DNA of 64,000 bases from Haliotis cracherodii (Eukaryota), in NCBI RefSeq assembly GCF_022045235.1, contig NW_027266267.1, positions 25,668,001 through 25,732,000 on the forward strand. The letters run 5' to 3'. Each line of letters starts with the position of its first letter. Position 1 is the first letter of the stretch. The notes beneath the pieces were generated by a model that was not told the origin of the DNA, searched no databases, and saw only the letters and a program-made list of their open reading frames with translations. The position numbers and the translations under genes were made by a program. Below are positions 1 to 64,000 of this stretch, piece by piece.

Positions 1-542
1 CAATAGATGCTATCTGTGCGTCTACAGACCTAATTATGTCAGGTGAGGGAACAGCTGGTCTTTTGGAGTATGTGAGTCTCGGATCGTTCGATCATTATCG
101 GTACGGGGAGATTCATTGCTGAAATGGAAGGGTCTTTCCCTTAAGAAAGATTTGAAATAAATATTTTATGAAATACATATTAACAACTGTTTAGTCATAA
201 TGACGTTATTGCTAATTTAGCTAGATTTGACAGTACATTAAGGCAAAATATATATTATTTCGTAAAAAGTTCCGATTTAAATTCAATTCTAAATGGTAAT
301 TCACATTTAACGGCAGTAACAAATCTTGAAATTTTGAAATCAGTGCACAGTTTTATTCTATCTTCTTGCCGATTTAGAGATTTTGTCTGAGATGTTGGCT
401 TTGCAATATGATACTGTGATGTTGTTGCGCTGGATGTAAATAATAACGCAGCTGTAGTAACGAAAGATAATCCAGTAATTAAACACTTACAGAACAATAC
501 TTATCTTTTATGTCATACATACATATATATATGTTCTTCTTT

Positions 543-815
543 GCCAGTCGTCTAAGGCGCCTCGATTCGCTGTGCAGAGTTGCGTCCCTTGGGCACGCCA
601 GAAACCTATGATTGGGTTCGAATCCCGGTTCGCCACAATTATGTTTCTAGGTTTGTCAGCACCATACCCGTGCTCGTGGGTTTCACCGAAGTGGTAATCG
701 TCTGAGACCTGCATCACTTCGGGCTTTCCTCCCACATTAAGCTGACACGCCGAGATATAACTGGAATACTGTTAAAAGCGGCGTTAAACCCAACTCACTC
801 ACTCACTCACTCACT
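543..815 (+). mobile_element. tRNA-derived SINE family 1 (Leu-like head, CACT tail)
   Basis: CCAGTCGTCTAAGGCGC head, GGTTCGAATCC B box, tail ...ACTGGAATACTGTTAAAAGCGGCGTTAAAC(CACT)n; at least 10 copies in the window. Confidence 0.85.
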
Positions 816-844
816 CTTCTTTGCCAATCCCTCCACTTTATGGT

Positions 845-1080
845 TGTTGTTGGTTTGTTGTTTAACGCCACACTCAGCAATGTTCCAGCTATATGACGGG
901 GGTATGTAAATAATCGAGTCTGGACCAGACTATCCAGTGATTGACATCATGAGCAAAGCATCCACGCAATTGGGATTGATGAGATGCATCAACCAAGTCA
1001 GCGAGCCTGACCACCCGATCCCGTTAGTCGCCTTTTACGACAAGCTGAAGGTTGCTGAAGACCTATTCTACCCCGGAATT
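845..1080 (-). mobile_element. SINE-like family 3 (TGTCGTAAGAGGCGACTAACGGGAT core)
   Basis: Dispersed copies at ~2200-2400, 14640-14830, 26455-26645, 30550-30740, 34660-34885, 49120-49385, 58860-59100 and 61775-62025. Confidence 0.8.
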
Positions 1081-1525
1081 AAAAGACACGAGGGTGAGAT
1101 CTTTTTATCATCCATAATCATTTTTCCAACTTTTTCAGTTTGTAGACAGTAAGAAGCAGTGTCTTAAGTGTAACATGTACTGCTAACAGTAACCAATCAC
1201 GTCACAATGGTCTACAAAGCATTGTGATGCAATTTCATTGCAGCGATATCTGCAGTGTAGATATCGCTTGATCTCACCCAAGCGATATCTCCTGTGGAAT
1301 CCAGTTTTGGATGATAAATCAAGTTAAAATATGTAACTAGTTACATGCCTGTGCACCACAGTGACTTCTTTTGGCCAAGCCCCTTCAGCTCGAGGCCACA
1401 GTGATTAGGCTAATCTGTGCACCGCGAGATAAGAAAACATAAATAGTATAGATACAAGAGCGCATACCAGAACAGTGTGTGTGTGTGATTCTTGGACACC
1501 GAAGGGACTACACGCAGCTGGGAAC

Positions 1526-3936
1526 ATGCGTGCCGCCCACATCGTGACTTGGCTGTTCTTCTGTCTGCCGTTCTTGCAATGCGACGAGACTATCACCATC
1601 TTTCCCGAGTTGCTGAAGATTGGAGATGGCGTTAACTTTGACCATGGACGCTGGAACGGCAAGAACGTCCTTGACAATACCCCTGATATTGCACGTGTCA
1701 AACAAATAGGAGCAACGACGGCCAGATGGGTGAAAGCCGAGGGTTCGGGCGGTGTCTTTGAGCACGTAAGGTCTATAGAAACTGTTTAACATTTTGATTA
1801 CCAGTATTTACCAATTGGAAAATAACAGTGAAACCCCACATGCTTACGATAGAGTCGAAATCGTCAATTGATTTCTGATGAAAATGGAAAGGGTTTTATT
1901 TCTTCTATTTACTTAACAGGGTTATAACGTTTCGTTTATCTGTCCAGGCAACGGAAAACCCCCACAGGAAGGGATATCCCGACCCTGCATACTTCGATTC
2001 CCAAAAAGGGCAATTCGCACAAAAATACTTGGCCAACATGCAAGGATACGGTCAGCCGGAAATGGTCATGATGACGTCAGGTGAAAATGCCCCAATTATA
2101 TTCACAAAACTTCATAACTGCCATCAGTGTGACGAGTGAACGCTTTAACCACCAGACCACTAGGCCATCCAACTTCCCCTACAGCCAAGTAAAGTTACTG
2201 GTTAGAATTGTCCTCATCAATCCATGCTTGTTGTAAGAGGCGACTAACGGGATTGGGTGGTCAGGCTTGCTGACTTGGTTGATGCATGTTATCGTATCCC
2301 AATTGCGTAGAAAGATGGTCATGATCTCAATCAGTGGATTGTCTGGTCCTGATTCCATCATAAAGATGGAGCTCAGAGTGCGGAGTTCAACAAACAAACA
2401 ATCAAATAAATATTATTCCCTTACACGGATTTAAAAACTAGCAAGCTTACAAACTTGTTACCTATGATGTATGTATTTACAGGGAAGCTTTGGCCACACT
2501 GGATAGACAAATCCCACCACAAGGGGTTGTTTCCCAATAATATCGATGCTGCTGCGGAGTTTGAGTATCTTCTCATCGACGCTGTAGACAAAGGAACCAA
2601 AGGAACCCTTCCATTATTCTTTGAAGTCATCAACGAACCAGATGGCAAGTATGCCAGCACAAACTGGTCGACATTCATCTCATACCACGAAGTGACATCT
2701 AAGAAAATCAAATCGAAATATCCACAAATCAGAGTGGGAGGGCCCACGTATACAGGCGCATCTTCTAGTTATGACGCCAATGGATTCAGGGTCTGGAGCA
2801 AGATGGCTGACTTCATGGACATGGCTCTGGACCATCTCGACTTTTTCTCCTTTCACTCCTACGCTGGCCTGGACGTTCACGGAGGCGCTCACCAGTTCCA
2901 TGCTTCTGAAGCAAAGTTGTTTGGTCTTCTTGACCTTATTGAGAGTTATGCCCATAAGAAGAAAGGAAAGTCGTTCGATGTAATCATCAGTGAATTTGGC
3001 ATGGGGAGTATATCGGGGTTGGATGAACAGAAACCATCCCCTTTCATTGACTGGGGTCATATCTATCAACACAACGACCAAATGTTTACCTTCCTTCAAC
3101 GTCGTGATGTGATGAGAAAGGTTGTTGCTTTCTTGCTGACCTACACTGAGCTTAAAGGACAAGCCAGCATCAACTACAGTTTGTTTGACAAGCACCACAA
3201 CGTTAGGGATGTTGCTGACGCTTTCAAGTTCTGGATGAACTTCCGCAATGCGATGATGTTTTTGAGGGTGGACAGTCAGTTCCACAACGGTGAGAGAAAC
3301 ATTGTGCCTCACATCCTACTGGACAAATCTTCAGGAACTGTTTATATCCTTCTTCACAACCATGACCAAAAGCCCACGCACGTGAAGCTAAATTTTGACA
3401 AAGGTTGGCTCCATCCGACAAGTGGAAAGTCCACCTGTGAATATCTGAACGCACAGAAGAAACCGATCCTAGCTAAGGACCAATCAGTTCACGTCACTAA
3501 CTCCATGGTAACTGTTCCTGCTGAAGCGAGTTGTTACTTCCAGTTCCACACAACCCACAACTTTGCCCATGCTCCGACTGTGACCCAGAACACCTACTAC
3601 TCCACCGACATGGTTGTCCCCATTCACAACACCGTCGTCGATGTTAAAGTAAACGTCCCGAACATTGGCAACATTGACTTTGTTCGTCTGAGGATCAGTC
3701 TCAGCAGAGACAGCAAGGCCACTCACGGACCTCCAAAGACGATCATGATGAACAATCACCCATTGACCTCCTTCTACTCCCTCCAGGCTGGCCATTCCAG
3801 TTCCACGGTGTTTGAGACCTACGAGTATGACGTCCCTGCCAGCATCGTACGACAGCACAACAACGATGTTAAGATTACCTTTGTTCACACTGGAGGCTTT
3901 GTGTCTACCGTCGCATTGGTGGTAGGCAGGCACTGA
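1526..3936 (+). CDS. GH86-like beta-porphyranase/agarase, paralog A1 (intact, ~608 aa, secreted)
   Basis: Exons 1526-1765, 1948-2080, 2483-3936 joined by GT-AG introns (phase 0, phase 1) give a continuous 1827-nt frame. Signal peptide MRAAHIVTWLFFCLPFLQC. Clan GH-A motifs EVINEP (acid/base) and IISEFG (nucleophile), plus VGGP, DFFSFHSY, ENPHRKGYPDP. C-terminal TYYS...RLR...N.V.ITF..GGFVSTVAL resembles the beta-porphyranase A C-terminal domain. Confidence 0.85.
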
Positions 3937-4596
3937 ATTATTTGTCAATGGTCAGAGAGAGAATTCACGATAAACGTAATTATGACGATACCCTTTGAAG
4001 CTTAAAACCTCAAACAATTAACAAAGACATCCTTATGCATTCGAGAAACAAAACAATTCCAACCACTGTATGTATGAATAAAGTCAGAGGTGAAAATGTT
4101 TCTTTCTTGTTTGGTAGTTATTTTTTTAGATAGGTTTTTATGTACAACGCGGCTCATCAGGGAGTTAGTAAATGTGGGATTTATATACACTTCCGCGCAC
4201 ACATTTCCGTCTACACTCGAAAACTGGATTTGACCAAAACATAAAAGAAACACTCATGTTCCAAAATACAAGTGATACCTGTATCAAACACATAACCTTC
4301 GAATAACAGTTTCTTGTTTGTGTCATGTTTATGCACAATCAAACGTGGGTGTGTACGTTCTACAGACGTTACAATGTAATATGGATTTACACAGTCTAGA
4401 CCTTCCATGATAAGATTGGTCAAGAACCCAACAATATGTGTCGTCAGCATATGAACATCTCGCAATGCAGGTGCTCCTCCTGACCGTTCTGTGCAATCTC
4501 GCATGAGGGGAGTATTCACTCACAATTTCCCCTGGAACTTATTTTCGGAAGCGTAACAATGAAAAGTGGAAAGGTGAAAGCGGGCTTGACACCCCG

Positions 4597-4740
4597 GACG
4601 TTGGGGTAGCCTAGTGGTTAAAGCGTTCGCTCGTCACGCCGAAGACCCGGGTTCGATTCCCCCCATTGTTACAATGAGTGAAGCATATTTCTGGTGTCCG
4701 CGATATTGTTGAAATATTGCTAAAAGCAGGGTGAACAAAT
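4597..4740 (+). mobile_element. tRNA(Asp-like)-derived SINE family 2
   Basis: GGGTAGCCTAGTGGTTAAAGCGTTCGCTCGTCACGCCGAAGACCCGGGTTCGATTCCC with A/B boxes; duplicate at ~17045-17190. Confidence 0.8.
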
Positions 4741-5016
4741 AACAAGCAAAGCGCCCACGTACTGTTTGGTCACTGTTTCGAAAGATTGTTTCCTCTGATA
4801 GTTGGAGCCGAACAATTTATTGTTCAATGATTCTTCAAGTGAATTATTAATTTTCGGTACAGTTTCATTGAACAATCCAGACCTTTATATGAATCATTTC
4901 CATACAGGTCACTTAAAATCCAGCCAGGAAGATTCCCAAATTCCTCAAACACAACCAGCACAACATCAAAGGTTATAGAAACCCACAAATGATTATGTTG
5001 AAAGGTATATATATTC

Positions 5017-5298
5017 AAGTGAGTGAGTGTGTTGGGTTTGACGCCGTTTTTAACAGTATTCCAGTTAAATCGCGGCATGTCAGCTTAATGTGGGAGGAAA
5101 GCCCGAAGTGATGCAGGTCTCAGACGTTTACCACTTCGGCGAAACCCACGAGCACGGGTATGGTGCTGACAAACCTAGAAACGTTATCGGGGCGAACCGG
5201 GATTCGAACCTACAATCACAGGTTTCTGGCGTGCCAAAGGGACACAACTCTGCACAGCGAATCGCGGCGCCTTAGACGACTGGGCCACGCGTGCCCCC
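5017..5298 (-). mobile_element. SINE family 1
   Basis: Reverse complement of 543-815; duplicate at ~17476-17756. Confidence 0.85.
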
Positions 5299-6267
5299 AC
5301 ATATATTCAAGGCGAAACTCCATATATAAATCCATAAATTTCCACTAAAAGTCCGTGATTTTACGACATGTCTGCAGGCAAAGTTGTTAGAAGGTTGATG
5401 TCTGGTCCTAGTTATAAGTCTATACTGAAAACACAAGTAAGTTCAAAACACGACGTGAATATATGTCTAGATAACCAAGCCTCGGATATATGGCTAGACA
5501 AACACGACCTGGACATATCGTTAGATAACAACTTTAGATGTGTTTTCATGACGCTTGGGTGTCGACTTGAGGTATTAGGAAAACTCCAATTGCCGCAGGT
5601 GGAGATGATAAAGAGGTTAAGCACTTCAGTATAATCCACAAGGACGTATTTATTTGTGACAAAGGCTCATGTTCAGTAATAGCCGTAATTTATTTTCGCA
5701 AGAGACATTAAACATCTTTTACAAAAGATGATAAACCATTATCAAATCCTTCTTTGAAAAGTTGTCTCAGGAACATACTATGCATAAGAATTACATATTT
5801 TGGATGATAATTTGTGATCAATGACAAACAAAGATAACAGCGTTCCTGGTGCTGGTATTGACAGAAAAAAACATTAATAGGACTATTTGGACGTACATTT
5901 TATATCAACGGCACCTGTTCAAAACCTCAAACCTCCGAATCATTTAACATTACGTTAGGGACCACCATCAGCGCTAATTTCATCTTCAGTACTAAGAATA
6001 ACAGAGTATATGAATCTAAATAGATAATCCAAGGAATGTTCTGCTTTTTTGCTAAGGCTAGATGGGATTAAGAAAAAAATAAACCTGTTCCCCAAATACT
6101 GAATATATTTGTGAAAAATAAAGTGTTGTGGGTTAAAAAAATGTGTTTGGCTTTTATTTTTCGGCTCTTTAAGCCGACTGAGAAAGATATGCTCCATCAA
6201 ACCAAAACTGCTAGGGCCTCATGAATAATAAATGTCGATACCTTATTCATCTTCTTGGTCTTTACAG

Positions 6268-6655
6268 ATGTTGATTGGCCTCACTGGCTGGACCAGTCCG
6301 AGCACCACGGCGTCTTCCCCAACAGCATCGACGTGGCAGCAGAGTTTACCTTTCAAGTCATGGAAGCAGTCGACACAGGAACAAATGAGAAGGTTCCTTT
6401 ATTCTTTGAAGTCATCAATGAACCAGATTCACAGATTCACTATATGAACTGGACAATCATTGTTAAATTCACCAGGCTGTTGTCCAGAAACTGAAATTGA
6501 AGTATCCTCACACCCATGTTGGAAGCCCGACACACACTGATGCATCAGCTTCCCTTGCCCAATGTGATTTCAGCGCTTTTAAGAGGACGGAAGAGGAAGA
6601 TGATCACAAACCATCACCTTGTCTTGACTGGGCATGCGCATGCCAACACAAAGCC
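6268..6655 (+). pseudogene. GH86 exon-3 relic (type C), frameshifted and internally deleted
   Basis: Acceptor tttacag at 6267, then DVDWPHWLDQSEHHGVFPNSID...FFEVINEPD. The frame breaks near 6480, and KYPHTHVGSPT joins directly to KPSPCLDWA. Ends at a SINE. Confidence 0.85.
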
Positions 6656-6667
6656 CAAAAGTTTGGA

Positions 6668-6920
6668 TGGCATGGGTGGCCTAGTCGCTGTGCAGAGTTG
6701 CGTCCCTTGGGCACCTCAGAAACTTATGATTGTGGATTCGACTACAGTTTCAAACTGATTATGTTTCTAGGTTTGTCAGCACCATACCAGTGCTTTTGAG
6801 TTTCACCAAAGTGGTGAACGTCTAAGACCTGCATTTCTTCGGGCTTTCCTCCAATATCAAGCTGACACACCGTGATATAACTGGAATATTGTTGAAAGTG
6901 GCTTTTAAATCACTTACTCA
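6668..6920 (+). mobile_element. SINE family 1 at the 3' end of the GH86 relic
   Basis: Family homology; duplicate at ~19125-19367. Confidence 0.8.
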
Positions 6921-8289
6921 AAGAGATCAACATTCAGCTTTCTAGCCCTACTTTTCGTAAGGTTTTGTGGTTAAATTTGATCTGCTATAGTCGTTAATAG
7001 TGTCTATCCGTCTGAATTTCTGAAAGAGGATAATCAATCCTTGAACGGAAACCGAATAATTATTGTGCTTGGTCATGTAACATGTTACAGTCGTCTATGA
7101 CATGACAGAATATCTTAAGGTAACTATTTGTGTTCTTTCAAAATTAATCAATTGATCTTTTTACGACCGGACATTGTGCAACTAAAACAGCAAAAGTCAG
7201 CCAAGCAAATACATATATTATGGAACATTGTGCAGAAAATAAATAGATCAGAGATGTAATAACTCAAGTTCACTGTTCTGATCAATTGAAACTTTCCTAT
7301 AAGCAGCTACCCAACTCCAAAGACAAGAAGAAATATTTACAGTTGAAGTTGAGAAATGTGGGGGTTGAGGGTGTTTGCCGGGATTTTGTCTTGAAACCAA
7401 ATATGTTTTTAATTCTAACTACGAGCCAACACATTTCTTAAAAAACACATTGCAAAAATATAATTTCTTCGACAGAAAAATTCTTTTTTTTTCTGACAAT
7501 TTGAAATATAATCATTTTTGTCAAAAATTTTCGGGGACTTTTTTTTCCGATTAATATGGATATCGTCCCCACCAAAGCGACCAAAAGAGTCGGGTGGTCA
7601 GAATCAGGCACGGTGACATGGTTGATAGCTCGTGAATGAACCCCGAATCGTTGCTTATAATATCAATCAATGGATTGACTGGTCCAAACTCGATTATTTA
7701 CAGGTCGTCGTCATATACCTGGGATATTGCTCAGTTCGATGTTGATTAACGCAGCAAGCAAGATTCAAATTATCCTTTGTTTCCTTTGAGTAACCTAATT
7801 GTGTCTACGCCTCTTAGGATGCCAAACACTACAGACGTTCTTGTATGTTTGCATTTTTGTGGCCGTAGTCAGCAATAATACAACTATATCACATCAGCCT
7901 TCATGTGTGATGCACAATTTGCTTATATTGTCACAGTTGCACCACATCGATATTTTGTTTGTTGGTATGTTGTTTAACACCGCACTCAGCAATATTCCAG
8001 CTATATGATCATGACGCACATCGATATTTCGCTGTCGTTACACACCACATGGTTTTGTATCCACTTGGGCACACAGAATCACTCCAATGCCATCTGACAT
8101 TTCATCAATATTATCACAAATCTCTATCATGAAGATATCATTCAAAATATTTGTATATGCTACAGCTAAATGTTAGTCACTGCACATGCCACTGTTATGT
8201 TTTAAATGTACCCCTCTCTACCAACACGAATATATATAATATATGTTTACAATTATGTACTAATAATACATTGGCGTCTCAGTTACAAC

Positions 8290-8462
8290 AGGGGCGGTCG
8301 GGTAGCCTAGTGGTTAAAGCGTTCGCTCGTCACGCCGAAGACCCGGGTTCGATTCCCGACATGGGTACAATGTGTGAAGCCCATTTCTGGTGTCCCACGC
8401 CGTGATATTGCTGGAATATTGCTAAAAGCGGCGTAAAACTATATTCACTCACCCACTCACTC
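8290..8462 (+). mobile_element. SINE family 2
   Basis: Full tRNA head and CACT tail; duplicate at ~20731-20903. Confidence 0.85.
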
Positions 8463-8624
8463 AGGTACAACACATTCAACTAACAATAACCCACTGATTT
8501 CATGAAAATATACTTCAGTGCCACACATACGGTAAGGTTTATAATTAAAATACAATTTAACATTAACCTACTTGGGTGTCTTTTTACGGTTACAATGTCT
8601 GTATTCACAGTTGGGGTCGTGTAA

Positions 8625-8665
8625 CTGATAAGGTAGAAACATTCTTTCCTATGCATGTATATAAA
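8625..8665 (+). promoter_or_regulatory. Candidate GATA site and TATA box of B1
   Basis: CTGATAAG at 8625 and TATATAAA at 8658, about 95 and 63 nt before the ATG. WGATAAG occurs at a similar distance in A1, A2, A3, G6 and G7. Confidence 0.45.
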
Positions 8666-8720
8666 GTACAGCTGTGTCAACTGATTAGCACTCGTTCTCT
8701 CGTTGGGCGATATATCTAGC

Positions 8721-11700
8721 ATGAAAACAGCAGACATGAAATGTCTGACACTTTTCGTGTCTATTCTATCAAGCGCAAGATGTGATTACACCGTGTCCAT
8801 CTTTCCTGAAATTCTGAAGATTGGTAAAGTTACACATTTCGACCACGGGCGATGGAATGGGAAGAATGGATTGGACAGCTCAACAACAATTCCTCTTGTT
8901 AAGGAGGTTGGAGCAACCGCAGCCAGGTGGTTGAACAGAGACTTGGGAAATGGGTTGTTTGAGAAGGTGGGACATATTATATTATTTCCGAATCTTTAAA
9001 TAGCATTGTATTGCTCCTCCATCTAAATGAGTGAGCGAGAGAGTTTGGTTTAACGCCGCTTTTAACAGTATTTCAGTTATGTCACAGCGTGTCAGCTTGA
9101 TGTGGGAAGAAAGCCTGAGGTGATGCATGTGTCTAACGTCTACCACTTTGGTGCAAACCAAGAGTAGGGAGACAAACCTAGAAACATAAACGGGGCAAAC
9201 GGGATTCGAACTCACGATCATACGTTTCTCGCTTGCGCCTTTGACGACTGGGCCACCTCTAAAAGAAGGAATCTTTAAGGGACTGGGTTTTATGCCGCTT
9301 TTAGCAACATCATAGCAATATCATGACAGGGCACACAGTGTGGATGAGTTGGTAGTGTTTCATTGCATACAACAACTGGTGGCCGAATTGATGTCCCCCC
9401 ATGGTCATAGAAACGTGGTCTAACTTAGTTTACTGGTGGACTAATGCCAATATGTACTGGTGATAACTTAAATTTTTTTCGCTGTCCTTTGTTAACAGGT
9501 TTTAATTATTAGAAACATGTTTCTATCGTTTTAAAGCTAAACATAAAACACACTCACCCACCCACTCAGTATTCCCACTCACCCACTCACTCACCCACTC
9601 GCCAACTCACTATCTCACTCGCCCACTCAGTGTCCCACTCACCCACTCATTATCTCACTCGCCCACTCGCCCACTCACCCACTCACTATCTCATTCTCTC
9701 ACAATGTACCCGTGTGAGGAGTGAACCAAGGCACCTCGTGAGGACCGAGGTGTAAGGCTAGCTTTTAGCCTTATGCAACTGTAATGCCACTTAATACATA
9801 TCACTACCCAACGATCCAACTTACAAGATAAATTCAGCAATGGCATACTAATACCAATCGTGTAAGGGGCATGATAAAATTTCAAGAGGTACAGAACGCA
9901 CTGGAGGCCCATTCACTGAGGTAACGCGACTGGTTGTGCAGTGTTACGCCCCTTTGGCCTGCCAGAGACCTAAGATCAAAGGTTCGAATCCTGGTTAGTC
10001 CTAATATTGTTTCAGCAACGAAGCATGTTGACACGCCGTAATATAAAACAGTCCACAGCAGCTTAAAACTCTCACTCTCTCACTCACTCAGTCAACATTT
10101 AACTCTCTATCACGTTTCATGTCAGGCACCTGAGAACCCCAACAAGAGGGGCTATCCTGACCCGAAGTACTTTCAGGCCCATCAAAACGAAATCAGCAGC
10201 AGTTACTTGAACGTCGTGAATGGATATGGCAATCCTGAAGTTGTCATGGAAATAAAAGGTATTTCAATTTTTATTCCAGTGTGAATCAATAGAGGTTAGC
10301 ACGCGAGTGTGTTTTTGGGAGTGTCTTTCTTATATTCTATGGTCGAAAGAAGTAACCTCATATCTCACAAATAATAATGTATAATGTCGTCATAATATCC
10401 GTTAAAAGTTGTTGACAGAAGAGGATGCACTTTCATTCACTCACTCAGAGGCATTATTTTTCTTATTTAGGTTTGTATTGGCCTCATTGGATGGACACCT
10501 CGGCCCACCACGGATTCTTCCCTAACAACATCGATGCGGCAGCCGAGTTCGTCTTCCTGCTGGTCGACGCGGTCAACAAAGGAACCAATGGAAAACCGCC
10601 TCAATTCTTTGAAGTTATCAATGAACCAGATGGTCAATGGAAGAACACAAACTGGACTACCTTTATCACATTTCACCAGGCAGTGGCTCAGAAAATTAAG
10701 GCAAAATATCCAAATATCAAGGTCGGTGGGCCAACGTATACTGGAGCTTCAATTTTGTTTGACCGTAATGACTTCCGGACTTGGAAGACATTGGCAGAAT
10801 TTCTAGACATGGCTCTGAACCATTTAGACTTTTTCTCGTTTCATTCCTACTCAAGTATGGATGTGAGTGGAGGCTCACACCATTTCCACGGGAGCTCCGA
10901 AGCTAAGCTCTTTGGTCTTCTGGATCTGGTTGAGAGCTATTCTCAGAAGAAGAAAGGTAAATTGATTGATATCATTGTCAGTGAATTTGGTCTCGGTCCG
11001 GTATCAGGACTTGATGTACAGAAACCATCCACCTTTCTTGACTGGGCGTATATTTATCAACATAATTCCCAGATATTCACCTTTCTACAACGTCGGGATG
11101 TCATGAGAAAAGCGGTAGCTTTCCTGCTCACATCTACTGAACTTAAAGGGCAGGCAAGTATTAACTATAGCATCCTTGATAAAAACCACAACGAGAGGGA
11201 CATTGCGCAAGCTTTCAAGTTCTGGAAGTCCATCTATGACACAATGACATACTTGCGAGTAGACAGTCAGTTCCATAATGCTGAGAGGAAGATTGTACCC
11301 CACGTTTTAGTTGATCAAGGGAACGGCAGCCTCAGCATTCTCCTCCATAACAATGACCAAAAGCCAAGTCATGTGACCCTACATTTTGACAAAGGTTGGT
11401 TCCATCCGACAAGTGGAAAGTCCACCTGTGAATATCTAAACGCACAGAAGAAACCAACTCTAGCTACAAACCAACCAGTTCATGTCACTAACTCCATGGT
11501 AACCGTTCCTGCTGAAGCGAGTTGTTACTTCCAGTTCCACACAACCCACAACTTTGCCCATGCTCCGACTGTGACACAGAACACCTACTACTCCACCGAC
11601 ATGGTAGTCCCCATTCACAACACCGTCGTCGATGTTAAAGTAAACGTCCCGAACATTGGCAACATTGACTTTGTTCGTCTGAGGGTTAGTGTCAGTTTCA

Positions 11701-11933
11701 GCATGAAGTCTCCCCATCAGAAACTAAAGTCGGTGGTTGTTAACACGCACACCTTGACGTCCTTCTACTCACTGCATACCCACAGCGGCGCTGGTGAAGA
11801 CACTGTATGGGAGGTCTTTGAGTACAACGTCCCCAACAACATGCTACACCAACACAACAATGACGTCAAACTTAGCTTCTCCGAGGCTGGGGGTTATCTG
11901 TCTACTGTGGCAGTGATCGTTGGGAGTCACTGA
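8721..11933 (+). CDS. GH86-like beta-porphyranase/agarase, paralog B1 (intact, ~613 aa)
   Basis: Exons 8721-8966, 10126-10258, 10471-11933 with the same intron positions and phases as A1. Signal peptide MKCLTLFVSILSSARC; EVINEP and IVSEFG present. Confidence 0.85.
9028..9258 (-). mobile_element. SINE family 1 (degenerate) in B1 intron 1
   Basis: Family homology. Confidence 0.7.
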
Positions 11934-12984
11934 GGGTGATACGTGTAAGGAATCCCAAAAACTGAATGAATAATATTTCAGAATCTGATTATGATCAAAA
12001 CATTTAATAGGTGCTTAACATCTAACATCGTGAACTACATGCTGTGTATAACAAATACCCATGTGGACGTATTACAACTACAATGAACTTTCAAATGGTG
12101 AAAGTGAGCTATTTATAAGAAATACTTTAGAACGGACTACAGAAAACACATCTATCCATCCTTCTCTGTAACAATGAAATACAAAAATTTACAGTAGTGA
12201 GAGAACTTCTGCTTTATTTATTGTGAACGATATAATTTTTACATTCCTTTTTTTTATCCCAGGAACATTTGTGTTGGGATACCTTGATCATTTGATCATA
12301 TAGTCACGATCTCAGTTGACACAAATATACCTTGAGGTTCTGACAATGCGCTCTTTGGTTTTGGTAAAGGATAAACAACTGATCACCAATTCCCTTCAAG
12401 TTGAAAGTGAAAATGCTACGGGGTCTAGAAAGATCTCTATATATTACATAGAATACATGACCATGCGTGCTCATAAACTCAGGGCTAAACGTTGTAAGGT
12501 TTTAAATTACTGATTTGTAACTATTTGCAACAAAGACGAAACATTTATGTCATCATTGGACTATAGGTATCCTCACACCAGCTAAACATTTCAAAGCAGC
12601 CAGCATTCTGCACTGTGGCATACGAAATGCCACATAACATGGCTCGGCATCTGGCGTACCAAAGTGATGTGTTGTGAGGGAATTTACTGCAAAGCTGATT
12701 CAAAGGATTATGCATATTTAAAATAATAAAAAGGTTGTCTTTCTTGAAAGCAGGCTAGACTTGTATCATCAACAATTGCTTCAATTTAGATATTATGTTT
12801 TAATTGTGAGTATTTCAAAATGCTTTTGAATACCTTTGCAGCAAAAGCAGGAGCAAGTTGCTCAACGTTCTTACGCTATGACGTGATTACACATTCATCA
12901 TATTGTGATACAACCTATCAACACATGTACACACGCACGGACACCTATACGTACATGCCGATACACGCTCACACAAACACTCGA

Positions 12985-13132
12985 NNNNNNNNNNNNNNNN
13001 NNNNNNNNNNNNNNNNNNNNNNNNNNNNNNNNNNNNNNNNNNNNNNNNNNNNNNNNNNNNNNNNNNNNNNNNNNNNNNNNNNNNNNNNNNNNNNNNNNNN
13101 NNNNNNNNNNNNNNNNNNNNNNNNNNNNNNNN
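12985..13132. other. Assembly gap (148 N)
   Basis: Run of N following a CA-rich simple repeat. Confidence 1.
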
Positions 13133-13386
13133 GCTTCATTTCAGAAAATTTGCAAATAACGATCTTGGTTTAAGGTCACTTACTGGTACATAAATAGATA
13201 AGTGCCAACTTTACATTTATTATCACATTAGAAGTTCAAAAAGGTGACTTCAGCTCGAGGCCATGGTGATCTATGCACCTTGAGATAAGAAAACGTTATG
13301 GAAATTTATATAAGTTTTACAAGAGCACATACCAGAACAGTGTGTGTGATTCTTGGACATCAAAGGGACTACACGCAGCTGGCAAC

Positions 13387-16370
13387 ATGCGTGCCGCCCA
13401 TATCGTGACATGGCTGTTCTTCTGTCTGCCGTTGGTGCAATGCGACGAGACTATCACCATCTTTCCCGAGTTGCTGAAGATTGGAGATGGTGTTAACTTT
13501 GACCATGGACGCTGGAACGGCAAGAACGTCCTTGACAACATCGTCGATGATATTGCACGTGTCAAACAAATAGGAGCAACGAGGCCAGATGGGTGAAAGC
13601 CGAGGGTTCGGGCGGTGTCTTTGAGCACGTAAGGTCTATAGAAACTGTATAACACTCTGAATACCAGTATTGTCCTATGGCGTAATGTGTAAGAAATTGT
13701 CTGTAGTTATGTGGTGAGTGAGTGAGTGAATTGCGGTGCCTTAAGCAATTCAACCGTCAGTACCCCGTGAGAACAATGAGAACCCACATGTGTCACACAT
13801 ATAAATACAGCCTTACAGACCTTTGGCCTCATAAATCATAAAACATATAAAACGTTTATCGAAGGTTATTGGTAGTTGTCGGTAGTTGTCGGTAGTTATC
13901 GGTAGTTGTCGGTAGTTGTCGGTAGTTATCGGTAGTTGTCGATAGTTGTCGGAAGGGAACGACCGTTTAAATATCCAACTGGTTGTATCTTTGTTTGAGA
14001 TATATGTTTGTTTTCTGTCACTGGTTCAAAACAAACTACGTGGCAAAGGAAAGTAAACACCAATGTCTGAGGGTGGCTACAAACGAACAAAAATGATGCA
14101 TTTTGATACAACTGAAATTGTGTTGCTGAAATCCTATTTGTCAGCAAATATTTTGTATATACAGTTAACTATCTCCTCCTGTTTCCGCACCCACAACCCC
14201 ACATCCAAACTATCATCTTGTAATCGATGCATGCAGTTTACAAATGCAGGTACGGACAAATAACAGTGAAACCCCACATGCTTACGATAGAGTCGAAATC
14301 GTCAATTGATTTCTGATGAAAATGGAAAGGGTTTTATTTCTTCTATTTACTAACTAGGATTATAACGTTTCGTTTATCTGTCCAGGCAACGGAAAACCCC
14401 CACAGGAAGGGATATCCCGACCCTGCCTACTTCGATTCCCAAAAAGGGCAATTCGCACAAAAATACTTGGCCAACATGCAAGGATACGGCCAGCCGGAAA
14501 TGGTCATGATGACGTCAGGTGAAAATGCCCCAATTATATTCACAAAACTTCATAACTGCCATCAGTGTGACGAGTGAACGCTTTAACCACCAGACCACTA
14601 GGCCATCCAACTTCCCCTACAGCCAAGTAAAGTTACTGGTTAGAATTGTCCTCATCAATCCAGGCTTGTTGTAAGAGGCGACTAACGGGATTGGGTGGTC
14701 AGGCTTGCTGACTTGGTTGATGCATGTTATCGTATCCCAATTACGTAGAAAGATGGTCATGATGTCAATCAGTGGATTGTCTGGTCCTGATTCCGTCATA
14801 AAGATGGAGCTCAGAGTGCGGAGTTCAACAAACAATCAAATAAATATTATTCCCTTACACGGATTTAAAAACCAGCAAGCTTACAAACTTGTTACCTATA
14901 ATGTATGTATTTACAGGGAAGCTTTGGCCACACTGGATAGATAAATCCCACCACAAGGGGTTGTTTCCCAACAATATCGATGCTGCTGCAGAGTTTGAGT
15001 ATCTTCTCATCGACGCTGTAGACAAAGGAACCAAAGGAACCCTTCCATTATTCTTTGAAGTCATCAACGAACCAGATGGCAAGTATGCCAGCACAAATTG
15101 GTCGACATTCATCTCATACCACGAAGTGACAGCTAAGAAAATCAAATCGAAATATCCACAAATCAGAGTGGGAGGGCCCACGTATACAGGCGCATCTTCT
15201 AGTTATGACGCCAATGGATTCAGGGTCTGGAGCAAGATGGCTGACTTCATGGACATGGCTCTGGACCATCTCGACTTTTTCTCCTTTCACTCCTACGCTG
15301 GCCTGGACGTTCACGGAGGCGCTCACCAGTTCCATGCTTCTGAAGCAAAGTTGTTTGGTCTTCTTGACCTTATTGAGAGTTATGCCCATAAGAAGAAAGG
15401 AAAGTCGTTCGATGTAATCATCAGTGAATTTGGCATGGGAAGTATATCGGGGTTGGATGAACAGAAACCATCCCCTTTCATTGACTGGGGTCATATCTAT
15501 CAACACAACGACCAAATGTTTACCTTCCTTCAACGTCGTGATGTGATGAGAAAGGTTGTTGCTTTCTTGCTGACCTACACTGAGCTTAAAGGACAAGCAA
15601 GCATCAACTACAGTTTGTTTGACAAGCACCACAACGTAAGGGATGTTGCTGACGCTTTCAAGTTCTGGATGAACTTCCGCAATGCGATGATGTTTTTGAG
15701 GGTGGACAGTCAGTTCCACAACGGTGAGAGAAACATTGTGCCTCACATCCTACTGGACAAATCTTCAGGAACTGTTTATATCCTTCTTCACAACCATGAC
15801 CAACAGCCCACGCACGTGAAACTAAATTTTGACAAAGGTTGGCTCCATCCGACAAGTGGAAAGTCCACCTGTGAATATCTGAACGCACAGAAGAAGCCAA
15901 TCCTAGCTAAGGACCAACCAGTTCACGTCACTAACTCAATGGTAACTGTTCCTGCTGAAGCGAGTTGTTACTTCCAGTTCCACACAACCCACAACTTCGC
16001 CCATGCCCCGACTGTGACACAGAACACCTACTACTCCACCGACATGGTTGTCCCCATTCACAACACCGTCGTCGATGTTAAAGTAAACGTCCCGAACATT
16101 GGCAACATTGACTTTGTTCGTCTGAGGATCAGTCTCAGCAGAGACAGCAAGGCCACTCACGGACCTCCAAAGACGATCATGATGAACAATCACCCCTTGA
16201 CCTCCTTCTACTCCCTCCAGGCTGGCCATTCCAGTTCCACGGTGTTTGAGACCTACGAGTACGACGTCCCTGCCAGCATCGTACGACAGCACAACAACGA
16301 TGTCAAGATTACCTTTGTTCACACTGGAGGCTTTGTGTCTACCGTCGCATTGGTGGTAGGTAGGCACTGA
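13387..16370 (+). pseudogene. GH86 paralog A2 with a 1-nt deletion in exon 1 (pseudogene or sequencing error)
   Basis: Exons 13387-13628, 14386-14518, 14917-16370. Reads gcaacgaggcc at ~13583 versus gcaacgacggcc in A1/A3, which shifts the frame to a stop at 13596. Exons 2-3 are intact. Confidence 0.7.
13871..13952. repeat. 10-bp tandem repeat (GGTAGTTGTC)n in intron 1 of A2
   Basis: About 8 copies; a matching array lies at 25684-25765 in A3. Confidence 0.9.
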
Positions 16371-18724
16371 ATTATTTGTCAATGGTCAGAGAGAGAATTC
16401 ACGATAAACGTAATTATGACGATACCCTTTGAAGCTTAAAACCTCAAACAATTAACAAAGACATCCTGTATTCTTCAAGGTAATGCATTCGAGAAACAAA
16501 ACAATTCCAACCACTGTATGTATGAATAAAGTCAGAGGTGAAAATGTTTCTTTCTTGTTTGGTAGTTATTTTTTAAGATAGGTTTTTATGTACAACGCGG
16601 CTCATCAGGGAGTTAGTAAATGTGGGATTTATATACACTTCCGCGCACACATTTCCGTCTACACTCGAAAACTGGATTTGACCAAAACATAAAAGAAACA
16701 CTCATGTTCCAAAATACAAGTGATACCTGTATCAAACACATAACCTTCGAATAACTGTTTCGTGTTTGTGTCATGTTTATGCACAACCAAACGTGGGTGT
16801 GTACGTTCTACAGACGTTACAATGTAATATGGATTGACACAGTCTAGACCTCCCATGATAAGATAGGTCAAGGACCCAACAATTTGTGTCGTCAGCATAT
16901 GAACATCTCGCAATGCAGGTGCTCCTCCTGACCGTTCTGTGCAATCTCGCATGAGGGGAGTATTCACTCACAATTTCCCCTGGAACTTAATTTCGGAAGT
17001 GTAATAATGAAAAGTGGAAAGGTGAAAGCGGGCTTGACACCCCGGACGGTGGGGTAGCCTAGAGGTTAAAGCGTTCGCTCGTCACGCCAAAGAGCCGGGT
17101 TCGATTCCCCCCATTGTTACAATGAGTGAAGCATATTTCTGGTGTCCGCGATATTGTTGAAATATTGCTAAAAGCAGGGTGAACAAATAACAAGCAAAGC
17201 GCCCACGTACTGGGTGGTCACTGTTTCGAAAGATTGTTTCCTCTGATAGTTGGAGCCCAACAATTTATTGTTCAATGATTCTTCAAGTGAATTATTAATT
17301 TTCGGTACAGTTTCATTGAACAATCCAGACCTTTATATGAATCATTTCCATACAGGTCACTTAAAATCCAGCCAGGAAGAGCCTCCCGGATCCCAGATTC
17401 CTCAAACACAACCAGCACAACATCAAAGGTTATAGAAACCCACAAATGATTATGTTGAAAGGTATATATATTCAAGTGAGTGAGTGTGTTGGGTTTGACG
17501 CCGTTTTTAACAGTATTCCAGTTAAATCGCGGCATGTCAGCTTAATGTGGGAGGAAAGCCCGAAGTGAAGCAGGTCTCAGACGTTTACCACTTCAGTGAA
17601 ACCCACGAGCACGGGTATGGTGCTGACAAACCTAGAAACGTTATCGGGGCGAACCGGGATTCGAACCTACAATCACAGGTTTCTGGCGTGCCAAAGGGAC
17701 ACAACTCTGCACAGCGAATCGCGGCGCCTTAGACGACTGGGCCACGCGTGCCCCCACATATATTCAAGGCGAAACTCCATATATAAATCCATAAATTTCC
17801 ACTAAAAGTCCGTGATTTTACGACATGTCTGCAGGCAAAGTTGTTAGAAGGTTGATGTCTGGTCTTAGTTATAATTATATACTGAAAACACAAGTAAGTT
17901 CAAAACACGACGTGAATATATGTCTAGATAACCAAGCCTCGGATATATGGCTAGACAAACACGACCTGGACATATCGTTAGATAACAACTTTAGATGTGT
18001 TTTCATGACGCTTGGGTGTCGCCTTGAGGTATTAGGAAAACTCCAATTGCCGCAGGTGGAGATGATAAAGAGGTTAAGCTCTTCAGTATAATCCACAAGG
18101 ACGTACTTATTTGTGACAAAGGCTCATGTTCAGTAATAGCAATAATTTATTTTCGCAAGAGACATTAAACATCTTTTACAAAAGATGATAAACCATTATC
18201 AAATCCTTCTTTGAAAAGTTGTCTCAGGAACATACTATGCATAAGAATTACATATTTTGGATGATAATTTGTGATCAATGACAAACAAAGATAACAGCGT
18301 TCCTGGTGCTGGTATTGACAGAAAAAAACATTAATAGGACTATTTGGACGTACATTTTATATCCACGGCACCTGTTCAAAACCTCAAACCTCCGAATCAT
18401 TTAACATTACGTTAGGGACCACCATCAGCGCTAATTTCATCTTCAGTACTAAGAATAACAGAGTATATGAATCTAAATAGATAATCCAAGGAATGTTCTG
18501 CTTTTTTGCTAAGGCTAGATGGGATTAAGAAAAAAATAAACCTGTTCCCCAAATACTGAATATATTTGTGAAAAATAAAGTGTTGTGGGTTAAAAAAATG
18601 TGTTTGGCTTTTATTTTTCGGCTCTTTAAGCCGACTGAGAAAAATATGCTCTATCAAACCAAAACTGCTAGGGCCTCATGAATAATAAATGTCGATACCT
18701 TATTCATCTTCTTGGTCTTTACAG

Positions 18725-19112
18725 ATGTTGATTGGCCTCACTGGCTGGACCAGTCCGAGCACCACGGCGTCTTCCCCAACAGCATCGACGTGGCAGCAGA
18801 GTTTACCTTTCAAGTCATGGAAGCAGTCGACACAGGAACAAATGAGAAGATTCCTTTATTCTTTGAAGTCATCAATGAACCAGATTCACAGATTCACTAT
18901 ATGAACTGGACAATCATTGTTAAATTCACCAGGCTGTTGCCCAGAAACTGAAATTGAAGTATCCTCACACCCATGTTGGAGGCCCTACATACACTGATGC
19001 ATCAGCTTCCCTTGCCCAATGTGATTTCAGCGCTTTTAAGAGGACGGAAGAGGAAGATGATCACAAACCATCACCTTGTCTTGACTGGGCATGCGCATGC
19101 CAACACAAAGCC
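18725..19112 (+). pseudogene. Duplicate GH86 exon-3 relic (type C)
   Basis: Near-identical to 6268-6655. Confidence 0.85.
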
Positions 19113-21161
19113 CAAAAGTTTGGATGGCATGGCTGGCCTAGTCGCTGTGCAGAGTTGCGTCCCTTGGGCACCTCAGAAACTTATGATTGTGGATTAGACT
19201 ACAGTTTCAAACTGATTATGTTTCTAGGTTTGTCAGCACCATACCAGTGCTTTTGAGTTTCACCAAAGTGGTGAACGTCTAAGACCTGCATTTCTTCGGG
19301 CTTTCCTCCAATATCAAGCTGACACACCTGGAATATTGTTGAAAGTGGCTTTTAAATCACTTACTCAAAGAGATCAACATTTAGCTTTCTAGCCCTACGT
19401 TTCGTAAGGTTTTGTGGTTAAATTTGATCTGCTATAGTCGTTAATAGTGTCTATCCGTCTGAATTTCTGAAAGAGGATAATCAATCCTTGAACGGAAACC
19501 GAATAATTATTGTGCTTGGTCATGTAACATGTTACAGTCGTCTATGACATGACAGAATATCTTAAGGTAACTATTTGTGTTCTTTCAAAATTAATCAATT
19601 GATCTTTTTACGACCGGACATTGTGCAACTAAAACAGCAAATGTCAGCCAAGCAAATACATATATCATGGAACATTGTGCAGAAAATAAATAGATCAGAG
19701 ATGTAATAACTCAAGTTCACTGTTCTGATCAATTGAAACTTTCCTATAAGCAGCTACCCAACTCCAAAGACAAGAAGAAATATTTACAGTTGAAGTTGAG
19801 AAATGTGGGGGTTGAGGGTGTTTGCCGGGATTTTGTCTTGAAACCAAATATGTTTTTAATTCTAACTACGAGCCAACACATTTCTTAAAAAACACATTGC
19901 AAAAATATAATTTCTTCGACAGAAAAATTCTTTTTTTTTCTGACAATTTGAAATATAATCATTTTTGTCAAAAATTTTCGGGGACTTTTTTTTCGATTAA
20001 TATGGATATCGTCCCCACCAAAGCGACCAAAAGAGTCGGGTGGTCAGAATCAGGCACGGTGACATGGTTGATAGCTCGTGAATGAACCCCGAATCGTTGC
20101 TTATAATATCAATCAATGGATTGACTGGTCCAAACTCGATTATTTACAGGTCGTCGTCATATACCTGGGATATTGCTCAGTGCGATGTTGATTAACGCAG
20201 CAAGCAAGATTCAAATTATCCTTTGTTTCCTTTGAGTAACCTAATTGTGTCTACGCCTCTTAGGATGCCAAACACTACAGACGTTCTTGTATGTTTGCAT
20301 TTTTGTGGCCGTAGTCAGCAATAATACAACTATATCACATCAGCCTTCATGTGTGATGGACAATTTGCTTATATTGTCACAGTTGCCCCACATCGATATT
20401 TTGTTTGTTGGTATGTTGTTTAACACCGCACTCAGCAATATTCCAGCTATATGATCATGACGCACATCGATATTTCGCTGTCGTTACACACCACATGGTT
20501 TTGTATCCACTTGGGCACACAGAATCACTCCAATGCCATCTGACATTTCATCAATATTATCACAAATCTCTATCATGAAGATGTCATTCAAAATATTTGT
20601 ATATGCTACAGCTAAATGTTAGTCACTGCACATGCCACTGTTTTGAATGTACCCCTCTCTACCAACACGAATATATATAATATATGTTTACAATTATGTA
20701 CTAATAATACATTGGCGTCTCAGTTACAACAGGGGCGGTCGGGTAGCCTAGTTGTTAAAGCGTTCGCTCGTCACGCCGAAGACCCGGGTTCGATTCTCGA
20801 CATGGGTACAATGTGTGAAGCCCATTTCTGGTGTCCCCCGCCGTGATATTGCTGGAATATTGCTAAAAGCGGCGTAAAACTATATTCACTCACCCACTCA
20901 CTCAGGTACAACACATTCAACTAACAATAACCCACTGATTTCATGAAAATATACTTCAGTGCCACACATACGGTAAGGTTTATAATTAAAATACAATTTA
21001 ACATTAACCTACTTGGGTGTCTTTTTACGGTTACAATGTCTGTATTCACAGTTGGGGTCGTGTAACTGATAAGGTAGAAACATTCTTTCCTATGCATGTA
21101 TATAAAGTACAGCTGTGTCAACTGATTAGCACTCGTTCTCTCGTTGGGCGATATATCTAGC

Positions 21162-23735
21162 ATGAAAACAGCAGACATGAAATGTCTGACACTTTTCGTG
21201 TCTATTCTATCAAGCGCAAGATGTGATTACACCGTGTCCATCTTTCCTGAAATTCTGAAGATTGGGAAAGTTACACATTTCGACCACGGGCGATGGAATG
21301 GGAAGAATGGATTGGACAGCTCAACAACAATTCCTCTTGTTAAGGAGGTTGGAGCACCCACACTCACCCACCCACTCAGTATTCCCACTCACCCACTCAC
21401 TCACCCACTGGCCAACTCACTATCTCACTCGCCCACTCAGTGTCCCACTCACCCACTCATTATCTCACTCGCCCACTCGCCCACTCACCCACTCATTCTC
21501 TCACAATGTACCCGTGTGAGGAGTGAACCAAGGCACCTCGTGAGGACCGAGGTGTAAGGCTAGCTTTTAGCCTTATGCAACTGTAATGCCACTTAATACA
21601 TATCACTACCCAACGATCCAACTTACAAGATAAATTCAGCAATGGCATACTAATACCAATCGTGTAAGGGGCATGATAAAATTTCAAGAGGTACAGAACG
21701 CACTGGAGGCCCATTCACTGAGGTAACGCGACTGGTTGTGCAGTGTTACGCCCCTTTGGCCTGCGAGAGACCTAAGATCAAAGGTTCGAATCCTGGTAAG
21801 TCCTAATATTGTTTCAGCAACGAAGCATGTTGACACGCCGTAATATAAAACAGTCCACAGCAGCTTAAAACTCTCACTCTCTCACTCACTCAGTCAACAT
21901 TTAACTCTCTATCACGTTTCATGTCAGGCACCTGAGAACCCCAACAAGAGGGGCTATCCTGACCCGAAGTACTTTCAGGCCCATCAAAACGAAATCAGCA
22001 GCAGTTACTTGAACGTCGTGAATGGATATGGCAATCCTGAAGTTGTCATGGAAATAAAAGGTATTTCAATTTTTATTCCAGTGTGAATCAATAGAGGTTA
22101 GCACGCGAGTGTGTTTTTGGGAGTGTCTTTCTTATATTCTATGGTCGAAAGAAGTAACCTCATATCTCACAAATAATAATGTATAATGTCGTCATAATAT
22201 CCGTTAAAAGTTGTTGACAGAAGAGGATGCACTTTCATTCACTCACTCAGAGGCATTATTTTTCTTATTTAGGTTTGTATTGGCCTCATTGGATGGACAC
22301 CTCAGCCCACCACGGATTCTTCCCTAACAACATCGATGCTGCAGCCGAGTTCGTCTTCCTGCTGGTCGACGCGGTCAACAAAGGAACCAATGGAAAACCG
22401 CCTCAATTCTTTGAAGTTATCAATGAACCAGATGGTCAATGGAAGAACACAAACTGGACTACCTTTATCACATTTCACCAGGCAGTGGCTCAGAAAATTA
22501 AGGCAAAATATCCAAATATCAAGGTCGGTGGGCCAACGTATACTGGAGCTTCAATTTTGTTTGACCGTAATGACTTCCGGACTTGGAAGACATTGGCAGA
22601 ATTTCTAGACATGGCTCTGAACCATTTAGACTTTTTCTCGTTTCATTCCTACTCAAGTATGGATGTGAGTGGAGGCTCACACCATTTCCACGGGAGCTCC
22701 GAAGCTAAGCTCTTTGGTCTTCTGGATCTGGTTGAGAGCTATTCTCAGAAGAAGAAAGGTAAATTGATTGATATCATTGTCAGTGAATTTGGTCTCGGTC
22801 CGGTATCAGGACTTGATGTACAGAAACCATCCACCTTTCTTGACTGGGCGTATATTTATCAACATAATTCCCAGATATTCACCTTTCTACAACGTCGGGA
22901 TGTCATGAGAAAAGCGGTAGCTTTCCTGCTCACATCTACTGAACTTAAAGGGCAGGCAAGTATTAACTATAGCATCCTTGATAAAAACCACAACGAGAGG
23001 GACATTGCGCAAGCTTTCAAGTTCTGGAAGTCCATCTATGACACAATGACATACTTGCGAGTAGACAGTCAGTTCCATAATGCTGAGAGGAAGATTGTAC
23101 CCCACGTTTTAGTTGATCAAGGGAACGGCAGCCTCAGCATTCTCCTCCATAACAATGACCAAAAGCCAAGTCATGTGACCCTACATTTTGACAAAGGTTG
23201 GTTCCATCCGACAAGTGGAAAGTCCACCTGTGAATATCTAAACGCACAGAAGAAACCAACTCTAGCTACAAACCAACCAGTTCATGTCACTAACTCCATG
23301 GTAACCGTTCCTGCTGAAGCGAGTTGTTACTTCCAGTTCCACACAACCCACAACTTTGCCCATGCTCCGACTGTGACACAGAACACCTACTACTCCACCG
23401 ACATGGTAGTCCCCATTCACAACACCGTCGTCGATGTTAAAGTAAACGTCCCGAACATTGGCAACATTGACTTTGTTCGTCTGAGGGTTAGTGTCAGTTT
23501 CAGCATGAAGTCTCCCCATCAGAAACTAAAGTCGGTGGTTGTTAACACTCACACCTTGACGTCCTTCTACTCACTGCATACCCACAGCGGCGCTGGTGAA
23601 GACACTGTATGGGAGGTCTTTGAGTACAACGTCCCCAACAACATGCTACACCAACACAACAATGACGTCAAACTTAGCTTCTCCGAGGCTGGGGGTTATC
23701 TGTCTACTGTGGCAGTGATCGTTGGGAGTCACTGA
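21162..23735 (+). pseudogene. GH86 paralog B2 with a ~630-bp deletion removing the end of exon 1 and its splice donor
   Basis: Matches B1 up to ...GAGGTTGGAGCA (21356), then jumps to the intronic CACT repeat. Exon 2 (21928-22060) and exon 3 (22273-23735) are intact and encode the same protein as B1. Confidence 0.75.
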
Positions 23736-24788
23736 GGGTGATACGTGTAAGGAATCCCAAAAACTGAATGAATAATATTTCAGAATCTGATTATGATCAA
23801 AACATTTAATAGGTGCTTAACATCTAACATCGTGAACTACATGCTGTGTATAACAAATACCCATGTGGACGTATTACAACTACAATGAACTTTCAAATGG
23901 TGAAAGTGAGCTATTTATAAGAAATACTTTAGAACGGACTACAGAAAACACATCTATCCATCCTTCTCTGTAACAATGAAATACAAAAATTTACAGTAGT
24001 GAGAGAACTTCTGCTTTATTTATTGTGAACGATATAATTTTTACATTCCTTTTTTTTATCCCAGGAACATTTGTGTTGGGATACCTTGATCATTTGATCA
24101 TATAGTCACGATCTCAGTTGACACAAATATACCTTGAGGTTCTGACAATGCGCTCTTTGGTTTTGGTAAAGGATAAACAACTGATCACCAATTCCCTTCA
24201 AGTTGAAAGTGAAAATGCTACGGGGTCTAGAAAGATCTCTATATATATTACATAGAATACATGACCATGCGTGCTCATAAACTCAGGGCTAAACGTTGTA
24301 AGGTTTTAAATTACTGATTTGTAACTATTTGCAACAAAGACGAAACATTTATGTCATCATTGGACTATAGGTATCCTCACACCAGCTAAACATTTCAAAG
24401 CAGCCAGCATTCTGCACTGTGGCATACGAAATGCCACATAACATGGCTCGGCATCTGGCGTACCAAAGTGATGTGTTGTGAGGGAATTTACTGCAAAGCT
24501 GATTCAAAGGATTATGCATATTTAAAATAATAAAAAGGTTGTCTTTCTTGAAAGCAGGCTAGACTTGTATCATCAACAATTGCTTCAATTTAGATATTAT
24601 GTTTTAATTGTGAGTATTTCAAAATGCTTTTGAATACCTTTGCAGCAAAAGCAGGAGCAAGTTGCTCAACGTTCTTACGCTATGACGTGATTACACATTC
24701 ATCATATTGTGATACAACCTATCAACACATGTACACACGCACGGACACCTATACGTACATGCCGATACACGCTCACACAAACACTCGA

Positions 24789-24944
24789 NNNNNNNNNNNN
24801 NNNNNNNNNNNNNNNNNNNNNNNNNNNNNNNNNNNNNNNNNNNNNNNNNNNNNNNNNNNNNNNNNNNNNNNNNNNNNNNNNNNNNNNNNNNNNNNNNNNN
24901 NNNNNNNNNNNNNNNNNNNNNNNNNNNNNNNNNNNNNNNNNNNN
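24789..24944. other. Assembly gap (156 N)
   Basis: Run of N with the same flanks as the first gap. Confidence 1.
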
Positions 24945-25198
24945 GCTTCATTTCAGAAAATTTGCAAATAACGATCTTGGTTTAAGGTCACTTACTGGTA
25001 CATAAATAGATAAGTGCCAACTTTACATTTATTATCACATTAGAAGTTCAAAAAGGTGACTTCAGCTCGAGGCCATGGTGATCTATGCACCTTGAGATAA
25101 GAAAACGTTATGGAAATTTATATAACTTTTACAAGAGCACATACCAGAACAGTGTGTGTGATTCTTGGACATCAAAGGGACTACACGCAGCTGGCAAC

Positions 25199-28154
25199 AT
25201 GCGTGCCGCCCATATCGTGACATGGCTGTTCTTCTGTCTGCCGTTGGTGCAATGCGACGAGACTATCACCATCTTTCCCGAGTTGCTGAAGATTGGAGAT
25301 GGTGTTAACTTTGACCATGGACGCTGGAACGGCAAGAACGTCCTTGACAACATCGTCGATGATATTGCACGTGTCAAACAAATAGGAGCAACGACGGCCA
25401 GATGGGTGAAAGCCGAGGGTTCGGGCGGTGTCTTTGAGCACGTAAGGTCTATAGAAACTGTATAACACTCTGAATACCAGTATTGTCCTATGGCGTAATG
25501 TGTAAGAAATTGTCTGTAGTTATGTGGTGAGTGAGTGAGTGAATTGCGGTGCCTTAAGCAATTCAACCGTCAGTACCCCGTGAGAACAATGAGAACCCAC
25601 ATGTGTCACACATATAAATACAGCCTTACAGACCTTTGGCCTCATAAATCATAAAACATATAAAACGTTTATCGAAGGTTATTGGTAGTTGTCGGTAGTT
25701 GTCGGTAGTTATCGGTAGTTGTCGGTAGTTGTCGGTAGTTATCGGTAGTTGTCGATAGTTGTCGGAAGGGAACGACCGTTTAAATATCCAACTGGTTGTA
25801 TCTTTGTTTGAGATATATGTTTGTTTTCTGTCACTGGTTCAAAACAAACTACGTGGCAAAGGAAAGTAAACACCAATGTCTGAGGGTGGCTACAAACGAA
25901 CAAAAATGATGCATTTTGATACAACTGAAATTGTGTTGCTGAAATCCTATTTGTCAGCAAATATTTTGTATATACAGTTAACTATCTCCTCCTGTTTCCG
26001 CACCCACAACCCCACATCCAAACTATCATCTTGTAATCGATGCATGCAGTTTACAAATGCAGGTACGGACAAATAACAGTGAAACCCCACATGCTTACGA
26101 TAGAGTCGAAATCGTCAATTGATTTCTGATGAAAATGGAAAGGGTTTTATTTCTTCTATTTACTAACTAGGATTATAACGTTTCGTTTATCTGTCCAGGC
26201 AACGGAAAACCCCCACAGGAAGGGATATCCCGACCCTGCCTACTTCGATTCCCAAAAAGGGCAATTCGCACAAAAATACTTGGCCAACATGCAAGGATAC
26301 GGCCAGCCGGAAATGGTCATGATGACGTCAGGTGAAAATGCCCCAATTATATTCACAAAACTTCATAACTGCCATCAGTGTGACGAGTGAACGCTTTAAC
26401 CACCAGACCACTAGGCCATCCAACTTCCCCTACAGCCAAGTAAAGTTACTGGTTAGAATTGTCCTCATCAATCCATGCTTGTTGTAAGAGGCGACTAACG
26501 GGATTGGGTGGTCAGGCTTGCTGACTTGGTTGATGCATGTTATCGTATCCCAATTACGTAGAAAGATGGTCATGATGTCAATCAGTGGATTGTCTGGTCC
26601 TGATTCCGTCATAAAGATGGAGCTCAGAGTGCGGAGTTCAACAAACAATCAAATAAATATTATTCCCTTACACGGATTTAAAAACCAGCAAGCTTACAAA
26701 CTTGTTACCTATAATGTATGTATTTACAGGGAAGCTTTGGCCACACTGGATAGATAAATCCCACCACAAGGGGTTGTTTCCCAACAATATCGATGCTGCT
26801 GCAGAGTTTGAGTATCTTCTCATCGACGCTGTAGACAGAGGAACCAAAGGAACCCTTCCATTATTCTTTGAAGTCATCAACGAACCAGATGGCAAGTATG
26901 CCAGCACAAATTGGTCGACATTCATCTCATACCACGAAGTGACAGCTAAGAAAATCAAATCGAAATATCCACAAATCATAGTGGGAGGGCCCACGTATAC
27001 AGGCGCATCTTCTAGTTATGACGCCAATGGATTCAGGGTCTGGAGCAAGATGGCTGACTTCATGGACATGGCTCTGGACCATCTCGACTTTTTCTCCTTT
27101 CACTCCTACGCTGGCCTCGACGTTCACGGAGGCGCTCACCAGTTCCATGCTTCTGAAGCAAAGTTGTTTGGTCTTCTTGACCTTATTGAGAGTTATGCCC
27201 ATAAGAAGAAAGGAAAATCGTTCGATGTAATCATCAGTGAATTTGGCATGGGAGTATATCGGGGTTGGATGAACAGAAACCATCCCCTTTCATTGACTGG
27301 GGTCATATCTATCAACACAACGACCAAATGTTTACCTTCCTTCAACGTCGTGATGTGATGAGAAAGGTTGTTGCTTTCTTGCTGACCTACACTGAGCTTG
27401 AAGGACAAGCAAGCATCAACTACAGTTTGTTTGACAAGCACCACAACGTTAGGGATGTTGCTGATGCTTTCAAGTTCTGGATGAACTTCCGCAATGCGAT
27501 GATGTTTTTGAGGGTGGACAGTCAGTTCCACAACGGTGAGAGAAACATTGTGCCACTGTTTATATCCTTCTTCATAATCATGACCAAAAGCCCACGCGCG
27601 TGAAACTAAATTTTGACAAAGGTTGGCTCCATCCGACAAGTGGAAAGTCCACCTGTGAATATCTGAACTCACAGAAGAAACCAATCCTAGCTAAGGACCA
27701 ATCAGTTCACGTCACTAACTCCATGGTAACTGTTCCTGCTGAAGCGAGTTGTTACTTCCAGTTCCACACAAACCACAACTTTGCCCATGCTCCGACTGTG
27801 ACCCAGAACACCTACTACTCCACCGACATGGTAGTCCCCATTCACAACACCGTCGTCGATGTTAAAGTAAACGTCCCGAACATTGGCAACATTGACTTTG
27901 TTCGTCTGAGGATCAGTCTCAGCAGAGACAGCAAGGCCACTCACGGACCTCCAAAGACGATCATGATGAACAATCACCCCTTGACCTCCTTCTACTCCCT
28001 CCAGGCTGGCCATTCCAGTTCCACAGTGTTTGAGACCTACGAGTATGACGTCAGTGCCAGCATCGTACGACAACACAGCAACGATGTCAAGATTACCTTT
28101 GCTCAGAGTGGAGGCTTTGTGTCTACCATCGCATTAGTAGTAGGCAGACTCTGA
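25199..28154 (+). pseudogene. GH86 paralog A3, frameshifted pseudogene
   Basis: Exons 25199-25441, 26199-26331, 26730-28154. A -1 frameshift at ~27251 (atgggagt vs atggggagt) and a 28-bp deletion at ~27555 disrupt exon 3. Confidence 0.85.
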
Positions 28155-28954
28155 ATTATTTTTCTGTACGCTCATTATTCTTCATGGCAATGCATTCGAT
28201 AGACAAAACAATTACAACCACTTTATGAATAAAGTCAAAGATGCAAAATTATCTTTAATGTTATTTCTAGTACAGTAGGTACATTATGGCTCATCAGTGA
28301 GCGAGTAAATGTGGGATTTATGTAGACTTGAACGATGTGTTAGTTAGAGCATATGTCACTTCAGATCCTCAGTGATGCAGGTAGTAAACATTGACCACTT
28401 TTGTGGATCCCAAGAGCATGTTACTTGAAAACCAAGCATCAAGGACTCGAACCAACGTAAGAGACGTAACTCTGCTCAGGTCACCGTGGAGCCTCACGCT
28501 GTGCACCCACATCTCAAACCCACGTTCTGAGCATATGGACAGCTGCTGTGTCAATATCATCAAGATAATACAGATTTAAGAAGTCGTAGAGTATCATTCG
28601 ATGGCATAACAACATAACAACCTTGAATGTTATTTAAGTTATGTGGTATGCTGGTGGTATGCCGGTGAGTGTATGTATCACGTTTTTTCTGAGCCAGACC
28701 AAATGTATTTTCAATTTAATTGAAATTTCGGTTTCAAGATGACTTCTCTTCTCATGCAGAATCCTGTTTAGAAATGCCATCTTCGTCTTTTAGAGGACAT
28801 ACTGTAATTAGTATTTCTTAACTGGTATATTTAGTTACAGAATGCATACACATTTACGTAGTGTATTTAAATGTTAGGAGTGTAGCTTAGTAGAGACAAC
28901 TGCGTATATAACATGGAATACGGTAACTATTATAAACGACTATACAAAAGTACG

Positions 28955-30013
28955 TGGTACATCAGACAGAGTATACAGAAACAGATGGTACATGATACAG
29001 ACTATACAGAAACACACGGTACATGATACAGACTGTACAGAAATAGGCGGTAAATGATACAGACTATACAGAAACACACGGTACATGATACAGACTATAC
29101 AGAAACACTCGGTACATGATACGGACTATACAGAAACACACGGTACATGATACAGACTATACAGAAACACACAGTACATGATACAGACTATACAGAAACA
29201 CACGGTACATGATACAGACTATACAGAAACACACGGTACATGATACAGACTATACAGAAACACACGGTACATGATACAGACTATAAAGAAACACACGGTA
29301 CATGATACAGACTATACAGAAACACACGGTACATGATACAGACTATACAGAAACACACGGAACATGATACAGACTATACAGAAATAGACGGTACATGATA
29401 CAGACTATACAGAAACACACGGTACATGGTACAGACTATACAGAAACACACGGTACATGATACAGACTATACAGAAACACACGGTACATGATACAGACTA
29501 TACAGACACACAAGGTACATGATACAGACTATAAAGAAACACACGGTACATGATACAGACTATACAGACACACAAGGTACATGATACAGACTATACAGAA
29601 ACACACGGTACATGATACAGACTATACAGAAACACACGGTACAGGATACAGACTATACAGAAACACACGGTGCATAATACAGACTATACAGAAACACACG
29701 GTACGTGATACAGACTATACAGAAACACACGGTACATGATACAGACTATACAGAAACACACGGTACATGATACAGACTATACAGAAACACACGGTACATG
29801 ATACAGACTATACAGAAACACACGGTACATGATACAGACTATACAGAAACACACGGTGCATGATACAGACAATACAGAAACACACGGTACATGATACAGA
29901 CTATACAGAAACACACGGTACATGATACAGACTATACAGAAACACACGGTACATGATACAGACTATACAGAAACACACGGTACATGATACACACTATACA
30001 GAAACACACGGTA
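28955..30013. repeat. 31-bp minisatellite (ACACACGGTACATGATACAGACTATACAGAA)n, ~34 copies
   Basis: Visible head-to-tail tandem units with no unique spacers. Confidence 0.95.
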
Positions 30014-30520
30014 CTGTGCTCGGACCAGCCAGTGATGCCAATCAACATCTGCAAAGACCCAGAAGATAAAGTACGTATCGTCATTTGTTATTAATTGGGG
30101 CCTGGCAGTTTTGTTTGTGAGAAAATGTTTGTCAGCTCTTAAAAACACACAGTTTGTTTCACTGAAAAGAAGAGCCAAACAAAGTCAATTTAACTCGCGT
30201 CACTTAATACTTAACAACACCTGAGGACAATAACTTTTTTCATTATTTTCGTGTACAGGATTAATGTATTTTAAGTCCCTGCCAGCCTTGTCTTTGTTCC
30301 TTGAGACTGTTACTACGTATGCGTGGGGATCAAACTAGAAAACTTGAGCAATATGCTCTGTTATTCTGAATACTGAAGATGAAATTGGTGTTGATGGATC
30401 CTAACGTAATATTAAATTAGTCGGTTTGAGGTTTTGAACAGGTTCTGTTTATATAAAGTGTAAATATAAATATGTCAAAAATTTGGATTTTTTGGTCAAT
30501 ACCAACACGGCGAATGTTGC
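30014..30520 (-). pseudogene. Inverted relic of type-C GH86 intron 2 and the start of exon 3
   Basis: Reverse strand reads ...gtctttgcag|ATGTTGATTGGCATCACTGGCTGGTCCGAGCACA, homologous to 6261-6306; the adjoining sequence matches ~5850-6260. Confidence 0.75.
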
Positions 30521-30959
30521 TGCTTTTGCACTCGGCACTCTATCTTCATTACGGGGATCTGTAAATAATCAAGTCTAGACCAGATAAACCAGTGATTAAC
30601 ATCACGACCAGAACTTCGCCATTGGGATAAGATGACATGCATTAACCACCTCAGCTAGTCTGACCACCCGATCTCCCCAGGCACCTCTAACGACAAGCAT
30701 GGGTTGCTGAAGACCAATTCTAAACCGTACCTTCACGGGGATGTCGGGGAATTGGGATGGCTTTGCGGGCGAGTGGTCTGGTGGTAAAAGCGTTTGTAAA
30801 TGTCCTCCACACGTCTGTCATAAACCCTACTAATCCGGATGATGTTCCAAAATGTTCTGAAGGTGGAGCACAGCTGCAATAACGAGGTCCGGACTATCGG
30901 GGTTTCACTGTTATTTTTGGACACCTGTATTTGCCAACTGCATGCTTCGATCATAATAT

Positions 30960-30963
<4 letters not shown>

Positions 30964-31041
<78 letters not shown>

Positions 31042-31048
31042 GTGTGTG
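30964..31048. repeat. (GT)n microsatellite
   Basis: Direct observation. Confidence 0.95.
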
Positions 31049-32822
31049 GGTAGTGGTGTATAAGGCTGAAACAAACAAAATAACTGTTGGCTGAAATGTG
31101 TGTTGAATAAGTTTAATTTGATCCCTCCTCTCAGAGACAAAATGGTATACTGTGGACAAAAGTGCTTACTTACATGATGGATTTGACAAAAGGTATGAAA
31201 CATATCCACATTGAATAACCATAATAGTCCCTTCGGTGTTCACTGAATCACAGAAACTGTATTAACTAACATAACAAAGTTATACAATATTTTCTTATAT
31301 ATGTTTTCTTATCTCACGGTACATAGAGACGACCGAAAGACTAAACATTTGTTCATCTGTATTCAATATATTATTTATTTCAAATGTAACAAAAGTGAGT
31401 GACCCTCTTCATTTGAGCAATGAATCTCCCCGTACCGATAATGATCGAACGATCCGAGACTCATATTCTCCAAACGACCAGCTGTTCCCTCACCTGACGT
31501 AAATTAAGTCTGTAGACGCACAGATAGTATCTTTTGTTGACGATCAAGTGCCGTGTTTCTAATTCTCTCGGCAAACATCTGCAGCAGTCCGTCGGATTAC
31601 ATCGAGTCCGTCCGTCAAACTAAGATTGACGCAATATCCGAGGATTGGAAGAGGATGCCAATAGTCTGAATGCAGAATTGAAGACGTGTCCAACAGTTAA
31701 CATGGTATGGATTAGTGTTTGGGTCAAGTGATGGCTACTATTTTCTGGCGTGAATATGGAGATATATATATTTAGCATTGAACTTGGAAACAGGTAAGTT
31801 ATACATTCACATCATCTTCTGATATTTTTGAGAATCATAAGTCTTTTTTACTTGAATAACAGTCGAGATTCAACTGTGTGTTGATAGTTTTTATCTGTCT
31901 AAACTGCAGACAAAAGAGAGTATAGATTCGAAAATTGGATTTGACCAACAAATTAGAAACGTTAACTTAACAATAGAAGACCGAAAATAGTCGCCGAAAC
32001 ATTGCAAACTTAAGTTCCTAAACACATCTACACCCGTATCAAAGACATCATCATCGAATAACCATTTCTAATGTATTTCATTTGTATCCGCCTTCAAACA
32101 TGGGTGTATACTTTGTTTTGCCCTGCAGGTTTGTTTCATGTTGATATAATCAAATTGAAATTCCTGCTTTCCGATTAGCTGAATTGGTCACGTGTTATTT
32201 CATTCATTTCCCAGGTTTGTTTCATGTTAATAACGTTATGATTATAACAACTTTTGCGGTGACGATGTTTGGTGCATTATACATGAAAAAATCAGAAATG
32301 ATTATTTTATGAATAATAGTGTGACGATCATGTATAAAAGTGAGTGGCTTAAAAGCCCATTTGAACAGTATTTCAGTTTTATCACGGCACGTGAGTGAGT
32401 GAGTGACTTTGATTAACACCTCTTTGAATAGTGTATAAGAGTATAATTTCTAAAAGTTCGAATGATCCACCGTTTCCTTCAGAACTTCCTACATATAAAT
32501 GTGACCATGTCATAAATCCAATTTTGCTAATCTTTTAGTGATCAAAGTCGATCGCTAGTTTTAAGCAAATTCGGATAATTTCTATTTCACAGTTCTTTGC
32601 AACAAGATAGCATGACATTCCAACTTGACCAAACTGGACCCGTCTAGGAATGATTAAATGCCACTTGACGTCACTGCTCTGTCTGTTCCAGGATCCATAA
32701 GTTACAAACTGACCTCATGTCACTGGAATAGTGTGGAGTGCGGCGTTAAACAAAAAACAGAACAAAACACTTGAATATTGATTGACTGTGCCTTGTCATC
32801 TACACCCAGCCGCCTGAGCAGG

Positions 32823-33899
32823 ATGAGACTGATACAGAGGTTCCTCTTCCTATTCCTCACCTTCATCCTCGTGATGTCGATGTTCCGAATACTCAACAAC
32901 CCCAGCTCACCTCAAAGCAACAGATACCATCTTCTAACTCCCAACAAGGATATAGCCTTCGGCCTTCGAGACTCAGAGTCGGTGCCAAAATTGTCAAAAT
33001 CTGACTCAAACAATCCCACATGCATAGAACGTAGCATCTGTAAGATTGAAAGACAAAATGGAGTGGATGTTTATCATTACACTCGCCATTACGAGTTCTA
33101 TTTTAACTTGACCAGACGGGTGCGGTATGGTGTCGATGTTAGCCATGACGATGAAGTTGTACCGAGGATTGTGCACTTTACGTGGATCAAAGACGTCAAC
33201 AAGACCTTCAGATTCCATCACCTCATCTCCTTAATGGCGGCACAAAGGTTCACCACACCCAATCGGATCTATTTCTGGCATGACGAACTTCCGGATGGGA
33301 AATACTGGAACGAGGCTCTTCGGGTGATAAAGTGCATGTATCTCGTCCACAGAGAAAGAATCACGCAGATCTGGGGTCAACCTCTATTCCTTCCGGTTCA
33401 TGTGTCGGATGTGATGCGTCTGGAAGCACTGATGGAGTATGGCGGCATGTTCTTTGACCTTGACGCCATTGTTGTAAACAACGTTGACCCTTTATTAAAG
33501 TATGACGTCACAATGGGTCATGCTGCATGGTATATTTTAGCCAATGGAATCCTTTTTTCAAAACCTTGGGCCGATTTCTTGATGGTATGGTATGAAACAT
33601 ATTCAAACTTCAAACAAGACTATCAAACGAATTCGAATATAATACCGAATGTCATATCCATGCGGATCCCAAATCTTATTCATGTAGAAAATAACACTCT
33701 GTGCCGTCCTAACTATGGCGAGAGATCATATCTGTTCCAAGAAGGCGTCCTGTGGGACTGGCGAAGAAAGAACTATGTTGTACATCTTTACATGCGGGCC
33801 TACGAGGCGGAAGGATATCCAGCACTGAGTCCAGAAAACATAAAATTTATAAACAACACAGTATCTGAAATAGCCAGGTACATTTACTATGAAATGTAA
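32823..33899 (+). CDS. GT32-like DXD glycosyltransferase (alpha-1,4-GlcNAc/Gal transferase-like), type II membrane protein, ~358 aa
   Basis: Single coding exon after acceptor tacacccag (32809). N-terminal TM anchor RFLFLFLTFILVMSMF; VPRIVHFTW, HVSDVMRLEALMEYGGMFFDLD (DXD), LANGILFSKP and YVVHLY motifs. Possible 5'UTR exon donor (cag|gtaagt) near 31793. Confidence 0.85.
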   Translation: MRLIQRFLFLFLTFILVMSMFRILNNPSSPQSNRYHLLTPNKDIAFGLRDSESVPKLSKSDSNNPTCIERSICKIERQNGVDVYHYTRHYEFYFNLTRRVRYGVDVSHDDEVVPRIVHFTWIKDVNKTFRFHHLISLMAAQRFTTPNRIYFWHDELPDGKYWNEALRVIKCMYLVHRERITQIWGQPLFLPVHVSDVMRLEALMEYGGMFFDLDAIVVNNVDPLLKYDVTMGHAAWYILANGILFSKPWADFLMVWYETYSNFKQDYQTNSNIIPNVISMRIPNLIHVENNTLCRPNYGERSYLFQEGVLWDWRRKNYVVHLYMRAYEAEGYPALSPENIKFINNTVSEIARYIYYEM

Positions 33900-34104
33900 A
33901 TAGGAAATATTTAAAACATAATATCTGAATCATTTCCTCAACTATGTCCCGTTTACTGTCTGTACAGGAAATTGTGATTTGATCAAAACGCAAATCAGGA
34001 ATAGGTGTTGCGTATTCTTAAACGTTTTACTTTTAGCAGATATTTCTTATGAATAGGGAAAGGGTTTCGCCTTATTTACATGATGTGACTCGTAGGTGAT
34101 AGTG

Positions 34105-34250
34105 AACCAATCCGTTCTGTCCATTCCTGTCGCCCGTGGTCTAAATGAGTAACTTTGCCACTCTTAAGAATTTCGGGGTAATGGCAATTGTACTCACATC
34201 GTGCACGTGTAAGAATAGAAACGGAAAGCGTCATTCATTTAAGTTCTATT
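34105..34250 (-). pseudogene. GH86 exon-1 relic with duplicated upstream region
   Basis: Reverse strand reads MTLSVSILTRARCEY..YPEILKSGKVTHLDHGR. Region 34250-34660 matches the upstream region of G6 (~39930-40380). Confidence 0.75.
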
Positions 34251-36270
34251 CCTTTCACGATATATCGCCTCACTAACAAATGGATCAGTCAACAAGTCTG
34301 AATGCAATGCGGAGATATTCGAGACCTTTGTTATCCAATCTGTTTTCCCAATCCTGACAGTATAGAAATATAAGGTTAAAAAGGTGAAGTTATTGTTAAT
34401 TGTATCTGCTATAACCAAGACGCCTGTGTAATATTAAATAAAATATGCATATTATCATATAAATAAATGAAACATTTTCCGTTCCTAGTATTTCAGATAA
34501 GACGTACCACGTGAGAGATATCTTGATCAGCGTGAAAACATTATAAGTGGGATTGATCCACTGCACCGGAACATCAAGTACTCATGTGTACCAGTTAAGG
34601 CAAAGTCGAAAATTGCCGTTGTTTCTCATTTGTTTTTTTCCTGAATTATATCAGTTTTATTTGCTTGTTTGTTTGTTTGTTTGTTCTTTAACGCCGCACT
34701 CAGAAATATTCAAGCTATATGACATCGCTCTGTAAAATAATCGAGTCTGAACCAGACAATCCAGTGACAATCCAAGCAATTGGGATCGATGACATGCATC
34801 AACCATGTCAGCGAGCCTGACCAAGCGATCCCGTTCGTCGCCTTTTACGACAAGCATAGTCGCCTTTCACAGCAAGCATGGGTTAAAATACGGATTGTAC
34901 TGATTACTTCGTCAATGAATTATCTGGCATTACTATAACCAGGTTCAAATATCGCGATTTTGTCAGTTGCATCAACCAGCTTAGTGTAGTAAAACCAACG
35001 CTCTAAACCTACGGTGTGACAATATAAGCAATAATATAAAGGCTGATGTGATTTAGTTGCACTAGTGCTGACTACGGCCACAATTATACAATATAAGATA
35101 ATATAAGATATAGTATAAGTTGTAGGAGTAGCAAGGGAGGTACTTGCATAAAACCCCAAGTACCCCGAGTGATACTACTGCAACAAATGTATCTTACCGA
35201 CATGTTTCACTCCGTCATTTGAAAGAATTAAAACAAATTCAAACTTGACAGAAATCTACCGCTCGAAAATCCACGTGTCGTCTTCGTGGCGGGGTATGAC
35301 GCATTTATTCTCCCGCTCAGAAATTTATTTCCCTCTTTATCAAGATCACGTGATACAATCAGATGTCATCATTCTGACGTGGAGGTACGCTCAGAAAGTT
35401 TATAATGCATTTTTAGAGGCGTAGACACAATAAGTTATTGAAAGGAACGTTTTACAGACTAGCGGCCGTTGAAATAGGCTTATTCTAGGAGTAATCCCTC
35501 CACACAGTAAAAAAAAGCACAACCACATTTTTCTTCACAAGATGTCATTTAGGCATTTGAAGATGCTGGTGGTTGTGATTTCTTTGGTGGCAGACATGTT
35601 TTTGGTGGTAAAATGCACAACTGTGTGTCAAAATTAAGTAAATGAAATAAATGGCTCTAAAATAGTTAGTTTGCATATTGCAAAGCTCATCTTATCACAA
35701 AATCAGTGTGCTGAATTAGGAAACCTACAATAGAACAAATAAACGATTAGCAAAATTGTTTAAGTCGAGTTATGGCCTCAAATGTGTCAAAGACAGTAAA
35801 ATCACCCATTATTCATTTTTAAATCATTACAAAACTATAGATAATGTAAACTCCATATTGACACTCTGGTCATGTGATATCTCAAAATCTGCCTGAATGC
35901 TTTAGGAGCTAATACAAAAATCCAGGATTACTATAGGTATTATATAAAAAAAAGTAAATGTAAATGTTAATATATTATGAATGAAACACTTGAATAGAAA
36001 CAAACTACAAACTAATTTTAAAGCCATGGGTAAAAACATGTTTGATGGTTAATCATATTATCGAATAGTGTCATAACTTGGTATGTACCATACTGGTTTT
36101 AGAATGGCCCTTTTGAAAATTGTCTGCCATAACTGTCTTTGGCCTAATTAAAATATATTGTACTAACTAGAAATCTTTGCTGGTCACTGAAGTAACCCTG
36201 TGCCAAGTTTCACAAGTTATATGTTTTGATGAGATTTATTCAGCTATGCGTTTCCGGACAGAAATCACCC

Positions 36271-38411
36271 TCAGTGACTCCCAACGATCACTGCCACAGT
36301 AGACAGATAACCCCCAGCTTCAGAGAAGCTAAGTTTGACGTCATTGTTGTGTTGGTGTAGCATGTTGTTGGGGACGTTGTACTCAAAGACCTCCCATATA
36401 GTGTCTTCATTAGGGCCGTTGTGGGTTTGCAGAGAGTAGAAGGACGTCAAGGTGTGCGTGTTAACAACCACCGTCTTTAGTTTCTGATGGGGAGACTTCA
36501 TGCTGAAACTGACACTAACTCTCAGACGAACAAAGTCAATATTTCCAACGGGCGGGACGTTAACTTTAACATCGACGACGGTGTTGTGAATGGGGACTAC
36601 CATGTCGGTGGAGTAGTAGGTGTTCTGTGTCACAGTCGGAGCATGGGCAAAGTTGTAGGTTGTGTGGAACTGGAAGTAACAACTCGCTTCAGCAGGAACG
36701 GTTACCATGGCGTTAGTGACGTGAACTGGTGTGTCTGTATCTAGAGTTGGTTTCTTCTGTGCGTTTAGATATTCACAGGTGGACTTTCCACTTGTCGGAT
36801 GGAACCAACCTTTGTCAAAATGTAGCGTCACATGATTTGGCTTTTGGTCATTGTTATGGAGAAGAATGCTGAGGCTGCCGTTCCTTTGATCAACTAAAAC
36901 GTGGGGTACAATCTTCCTCTCAGCATTATGGAACTGACTGTCTACTCGCAAGTATGTCATTGTGTTATGGAAGTTCTTCCAGAACTTGAAAGCTTGCGCA
37001 ATGTCCCTCTCGTTGTGGTTTTTGTCAAGGATGCTGTAGTTAATGCTTGCCTGCCCTTTAAGTTCAGTATATGTGAGCAGGAAAGCCACCGCTTTTCTCA
37101 TGACATCCCGACGTTGAAGAAAGGTGAATATCTGGTAATTATGTTGATAAATATACGCCCAGTCAAGAAAGGTGGATGGTTTCTGTACATCAATTCCTGT
37201 TAATGGCCCAAGACCAAATTCACTGACAATGACGTTGAACTGGGTACCTTTCTTCTTATGAGAGTAGCTCTCAACTAGATCTAGAAGACCAAATATCTTT
37301 GCTTCGGAATTCCTATGGAAATGATGCGACCCTCCTGTTACATCCATATTTGTGTAGGAATGAAACGAAAAGAAATCTAGGTGCGTCAGAGCCATGTCCA
37401 GAAACTCTGCTACTCTCTTCCAAATCCGGAAGTCATAACGGTCAAAATGAGAAGAGGCTCCAGTTAAGGTTGGACCTCCAATCTTCATATTGGGATATTT
37501 TACCTTAATTTTCTGAGCAACAGCCAAGTGAAATTTGACATAGGTAGTCCAATTTGTGTTCTTGCCTTGAGCATCTGGTTCATTAATAACTTCGAAGAAC
37601 TGAGGTGGTTTTCCGTTGGTTCCTTTGTTGACTGCGTCGATCAGCAAGAAGACGAACTCGGCTGCAGCATCGATGTTGTTAGGGAAGAATCCGTGGTGGG
37701 CTGAGGTGTCAAGCCAGTGAGGCCAATTCAAACCTGGATTAAAAAAACCCATTTGATAACAACAGCAAAATATGGGTGTAGTTCAACTTGTTCAAAGCCC
37801 GGTTGCAATATATCAGTGACAAGGTAAACACTGTCGACTCAATAGTGTGGATACAAATATGCTGAGTATGAGCACATATTCTATTTTTTGTTTTTATATA
37901 AAAAACAACAACATTAATGCAATCTGCCACCACCAATTCCCCAAAAACGGAGAGCAGGTTGTTGGTGGTTTATTTCCATGGCCGTTTCAACCAAAAAGAT
38001 GGTACTTGTTGTTACCCTGTCAGGCGCTCGGAGTCGTGAGTGGGATATTCATGTTCAAATGCAGCAAGTACGGACTAGCACAAGCAGCCACACAAACACG
38101 TGCATGCTATGTTATTGATCATCTCATTCAAAAAGAATAGCCGACCACTTCCTTAGTCCAGTGGACAGAGCGTCCACCCGGAGAGCGGCAGGTCGTGGGT
38201 TCGATCCAAGACAGCGCCATACCATAAGACGTTAAAAGATGGTACTTGTTACCCTGCCTAGTGCTCGACATTAAGGTGCTTAAACAAGGACTGATCGGAT
38301 CATAGTCAGTATACTGTGTCTGTGTGGGGTTTTCATGTTAAACTGCGGCTTGGTATATCAGTGGGCTAACACCATAAAAAATCGGCATTAGTCCGGACTA
38401 ATAAAAGTAGC

Positions 38412-38446
<35 letters not shown>

Positions 38447-39917
38447 ACACAGACGCAGACGCACGCACGTACGCACGCATGCACACACACGCAAACGACG
38501 TTCATTCATCCACAACCTTCAAGAATAGTCCTTGTTGTCTAATGAACATTTGACATTGTGGTTGTATCAGGTCTACATCTCCCTCTTTGCTATCCCGCCA
38601 ACCCCTTGTCTGATGAAAGAGTATCACCTTCTATTGACAACTTTCAATGGGTTTTATGAACACATCTAAGACACGTAGCCTTTAATTCACACAAGAGTAA
38701 AAACTGAACAACCTTTTACTTCCATGACAACTTCTGGATGTTGGTATCCATTCACATTGTCCAAGTATTTGGTGCAGATTTCGTTTTGATGGGCCTGAAA
38801 GTACTTCGGGTCAGGATAGCCCTTCTTGTTGGGGTTCTCAGGTGCCTGACATGAAACGTGATAGATGGTATGTCACTCATCTTTACCTCTTAACATATAG
38901 AAACACCCTGTACATATGGGTACACGATTGGAAATACTATACCTCTGCTGAACGTTTACTTTAAGTGTTATCAGGGCATGATAGCGTTATGGTTGAGGTT
39001 CGATAAAATGAGTGCAATTGATACTTCTCTGGTGTACATTCTTTGTTCATGCAATCGACCACCCGGATGCATGCATGAATGATTAACTCTCTCACACAGT
39101 CTCTCATGATTGCTGTTGTTAGGGGCGATGAGGCATCACTAAAAGATTTATCGTCACGAAAAGTTACATTAATCATATGGGTATAATATCTGATCCACAT
39201 TTTCAGTGTCTCTGCCCTTTTCGTCATAATGCTGTGTTATCGCTAAAGGCAGCCTAAAGCTCTACCGACTCACTATTAGTGTAAATTGTCAAATAAATGG
39301 GAATGTGTGCTGAAATTTGATTGGTTGCAAAACGTTTGTTGAATGAGACTGGATCCAAGGACTTGTCGGACTTTTCTTCGCCTTTTGGTTTGGGGCAATG
39401 GTTTCAGATCAATTAACATTAGGTTTGATCCATATTAATCAGAACAAATTAATTTCAGTTGCTTTTTCCCAAATCCTGCTTTACGAGCGTGTTCAGGGAA
39501 GAAGATGATGTCCCAGCATTCCAGAGTGACATTCCATATGTTATTCCATGGCATCAAATATTCAAGATAAACCCGCAAATCTAAAACAAATAATATATAA
39601 ATGTCCCAAATGGAGAAACATGATAATTTTACGGTAACCAATTGCTTATGAAATAATGCAATACACCCCACCTTCTGAAACAGTCCACCTGCCAAATCTC
39701 TGTTCAACCACCTGGCCGCTGTCGCTCCAACCTCCTTAACATGAGGAATTGATGCCGGTGTGTCCAGTCCGTTCTTCCCATTCCATCGCCCGTGGTCGAA
39801 ATGAGTAATTTTCCCAATCTTGAGAATTTCGGGGTATATGGAAACTGTGTAATCACATCGAACACTTGACGGAATAGACACGAAAAGTATCATACATTTC
39901 AGTCCTACTGCGTTCAT
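36271..39917 (-). CDS. GH86-like beta-porphyranase/agarase, paralog G6 (intact, ~613 aa)
   Basis: Exons 39917-39672, 38845-38713, 37733-36271 with GT-AG introns in the same phases. Signal-like MNAVGLKCMILFVSIPSSVRC; EVINEP and IVSEFG present. Confidence 0.85.
38140..38490 (+). mobile_element. tRNA-derived SINE family 4 with (CA)n tail in G6 intron 2
   Basis: tRNA-like head then CATACCA.AAGACGTTAAAA.ATGGTACTTGTT core; homologous copy on the minus strand at ~52247-52527. Confidence 0.75.
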
Positions 39918-42296
39918 GTTATATTGCCAAACCAACAAGAGGGTCAGTGACGATCAGCTGACAAGTTTGTATGCAATGCGAAGATATGCAGGGCCTTTTC
40001 TATCTTATCAGCTTTCGAAATCCTGACATTATGGAAATATAGGACTGTTGACGGTAAAGTGTCCTCAACGTGAGCCAGAACTGGTGAGATAAAGGTTAAG
40101 CCATGTGAAGCACGCAAGTGTATTAAGAATAAGGTTATTGTTATTTGGAAGTTATATTCAATACAATATGAATATTATGATATACATAAATGAAGTATTT
40201 TCAGTTCCTACTATTTCAGATACGAGGTTTCCCGTATAAGAAATCTTGATCTGTGTGAAAAACTCGAGTGTGATTTGTTATCAAATTGATCAACTGCACT
40301 GGTGCATCAAGTACTGCGAGGCAAACTCGAAAATGGCCGTCGTTCCAAATCTGTTTTTTCTTTAATTATGCCAGTACATCATGATTTTATCATGATGTAT
40401 CACAATATGATTGAGGTGTAATGACGTCATAGCGTAAGATCGCTGAACAACTCGTTATAACTTTTGCTTAATGTCATTAAATAATAAGTCAATAACATTT
40501 ACCATGACAACAAAATTTCTACATTGAAGCAATAGTTGATGCAAAAATTCTAACTTGCTTTGCTTTTTGCTTTTAACTTTGCATGCTCATATGAATAAGG
40601 CTACCCCATAAGACATCACTTTGTGAAAAATGAGAGTGCCAACCCCTTTTTGGTACGCTGGATACCAAGCCATGTTAAGTACGCTGGATGCCATGAAATG
40701 GTTATCAGGTACGCAGATGCCAATATTTCAATGATGAAATATATTTTTCGTCTTTTTGTTCTTGCAAAGAGTTAAAAAATTATGAGCATGCATGGCCTTC
40801 TGCGTGAAAATCCCAGACTAATTTACTTGTTCCAGCTGTGCACGCGGATATGACTCAAGACGTCTTAAATTGGATGTCAAGACAAATTAACTGGTATGTC
40901 AGATTCCTAGCGTAAAGGGGTTATACTAGTTTGAAAGTGGCGGACTGTGAGAGCTTACATCTTTCAGTATTTCTAAATGGAGCTGTAGGTGTGACCATGC
41001 ACATTTAAGTGATAAGATAAAACTTGCTGTTTTCTTATTTGGAAAATCACAACTTTTAATCTACGTGCATTGTCAACCCTGCTCGTGGTATTCAACAATG
41101 TGGTAACTGTCTACAACGCGTGTCACTCTGGGCTTTACTTTAGTTTCTATTTTCAGTCAAGGTCTACAGTAGTTACAGGCGTCATGTGTGAATATTGACA
41201 TATGCGTGTTGACAGAGGTTATCGCTTTAGTTGCACATGAAAATGTTAGCCTACTTCTCTTAACGTGTCATGATATTAAAGAAATTGGTTGCGTAGCGAC
41301 GTTAAACTGCACCTCACATATATATTGTACTGGTCAACTTTGCTACTTTTTCACTGAATTATCTGGAATTGTAACCAGGTTCGTACATCGTTCGTAACTT
41401 TAGTTTTATTGTATCAGCCAGGTTAGTGCAATGGACCCAGACCCGAAAATTGTGCATCACACATAATGGATAATGTGATATGGTCGGAACAGTGCAGACT
41501 CCGGCCACAAACAACATACAAGAACGTTTACAGTACACAAACTGGCACTTTTAGAGGCGTAGACAAAATTAGGATATTTATTTATTTATTTATTTATATA
41601 TTTATTTATTTATTCCATATCTTAATGATTTTTGCAAATAACAAGGTATTTGGAAGATTTGTTCTGACTTTTAAACAATGTTGTGACATGATATCCCATT
41701 TTGGGATCCTTAGAGGGATAGTTTTGCATTGTAAATATGGACACGATATACACCATACACTGCTGCCATATCCATATTTAAAGCAATGTTGATATAAGGT
41801 AATAATGATTCCAATGTTATTTCTACAAATTGATAGTCTACAACACATAGCCTGAAAAGGTAGAAATATCAATATGCTATGCGAGCTTATGTGGCCGCAA
41901 GTCGTCAGCGTCATACGTTTAAGATTATTTAAAGACCGCCGTCATAAAACTGTAATATTGCTGAGTGAGGCGTTAAACAACAAACAAACAAACAAAAAGA
42001 AAGAAAACATTGGAATGTTGGACAATGTCATTGTTGTCTTTAGGCGCACAGAATCATACCAATTCAATCGTTCAAATCATTGTATGCTCAATATTTGTAT
42101 TTGTTAAAGCCATATAAGAAAATATTAGATACTCGAAATGCTCCTTTTATGTTGAAAGTGTACCCCTCTCTACTACCATATATTTACATATTACATACTT
42201 TATGATTATAAACTATTTATACACTGGCGTCTCAGTCACAACATATACAACTAACGATTAGCTGCTTATATAATCCAAATAAACTTACGTGTACTG

Positions 42297-42568
42297 GTGA
42301 GTGAGTGAGTTGGGTTTAACCCCGCTTTTAACAGTATTCCAGTTATATAACGGCGTGTCAGCTTAACGTTGAAGGAAAGCCCGAAGTGATGCAGGTCTTA
42401 GACGTTTACCACTTCGATAAAACCCACGAGCACGGGTATGCTGCTGACAAACCTAGAAACATAATCGGGGCGAACCGGGATTCGAACCCACAATCATAGG
42501 TTTCTGGCATGCCCAAGGGACGCAACTCTGCACAGCGAATCGAGACGACTGGGCCACCCGTGCCCCCA
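42297..42568 (-). mobile_element. SINE family 1 upstream of G7
   Basis: Family homology. Confidence 0.85.
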
Positions 42569-42780
42569 CATGTATTGGTACGGAAAGGATCTATATATGA
42601 ACTAGCTTTGAATCTCACTCTGATGTCTTTTTATGGTTAAAATGTCTACATGTACTGTAGGGATTGTTCAACTGATAAGATAGCAACATTCTTTCCAATG
42701 CATGGATATAAGGTACAGTCTTGTCAGCAGATTGGCTCTGATTCTCTCGTTAGGCGATATATATCGTGAAAGCAGCAGAG

Positions 42781-45672
42781 ATGAAATGTCTGACACTTTT
42801 CGTGTCCATTCTATCAAGCGCAAGATGTGATTACACCGTGTCCATTTATCCTGAAATTCTCAAGATTGGCAAAGTTACACATTTCGACCACGGGCGATGG
42901 AATGGGAAGAATGGATTGGACAGCTCATCATCAATTCCTCTTGTTAAGGGGATTGGAGCGACGACAGCCAGGTGGTTGAACAGAGACTTGGCAGAGGGAT
43001 TATTTCAGAAGGTAGGGCGTTCTTTATTCTTTCATAAGCAATTGGTTACCGTATAATTATTATGTTTATACATTAAGAAGATAACAGCCTTGTCCCACTG
43101 TCCAAACATGGAGACCAGAGAAGTATCGTTGCATCGAACCTCGATGTTCGTACTGAATTAAGATCCTATCCACGTTCTACATTGTTACGGACAGTATACT
43201 TTAACTGTGTAATCAGGCCTACCAATGAAAACCAGCTGAAAGCAACCAAACTACAGAACACTTGTACTGGAGATAGACATAGAAATGGCCACACAAATTA
43301 CAAACAAGACACACTTCCCATAAAGTGTGCATCGTAATGATTAAAACCTGCCACATTTTCAGTGGAAATCACTACAAACCAATTGCGGGCGCGCTGTTTT
43401 TTTGCTGTCTTGGTAATTCCCTGTGTTTGGTTCCAATGTAAACGTGGAAGGTGTTAATCAGTATGAAGTACACATGATGGGGAGTATGTCAAGTTTGTAA
43501 TTTGTGTGGCTATTTCTATTCACATTTTCCATAGTTTGGTTTCTCTCTGGTCGGTTTCATTGGTAGTCCTGATACTGTTATCCGCTGATACACTAAACAT
43601 TCCCCAAAGGCATATTATTACCAACAGTCTAACTCCCTTTATCTCTGTAACTGTACAAAATGTTTAAGGTATATATTATGTCATAAGGTAAAGATCAATG
43701 ACTAACCCTCTATCACCTTTCATGTCAGGCACCTGAGAACCCCAACAAGAAGGGCTATCCTGACCCGAAGTACTTTCAGGCCCATCAAAGCGAAATCTGC
43801 ACCAAATACTTGGACAATGTGAATGGATATCAACATCCTGAAGTTGTCATGGAAATAAAAGGTAGTTCAGTTTTCACACAGGTTAAATGTGTTCATAAAA
43901 GCCATTGAAGGTTGTTAATAGCAGGCGATAGGCTCTGATTAGCCAAGGGGTTGGTGGGATAGCAAATGGGTTGGACATGAAATGCAACACAATGTCCAAT
44001 GTTCAGTGGACAATATGGCTTTTCTTTTAGAATGAGGTGATCATTAACATAGTCATGTGCATATACGTGTGTGTGTGTGTGTGTGTATTAACACTTATGT
44101 GCTTATTCTCAGCATATTTATATCCAAACTATTTATAGTCGTGAAATTTGACCTTGTCGCACCGCATCGATATTTCACTGTCGTTACACACTAATGGTTT
44201 TGTATCCAGGTATCACTTGGCCTCACTGGATGGACACCTCAGCCCACCACGGATTCTTCCCTAACAACATCGATGCTGCAGCCGAGTTCGTCTTCCTGCT
44301 GGTCGACGCAGTCAACAAAGGAACCAAGGGAAAACCACCTCAATTCTTTGAAGTTATCAATGAACCAGAAAGCCAAAGGAAGAACACAAACTGGACTACC
44401 TTTATCACATTTCATCAGGCAGTAGCTCAGAAAATTAAGGCAAAATATCCCAGTATGAAGGTCGGAGGCCCAACGTTAACTGGAGCTTCCATGTTTTTCG
44501 ATCGTAACGACTTCCGGAATTGGAAGAGAGATGCCGAATTTCTAGACATGGCTCTGACCCATTTAGACTTTTTCTCGTTTCATTCCTACTCAAGTATGGA
44601 TGTGAGTGGAGGCTCACACCATTTCCACGGGAGTTCCGAAGCTAAGCTCTTTGGTCTTCTGGATCTCGTTGAGAGCTATTCTAATAAGAAGAAAGGTAAA
44701 TTGATTGATATCATTGTCAGTGAATTTGGTCTCGGTCCGGTATCAGGACTTGATGTACAGAAACCATCCACCTTTCTTGACTGGGCGTATATTTATCAAC
44801 ATAATTCCCAGATATTCACCTTTCTCCAACGTCGGGATGTCATGAGAAAAGCGGTGGCTTTCCTGCTCACATATACCGATCGACTTGGGCAGGCAAGTAT
44901 TAACTACAGCATCCTTGATAAAAACCACAACGAGAGGGACATTGCCCAAGCTTTCAAGTTCTGGAAGAACTTCTATGACACAATGACATACTTACGAGTG
45001 GACAGTCAGTTCCATAATGCTGAGAGGAAGATTGTACCCCACGTTTTAGTTGATCAAGGGAACGGCAGCCTCAGCATTCTTCTTCATAACCATGACCAAA
45101 AGCCAAGTCATGTGACGCTACATTTTGACAAAGGTTGGTTCAATCCGACAAGTGGAAAGTCCACCTGTGAATATCTAAACGCACAGAAGAAACCAACTCT
45201 AGCTACAAACCAACCAGTTCATGTCACTAACTCCATGGTAACCGTTCCTGCTGAAGCGAGTTGTTACTTCCAGTTCCACACAACCCACAACTTTGCCCAT
45301 GCTCCGACTGTGACCCAGAACACCTACTACTCCCCCGACATGGTTGTCCCCATTCACAACACCGTCGTCGATGTTAAAGTAAACGTCCCGAACATTGGCA
45401 ACATTGACTTTGTTCGTCTGAGGGTTAGTGTCAGTTTCAGCATGAAGTCTCCCCATCAGAAACTAAAGACGGTGGTTGTTAACACTCACACCTTGACGTC
45501 CTTCTACTCTCTGCAGACCCACAGCGGCGCTGGTGAAGACACTGTATGGGAGGTCTTTGAGTACAACGTCCCCAACAACATGCTACACCAACACAACAAT
45601 GACGTCAAACTTAGCTTCTCCGAGGCTGGGGGTTATCTGTCTACTGTGGCAGTGATCGTTGGGAGTCACTGA
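42781..45672 (+). CDS. GH86-like beta-porphyranase/agarase, paralog G7 (intact, ~608 aa)
   Basis: Exons 42781-43011, 43729-43861, 44210-45672. The upstream ATG of B1 is GTG here (42766), so the start is MKCLTLF. EVINEP and IVSEFG present; AATAAA at ~45704. Confidence 0.85.
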
Positions 45673-45779
45673 GGGTGATACATGTAAGGAATCCCAATAA
45701 CTGAATAAATTTTATCAAAAACTTAACAGTTGTGCTTAAATATGTCACAAGGTGAAGTAAATGTGTGTGTTTGATAATT

Positions 45780-46868
45780 ATAATGAAAGCGGCAAACCCT
45801 TTACATGTTCAATAAAAAAAATATAGCACCGTCAATTGTACAATTCCGACTATATCATGGACATGTGTTTATGAATCACTGTCAAATAATAATAATACCA
45901 GGTGTTCGCGAAAAGGTGAGCGTGTGCTGCCCCACAGGTAGCACCCGTCACAAACACATGCAAAGGCAAGTCAATTGGTTACGTGAAAAAACAACACAGA
46001 AACATATGGTACAAGTCAAAATAGGGCATTGCATCGGACATAATGTTTTTCAGCTATACGTTAAATTTGGAAATGTCCTACACATATTTTTCTAAAGCTA
46101 TATTGAAACCTTGAATGTTGCAACCTTGATCAAACAACTTGAGCAAGGCTTGTATGACGCACTTTGAACTCTTGGCAGAAAGAGCATGCTGGATTGCACT
46201 TCAGAAGTTGTGAAATGTAGACACCAAGTGCTGGAGCGGCAAGAATATTGCTCGACATGAAGGGAAAGTTGACTATTGGAATGGTTAAGTCAGCCTCTTA
46301 TCAGACAGTTTTCTGGAGCGTGTTTTGTTTCACTGAATCTTTATGCATGAAACAGATGAGCAGTCGCACTGGTCTCCTTTATTTATAGTTCAGATGGGTA
46401 AATCAGTGGAAGGAAATTGGCAATTTGATGGTTATTGAACGGTATCAGATCATCGATATACCTGAGCTTAAGTTAAACTTCTCGGCCAAATTACTTTGTT
46501 TTGACATTGCCATTCCAAGCAAATTCCGATCCCTATCCATGAAGAAACTGATCCGCAAGAAGGGGAGCACAATTGCAGCCTATGGGGATGCCCACCTCTT
46601 GCCTAAATGTCTTAGCCCCAAATTGTACAATGAGGAAGTCCAGCATTTCACATATTGTTTTGTAGGTAAACTTCAGATGGTATTTGCTTTCATATTTGAC
46701 AAATAGTCCTGAAACACTTATTGTAACAAAAGCCCATGGGTCAAGGAATTATTTTTTCCTTACTTTTGTCAAGTATGATATAATGCATGTTCATAGTTTC
46801 AAAATGAACTTTAAATATTAAAAAACGTCCAATGGATGGATGGGGGGGGGGGGGGGGGGGGGTAGTAG

Positions 46869-46910
<42 letters not shown>

Positions 46911-47497
46911 ACGGGTCGGCGGACGACACACCACAGGGGTACAATGTACAACTTTCTGGTATCCCCGGACATGGTGTTCCCGAAACCATGGTCGCTCACT
47001 TACTCCAAACTTTGACAGAATAGGATACAACGCTACAGTTTCATAACTGAAACCATCCCTTCAATATTTACTCATAGAACTAACAGTGTGTTTTCTGATA
47101 ACCACCTAAAACACAAGCACCAGCAATGCTCACATGCCCAAAGTGACACGGGATGTAGACCAGTACCTTGATGAAACAGGAGCGTATATTTCACCAGCCC
47201 AAATACCAAAATAGGAGCGAAGTAGCTCATTACCACAGACTTGGTCGCTTCTCTAACCCACTACCCCCTATTTTGACTATGCTCCCGTGTTTTTTTAGGT
47301 TAACGATTAACTTGCCTTTGCATGTGTTTGTGATGGGCCACCGGTGGAGCAGGATACGCTCACCTTTTCGCGAAAACCTGGAAAATCATCACTATTTGAA
47401 AGTGATTCATATACACATGCTCATGATATAGTCGGAATCGGACAATCGACTCTTTTGTCAGAGATTTATTATGAATATGGAAAGGGTTATTTTCAGC
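45780..47497. mobile_element. Foldback/non-autonomous element with ~250-bp imperfect inverted arms
   Basis: ~45780-46030 is the reverse complement of ~47260-47497 (e.g. TTCCGACTATATCATG / CATGATATAGTCGGAA; TCGCGAAAAGGTGAGCGT / ACGCTCACCTTTTCGCGA). Confidence 0.65.
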
Positions 47498-50032
47498 CTC
47501 TTTGAGGATGTTAATAAATTGTACAAGCTTTAAAAATATTTACCCGTATTTAAATAAGGATGACACTCTGCATACAATCCGATCTCGGCAATGTCGGAGA
47601 TATCCATTTTATAAATATGTACGTTACAATTGTCAGTATAAAGAGAACGTGCCGACTGCATACTTGGCGACCATTATCCGTATCTTTCCTATTACAGATG
47701 ACCATGTCTCGCCCACTTGTGGATGCGATCGTTTGGCCATTACAGTACTCTGCGTTGCCCAGCTTCATCTAAGGGGAACAACTCACTACACTCTAACAAT
47801 AGTATCGTCCAATTTAAGTTTTCAGCGTACGTTCGAAAATAGTATTTAATTGTGAAACAAACCATGCCCCGTTCTTCATTGTTCTTATCGCATTGCTGTC
47901 TTATATAACGAAATATGTATGCATTTATTTGCTTTGAACGGAATGCAATGTGAAGCCTGAAGCTTCAGTTGTAAACACTACAAACGTTATCTAAACATCT
48001 GCCACGTTCTCACAGCTCGCAACGTATTACATTTTTCACGTTGTAATGTTAAAATAGAATATTTCACACGAATTGCCCGTCGTAACAGAGAAAGTCCTTA
48101 TCTGAGTTTCAGTCTGCAAACCAAAAATGCTTTGAAAAGAATATGTGAGTGTTTTCTTTCACAAGTTAAAACATCACCTAACAAAGGTAATTATGACGGG
48201 CCATTAAGGCATCTGTATATCTGTAAATAAAATAATTTTTTGTACTTCTTGTTATCAGGCTGAGGAGGCTACAGATGGTGAATGTCCTATTTGAACCTAA
48301 CTATATCAACAAGAAACCAACGAGCACAAAACAAACTCTCTGCTAATGTTATGTAAAACGCCAAAACGGCCAATTCTAAATTCAACTTTATCAGGCGGTG
48401 GGCATATTTCAAACACGAGAGAAACCCAAAGCTGCATTATATCAAAAGATATTTCTCGGGCACATGTTTCAAAAGTTAGGGGGGAGGTAAGACGTTTTTT
48501 AATTGTTGCAACAAAAAAAAAACCGGGGAGAGACTTTTTAATTTAATTCCCACCATGCACCACCAACACCAAACAACACGAACTGACATACAATTAAAGT
48601 GTTTAATATGTCCGCAGCATGCATAACAGTGTCTTCTTCGTGTGAAATTGGGCAATAAAAATGACTGACGAGAATGATTTAAAGAGACACGCCGATGCCT
48701 TCTTGTTTCCGTAAACAATTCATGATGCTATTTGCATAACATGATCATTATCATTAGGCTTGGTTCATACTTCGTTGTCATCACATTTCGCTGGGCTATA
48801 CACCTAACCCAGCCTTCATTTGGTCTCGCCTTGTGATGGGTGCACTCTTGACTAGAACCTAATCACCGCATGCATGCACATAAACCATAGCGCTCTGTTT
48901 GATACGCACATATTTACACTTTCACTGTTGTTTATTAAGTGTTTCATTACATACACCCTTGCACTGATAGTGGCATCAGTGAATACCAGTCAAATGTGTC
49001 TATGTTGGTCTCCTATAAATGAACGCTAATGTTCGTCTTGATGTTTATCTTTGCATCTATGTTACGGGAACTCTCAACATGTTCGATCATTGATTCAACT
49101 CAATTCTTGCGTTTTCTGTGACCCGTGAAGATCCGGGGTAGAATTATGTCTTCAGCAACCCATGCTTGCCGTTAAAGGCGACTATGCTTGTCGTAAAAAG
49201 CGACTAACGGGATCGGGGGTCAGGCTCGTCGACGTGGTTGATGCATGTCAGTGTATCCCAATTGCGTGGATCAATGCTCATGATATCAATCACTGGATTA
49301 TCTGGTCCAGACGCGATAATTTCGGACCTCCGTCATATAGCTGGAATATTGCTGGGAGCGGAGTTAAAAAACAGACAAACAAAACAAACTTTATTTCTGT
49401 CCTTGAGGTCAGTGACCCCAAAACCAGAATAATATCCTGTTTTTACATGAAGAGTAACAACCCACAACCCTTGATGTACAAATTTTTTTTTTACATTAAG
49501 GGTTAATATCATACATATCGCCCCTTAATATAAAATATTCTTATAAACAAAGTTTGATTGGAAATATAGGATACATTTTGCTATTTTCACGTTTTTTATT
49601 GTTTTTGTTCGGTTTCTTGCAATTATTCGTAATAAGTGACAGCGTAAGAAACTGACTTTGCTCAGATCTGAGAACAAGAGGGGCTATTATAAGAATGGCA
49701 GGCTCGTTATTGAGGACCTGCAAGCTTCTACTCTGGAAGGTGATGAGCATCAGTTGTCCGCTCCAGTCGCAGATCACGACTCAAGCGGAACATCGTCAAC
49801 TGTGGATCAGGAGCGGGTGCTGGCGTCAAGGTAAAAGGTTATGCAAAAGCACATCTGACCTTGCAAGGAACATAGAAATTTAACCAACAAACTGTTCGAC
49901 ATTGGCTTTGTCTCTTTGTCGTCATACGGCCCACTTCCATTCACTCGCACGACAAAGATGAACATAGCATCCCGGAGACACTGTCCGGAAGTAATATACA
50001 ACCAGTAGCTATAAAGTTGCCTGTACCTTGTC

Positions 50033-50230
50033 ACGTATGTGAACACGGGGTCCCATCATGAATGTCCTTGATCTCTATCTTATAACGTATGTGAACACGG
50101 GGTCCCATCATGAATGTCCTTGATCTCTATCTTATAACGTATGTGAACACGGGTCCCATCATGAATGTCCTTGATCTCTATCTTATAACGTATGTGAACA
50201 CGGGTCCCATCATGAATGTCCTTGATCTCC
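50033..50230. repeat. 52-bp tandem repeat, ~4 copies
   Basis: Unit ACGTATGTGAACACGGGGTCCCATCATGAATGTCCTTGATCTCTATCTTATA. Confidence 0.9.
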
Positions 50231-51736
50231 TACTCTGGAAGGTGATGAGCATCAGTTGTCCGCTCCAGTCGCAGATCACGACTCAAGCGGAACATCGTCA
50301 ACTGTGGATCAAGAGCGGGTGCTGGCGTCAAGGTAAAAGGTTATGCAAAAGCACATCTGACCTTGCAAGGAATATAGAAATTTAACCAACAAACTGTTCG
50401 GCATTGGCTTTGTCTCTTTTGTATCTGAACATGACATTGTTGCTTTATATGCACCATAGCCAATAGATAATTACTTTGGTGACATTTTTCCGGGATATAA
50501 ACATTTTTGTCGTTTGTACATGGTCGTTGTAGAGAGGGAATCTAAAAATCATTAGTCGTTTGCACATCTAGACAAAGTAACGATCAATTAAATCTGCGAA
50601 ATTCCATGAAAGTTTGATAGGTATTATTTCATAGTGTTAACCCTTAATGTAAAAAAAAATATCTATCACTTCAAAACTTAATGTGAAAAAAATACATTAA
50701 GAGTATATTTTACATAAAGAGTTGTAACAAGGGTGAACCCGCAACCCTCAATGTAAAATATGTTTACAGTAAGAGTATTTTAACATAAATGGTTGTAACA
50801 GTGCTGCCTTTTAATTACACCGGCATATCTTCTGTGCTTAAAAACCACAAGGTTACTTCCCACTTCCTGAAAGATCCACGAAAAACAAAACCGAAAGGCA
50901 GCAACACATTCTTGACAGAAGTTGCCCAGGTTTGACATTTGGCACAATCCAATTGCAAGACATACATTTCATATACCTAACGAGTACATCTATTGCTGAG
51001 CATGTGTATAATTCCAACTAAAACTTGATGCTCCTCAGTATAGAATTATAATATATATAACGTATCTTTCAATTTTTGGGAGAAGTCTTACTTATGTTTA
51101 GAAACATGTCCCCTCTCTATGAACTCCTGTCATTAGTAGCCCCAAACCATAGAGTAAAACTGACATTATTTGAAAATCCAAACTAAAAGTAAACATTGTA
51201 TGGAAATTTGTCAAAACTAAACATTGTCCTCAGCAATAATACTTTCTTGGCCATTAGTGCTACGTATCTCAAAGTTTGAGAAAGACTTGTAAGCACTGTA
51301 CGAAGATATTATGTTGGTTAACAACGTCAACATTACACTCACCCTCTGACACTGTTACTGTAGAAACTGGCACTAATCCTACATTCCTTGCCAAACTACC
51401 CAATAGTTAAGGCATTATGAGGACCTGTAGAAATGTGCCATTATTACGGGTTTTACTATATGTTATCATTACAAGCACTAGTTGACTAAAACGGTTAGTC
51501 ATATGTAATTCTTATTTTCCATTTTTTATTTTACTTTTAGAAAGAATAGCGACTTGAAAAGCAAGGAAGAGGGCGCAAGGATGCTGGTGTGAGATTGTGG
51601 ACCGGTCACGCTTGTGTCCCTGCCGTCATACGGCCCACTTCCATTCACTCGCACGACAAAGGTGAACATAGCATCCCGGAGACACTGTCCGGAAGTAATA
51701 TACAACCAGTAGCTATAAAGTTGCCTGTACCTTGTC

Positions 51737-52162
51737 ACGTATGTGAACACGGGGTCCCATCATGAATGTCCTTGATCTCTATCTTATAACGTATGTGAAC
51801 ACGGGGTCCCATCATGAATGTCCTTGATCTCTATCTTATAACGTATGTGAACACGGGGTCCCATCATGAATGTCCTTGATCTCTATCTTATAACGTATGT
51901 GAACACGGGGTCCCATCATGAATGTCCTTGATCTCTATCTTATAACGTATGTGAACACGGGGTCCCATCATGAATGTCCTTGATCTCTATCTTATAACGT
52001 ATGTGAACACGGGGTCCCATCATGAATGTCCTTGATCTCTATCTTATAACGTATGTGAACACGGGGTGCCATCATGAATGTCCTTGATCTCTATCTTATA
52101 ACGTATGTGAACACGGGGTCCCATCATGAATGTCCTTGATCTCTATCTTATAACGTATGTGA
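51737..52162. repeat. 52-bp tandem repeat, ~8 copies
   Basis: Same unit as at 50033. Confidence 0.95.
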
Positions 52163-52244
52163 CAATCGTTTGTAATTGAGGTGAGGGGAGGTGAAATGGG
52201 GTTTAACGTCGCGTCCAAGATTATTGCGCTTATATAGCGACGTG

Positions 52245-52246
<2 letters not shown>

Positions 52247-52282
<36 letters not shown>

Positions 52283-52527
52283 TGGCTGCTTGTACTAGTC
52301 CGGACACTGAGATACCATGCCGCAGTTTAACATGAATACCCCACTCAGGCACAGTACACTGACTCCGAGCCGACCAGTCCTTGTTATAGCCCCTTAATGC
52401 CGAGCTCCAGACATGGTAACAACAAGTACCATTTTTTAACGTCTTTTGGTATGACGCGGCTGGGGATCGAAACCCGGACCATCCACTCTCCGGGCGGACG
52501 CTCTACCATTAGACCACGGAGGCGGTC
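52247..52527 (-). mobile_element. SINE family 4
   Basis: Reverse strand GACCGCCTCCGTGGTCTAATGGTAGAGCGTCCGCCCGGAG... tRNA head with a (CA)n tail. Confidence 0.8.
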
Positions 52528-53945
52528 CTGCATGAAAGTAATGTTTCAAACTGATAGTCTATTAACATAATACTCAAGATACGTAAAGTAAACTGCTGGA
52601 CAAAAGAAAGTCTTATGCTTGAAAAGTTTAAATTTGACCAAACCATTACAGACGTTATCATAACTTCCAGAGACTGAAACCAGTCGCCGAAACGCTTCAA
52701 AGTGGTGGTCAACAAAACAACTATGATATCCGTATCAAAAGAATCTTGTTTGTTTCATCTTTATTCTGCATCAAATGATACTTTCATTTGTCTGGCAGTT
52801 TGTTAATAGACCATGCCTGTGAGCGCACACCATGTGTGTTGTCATACACGTTGCCTTGGACACGTCGATACACCATGCCATATAGTTTACAGGGAGATAC
52901 AGTTCTCTGATACTTCCATAAACTAGACAAATCATAAAAACAGGAAACCCATTCTTCACCAAATGCAATTCACACAAAACACAATAGTACTGCCTTTTAA
53001 TTACGTCGGCATATCGTCTGTGCTTAAAAACCACAAGGTTACTGCCAACTTCCTGAAAGATCCAAGAAAAAAACAAAACCGGAAGGAAGCAACACGTTCT
53101 TGACAGAAGTCACCCAGGTATGACATCTAGCACAGTACAATTGCAAGACATACATTTCATATACCTTACGAGTACATCTATTGCTGAGCATGTGTATAAT
53201 TCTTATCTAAAACTTGACGCACCTCAGTATAGAATTATAACAAATAAAAGGTATCTTCCAAATTTACTTATTGTATTTCAGAGAGACACTTGATTCAAAA
53301 TGCCACATAGCTATTTTCAAAAATTCTCTTAGTTTGATTGGGAACACTGCTTCATGCATCACTCCTCAAAATACAATCCATTTTTATAACCTTAAGATAC
53401 GTCAATTCATCATGCCTGGGTGAGATGTGAGATGTGGCATGTGAGATAACTGTACACTCCTAAAATCAAGGTAAATATTTCTTGAACATTATAATTCAAG
53501 GTCGCATTAGATTATTGTACCCTGTTAATCTGTCTGAAAACGTCCCGGTCTGTTTTCAATTCGTCATCCAGCTTTAATCAGAACACCGTACAAATGTAGC
53601 TCAAGGTCAAGGACGACCGGGGTCAGTGTATGTGTGTCGTATATATGTGTCGTAATATGAATCATTTTGGAAGGCAAGTGCTATCAACACTGTGACCTGC
53701 GCCAAGGTCGTCTGAACATCTTGACACATCGCCCTTGCCGACGATTGATGCTGGTGACAAAAGTTTCTCTTCTTTGCGCTTGTGGTGCCAAAAGTCGAAT
53801 AACGATGACAAACCGTCCGAGAAAAGGAAATCCAATCACTCCACTAAAAGGTCTTTTGAAATAGTTTTTTAGTTTTATTGTTACTTTGACCCAAATAGAA
53901 AGAGTTACGTAACGTAAATCACACAGTTCAGCATCTATTCAAATA

Positions 53946-54073
53946 TTAAGTAAAGGAGAATGTCCGAAAACTCGCCATTAGTTTCGCACGTGTAGCAGGT
54001 TGGAGGCCGTTAGGCCGACAACCTGCTTCACGTGCGAAACTAATGACGAGTTTAAGGACATTCTCCTACTTAA
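53946..54073. repeat. Long imperfect palindrome/hairpin next to the recombinase gene
   Basis: AGGAGAATGTCC..AAACTCG.CATTAGTTTCGCACGTG.AGCAGGTTG...CAACCTGCT.CACGTGCGAAACTAATG.CGAGTTT..GGACATTCTCCT. Confidence 0.85.
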
Positions 54074-54274
54074 AACAAAGCTCTCTCCAAAACTGTCCAC
54101 CAAACTAATGTACTCACATAATTATCGTGCGATACTAATGGAGGTCACGTGTATCATCACTTCCTCGATCAAATGATTATGATCGACTCGATGAAACGGA
54201 GCAATGCACGTGCTAAACTATTGGAGGACCACATGCATACGAGTCGTGGAAATTTTATCCGTATGGGAGACAAC

Positions 54275-56531
54275 ATGTCGGATTGTGGTGATGAATTGTT
54301 CGTGACTCAGAACACATTTTGTAATCAGTCTGATGTGGTTGTGAACTCAGATTTTGAAACATTACTTTATATGGATAACTTTCAAGAAGATTATTGTCGG
54401 AATTTTGAATTAGGCCGGTTATTTTCTGATGAGAACACTGACACTGAGCCGTATAATACAAGTCAGGATAACTTTGATGATAATTGCGACACCGAACTAT
54501 ACTTGGCAAGTCAGATGATAGAAGAATCAGGAATTATTGGCACACGTGTGTCTGAGAGACAGTTAAATTCCGATATAATAGATTCGTTTAAAGGTGACAA
54601 TGAACGTTTTGAGAAAGCCGTACAGGTTACGCAGTTGGGAACCAATCTGGACAATGAAAAGCTTCGGTTCGGTACTCCCCTTTCTGAAACGGATATGGTG
54701 CATTTGTGCGATTCGGCACACTCTGTGAACACTGAACATAAGAGTAGATGGGCTTTGAATATTTTCAAGAATTGGGTTGTTGAGAGGCAAAAACGCAATA
54801 ATAATGAAATTCCAATAGCAAATCAAAACATAGTGTCGTTAGCTGAAAACGAAAATGATCTGAACAGAACATTGATGTTATTTCTGTCGGAAGTTCGAAA
54901 CCAAAAGCGTGAAGACTACCGCGGCAACACTCTGTACGAAATTGTGTCTTCTCTTCAGTATTACTTAAGAAGGAATGGGGTTGTCGTCAATTTCTTTGAG
55001 TCATCTTGTTACACCGGTATGCGATCCGTTCTTGATGCAAAGATGAAATTACTAGCTCGAAAAGGGATAGGGGTTGAAAAACGACAAGCGGATGTCATCA
55101 CTGAACAGCAGGAAGATGTACTTTGGGAAACAGGTAAACTCGGAGAAGATACACCACAGAAGCTCTTGGACACCCTCGTCTATTTAATCGGGTTGAACTT
55201 TGCTCTTAGGGCAGGAGATGAACACAGATACCTACACAGTGGTTCAAATTCGCAGTTACAGTTGTTGATGTCAAGCAATGGCGTCAAACAATTGAAATAT
55301 ACTGAGGACATTTCCAAAACGAACAGAGGGGGGCTGAAGCACAGGAAGGTTGAAAGGAAACACGTGACCATCTCTAGTAATGAGGAAAACCCTGGAAGAT
55401 GCCTCGTCAGACTCTACGAAAAGTATATGTCATTAAGGTAAATATAATTCTCTCACAAGTTCACAACTAATATTGTGAAAAGGAAGAAGTAAGTCTCATG
55501 CGACGTTTCTGTCTGCGACTTCTACCTGTCTGGGTAACGTAATGTGCACCCGATTAACATATTTTGGATGACTTTACCTAACGTTTTAATGTTCTTATGC
55601 ACTATGTACTGTGTACGGTCAGCTGCATGAGTTGATGACAGTTCACTTTGTTTTCAGACCAGTACATGGAAAGTGCGACGCCTTCTATTTGCGCCCCTTA
55701 CGATACACTGCAGGCAAGGTTTGGTTTGCTGATGCGGCCGTTGGGATTCATCCACTCCGGTCAACTGTCAGCCGTCTCTGTAAGGCCGCTGGGTTCAGCG
55801 GATTTTACACAAATCATTCCCTCAGAGCTACAACAGCAACTCGGCTTTACGACAGCGGAGTAGACGAACAGCTAATTGCCGAGAAGACGGGACATAAATC
55901 GGTTGCAATTCGAAGTTACAAGGTATAAACTTTACCTATACGTATGTGTATTTCCCACAATTCTTAAATGTGGTATATGGCGTTTTCTAATCTGCTTGTA
56001 GTTGCAGTTCCGTGGATGTTAGAGGACGCGATAATGCATTTTGGCAATCGCCAGACTTCGGATCAACATCCCCGGGGTTCGAATCCCAAATAATATTGCC
56101 ATATATCCAGTGGTCACACCCAGTGTCAGTATACAATATATATCTTGGAGCTGCTATTTTTTGCGTTACAAGCCCCTTTTGTACTACTAAAACTAAGATG
56201 ACGAGGAAATAAAAGTTGCATTTTGATATAATGCAAAATTAAATGTTTATGTGATATAATCAAGCAAAATAAGCTTTTCTTTTATCAGAGGACGTCCAAG
56301 GAAATGGCGGATACAGTAGACTCAATCGTGCAGAGAAAATCAAGACGTCCCAGTGCTTCTGTAACTGGTCCCCCTGTTATAGACGCCGCAACCTTTGATC
56401 CGCCAGGCAATCAACCATCGACAAGACCGACGCTGGGCCCATCAAAAGGGGAACAGGCTCCCTACACAAGTGACAGACGCGATTTCACAATGAAACTTGG
56501 TGACGGCACAACATTTTCTGTGAAATTTTGA
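54275..56531 (+). CDS. Crypton-like tyrosine recombinase (DUF3504/ZMYM-QRICH1-KIAA1958-related), ~556 aa
   Basis: Exons 54275-55437, 55658-55922, 56289-56531 (GT-AG, frame continuous). Motifs FLSEVRNQKREDY, NFALRAGDEH, SKTNRGG, NHSLRATTATRL, KTGHKS and RSYK|RTS give catalytic R-K-H-x-x-R-H-Y. The start codon is uncertain (alternatives upstream, e.g. 54263). Confidence 0.85.
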
Positions 56532-56922
56532 ATTTGTGTTCAGCATAAATATTTGTGAAATCATTTGTTTTGTTGTCTTTGTCTTATAATATACGTACAC
56601 TGTCAGTTTGTCTCTCCAGAAACGAACCTACCACCTGCATGGGTACGGTTGACCCTGTTGAATGAAAACGCAGAGCTTGTGCGTTATTAATGTACTGTAA
56701 ATTATTCAACTAATGGAGGTTGAACTATTGGAGGTTATCTGTAAATTATCTCAGTAATGGAGGATGTCGTCCACTATTGGAGACCTCCTAAAATGACTAA
56801 TGTTCGTGTAACTTTGTTTTAATTTCAGAGATTGGCCTATACAACTATTGTCTGGACAGAAACAATATTGACAAAAGCGCTCCATGTTGAATGTAAGCTG
56901 ACGGGCAAAAGAAAGTATACAC

Positions 56923-57326
56923 TGGGGCTGGGACGGGTAACTCGGGTACCCGGGTCGGGTGGGTACTGAGTAGAACCCGGGTACCCACAGGACTACCCGG
57001 ACCCATGGTTAGTCACGTGATATATTGTTTAATGACAAAAAATTATCTAGAACTCTATGGTTACACTACAAGTCACTAATGTTCGCATTTATTTCTGACT
57101 ATGCACCCATTCCTGCTCATTTTCCATATGGTTGAATAAAGATATAAATTAATTCAAATTCAGTAAACTAGATTGTTTAATATCAGTATATAAATACGTT
57201 TTGCCAGGGCTGTGCTAAAAATGTTCCCAATCGGACATTTTGAGAAATCTCCTGATACCTACAGTGGGTACCCGGGTAGGGTGTGGTAAAAGGTGGGTGG
57301 GTACCCGGGTAGTAAATACAGCCCTA
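56923..57326. mobile_element. hAT-like MITE
   Basis: Ends TGGGGCTG...CAGCCCTA, with subterminal GGGTACCCGGGT repeats; flanks gtatacac/gaatgcac match 6/8, a possible 8-bp TSD. Confidence 0.55.
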
Positions 57327-57599
57327 GAATGCACTTAAAAGTTTGATATGAAATTCGGTTGTCATGTTTGAAGCCCATGACCCCCGTCGTGATGTTGCTG
57401 GGAAATCCAAGAAACATAATCCGGGGGAACAGGATTCGAACGATGACAGCATTCTGGGCGTGCCCAAGGACCCGTAACGACTGATCTGCCACACGGGTTG
57501 CCCAGTCGTCTAAGGCGTCCCTTTTTCCACCCAGATCGGATAACATTTCTTTCGTTATTGAATTGCTACCACACGCCAAGATTGACAAGAAATCAGCGA

Positions 57600-57832
57600 C
57601 ACTAAGCCTTTGGACGATTGCAGCTTGGCAAACCGCCCGGCAAGTAGCCAATGCATTTCAAGTCCACGTAAGGACCAAATACAGGCTCCAGCAACTGTAC
57701 CAGACCACCGACACCACAGATGACAGACCACGCAGTAGAAGACCAAAGGTCACCATCCGACGTCAGGATCGTCAGATTGTGCGACAGCATCTTCAAGATC
57801 GCTCTGCTGCTGCGGAAACTATTCGGTTATGA
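57600..57832 (+). mobile_element. Tc1-like transposase N-terminal HTH fragment
   Basis: TARQVANAFQVHVRT.YRLQQLYQTT.TTDDRPRS.RPKVT.RRQDRQIVRQHLQDR is typical of Tc1 N-termini; no DDE domain. Confidence 0.75.
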
Positions 57833-57849
57833 ATAAAATACCACACACA

Positions 57850-57943
57850 TTCTCGTTAGATACCATTTTTACGAAACTCGCTTTCGCTCGGTCAGATACC
57901 ATAGAAACTCCACTCGTTTCGTAAAAATGGTATCTAACGAGAA
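57850..57943. repeat. Hairpin with 28-bp perfect arms
   Basis: TTCTCGTTAGATACCATTTTTACGAAAC ... GTTTCGTAAAAATGGTATCTAACGAGAA. Confidence 0.85.
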
Positions 57944-58539
57944 GTAGTAGTAGTATTCTCTATTTATTTCAGCTCTATGACGGCGGCCTGTAAATCTTGG
58001 TTTGGACAAGACACTCCATTAACCTAGTCACCGAGTATGACCACCAGAAGGATCCATTCATTCACCACTTGGGGCTAACATCGGCTGCTGTCAACCAGGT
58101 CCGACATGTAACCCCCATGGGTGTGTCTTTAAAACACTTTCATGTTTTTAACTTTTGAATAAGTATACCAAACTGCTAATGAATATGAAAGACATAATTT
58201 TATCTACTTTGGGAATTATTTTCCCAACATGAGAAAGATTTCGTCAGTAAGATGAGATGTAACTGTTGACACTTGGTGAAACATACATCTTTGATCCTGC
58301 ACAACATTTGTTTCTCGAGAAATTCAGCATTTTGTCCCCCATTTTTGCCAAGCATCTGTATTTGAAGGTAATGTTAATCCAACACCAAGTGATCGACGAT
58401 AAAAAGGCGATTTCAGTCATTTAAACATATCCGGCAACATCAGTAGAATGATGAAATACAAAGATATCTGTCATTTTATCAAAGGCCCAGAAAGGGTCCT
58501 CGGGACAAACTCGAGTTTGCAATCAAATAAACCTCTGAT

Positions 58540-59375
58540 AAAGAAGATTCTATTCTGGCTAGGTCTTTGTATTTTAAGTGATCGTATACGTCTTTCGTCT
58601 AGATGTTGCTGGCCATGGGTTCGTGAGGAAGAAAATGTGGAACCTAATTTTGACATAAAAATACATGGTTTGTTTTCACGATTATTTCCAGCAGTAATTT
58701 TGAAAAACAGACATGCACAATTTATAGGTGACAACATTCAGAGTTGCAGTTATGACACAATTAAAAGTTTTTGGCAATATATTTTCAAACATAATGGAAA
58801 TTACGCACTATAGTTAAAGCTTCCTGTTTCGTGTATTCATTTCTTCAGATTGACAACTCACTAACGCCGCACTCAGCAATATTCCAGCTATATGACGGCG
58901 CTCTGTAACTAATCGAGTCTGGACCAGATAATCCAATGGTTGACATCATGAGCATCGATTCCCGCAATTGGGATACGATGACATGCATCAGCAAAGTCAG
59001 CGAGCCTGACTACCCTATCCCGTTAGTCACCTCTTACAAAAAGCATAGTCGCCTTTTACATGGGTTGCTGAAGTCATATTCTACCCCGGATCTTCACGAG
59101 AACAAGAACGACACACACCGTGCCGCTACACTTAATAAAAGAAACCAACCATTTTAATACTACTGTATCACAGTGTACACAACACAAACATACTATTCAT
59201 AAGCTTCAATATATTTACTACAGAGACACATGGCATTAAAACATTTTTCAGACCTATCACCGCTAATGTAATGATTGTAATTGTTAGATATAATGCCTGA
59301 TTAATTGAAAGTAGACATGTATGCTAGAATGTTATGAAATATTGTTTTGATTGAGTACGAACCAACGAAAGAAAA
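58540..59375 (+). repeat. ~0.85-kb local direct duplication (second copy ~61495-62340) including a SINE
   Basis: Collinear similarity starting at ATTCTATTCTGGCTAGGTC in both copies. Confidence 0.8.
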
Positions 59376-59699
59376 AGAAGTAAGGATAAAATTGATGGAC
59401 GAACAACTTCTTCATTACAATTAACAGCTTTATCGAAAATTATATGCATGGATCACTGAACATCGATGATGATACCAGGTTAGAAGGGTAATCGTGTCCT
59501 GTTCTACAAGCAGAACCCACTCACACACTTTCATAAGAAGAGTAAGTGTTTGCTTGTTTGTTGCCTAGCATCTCACTGAGCAATACTCCAGCAAAATGAC
59601 GGCGGCTTAAAAAAAAATTAAGACCATCTAATCCAGTGATTGATTTAGTATTAGGAAAAGGTAAAGTAATTATGGCTCTGCGACCTTTGGAAAATAGGC

Positions 59700-59780
59700 T
59701 AATTTGAGGAGAGTGCAGTGATCAAAGTTCTTGCAGAAAAAGGGTTCAACACCAAAAGCCATTCATGGAGATATGAGTAC
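59700..59780 (+). mobile_element. mariner-like transposase N-terminal fragment (frameshifted)
   Basis: With one frameshift it reads AVIK/FLQKKGSTPKAIHGDM. Confidence 0.45.
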
Positions 59781-61115
59781 TAGACTAGTATGCCGGGCTG
59801 TTTGTCTGGGACATCTGTCTTTCAAACACAGAAGTCCATCAGTGGGTCCATAACACTTCATTCTGTGACCTTAATATATCCAGACATTGTAAAACAGTAA
59901 TGCCCAGACGGCATACTGGCGGCAATACATCCTGCCTAGCGGCTATGCGAGGGTCAGGACCCGACCAACAGGAAGCGTTCTTTATAATCCACGTGGTGAA
60001 GATACAGGTAGTAAGATACTAAAATTAGTAAGATACAAACGTGTGTCGTACAAGGTTGACCTCGTTTTATTTGTTTTCATTGGATAACTGTGACCTCTGT
60101 CACACCGGAACTACTTTTTTCATTCACAAAAAAATCGCGAGACGTCATTCGCTTTCTCAACTACCATTCGTGACCAACACGTGTTATTCCAGGACAAGCC
60201 GAATAGCGACTCGTGCCCCTCTCATTGCCATCTTTGCGACTGGGTTCCGTCTTAGCGCAAACAATTGTCAACTCGTTGCGTAATGGTTCACATATATTTC
60301 CCCTTATATTATATATATTTCAGATGAAATTTAATGCACATCGGGACGTGCGGAATTATACAGTATGATTGAACACATTTAACTGTGTCTTGGGTATATT
60401 TTTAGATGATAGACATATGTAAAATCAAAAGTTATTTCTGAGGTATTATTTGACAAAGAACTCGAAATCATACGCGCATTCTGATTGGTTTGTCGTATTT
60501 TCGCACATAACATTCATCGATATGGGGACGAGTCTTCTTGCAGGTTACGGAAAGGGGCGAGTGGTGACGAATGTCTCAACTACAAAGCAGAACTAAAGGA
60601 ATCTCACGAAAACGAGAGACACTTACACACACTTTATTAAACCAAATAAGATCGTCACAAGCATTAAATTCGCTTTGCATTCTATATTAGGTATGCATAG
60701 AGCTACTGCAGACATTATATAATCGAGCCATGCATATCCGTATGCACTGTCTACCTACGGATCGAGGGTTCCAATGAGGGTGACGCACCCGACCACTTTC
60801 GCGACTTTCAATTGGATTTATCGTAAAAGGGTAAGCGTAGTGAAATGAAGTCAGCTTAAACTATCTGTACAGATATCAAGACTTACGTTCGATGCTCCGG
60901 TTGTGCCATCAGTGTCGCAATTCGTAGCGTATTTTGTGACATTGCTTCCGTAGGTGTTTGTTCATGAATGAACATACACGACTGCACGACCAGGTCACTA
61001 AAGGTGAACATTTCCGATACCAATCATTCGAAAACTCCATAGAAGTGCGCCTGACTTCTGATTATGTGATCCAAAACATCCCAAATGTGAACAATAACAT
61101 TCCCTATCTCTAGCG

Positions 61116-61395
61116 GGGGGCACGGGTGGCCCAGTTGTCAAAGGCGCCGCGATTCGCTGTGCAGAGTTGCGTCCCTTGGGCACGCCAGAAACCTATGATT
61201 GTGGGTTCGAATCCCGGTTCGCCCCGATTATGATTCTAGGTTTGTCATCACTATACCCGTGCTCGTGGGTTTCACCGAAGTAGTAAACGTCTGAGACCTG
61301 CATCACTTAGGGCTTTCCTCCCACATTAAGCTGACACTCCGTGATATAACTGGAATACTGTTAAAAGCGGCGTTAAACCTAACTCACTCACTCAC
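61116..61395 (+). mobile_element. SINE family 1, full length
   Basis: Complete head and tail; CTATCTCTAGCG occurs on both sides, consistent with a target-site duplication. Confidence 0.85.
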
Positions 61396-63093
61396 ACTAT
61401 CTCTAGCGTGAAACGGTTGTCTTTTCTTATTCCGGTGGTGACCTTGCCCTTCGCTCGGAGCTGTCACTAACATGCAAACAGACTGCAATCTCTGACAAAG
61501 AAAATTCTATTCTGGCTAGGTCGTTGTATTTTAAGGGATCGTATACGTCTTTCGGCAAGATGTTGCTGGGTTAGTGTGGAAGAAATTGTACATGTGGAAC
61601 CTAATATTGACACACAATTATTGCCAGTAGTATGCACAATTTATAGGTGACAACATTCAGAGTTGCAGTTACGACACAATTAAAAGTTTTTGGCAATATA
61701 TTTTAGGGAGAAAACATAATAGAAATCACACACTATAGTTAAAGCTTACTGTTTCCTTTCTTCAGATTGATAACACACTAACGCCGCACTCAGCAATATT
61801 CCAGCTATATGACCGCGGTCTGTAAATAATCGAGTCTGGAACAGACAATCCAATGGTTGACATCATGAGCATCGATCCACACAATTGGGATACGATGACA
61901 TGCATCAGCAAAGTCAGCGAGCCTGACCACCCGATCCCGTTAGTCACCTCTTACGACAAGCATAGTCGCCTTTTACAGCAAGCATGAGTTGCTGAAGTCA
62001 TATTCTACCCCGGATGTTCACGCGAACAAGAACGACACACACCATGCCGCTACACTTAATAAAGGAAACCAACCATGAGAAAAGGCACCTTAAGGTATTG
62101 TGGCTTATTTTATTTTAATACTACAGTATCACAGTGTACAGAACACAAACATACCATTCATAAGCTTCAATATATTTACTACAGAGACACATGGCATCAA
62201 ACATTTTTCAGACCTATCACTGCTAATGTAATGATTGTATTTGTTGGATATGATGCCTGATTAATTGAAAGTGGACATGTATGCTAGAATGTTATGACAT
62301 ATTGTTTTTATTGAAGTACGAACCAACGAAAGAAAAGCCTCTTACGACAAGCATAGTCGCCTTTTACAGCAAGCATGGGTTGCTAAAGACATATTCTACC
62401 CGGATCTTCACGAGACCAAAAACGACACATACCATGCCGCTACACTTAATAAAAGAAATGAATTGCTTGCAGTTCGAAATTATTTACTCATATGACCCAC
62501 TGCGGTAGGGCTCGTTTAGTTTCCATTATGTGGTCTAATGTTACCCTGCCTGGCGCTCGGCAGTTAGAAAATACAAGGACCTGTCGTCTCAGCGTCACTG
62601 TACTGAGTTGGGTGAACACGTTACACTTAGGCGTGGTTTGTCATGGTAACCCGCGACCTGTCGCTCCCCGGGCAGAGTCAATGGCCACAAGACCCCGGAT
62701 AACCCGTGTGTGATAATGACAATGTGACCTTGACCTACATGTACCTTCCGAGTACCGAACGACCATGAACTTTTCCAAGGCATTCAACTTTATTCATGAG
62801 AAATAGTACCTTAATAGTACACTGCGATCTCTAGAAGTATTACGTCACCAAACTCATACATAACTTACACGTCATAGCAATTATTTTGAACCAGTCGACA
62901 TCAATTCAAACAGCGCATTAATGTCAGTGTTAGGTGTTGAGTACAAGGGCGTGTGACAATGAAAAAGACAACCTTGCAAGTTAAACAGTGGGATGAAATG
63001 AGGAATGGACAGATAAAATAATGGATAGTAGAAAGACATACAATTTGAAGGGTTTAGGATGTAAATCTATAACCTTTTTATTAATGTAGTGTC

Positions 63094-63990
63094 AGTGAGT
63101 GAGTGAGTTTGGTTTAACGCCGCTTTTAACAGTATTCCAGTTATATCGCGGCGTGTCAGCTTAATGTGGGAGAAAAGCCCGAAGTGGATCGTTTACCTAG
63201 AAAAGATTATGAGTGAGTGAGTGAGTTGGGTTTAACGCCGCTTTTAACAGTATTACAGCTATATTATGGCGTGTCAGCTTAATTTGGGAGAAAAGCCCGA
63301 AGTGATGCAGGTCTCAGACGTTTACCACGAAACCCACGAGCACGGGTATGGTGCTGATAAACCTAGAATCATAATCGGGGCGAACCGGGATTAATTCATT
63401 TCAAAGAAAAAGATTCATTTGTAAGTATCATTACTAAAATGTGGAAAGTTGGAGGACATTCATTTCACGAACCGGGATTCGAACCCATAATCATTGGTTT
63501 CTGGCGAGCCCAAGGGACGCATCACTGTACAGCGAATCGCGGCGCCTAAGACGACTGGGCCATCCGTGCCACCAAGTATTATAATATGTTGTTACATACG
63601 GACATTACTGGACATACAACTTGGGCTTCCGTCATTTACTTCCTCGTACGGTTTGTTTGGCTGTCACAACTTGTTGGATATCCAGTATATTTCATTCAAA
63701 TATCTAAGAGGAGCACGGGTGGCCCAGTCGTCTAAGGCGCCGCGATTCGCTGTGCGTCCCTTATGCACGCCAAAAACCTATGATTGTGGGTTCGAATCCC
63801 GGTTCACCCCGATTATGTTTCTAGGTTTGTCAGCACCATACCCGAGCTCGTGGGTTTCACCGAAGTAGTAAAAGTCTGAGACCTGCATCACTTCGGGCTT
63901 TCCTCCCACATTCAGCTGACACGCCGCGATATAACTGGAATACTGTTAAAAGCGGCGTTAAATCCCCCTCTCACTCACTCACTCACTCAA
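63094..63990. mobile_element. Cluster of SINE family 1 copies (partial and interrupted minus-strand copies 63094-63570; full plus-strand copy 63710-63990)
   Basis: Family homology; the plus-strand copy is flanked by CAAATATCTAAGA on both sides (TSD). Confidence 0.85.
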
Positions 63991-64000
63991 ATATCTAAGA

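What the first reader, a model, noticed from the sequence alone, without database searches (positions are those of the whole stretch)
1526..45672. Amplified cluster of intron-containing, secreted GH86-like porphyranase/agarase genes in an animal genome: candidate bacteria-to-mollusc gene transfer for digesting red algae
Seen: seven full-length loci and at least four relics of a ~610-aa protein with a signal peptide, clan GH-A catalytic motifs (EVINEP, SEFG) and a C-terminal domain ending in GG(F/Y)(V/L)STVA, set among spliceosomal introns and host SINEs. Established: characterised GH86 beta-porphyranases/agarases are bacterial, e.g. BpGH86A of Bacteroides plebeius, itself acquired from marine bacteria. 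Inference: this animal, probably a macroalgae grazer like abalone, encodes its own porphyran/agar-degrading enzymes from a domesticated bacterial gene, expanded by tandem duplication.
Basis: partly seen in the sequence, partly recalled or inferred. Interest (0 to 1): 0.92.

Follow-up and report, generated by a model that had tools for sequence, protein, structure and literature searches.

The report
Abalone's own GH86 seaweed-galactanase gene cluster
The black abalone genome carries a tandem cluster of expressed, intron-containing genes for secreted enzymes of family GH86 (agarase/porphyranase type), which I otherwise found only in bacteria, so the animal itself may digest red-seaweed galactans; databases already name these genes automatically, but I found no paper on them.

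Summary
Window 1526-45672 (Haliotis cracherodii, scaffold C4) holds seven three-exon loci for 608-613-aa GH86-like proteins. Four are intact (A1, B1, G6, G7). Three are damaged as assembled (A2, B2, A3). There are three decayed relics, not four.

GH86 membership is well supported:
- A family profile matches the solved GH86 enzymes at E 1e-116 to 1e-173.
- The AlphaFold model (pLDDT 90.8) matches only GH86 structures over its full length (TM 0.75-0.81).
- Both catalytic glutamates are kept.

The genes belong to the animal. They have GT..AG introns and SINE-like repeats inside introns. An RNA contig shows A1 exactly spliced and polyadenylated.

Molluscan sequences (abalone, mussels, pearl oyster, chiton) form one clade (100/100), at most 29% identical to any non-molluscan protein. 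I found no other eukaryote with the family. This fits one ancient bacterial transfer, not a recent one into abalone. The genome holds at least 48 full-length copies.

Activity, substrate and tissue of expression are untested. RefSeq already names these genes, but I found no paper. This scan found the same family earlier on other DNA of this genome (s1-834439).

The parts
1526..3936 (+). Gene A1, intact, 608 aa. Exons 1526-1765, 1948-2080, 2483-3936. The mRNA contig runs 1462-4100, with AATAAA about 20 nt before the poly(A) site.
   Evidence: RefSeq model P0208 (XP_071095171.1) maps here. RNA contig of run X10 lies on 1462-1765 / 1948-2077 / 2480-3439 with 0 mismatches; both skipped stretches are GT..AG, and there is a poly(A) loose end at 4100. 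The AATAAA is seen.
2224..2361 (.). SINE-like interspersed repeat inside intron 2 of A1. The same element sits in A2 and A3.
   Evidence: 8 copies in the window. DNA read depth is 100-fold or more above the flanks in bin 2201-2400.
4459..6721 (+). Relic pseudogene of unit 1, with decayed exon 1, 2 and 3 remnants in order.
   Evidence: tblastn pieces at 4459-4632, 4917-5039 and 6225-6721.
8721..11933 (+). Gene B1, intact, 613 aa. Exons 8721-8966, 10126-10258, 10471-11933.
   Evidence: Exons 1 and 3 are 100% identical to RefSeq P0202 (XP_071095172.1). Splice sites GT..AG.
12985..13132 (.). N run in the intergenic spacer between B1 and A2.
   Evidence: Flanks are identical to those of the second N run. 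Not filled.
13387..16370 (+). Locus A2. Exon 1 (13387-13628) carries a 1-bp deletion causing a frameshift. Exon 2 is 14386-14518 and exon 3 (14917-16370) is open.
   Evidence: Against A1, exon 3 has 18 synonymous and 3 non-synonymous differences.
16907..19190 (+). Relic pseudogene of unit 2, the duplicate of 4459-6721.
21162..23735 (+). Locus B2. Exon 1 is truncated at about 21356. Exon 2 is 21928-22060 and exon 3 (22273-23735) encodes the same protein as B1.
   Evidence: The 633 bp of unit 1 at 8916-9548 are missing. RefSeq model P0203 (595 aa) bridges the break with a GC donor and lacks 18 aa, including the family-invariant Arg.
24789..24944 (.). N run in the intergenic spacer between B2 and A3.
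   Evidence: Not filled.
25199..28154 (+). Locus A3. Exons 1 (25199-25441) and 2 (26199-26331) are open. Exon 3 (26730-28154) is broken by two frameshifts, near 27260 and 27555.
   Evidence: Exon 3 falls into three ORF pieces. tblastn shows frame changes. There is a 28-bp deletion relative to A1 3309-3336.
34088..34258 (-). Isolated exon-1 relic.
   Evidence: tblastn of P0002 residues 1-56, E 2e-11.
36271..39917 (-). Gene G6, intact, 613 aa. Exons 39917-39672, 38845-38713, 37733-36271.
   Evidence: Exon 3 is 100% identical to RefSeq P0204 (XP_071095173.1).
42781..45672 (+). Gene G7, intact, 608 aa. Exons 42781-43011, 43729-43861, 44210-45672.
   Evidence: Exon 3 is 100% identical to RefSeq P0206 (XP_071095174.1).

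Best explanation
This is part of the black abalone's own family of GH86 glycoside hydrolases.

Gene and protein. Each gene has three exons and encodes a protein of about 610 aa. The protein has an N-terminal signal-like peptide, a (beta/alpha)8 barrel and two C-terminal beta-sandwich domains.

Proposed mechanism (inferred). The protein is secreted, presumably into the gut or digestive gland lumen. It cleaves beta-1,4 links in agar-type sulfated galactans of red algae (agarose, porphyran, funoran) by the retaining double-displacement mechanism of clan GH-A. The Glu of EVINEP acts as acid/base and the Glu of SEFG as nucleophile.

Proposed origin (inferred). One bacterial GH86 gene entered the molluscan lineage before chitons, bivalves and gastropods diverged. 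It gained two introns and a secretion signal. In abalone it then multiplied by tandem duplication to at least 48 copies. Copies have since undergone gene conversion and occasional decay; this window shows four live genes, three damaged ones and relics.

Shown here: family membership by sequence and fold, kept catalytic residues, integration in the animal genome, splicing and polyadenylation, purifying selection, one molluscan clade.

Inferred only: secretion site, substrate, direction and date of the transfer.
For: Family membership:
- phmmer of exon 3 against PDB gives GH86 agarases 8H97 (7e-20) and 5TA1 (1e-19) over residues 53-497.
- The family profile gives 8H97 1.6e-173, BuGH86 1.5e-167 and BpGH86A 2e-116. 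The next family, GH39, reaches only 3e-10.
- Pfam finds BPA_C and Porphyrn_cat_1.
- The AF2 model of the B1 orthologue has pLDDT 90.8 and pTM 0.92. The Foldseek top 7 are all GH86 structures at TM 0.75-0.81; the next folds reach TM 0.51 at most.
- The SE[FY]G Glu aligns with the residue changed in BuGH86 E322Q. NEP and this Glu are invariant or nearly so across the family.

Animal gene:
- GT..AG introns.
- SINE-like repeat inside an intron.
- The scaffold is 45.3 Mb.
- Spliced, polyadenylated A1 RNA contig with 0 mismatches, and a second contig carrying nine B1/G7-type letters.

Selection: dN/dS is 0.16-0.30 between paralogues.

Distribution and tree:
- Named hits come only from Haliotis, Mytilus, Pinctada and Liolophura.
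- The Atlas cluster is 97% Eukaryota, mostly Mollusca, and its neighbouring clusters are bacterial.
- Molluscs form one clade at 100/100.
- The nearest outside proteins are at most 29% identical. Those that carry a name are bacterial, from marine agar-degrading bacteria of several phyla.

Expansion: at least 48 full-length exon-3 frames genome-wide. Five distant paralogues share the three-exon plan.
Against: - No enzyme assay exists, and at about 20-29% identity to characterised GH86 enzymes the substrate cannot be read from sequence.
- The filter-feeding mussels and pearl oyster also carry the family, so its ancestral role was not macroalga grazing.
- The tissue of RNA run X10 is unknown, and the run is only guessed to be RNA.
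- The tree is unrooted. The molluscan stem is long (0.94) and its nearest neighbours are long metagenomic branches with weak support (84/54). Nesting inside bacterial diversity is therefore not shown.
- The tree used LG+G4, because the mixture model did not finish.
- No SignalP-type prediction was possible.
Confidence: 0.7

Rival explanations
1. Same enzyme fold and family, but a different job. The proteins act on another glycan (bacterial or microalgal exopolysaccharide, the animal's own mucus or egg-coat galactans, other sulfated galactans), or serve defence or biofilm grazing rather than digestion of red macroalgae.
For: The family is present in the filter feeders Mytilus and Pinctada. Identity to characterised agarases and porphyranases is only about 20-29%. 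About 48 paralogues suggest several specificities. Five paralogues have lost the nucleophile and cannot be ordinary hydrolases.
Against: Every solved or named relative is an agarase, porphyranase or funoranase-like enzyme of agar-degrading marine bacteria. The large expansion is in a macroalgal grazer. Both catalytic residues are kept in 39 of 44 copies checked.
Confidence: 0.2
2. Vertical descent. An old eukaryotic or animal GH86-like gene was kept only in molluscs and lost everywhere else, so no horizontal transfer took place.
For: The molluscan clade has a long stem and is not shown to nest within any bacterial subgroup. It is shared by three molluscan classes, and each class forms its own clade.
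Against: No other eukaryote appeared at any convincing score among 1.84 billion representatives or among the named hits. The remaining family members I could name are bacterial and spread over at least four bacterial phyla. Vertical descent would need very many independent losses.
Confidence: 0.08
3. Part of the copy number in this window is an assembly effect. Units 2 and 3 (99.6% alike, each bordered by an N run with identical flanks) could be one locus, or two haplotypes, written twice. The frameshifts in A2 and A3 could be sequence errors.
For: Units are 98.2-99.6% identical and the N runs sit at the same place in each unit. A1 and A2 differ by 18 synonymous and 3 non-synonymous changes, as expected for copies or alleles that are both under selection.
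Against: There are three A copies, which is more than two haplotypes can give. H. rufescens has both the 608-aa (NTPD) and the 609-aa (NIVDD) A forms as separate genes, so the A1/A2-type duplication is real and older than the species split. A2 and A3 carry different lesions.
Confidence: 0.25
4. Bacterial contamination of the assembly.
For: The only point in favour is that the non-molluscan relatives I could name are bacterial.
Against: Spliceosomal introns removed in RNA, a poly(A) tail, host repeats inside introns, a 45-Mb scaffold, orthologous clusters in four other Haliotis assemblies, and at most 29% identity to any non-molluscan protein found.
Confidence: 0.01

Closest known systems
BuGH86 of Bacteroides uniformis (PDB 5TA0/5TA1/5TA5) and Aga86A_Wa (PDB 8H97), GH86 endo-beta-agarases
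   Same: Full-length architecture: (beta/alpha)8 barrel plus two beta-sandwich domains, TM 0.79-0.81. The NEP acid/base and SE[FY]G nucleophile motifs. The C-terminal GGxVSxVA ending.
   Different: Only about 19-23% identity. The abalone proteins are animal-encoded, have two spliceosomal introns and a eukaryotic signal-like peptide, and lack extra CBM or T9SS modules. Their substrate is unknown.
BpGH86A beta-porphyranase of Bacteroides plebeius (PDB 4AW7)
   Same: Same family and fold (profile E 2e-116, TM 0.75-0.80). The Pfam BPA_C and Porphyrn_cat_1 domains are named after it. From my own knowledge, it is also a textbook case of horizontal transfer of a red-alga enzyme into a consumer's system.
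   Different: That transfer was bacterium to gut bacterium and recent. Here the gene sits in the animal germ line and the event is ancient. Identity is 17% in the structural alignment.
Other endogenous polysaccharide-degrading enzymes of abalone, e.g. the host-encoded alginate lyase of Haliotis discus hannai (PMC6181387)
   Same: Both are host-encoded enzymes against an algal wall polymer in a grazing mollusc.
   Different: A different fold, family and mechanism (lyase versus retaining hydrolase) and a different substrate (brown-algal alginate). In the papers I could search, red-algal agar and porphyran breakdown in abalone is ascribed to gut bacteria (PMC5870069, PMC6181387).

Membership tests
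CAZy glycoside hydrolase family 86 (GH86) | Significant sequence similarity of the catalytic module to GH86 members, stronger than to any other GH family | tested here: met
   Single sequence: E 7e-20 and 1e-19 to 8H97 and 5TA1, against 1e-4 for GH39. Profile: 1.6e-173, 1.5e-167 and 2e-116 to the three solved GH86 enzymes, against 3e-10 for GH39. dbCAN/CAZy HMMs were not available.
CAZy glycoside hydrolase family 86 (GH86) | (beta/alpha)8 barrel followed by two beta-sandwich domains | tested here: met
   AF2 model with pLDDT 90.8 and pTM 0.92. Foldseek top 7 are all GH86 at TM 0.75-0.81 over about 650 columns; other GH-A folds reach TM 0.51 at most. Pfam BPA_C and Porphyrn_cat_1 hits, some below the gathering score.
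CAZy glycoside hydrolase family 86 (GH86) | Two catalytic glutamates of clan GH-A: acid/base in NEP and nucleophile after strand 7 | tested here: met
   EVINEP and SEFG are present in A1, B1, G6 and G7. The second Glu aligns with the position mutated in BuGH86 E322Q. Both are invariant or nearly so in mixed mollusc and bacterial alignments. 39 of 44 genome copies keep both.
CAZy glycoside hydrolase family 86 (GH86) | Endo-beta-hydrolysis of agarose, porphyran or funoran | not testable with these tools
   Needs recombinant protein and substrate assays.
Horizontally acquired bacterial gene in an animal genome | Physically integrated and expressed as a eukaryotic gene | tested here: met
   GT..AG introns, a host repeat in an intron, a 45.3-Mb scaffold, and a spliced, polyadenylated RNA contig.
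Horizontally acquired bacterial gene in an animal genome | Patchy distribution: absent from other eukaryotes, widespread in bacteria | tested here: met
   Named eukaryotic hits are only Haliotis, Mytilus, Pinctada and Liolophura. The Atlas neighbours are bacterial. 196 confirmed loci were found in bacterial genomes; the 80 kept span at least 4 phyla.
Horizontally acquired bacterial gene in an animal genome | Recipient clade nested within donor diversity on a rooted tree | tested here: inconclusive
   Molluscs form one clade at 100/100, but the tree is unrooted. Their neighbours are long metagenomic branches with weak support (84/54), and long-branch warnings apply.

The most novel reading that the evidence does not exclude
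A single bacterial GH86 gene entered the molluscan stem lineage before chitons, bivalves and gastropods split. That would be more than 500 million years ago by my own knowledge of molluscan divergence dates. The gene gained two introns and a secretion signal. In abalone it radiated into about 50 genes, including conserved nucleophile-less (Glu to Ala) forms that may act as galactan-binding proteins. Abalone could then depolymerise red-algal agarans on their own. This would revise the view that their own enzymes are insufficient and that gut bacteria do this work.
Probability: 0.45. Interest if true: 0.75.

Novelty: new member of a known kind. Interest (0 to 1): 0.6.

Why it matters
Papers on abalone digestion that I could search state that the host's enzymes do not suffice for macroalgal polysaccharides, and they credit gut bacteria with agar and porphyran breakdown (PMC5870069; PMC6181387). 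None of ten full-text searches found a report of an animal GH86.

A host-encoded, expressed GH86 family of about 48 genes would change several things:
- It would shift part of that digestive role to the animal.
- It would add GH86 to the short list of carbohydrate-active enzymes that animals took from microbes.
- It would give an unusually old and strongly amplified example of such a transfer.
- It would offer eukaryotic agarase/porphyranase candidates for aquaculture feed work on an endangered species, and for biotechnology.

The limit on novelty is that RefSeq's automatic annotation already labels these genes 'beta-porphyranase A-like' or 'funoran endo-beta-hydrolase-like'.

Tried and rejected
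- Copy number by read depth. Raw DNA runs X21-X23 gave only about 0-1x in unique bins, because about 1 in 100 reads was sampled. The reality of units 1-3 could not be decided.
- Tree with the mixture model. 95 rows did not finish in two 300-s runs. I replaced it with 67 rows under LG+G4, so long-branch artefacts remain possible.
- The search for related loci with a broad mollusc-plus-bacteria alignment failed for lack of a conserved stretch. A bacterial-only alignment worked.
The genomic context of the nearest metagenomic proteins (P0032, P0036, P0039) was therefore not seen.
- Literature. Ten searches (GH86 with abalone, mollusc or invertebrate; porphyranase with abalone; agarase with Haliotis; the RefSeq name; Littorina agarase; an HGT compendium) found no paper on animal GH86.
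- Contamination was rejected.
- A pure haplotig explanation was rejected for A1 versus A2-type copies, because H. rufescens has both forms.
- Crude 40-codon windows gave no clear sign of positive selection near the active site. The largest A-versus-B divergence lies in the last beta-sandwich.
- Spliced models were never joined for any tool. Exons were searched by reference, and full-length work used database proteins (P0001 and the RefSeq models).
- The N runs were not filled.

Full report
WHAT IS THERE

ORF listing shows five open frames of 492-502 aa and one broken into three pieces on the plus strand, and one open frame of 493 aa on the minus strand. Each is preceded by a short ORF that starts with a hydrophobic leader. 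tblastn with database homologues resolves every locus into three exons. All boundaries are GT..AG, with intron phases 0 and 1.

Four loci are intact:
- A1: exons 1526-1765, 1948-2080, 2483-3936.
- B1: exons 8721-8966, 10126-10258, 10471-11933.
- G6 (minus strand): exons 39917-39672, 38845-38713, 37733-36271.
- G7: exons 42781-43011, 43729-43861, 44210-45672.

Three loci are damaged as assembled:
- A2 has a 1-bp deletion in exon 1.
- B2 lacks the 3' end and donor of exon 1, because 633 bp present in unit 1 are missing.
- A3 has two frameshifts in exon 3.

Each A-B unit also holds a decayed copy with remnants of all three exons, at 4459-6721 and 16907-19190. An isolated exon-1 relic lies at 34088-34258 on the minus strand.

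THE N RUNS AND THE TANDEM UNITS

Self-comparison shows units of about 11.8-12.4 kb. Positions 1817-8915 match 14254-21356 at 98.2%. Positions 9549-12984 match 21359-24788 at 99.5%. Positions 13133-15742 match 24945-27554 at 99.6%.

Both N runs lie in intergenic spacer, have identical flanks, and interrupt no exon. I did not fill them.

Read depth was too thin to count copies. The A1-type (NTPD, 608 aa) and A2/A3-type (NIVDD, 609 aa) forms both exist as separate genes in H. rufescens. That duplication is therefore real and older than the species split. Units 2 and 3 could still be a recent duplicate or an assembly effect.

WHOSE GENOME

The window is G000:C4:25668001-25732000, and C4 is 45,300,709 bp long. 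This is the length of the contig that carries the Haliotis cracherodii RefSeq proteins XP_071095171.1 to XP_071095174.1. Those proteins match B1, G6 and G7 at 100% in exon 3, A1 at 100% in exon 1, and A1 at about 99% in exon 3 (the HSP runs a few residues into the intron). The animal is the black abalone.

THESE ARE ANIMAL GENES AND THEY ARE EXPRESSED

A contig of run X10 (same species; the run's RNA status is a guess by the tool) lies on 1462-1765, 1948-2077 and 2480-3439 with no mismatch. Both skipped stretches are GT..AG. Another contig ends at 4100 followed by a poly(A) run, and an AATAAA lies about 20 nt upstream.

A higher-depth contig over 3413-3603 carries nine differences from A1. All nine are the letters of B1 and G7. 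A B1/G7-type message is therefore present too.

Intron 2 of the A genes contains an interspersed repeat. It has 8 copies in the window and DNA read depth in the hundreds.

WHAT FAMILY

- Pfam gives weak clan GH-A hits plus BPA_C and Porphyrn_cat_1.
- phmmer against PDB finds the GH86 agarases 8H97 and 5TA1 over nearly the whole exon-3 product.
- A profile of 23 molluscan and 20 non-molluscan (metagenome-derived) sequences scores 8H97 at 1.6e-173, BuGH86 at 1.5e-167 and BpGH86A at 2e-116. The next family, GH39, scores 3e-10.
- I folded P0001, the H. rufescens orthologue of B1, rather than a joined model. It gave pLDDT 90.8 and pTM 0.92.
- In the Foldseek search the seven best chains are all GH86 (TM 0.75-0.81). 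GH30, GH39 and GH51 stay at or below 0.51.
- The Glu of SE[FY]G aligns with the residue replaced in BuGH86 E322Q. EVINEP aligns with EVINEP.

ORIGIN AND SPREAD

Named homologues come only from Haliotis (five species), Mytilus (four species), Pinctada and the chiton Liolophura.

In the exhaustive search of 1.84 billion representatives, the molluscan group scores E 1e-96 or better. A gap follows, down to 7.7e-32 at 29% identity.

The outside proteins are metagenomic or bacterial. Their named relatives are agar-degrading Flavobacteriaceae, Alteromonadaceae, Cellvibrionaceae, Verrucomicrobiota and Planctomycetota. The Atlas agrees.

The tree was built with IQ-TREE under LG+G4 on 67 rows. Molluscs form one clade (100/100) on a stem of 0.94. 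Inside it the chiton, bivalve and four Haliotis clades form a polytomy. The tree is unrooted, and the clade's nearest neighbours are long, weakly attached branches.

I read this as one ancient bacterium-to-mollusc transfer. The direction rests on distribution, not on rooting.

FAMILY SIZE AND SELECTION

- The genome holds at least 48 full-length exon-3 frames, in clusters on C4, C23, C80, C25 and C1.
- Five distant paralogues share the three-exon plan.
- 39 of 44 copies checked keep both catalytic motifs. Five have Ala in place of the nucleophile.
- dN/dS is 0.16-0.30 between paralogues.
- A tract of exon 3 is 91-98% identical between A and B types, against 60-78% elsewhere. This points to gene conversion.

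WHAT IS KNOWN

RefSeq names these genes automatically. Ten full-text searches found no paper on an animal GH86. Abalone papers credit gut bacteria with agar and porphyran breakdown and call the host's enzymes insufficient.

This scan found the same family earlier at C4:44.9 Mb (s1-834439). My genome count agrees with that note.

LIMITS

- Activity, substrate, secretion site and tissue of expression are untested.

Noticed in passing
G000:C4:24643732-24645183 (L081), C4:23710579-23712030 (L082), C1:4982519-4983979 (L083), C1:73268352-73269803 (L084), C1:73261133-73262578 (L085): Five paralogues elsewhere in the genome have Ala in place of the catalytic nucleophile (SA[FYH]G instead of SE[FY]G) but keep the acid/base Glu. 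Four have open frames. They belong to clades that also hold proteins of other Haliotis species. They may be non-hydrolytic galactan-binding proteins.
   Followed up: partly
window 3385-3655 (A1) versus 11373-11643 (B1): A stretch of about 270-360 bp of exon 3 is 91-98% identical between A-type and B-type genes, which are otherwise 60-78% identical. dS is near 0 here against about 1.2 elsewhere. This looks like a gene-conversion tract in the beta-sandwich region.
   Followed up: partly
window 21162-23735: The RefSeq model of B2 (XP_071094744.1, 595 aa) bridges the truncated exon 1 with a GC donor. It skips 18 residues that include an Arg invariant across the whole GH86 alignment, so the product is doubtful.
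   Followed up: partly
window 32778-33899 (+): An intronless 373-aa ORF with an N-terminal membrane anchor and a DXD glycosyltransferase sugar-binding domain (Pfam Gly_transf_sug, 2.8e-8) sits between the GH86 genes.
   Followed up: no
window 54149-55928 (+): ORFs with QRICH1 and DUF3504 domains (E 1.7e-14 and 5.7e-22). This fits the Crypton-like tyrosine recombinase noted earlier in this scan (s1-843402).
   Followed up: no
window 28920-30014: A satellite of about 35 units with a 31-bp period, about 93-95% alike, directly downstream of the broken A3 copy.
   Followed up: no
window 12985-13132 and 24789-24944: The two N runs differ in length (148 and 156) but have letter-for-letter identical flanks at the same place in two tandem units. 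That looks more like the same unresolved or masked element than like two independent scaffold gaps.
   Followed up: partly
window 400-1260, 4590-4810, 5000-5400, 9028-9236, 42297-42576, 61116-61395, 63091-63989: At least three interspersed repeat families have many copies in the window and read depths of hundreds (SINE-like). One lies in intron 1 of B1.
   Followed up: partly
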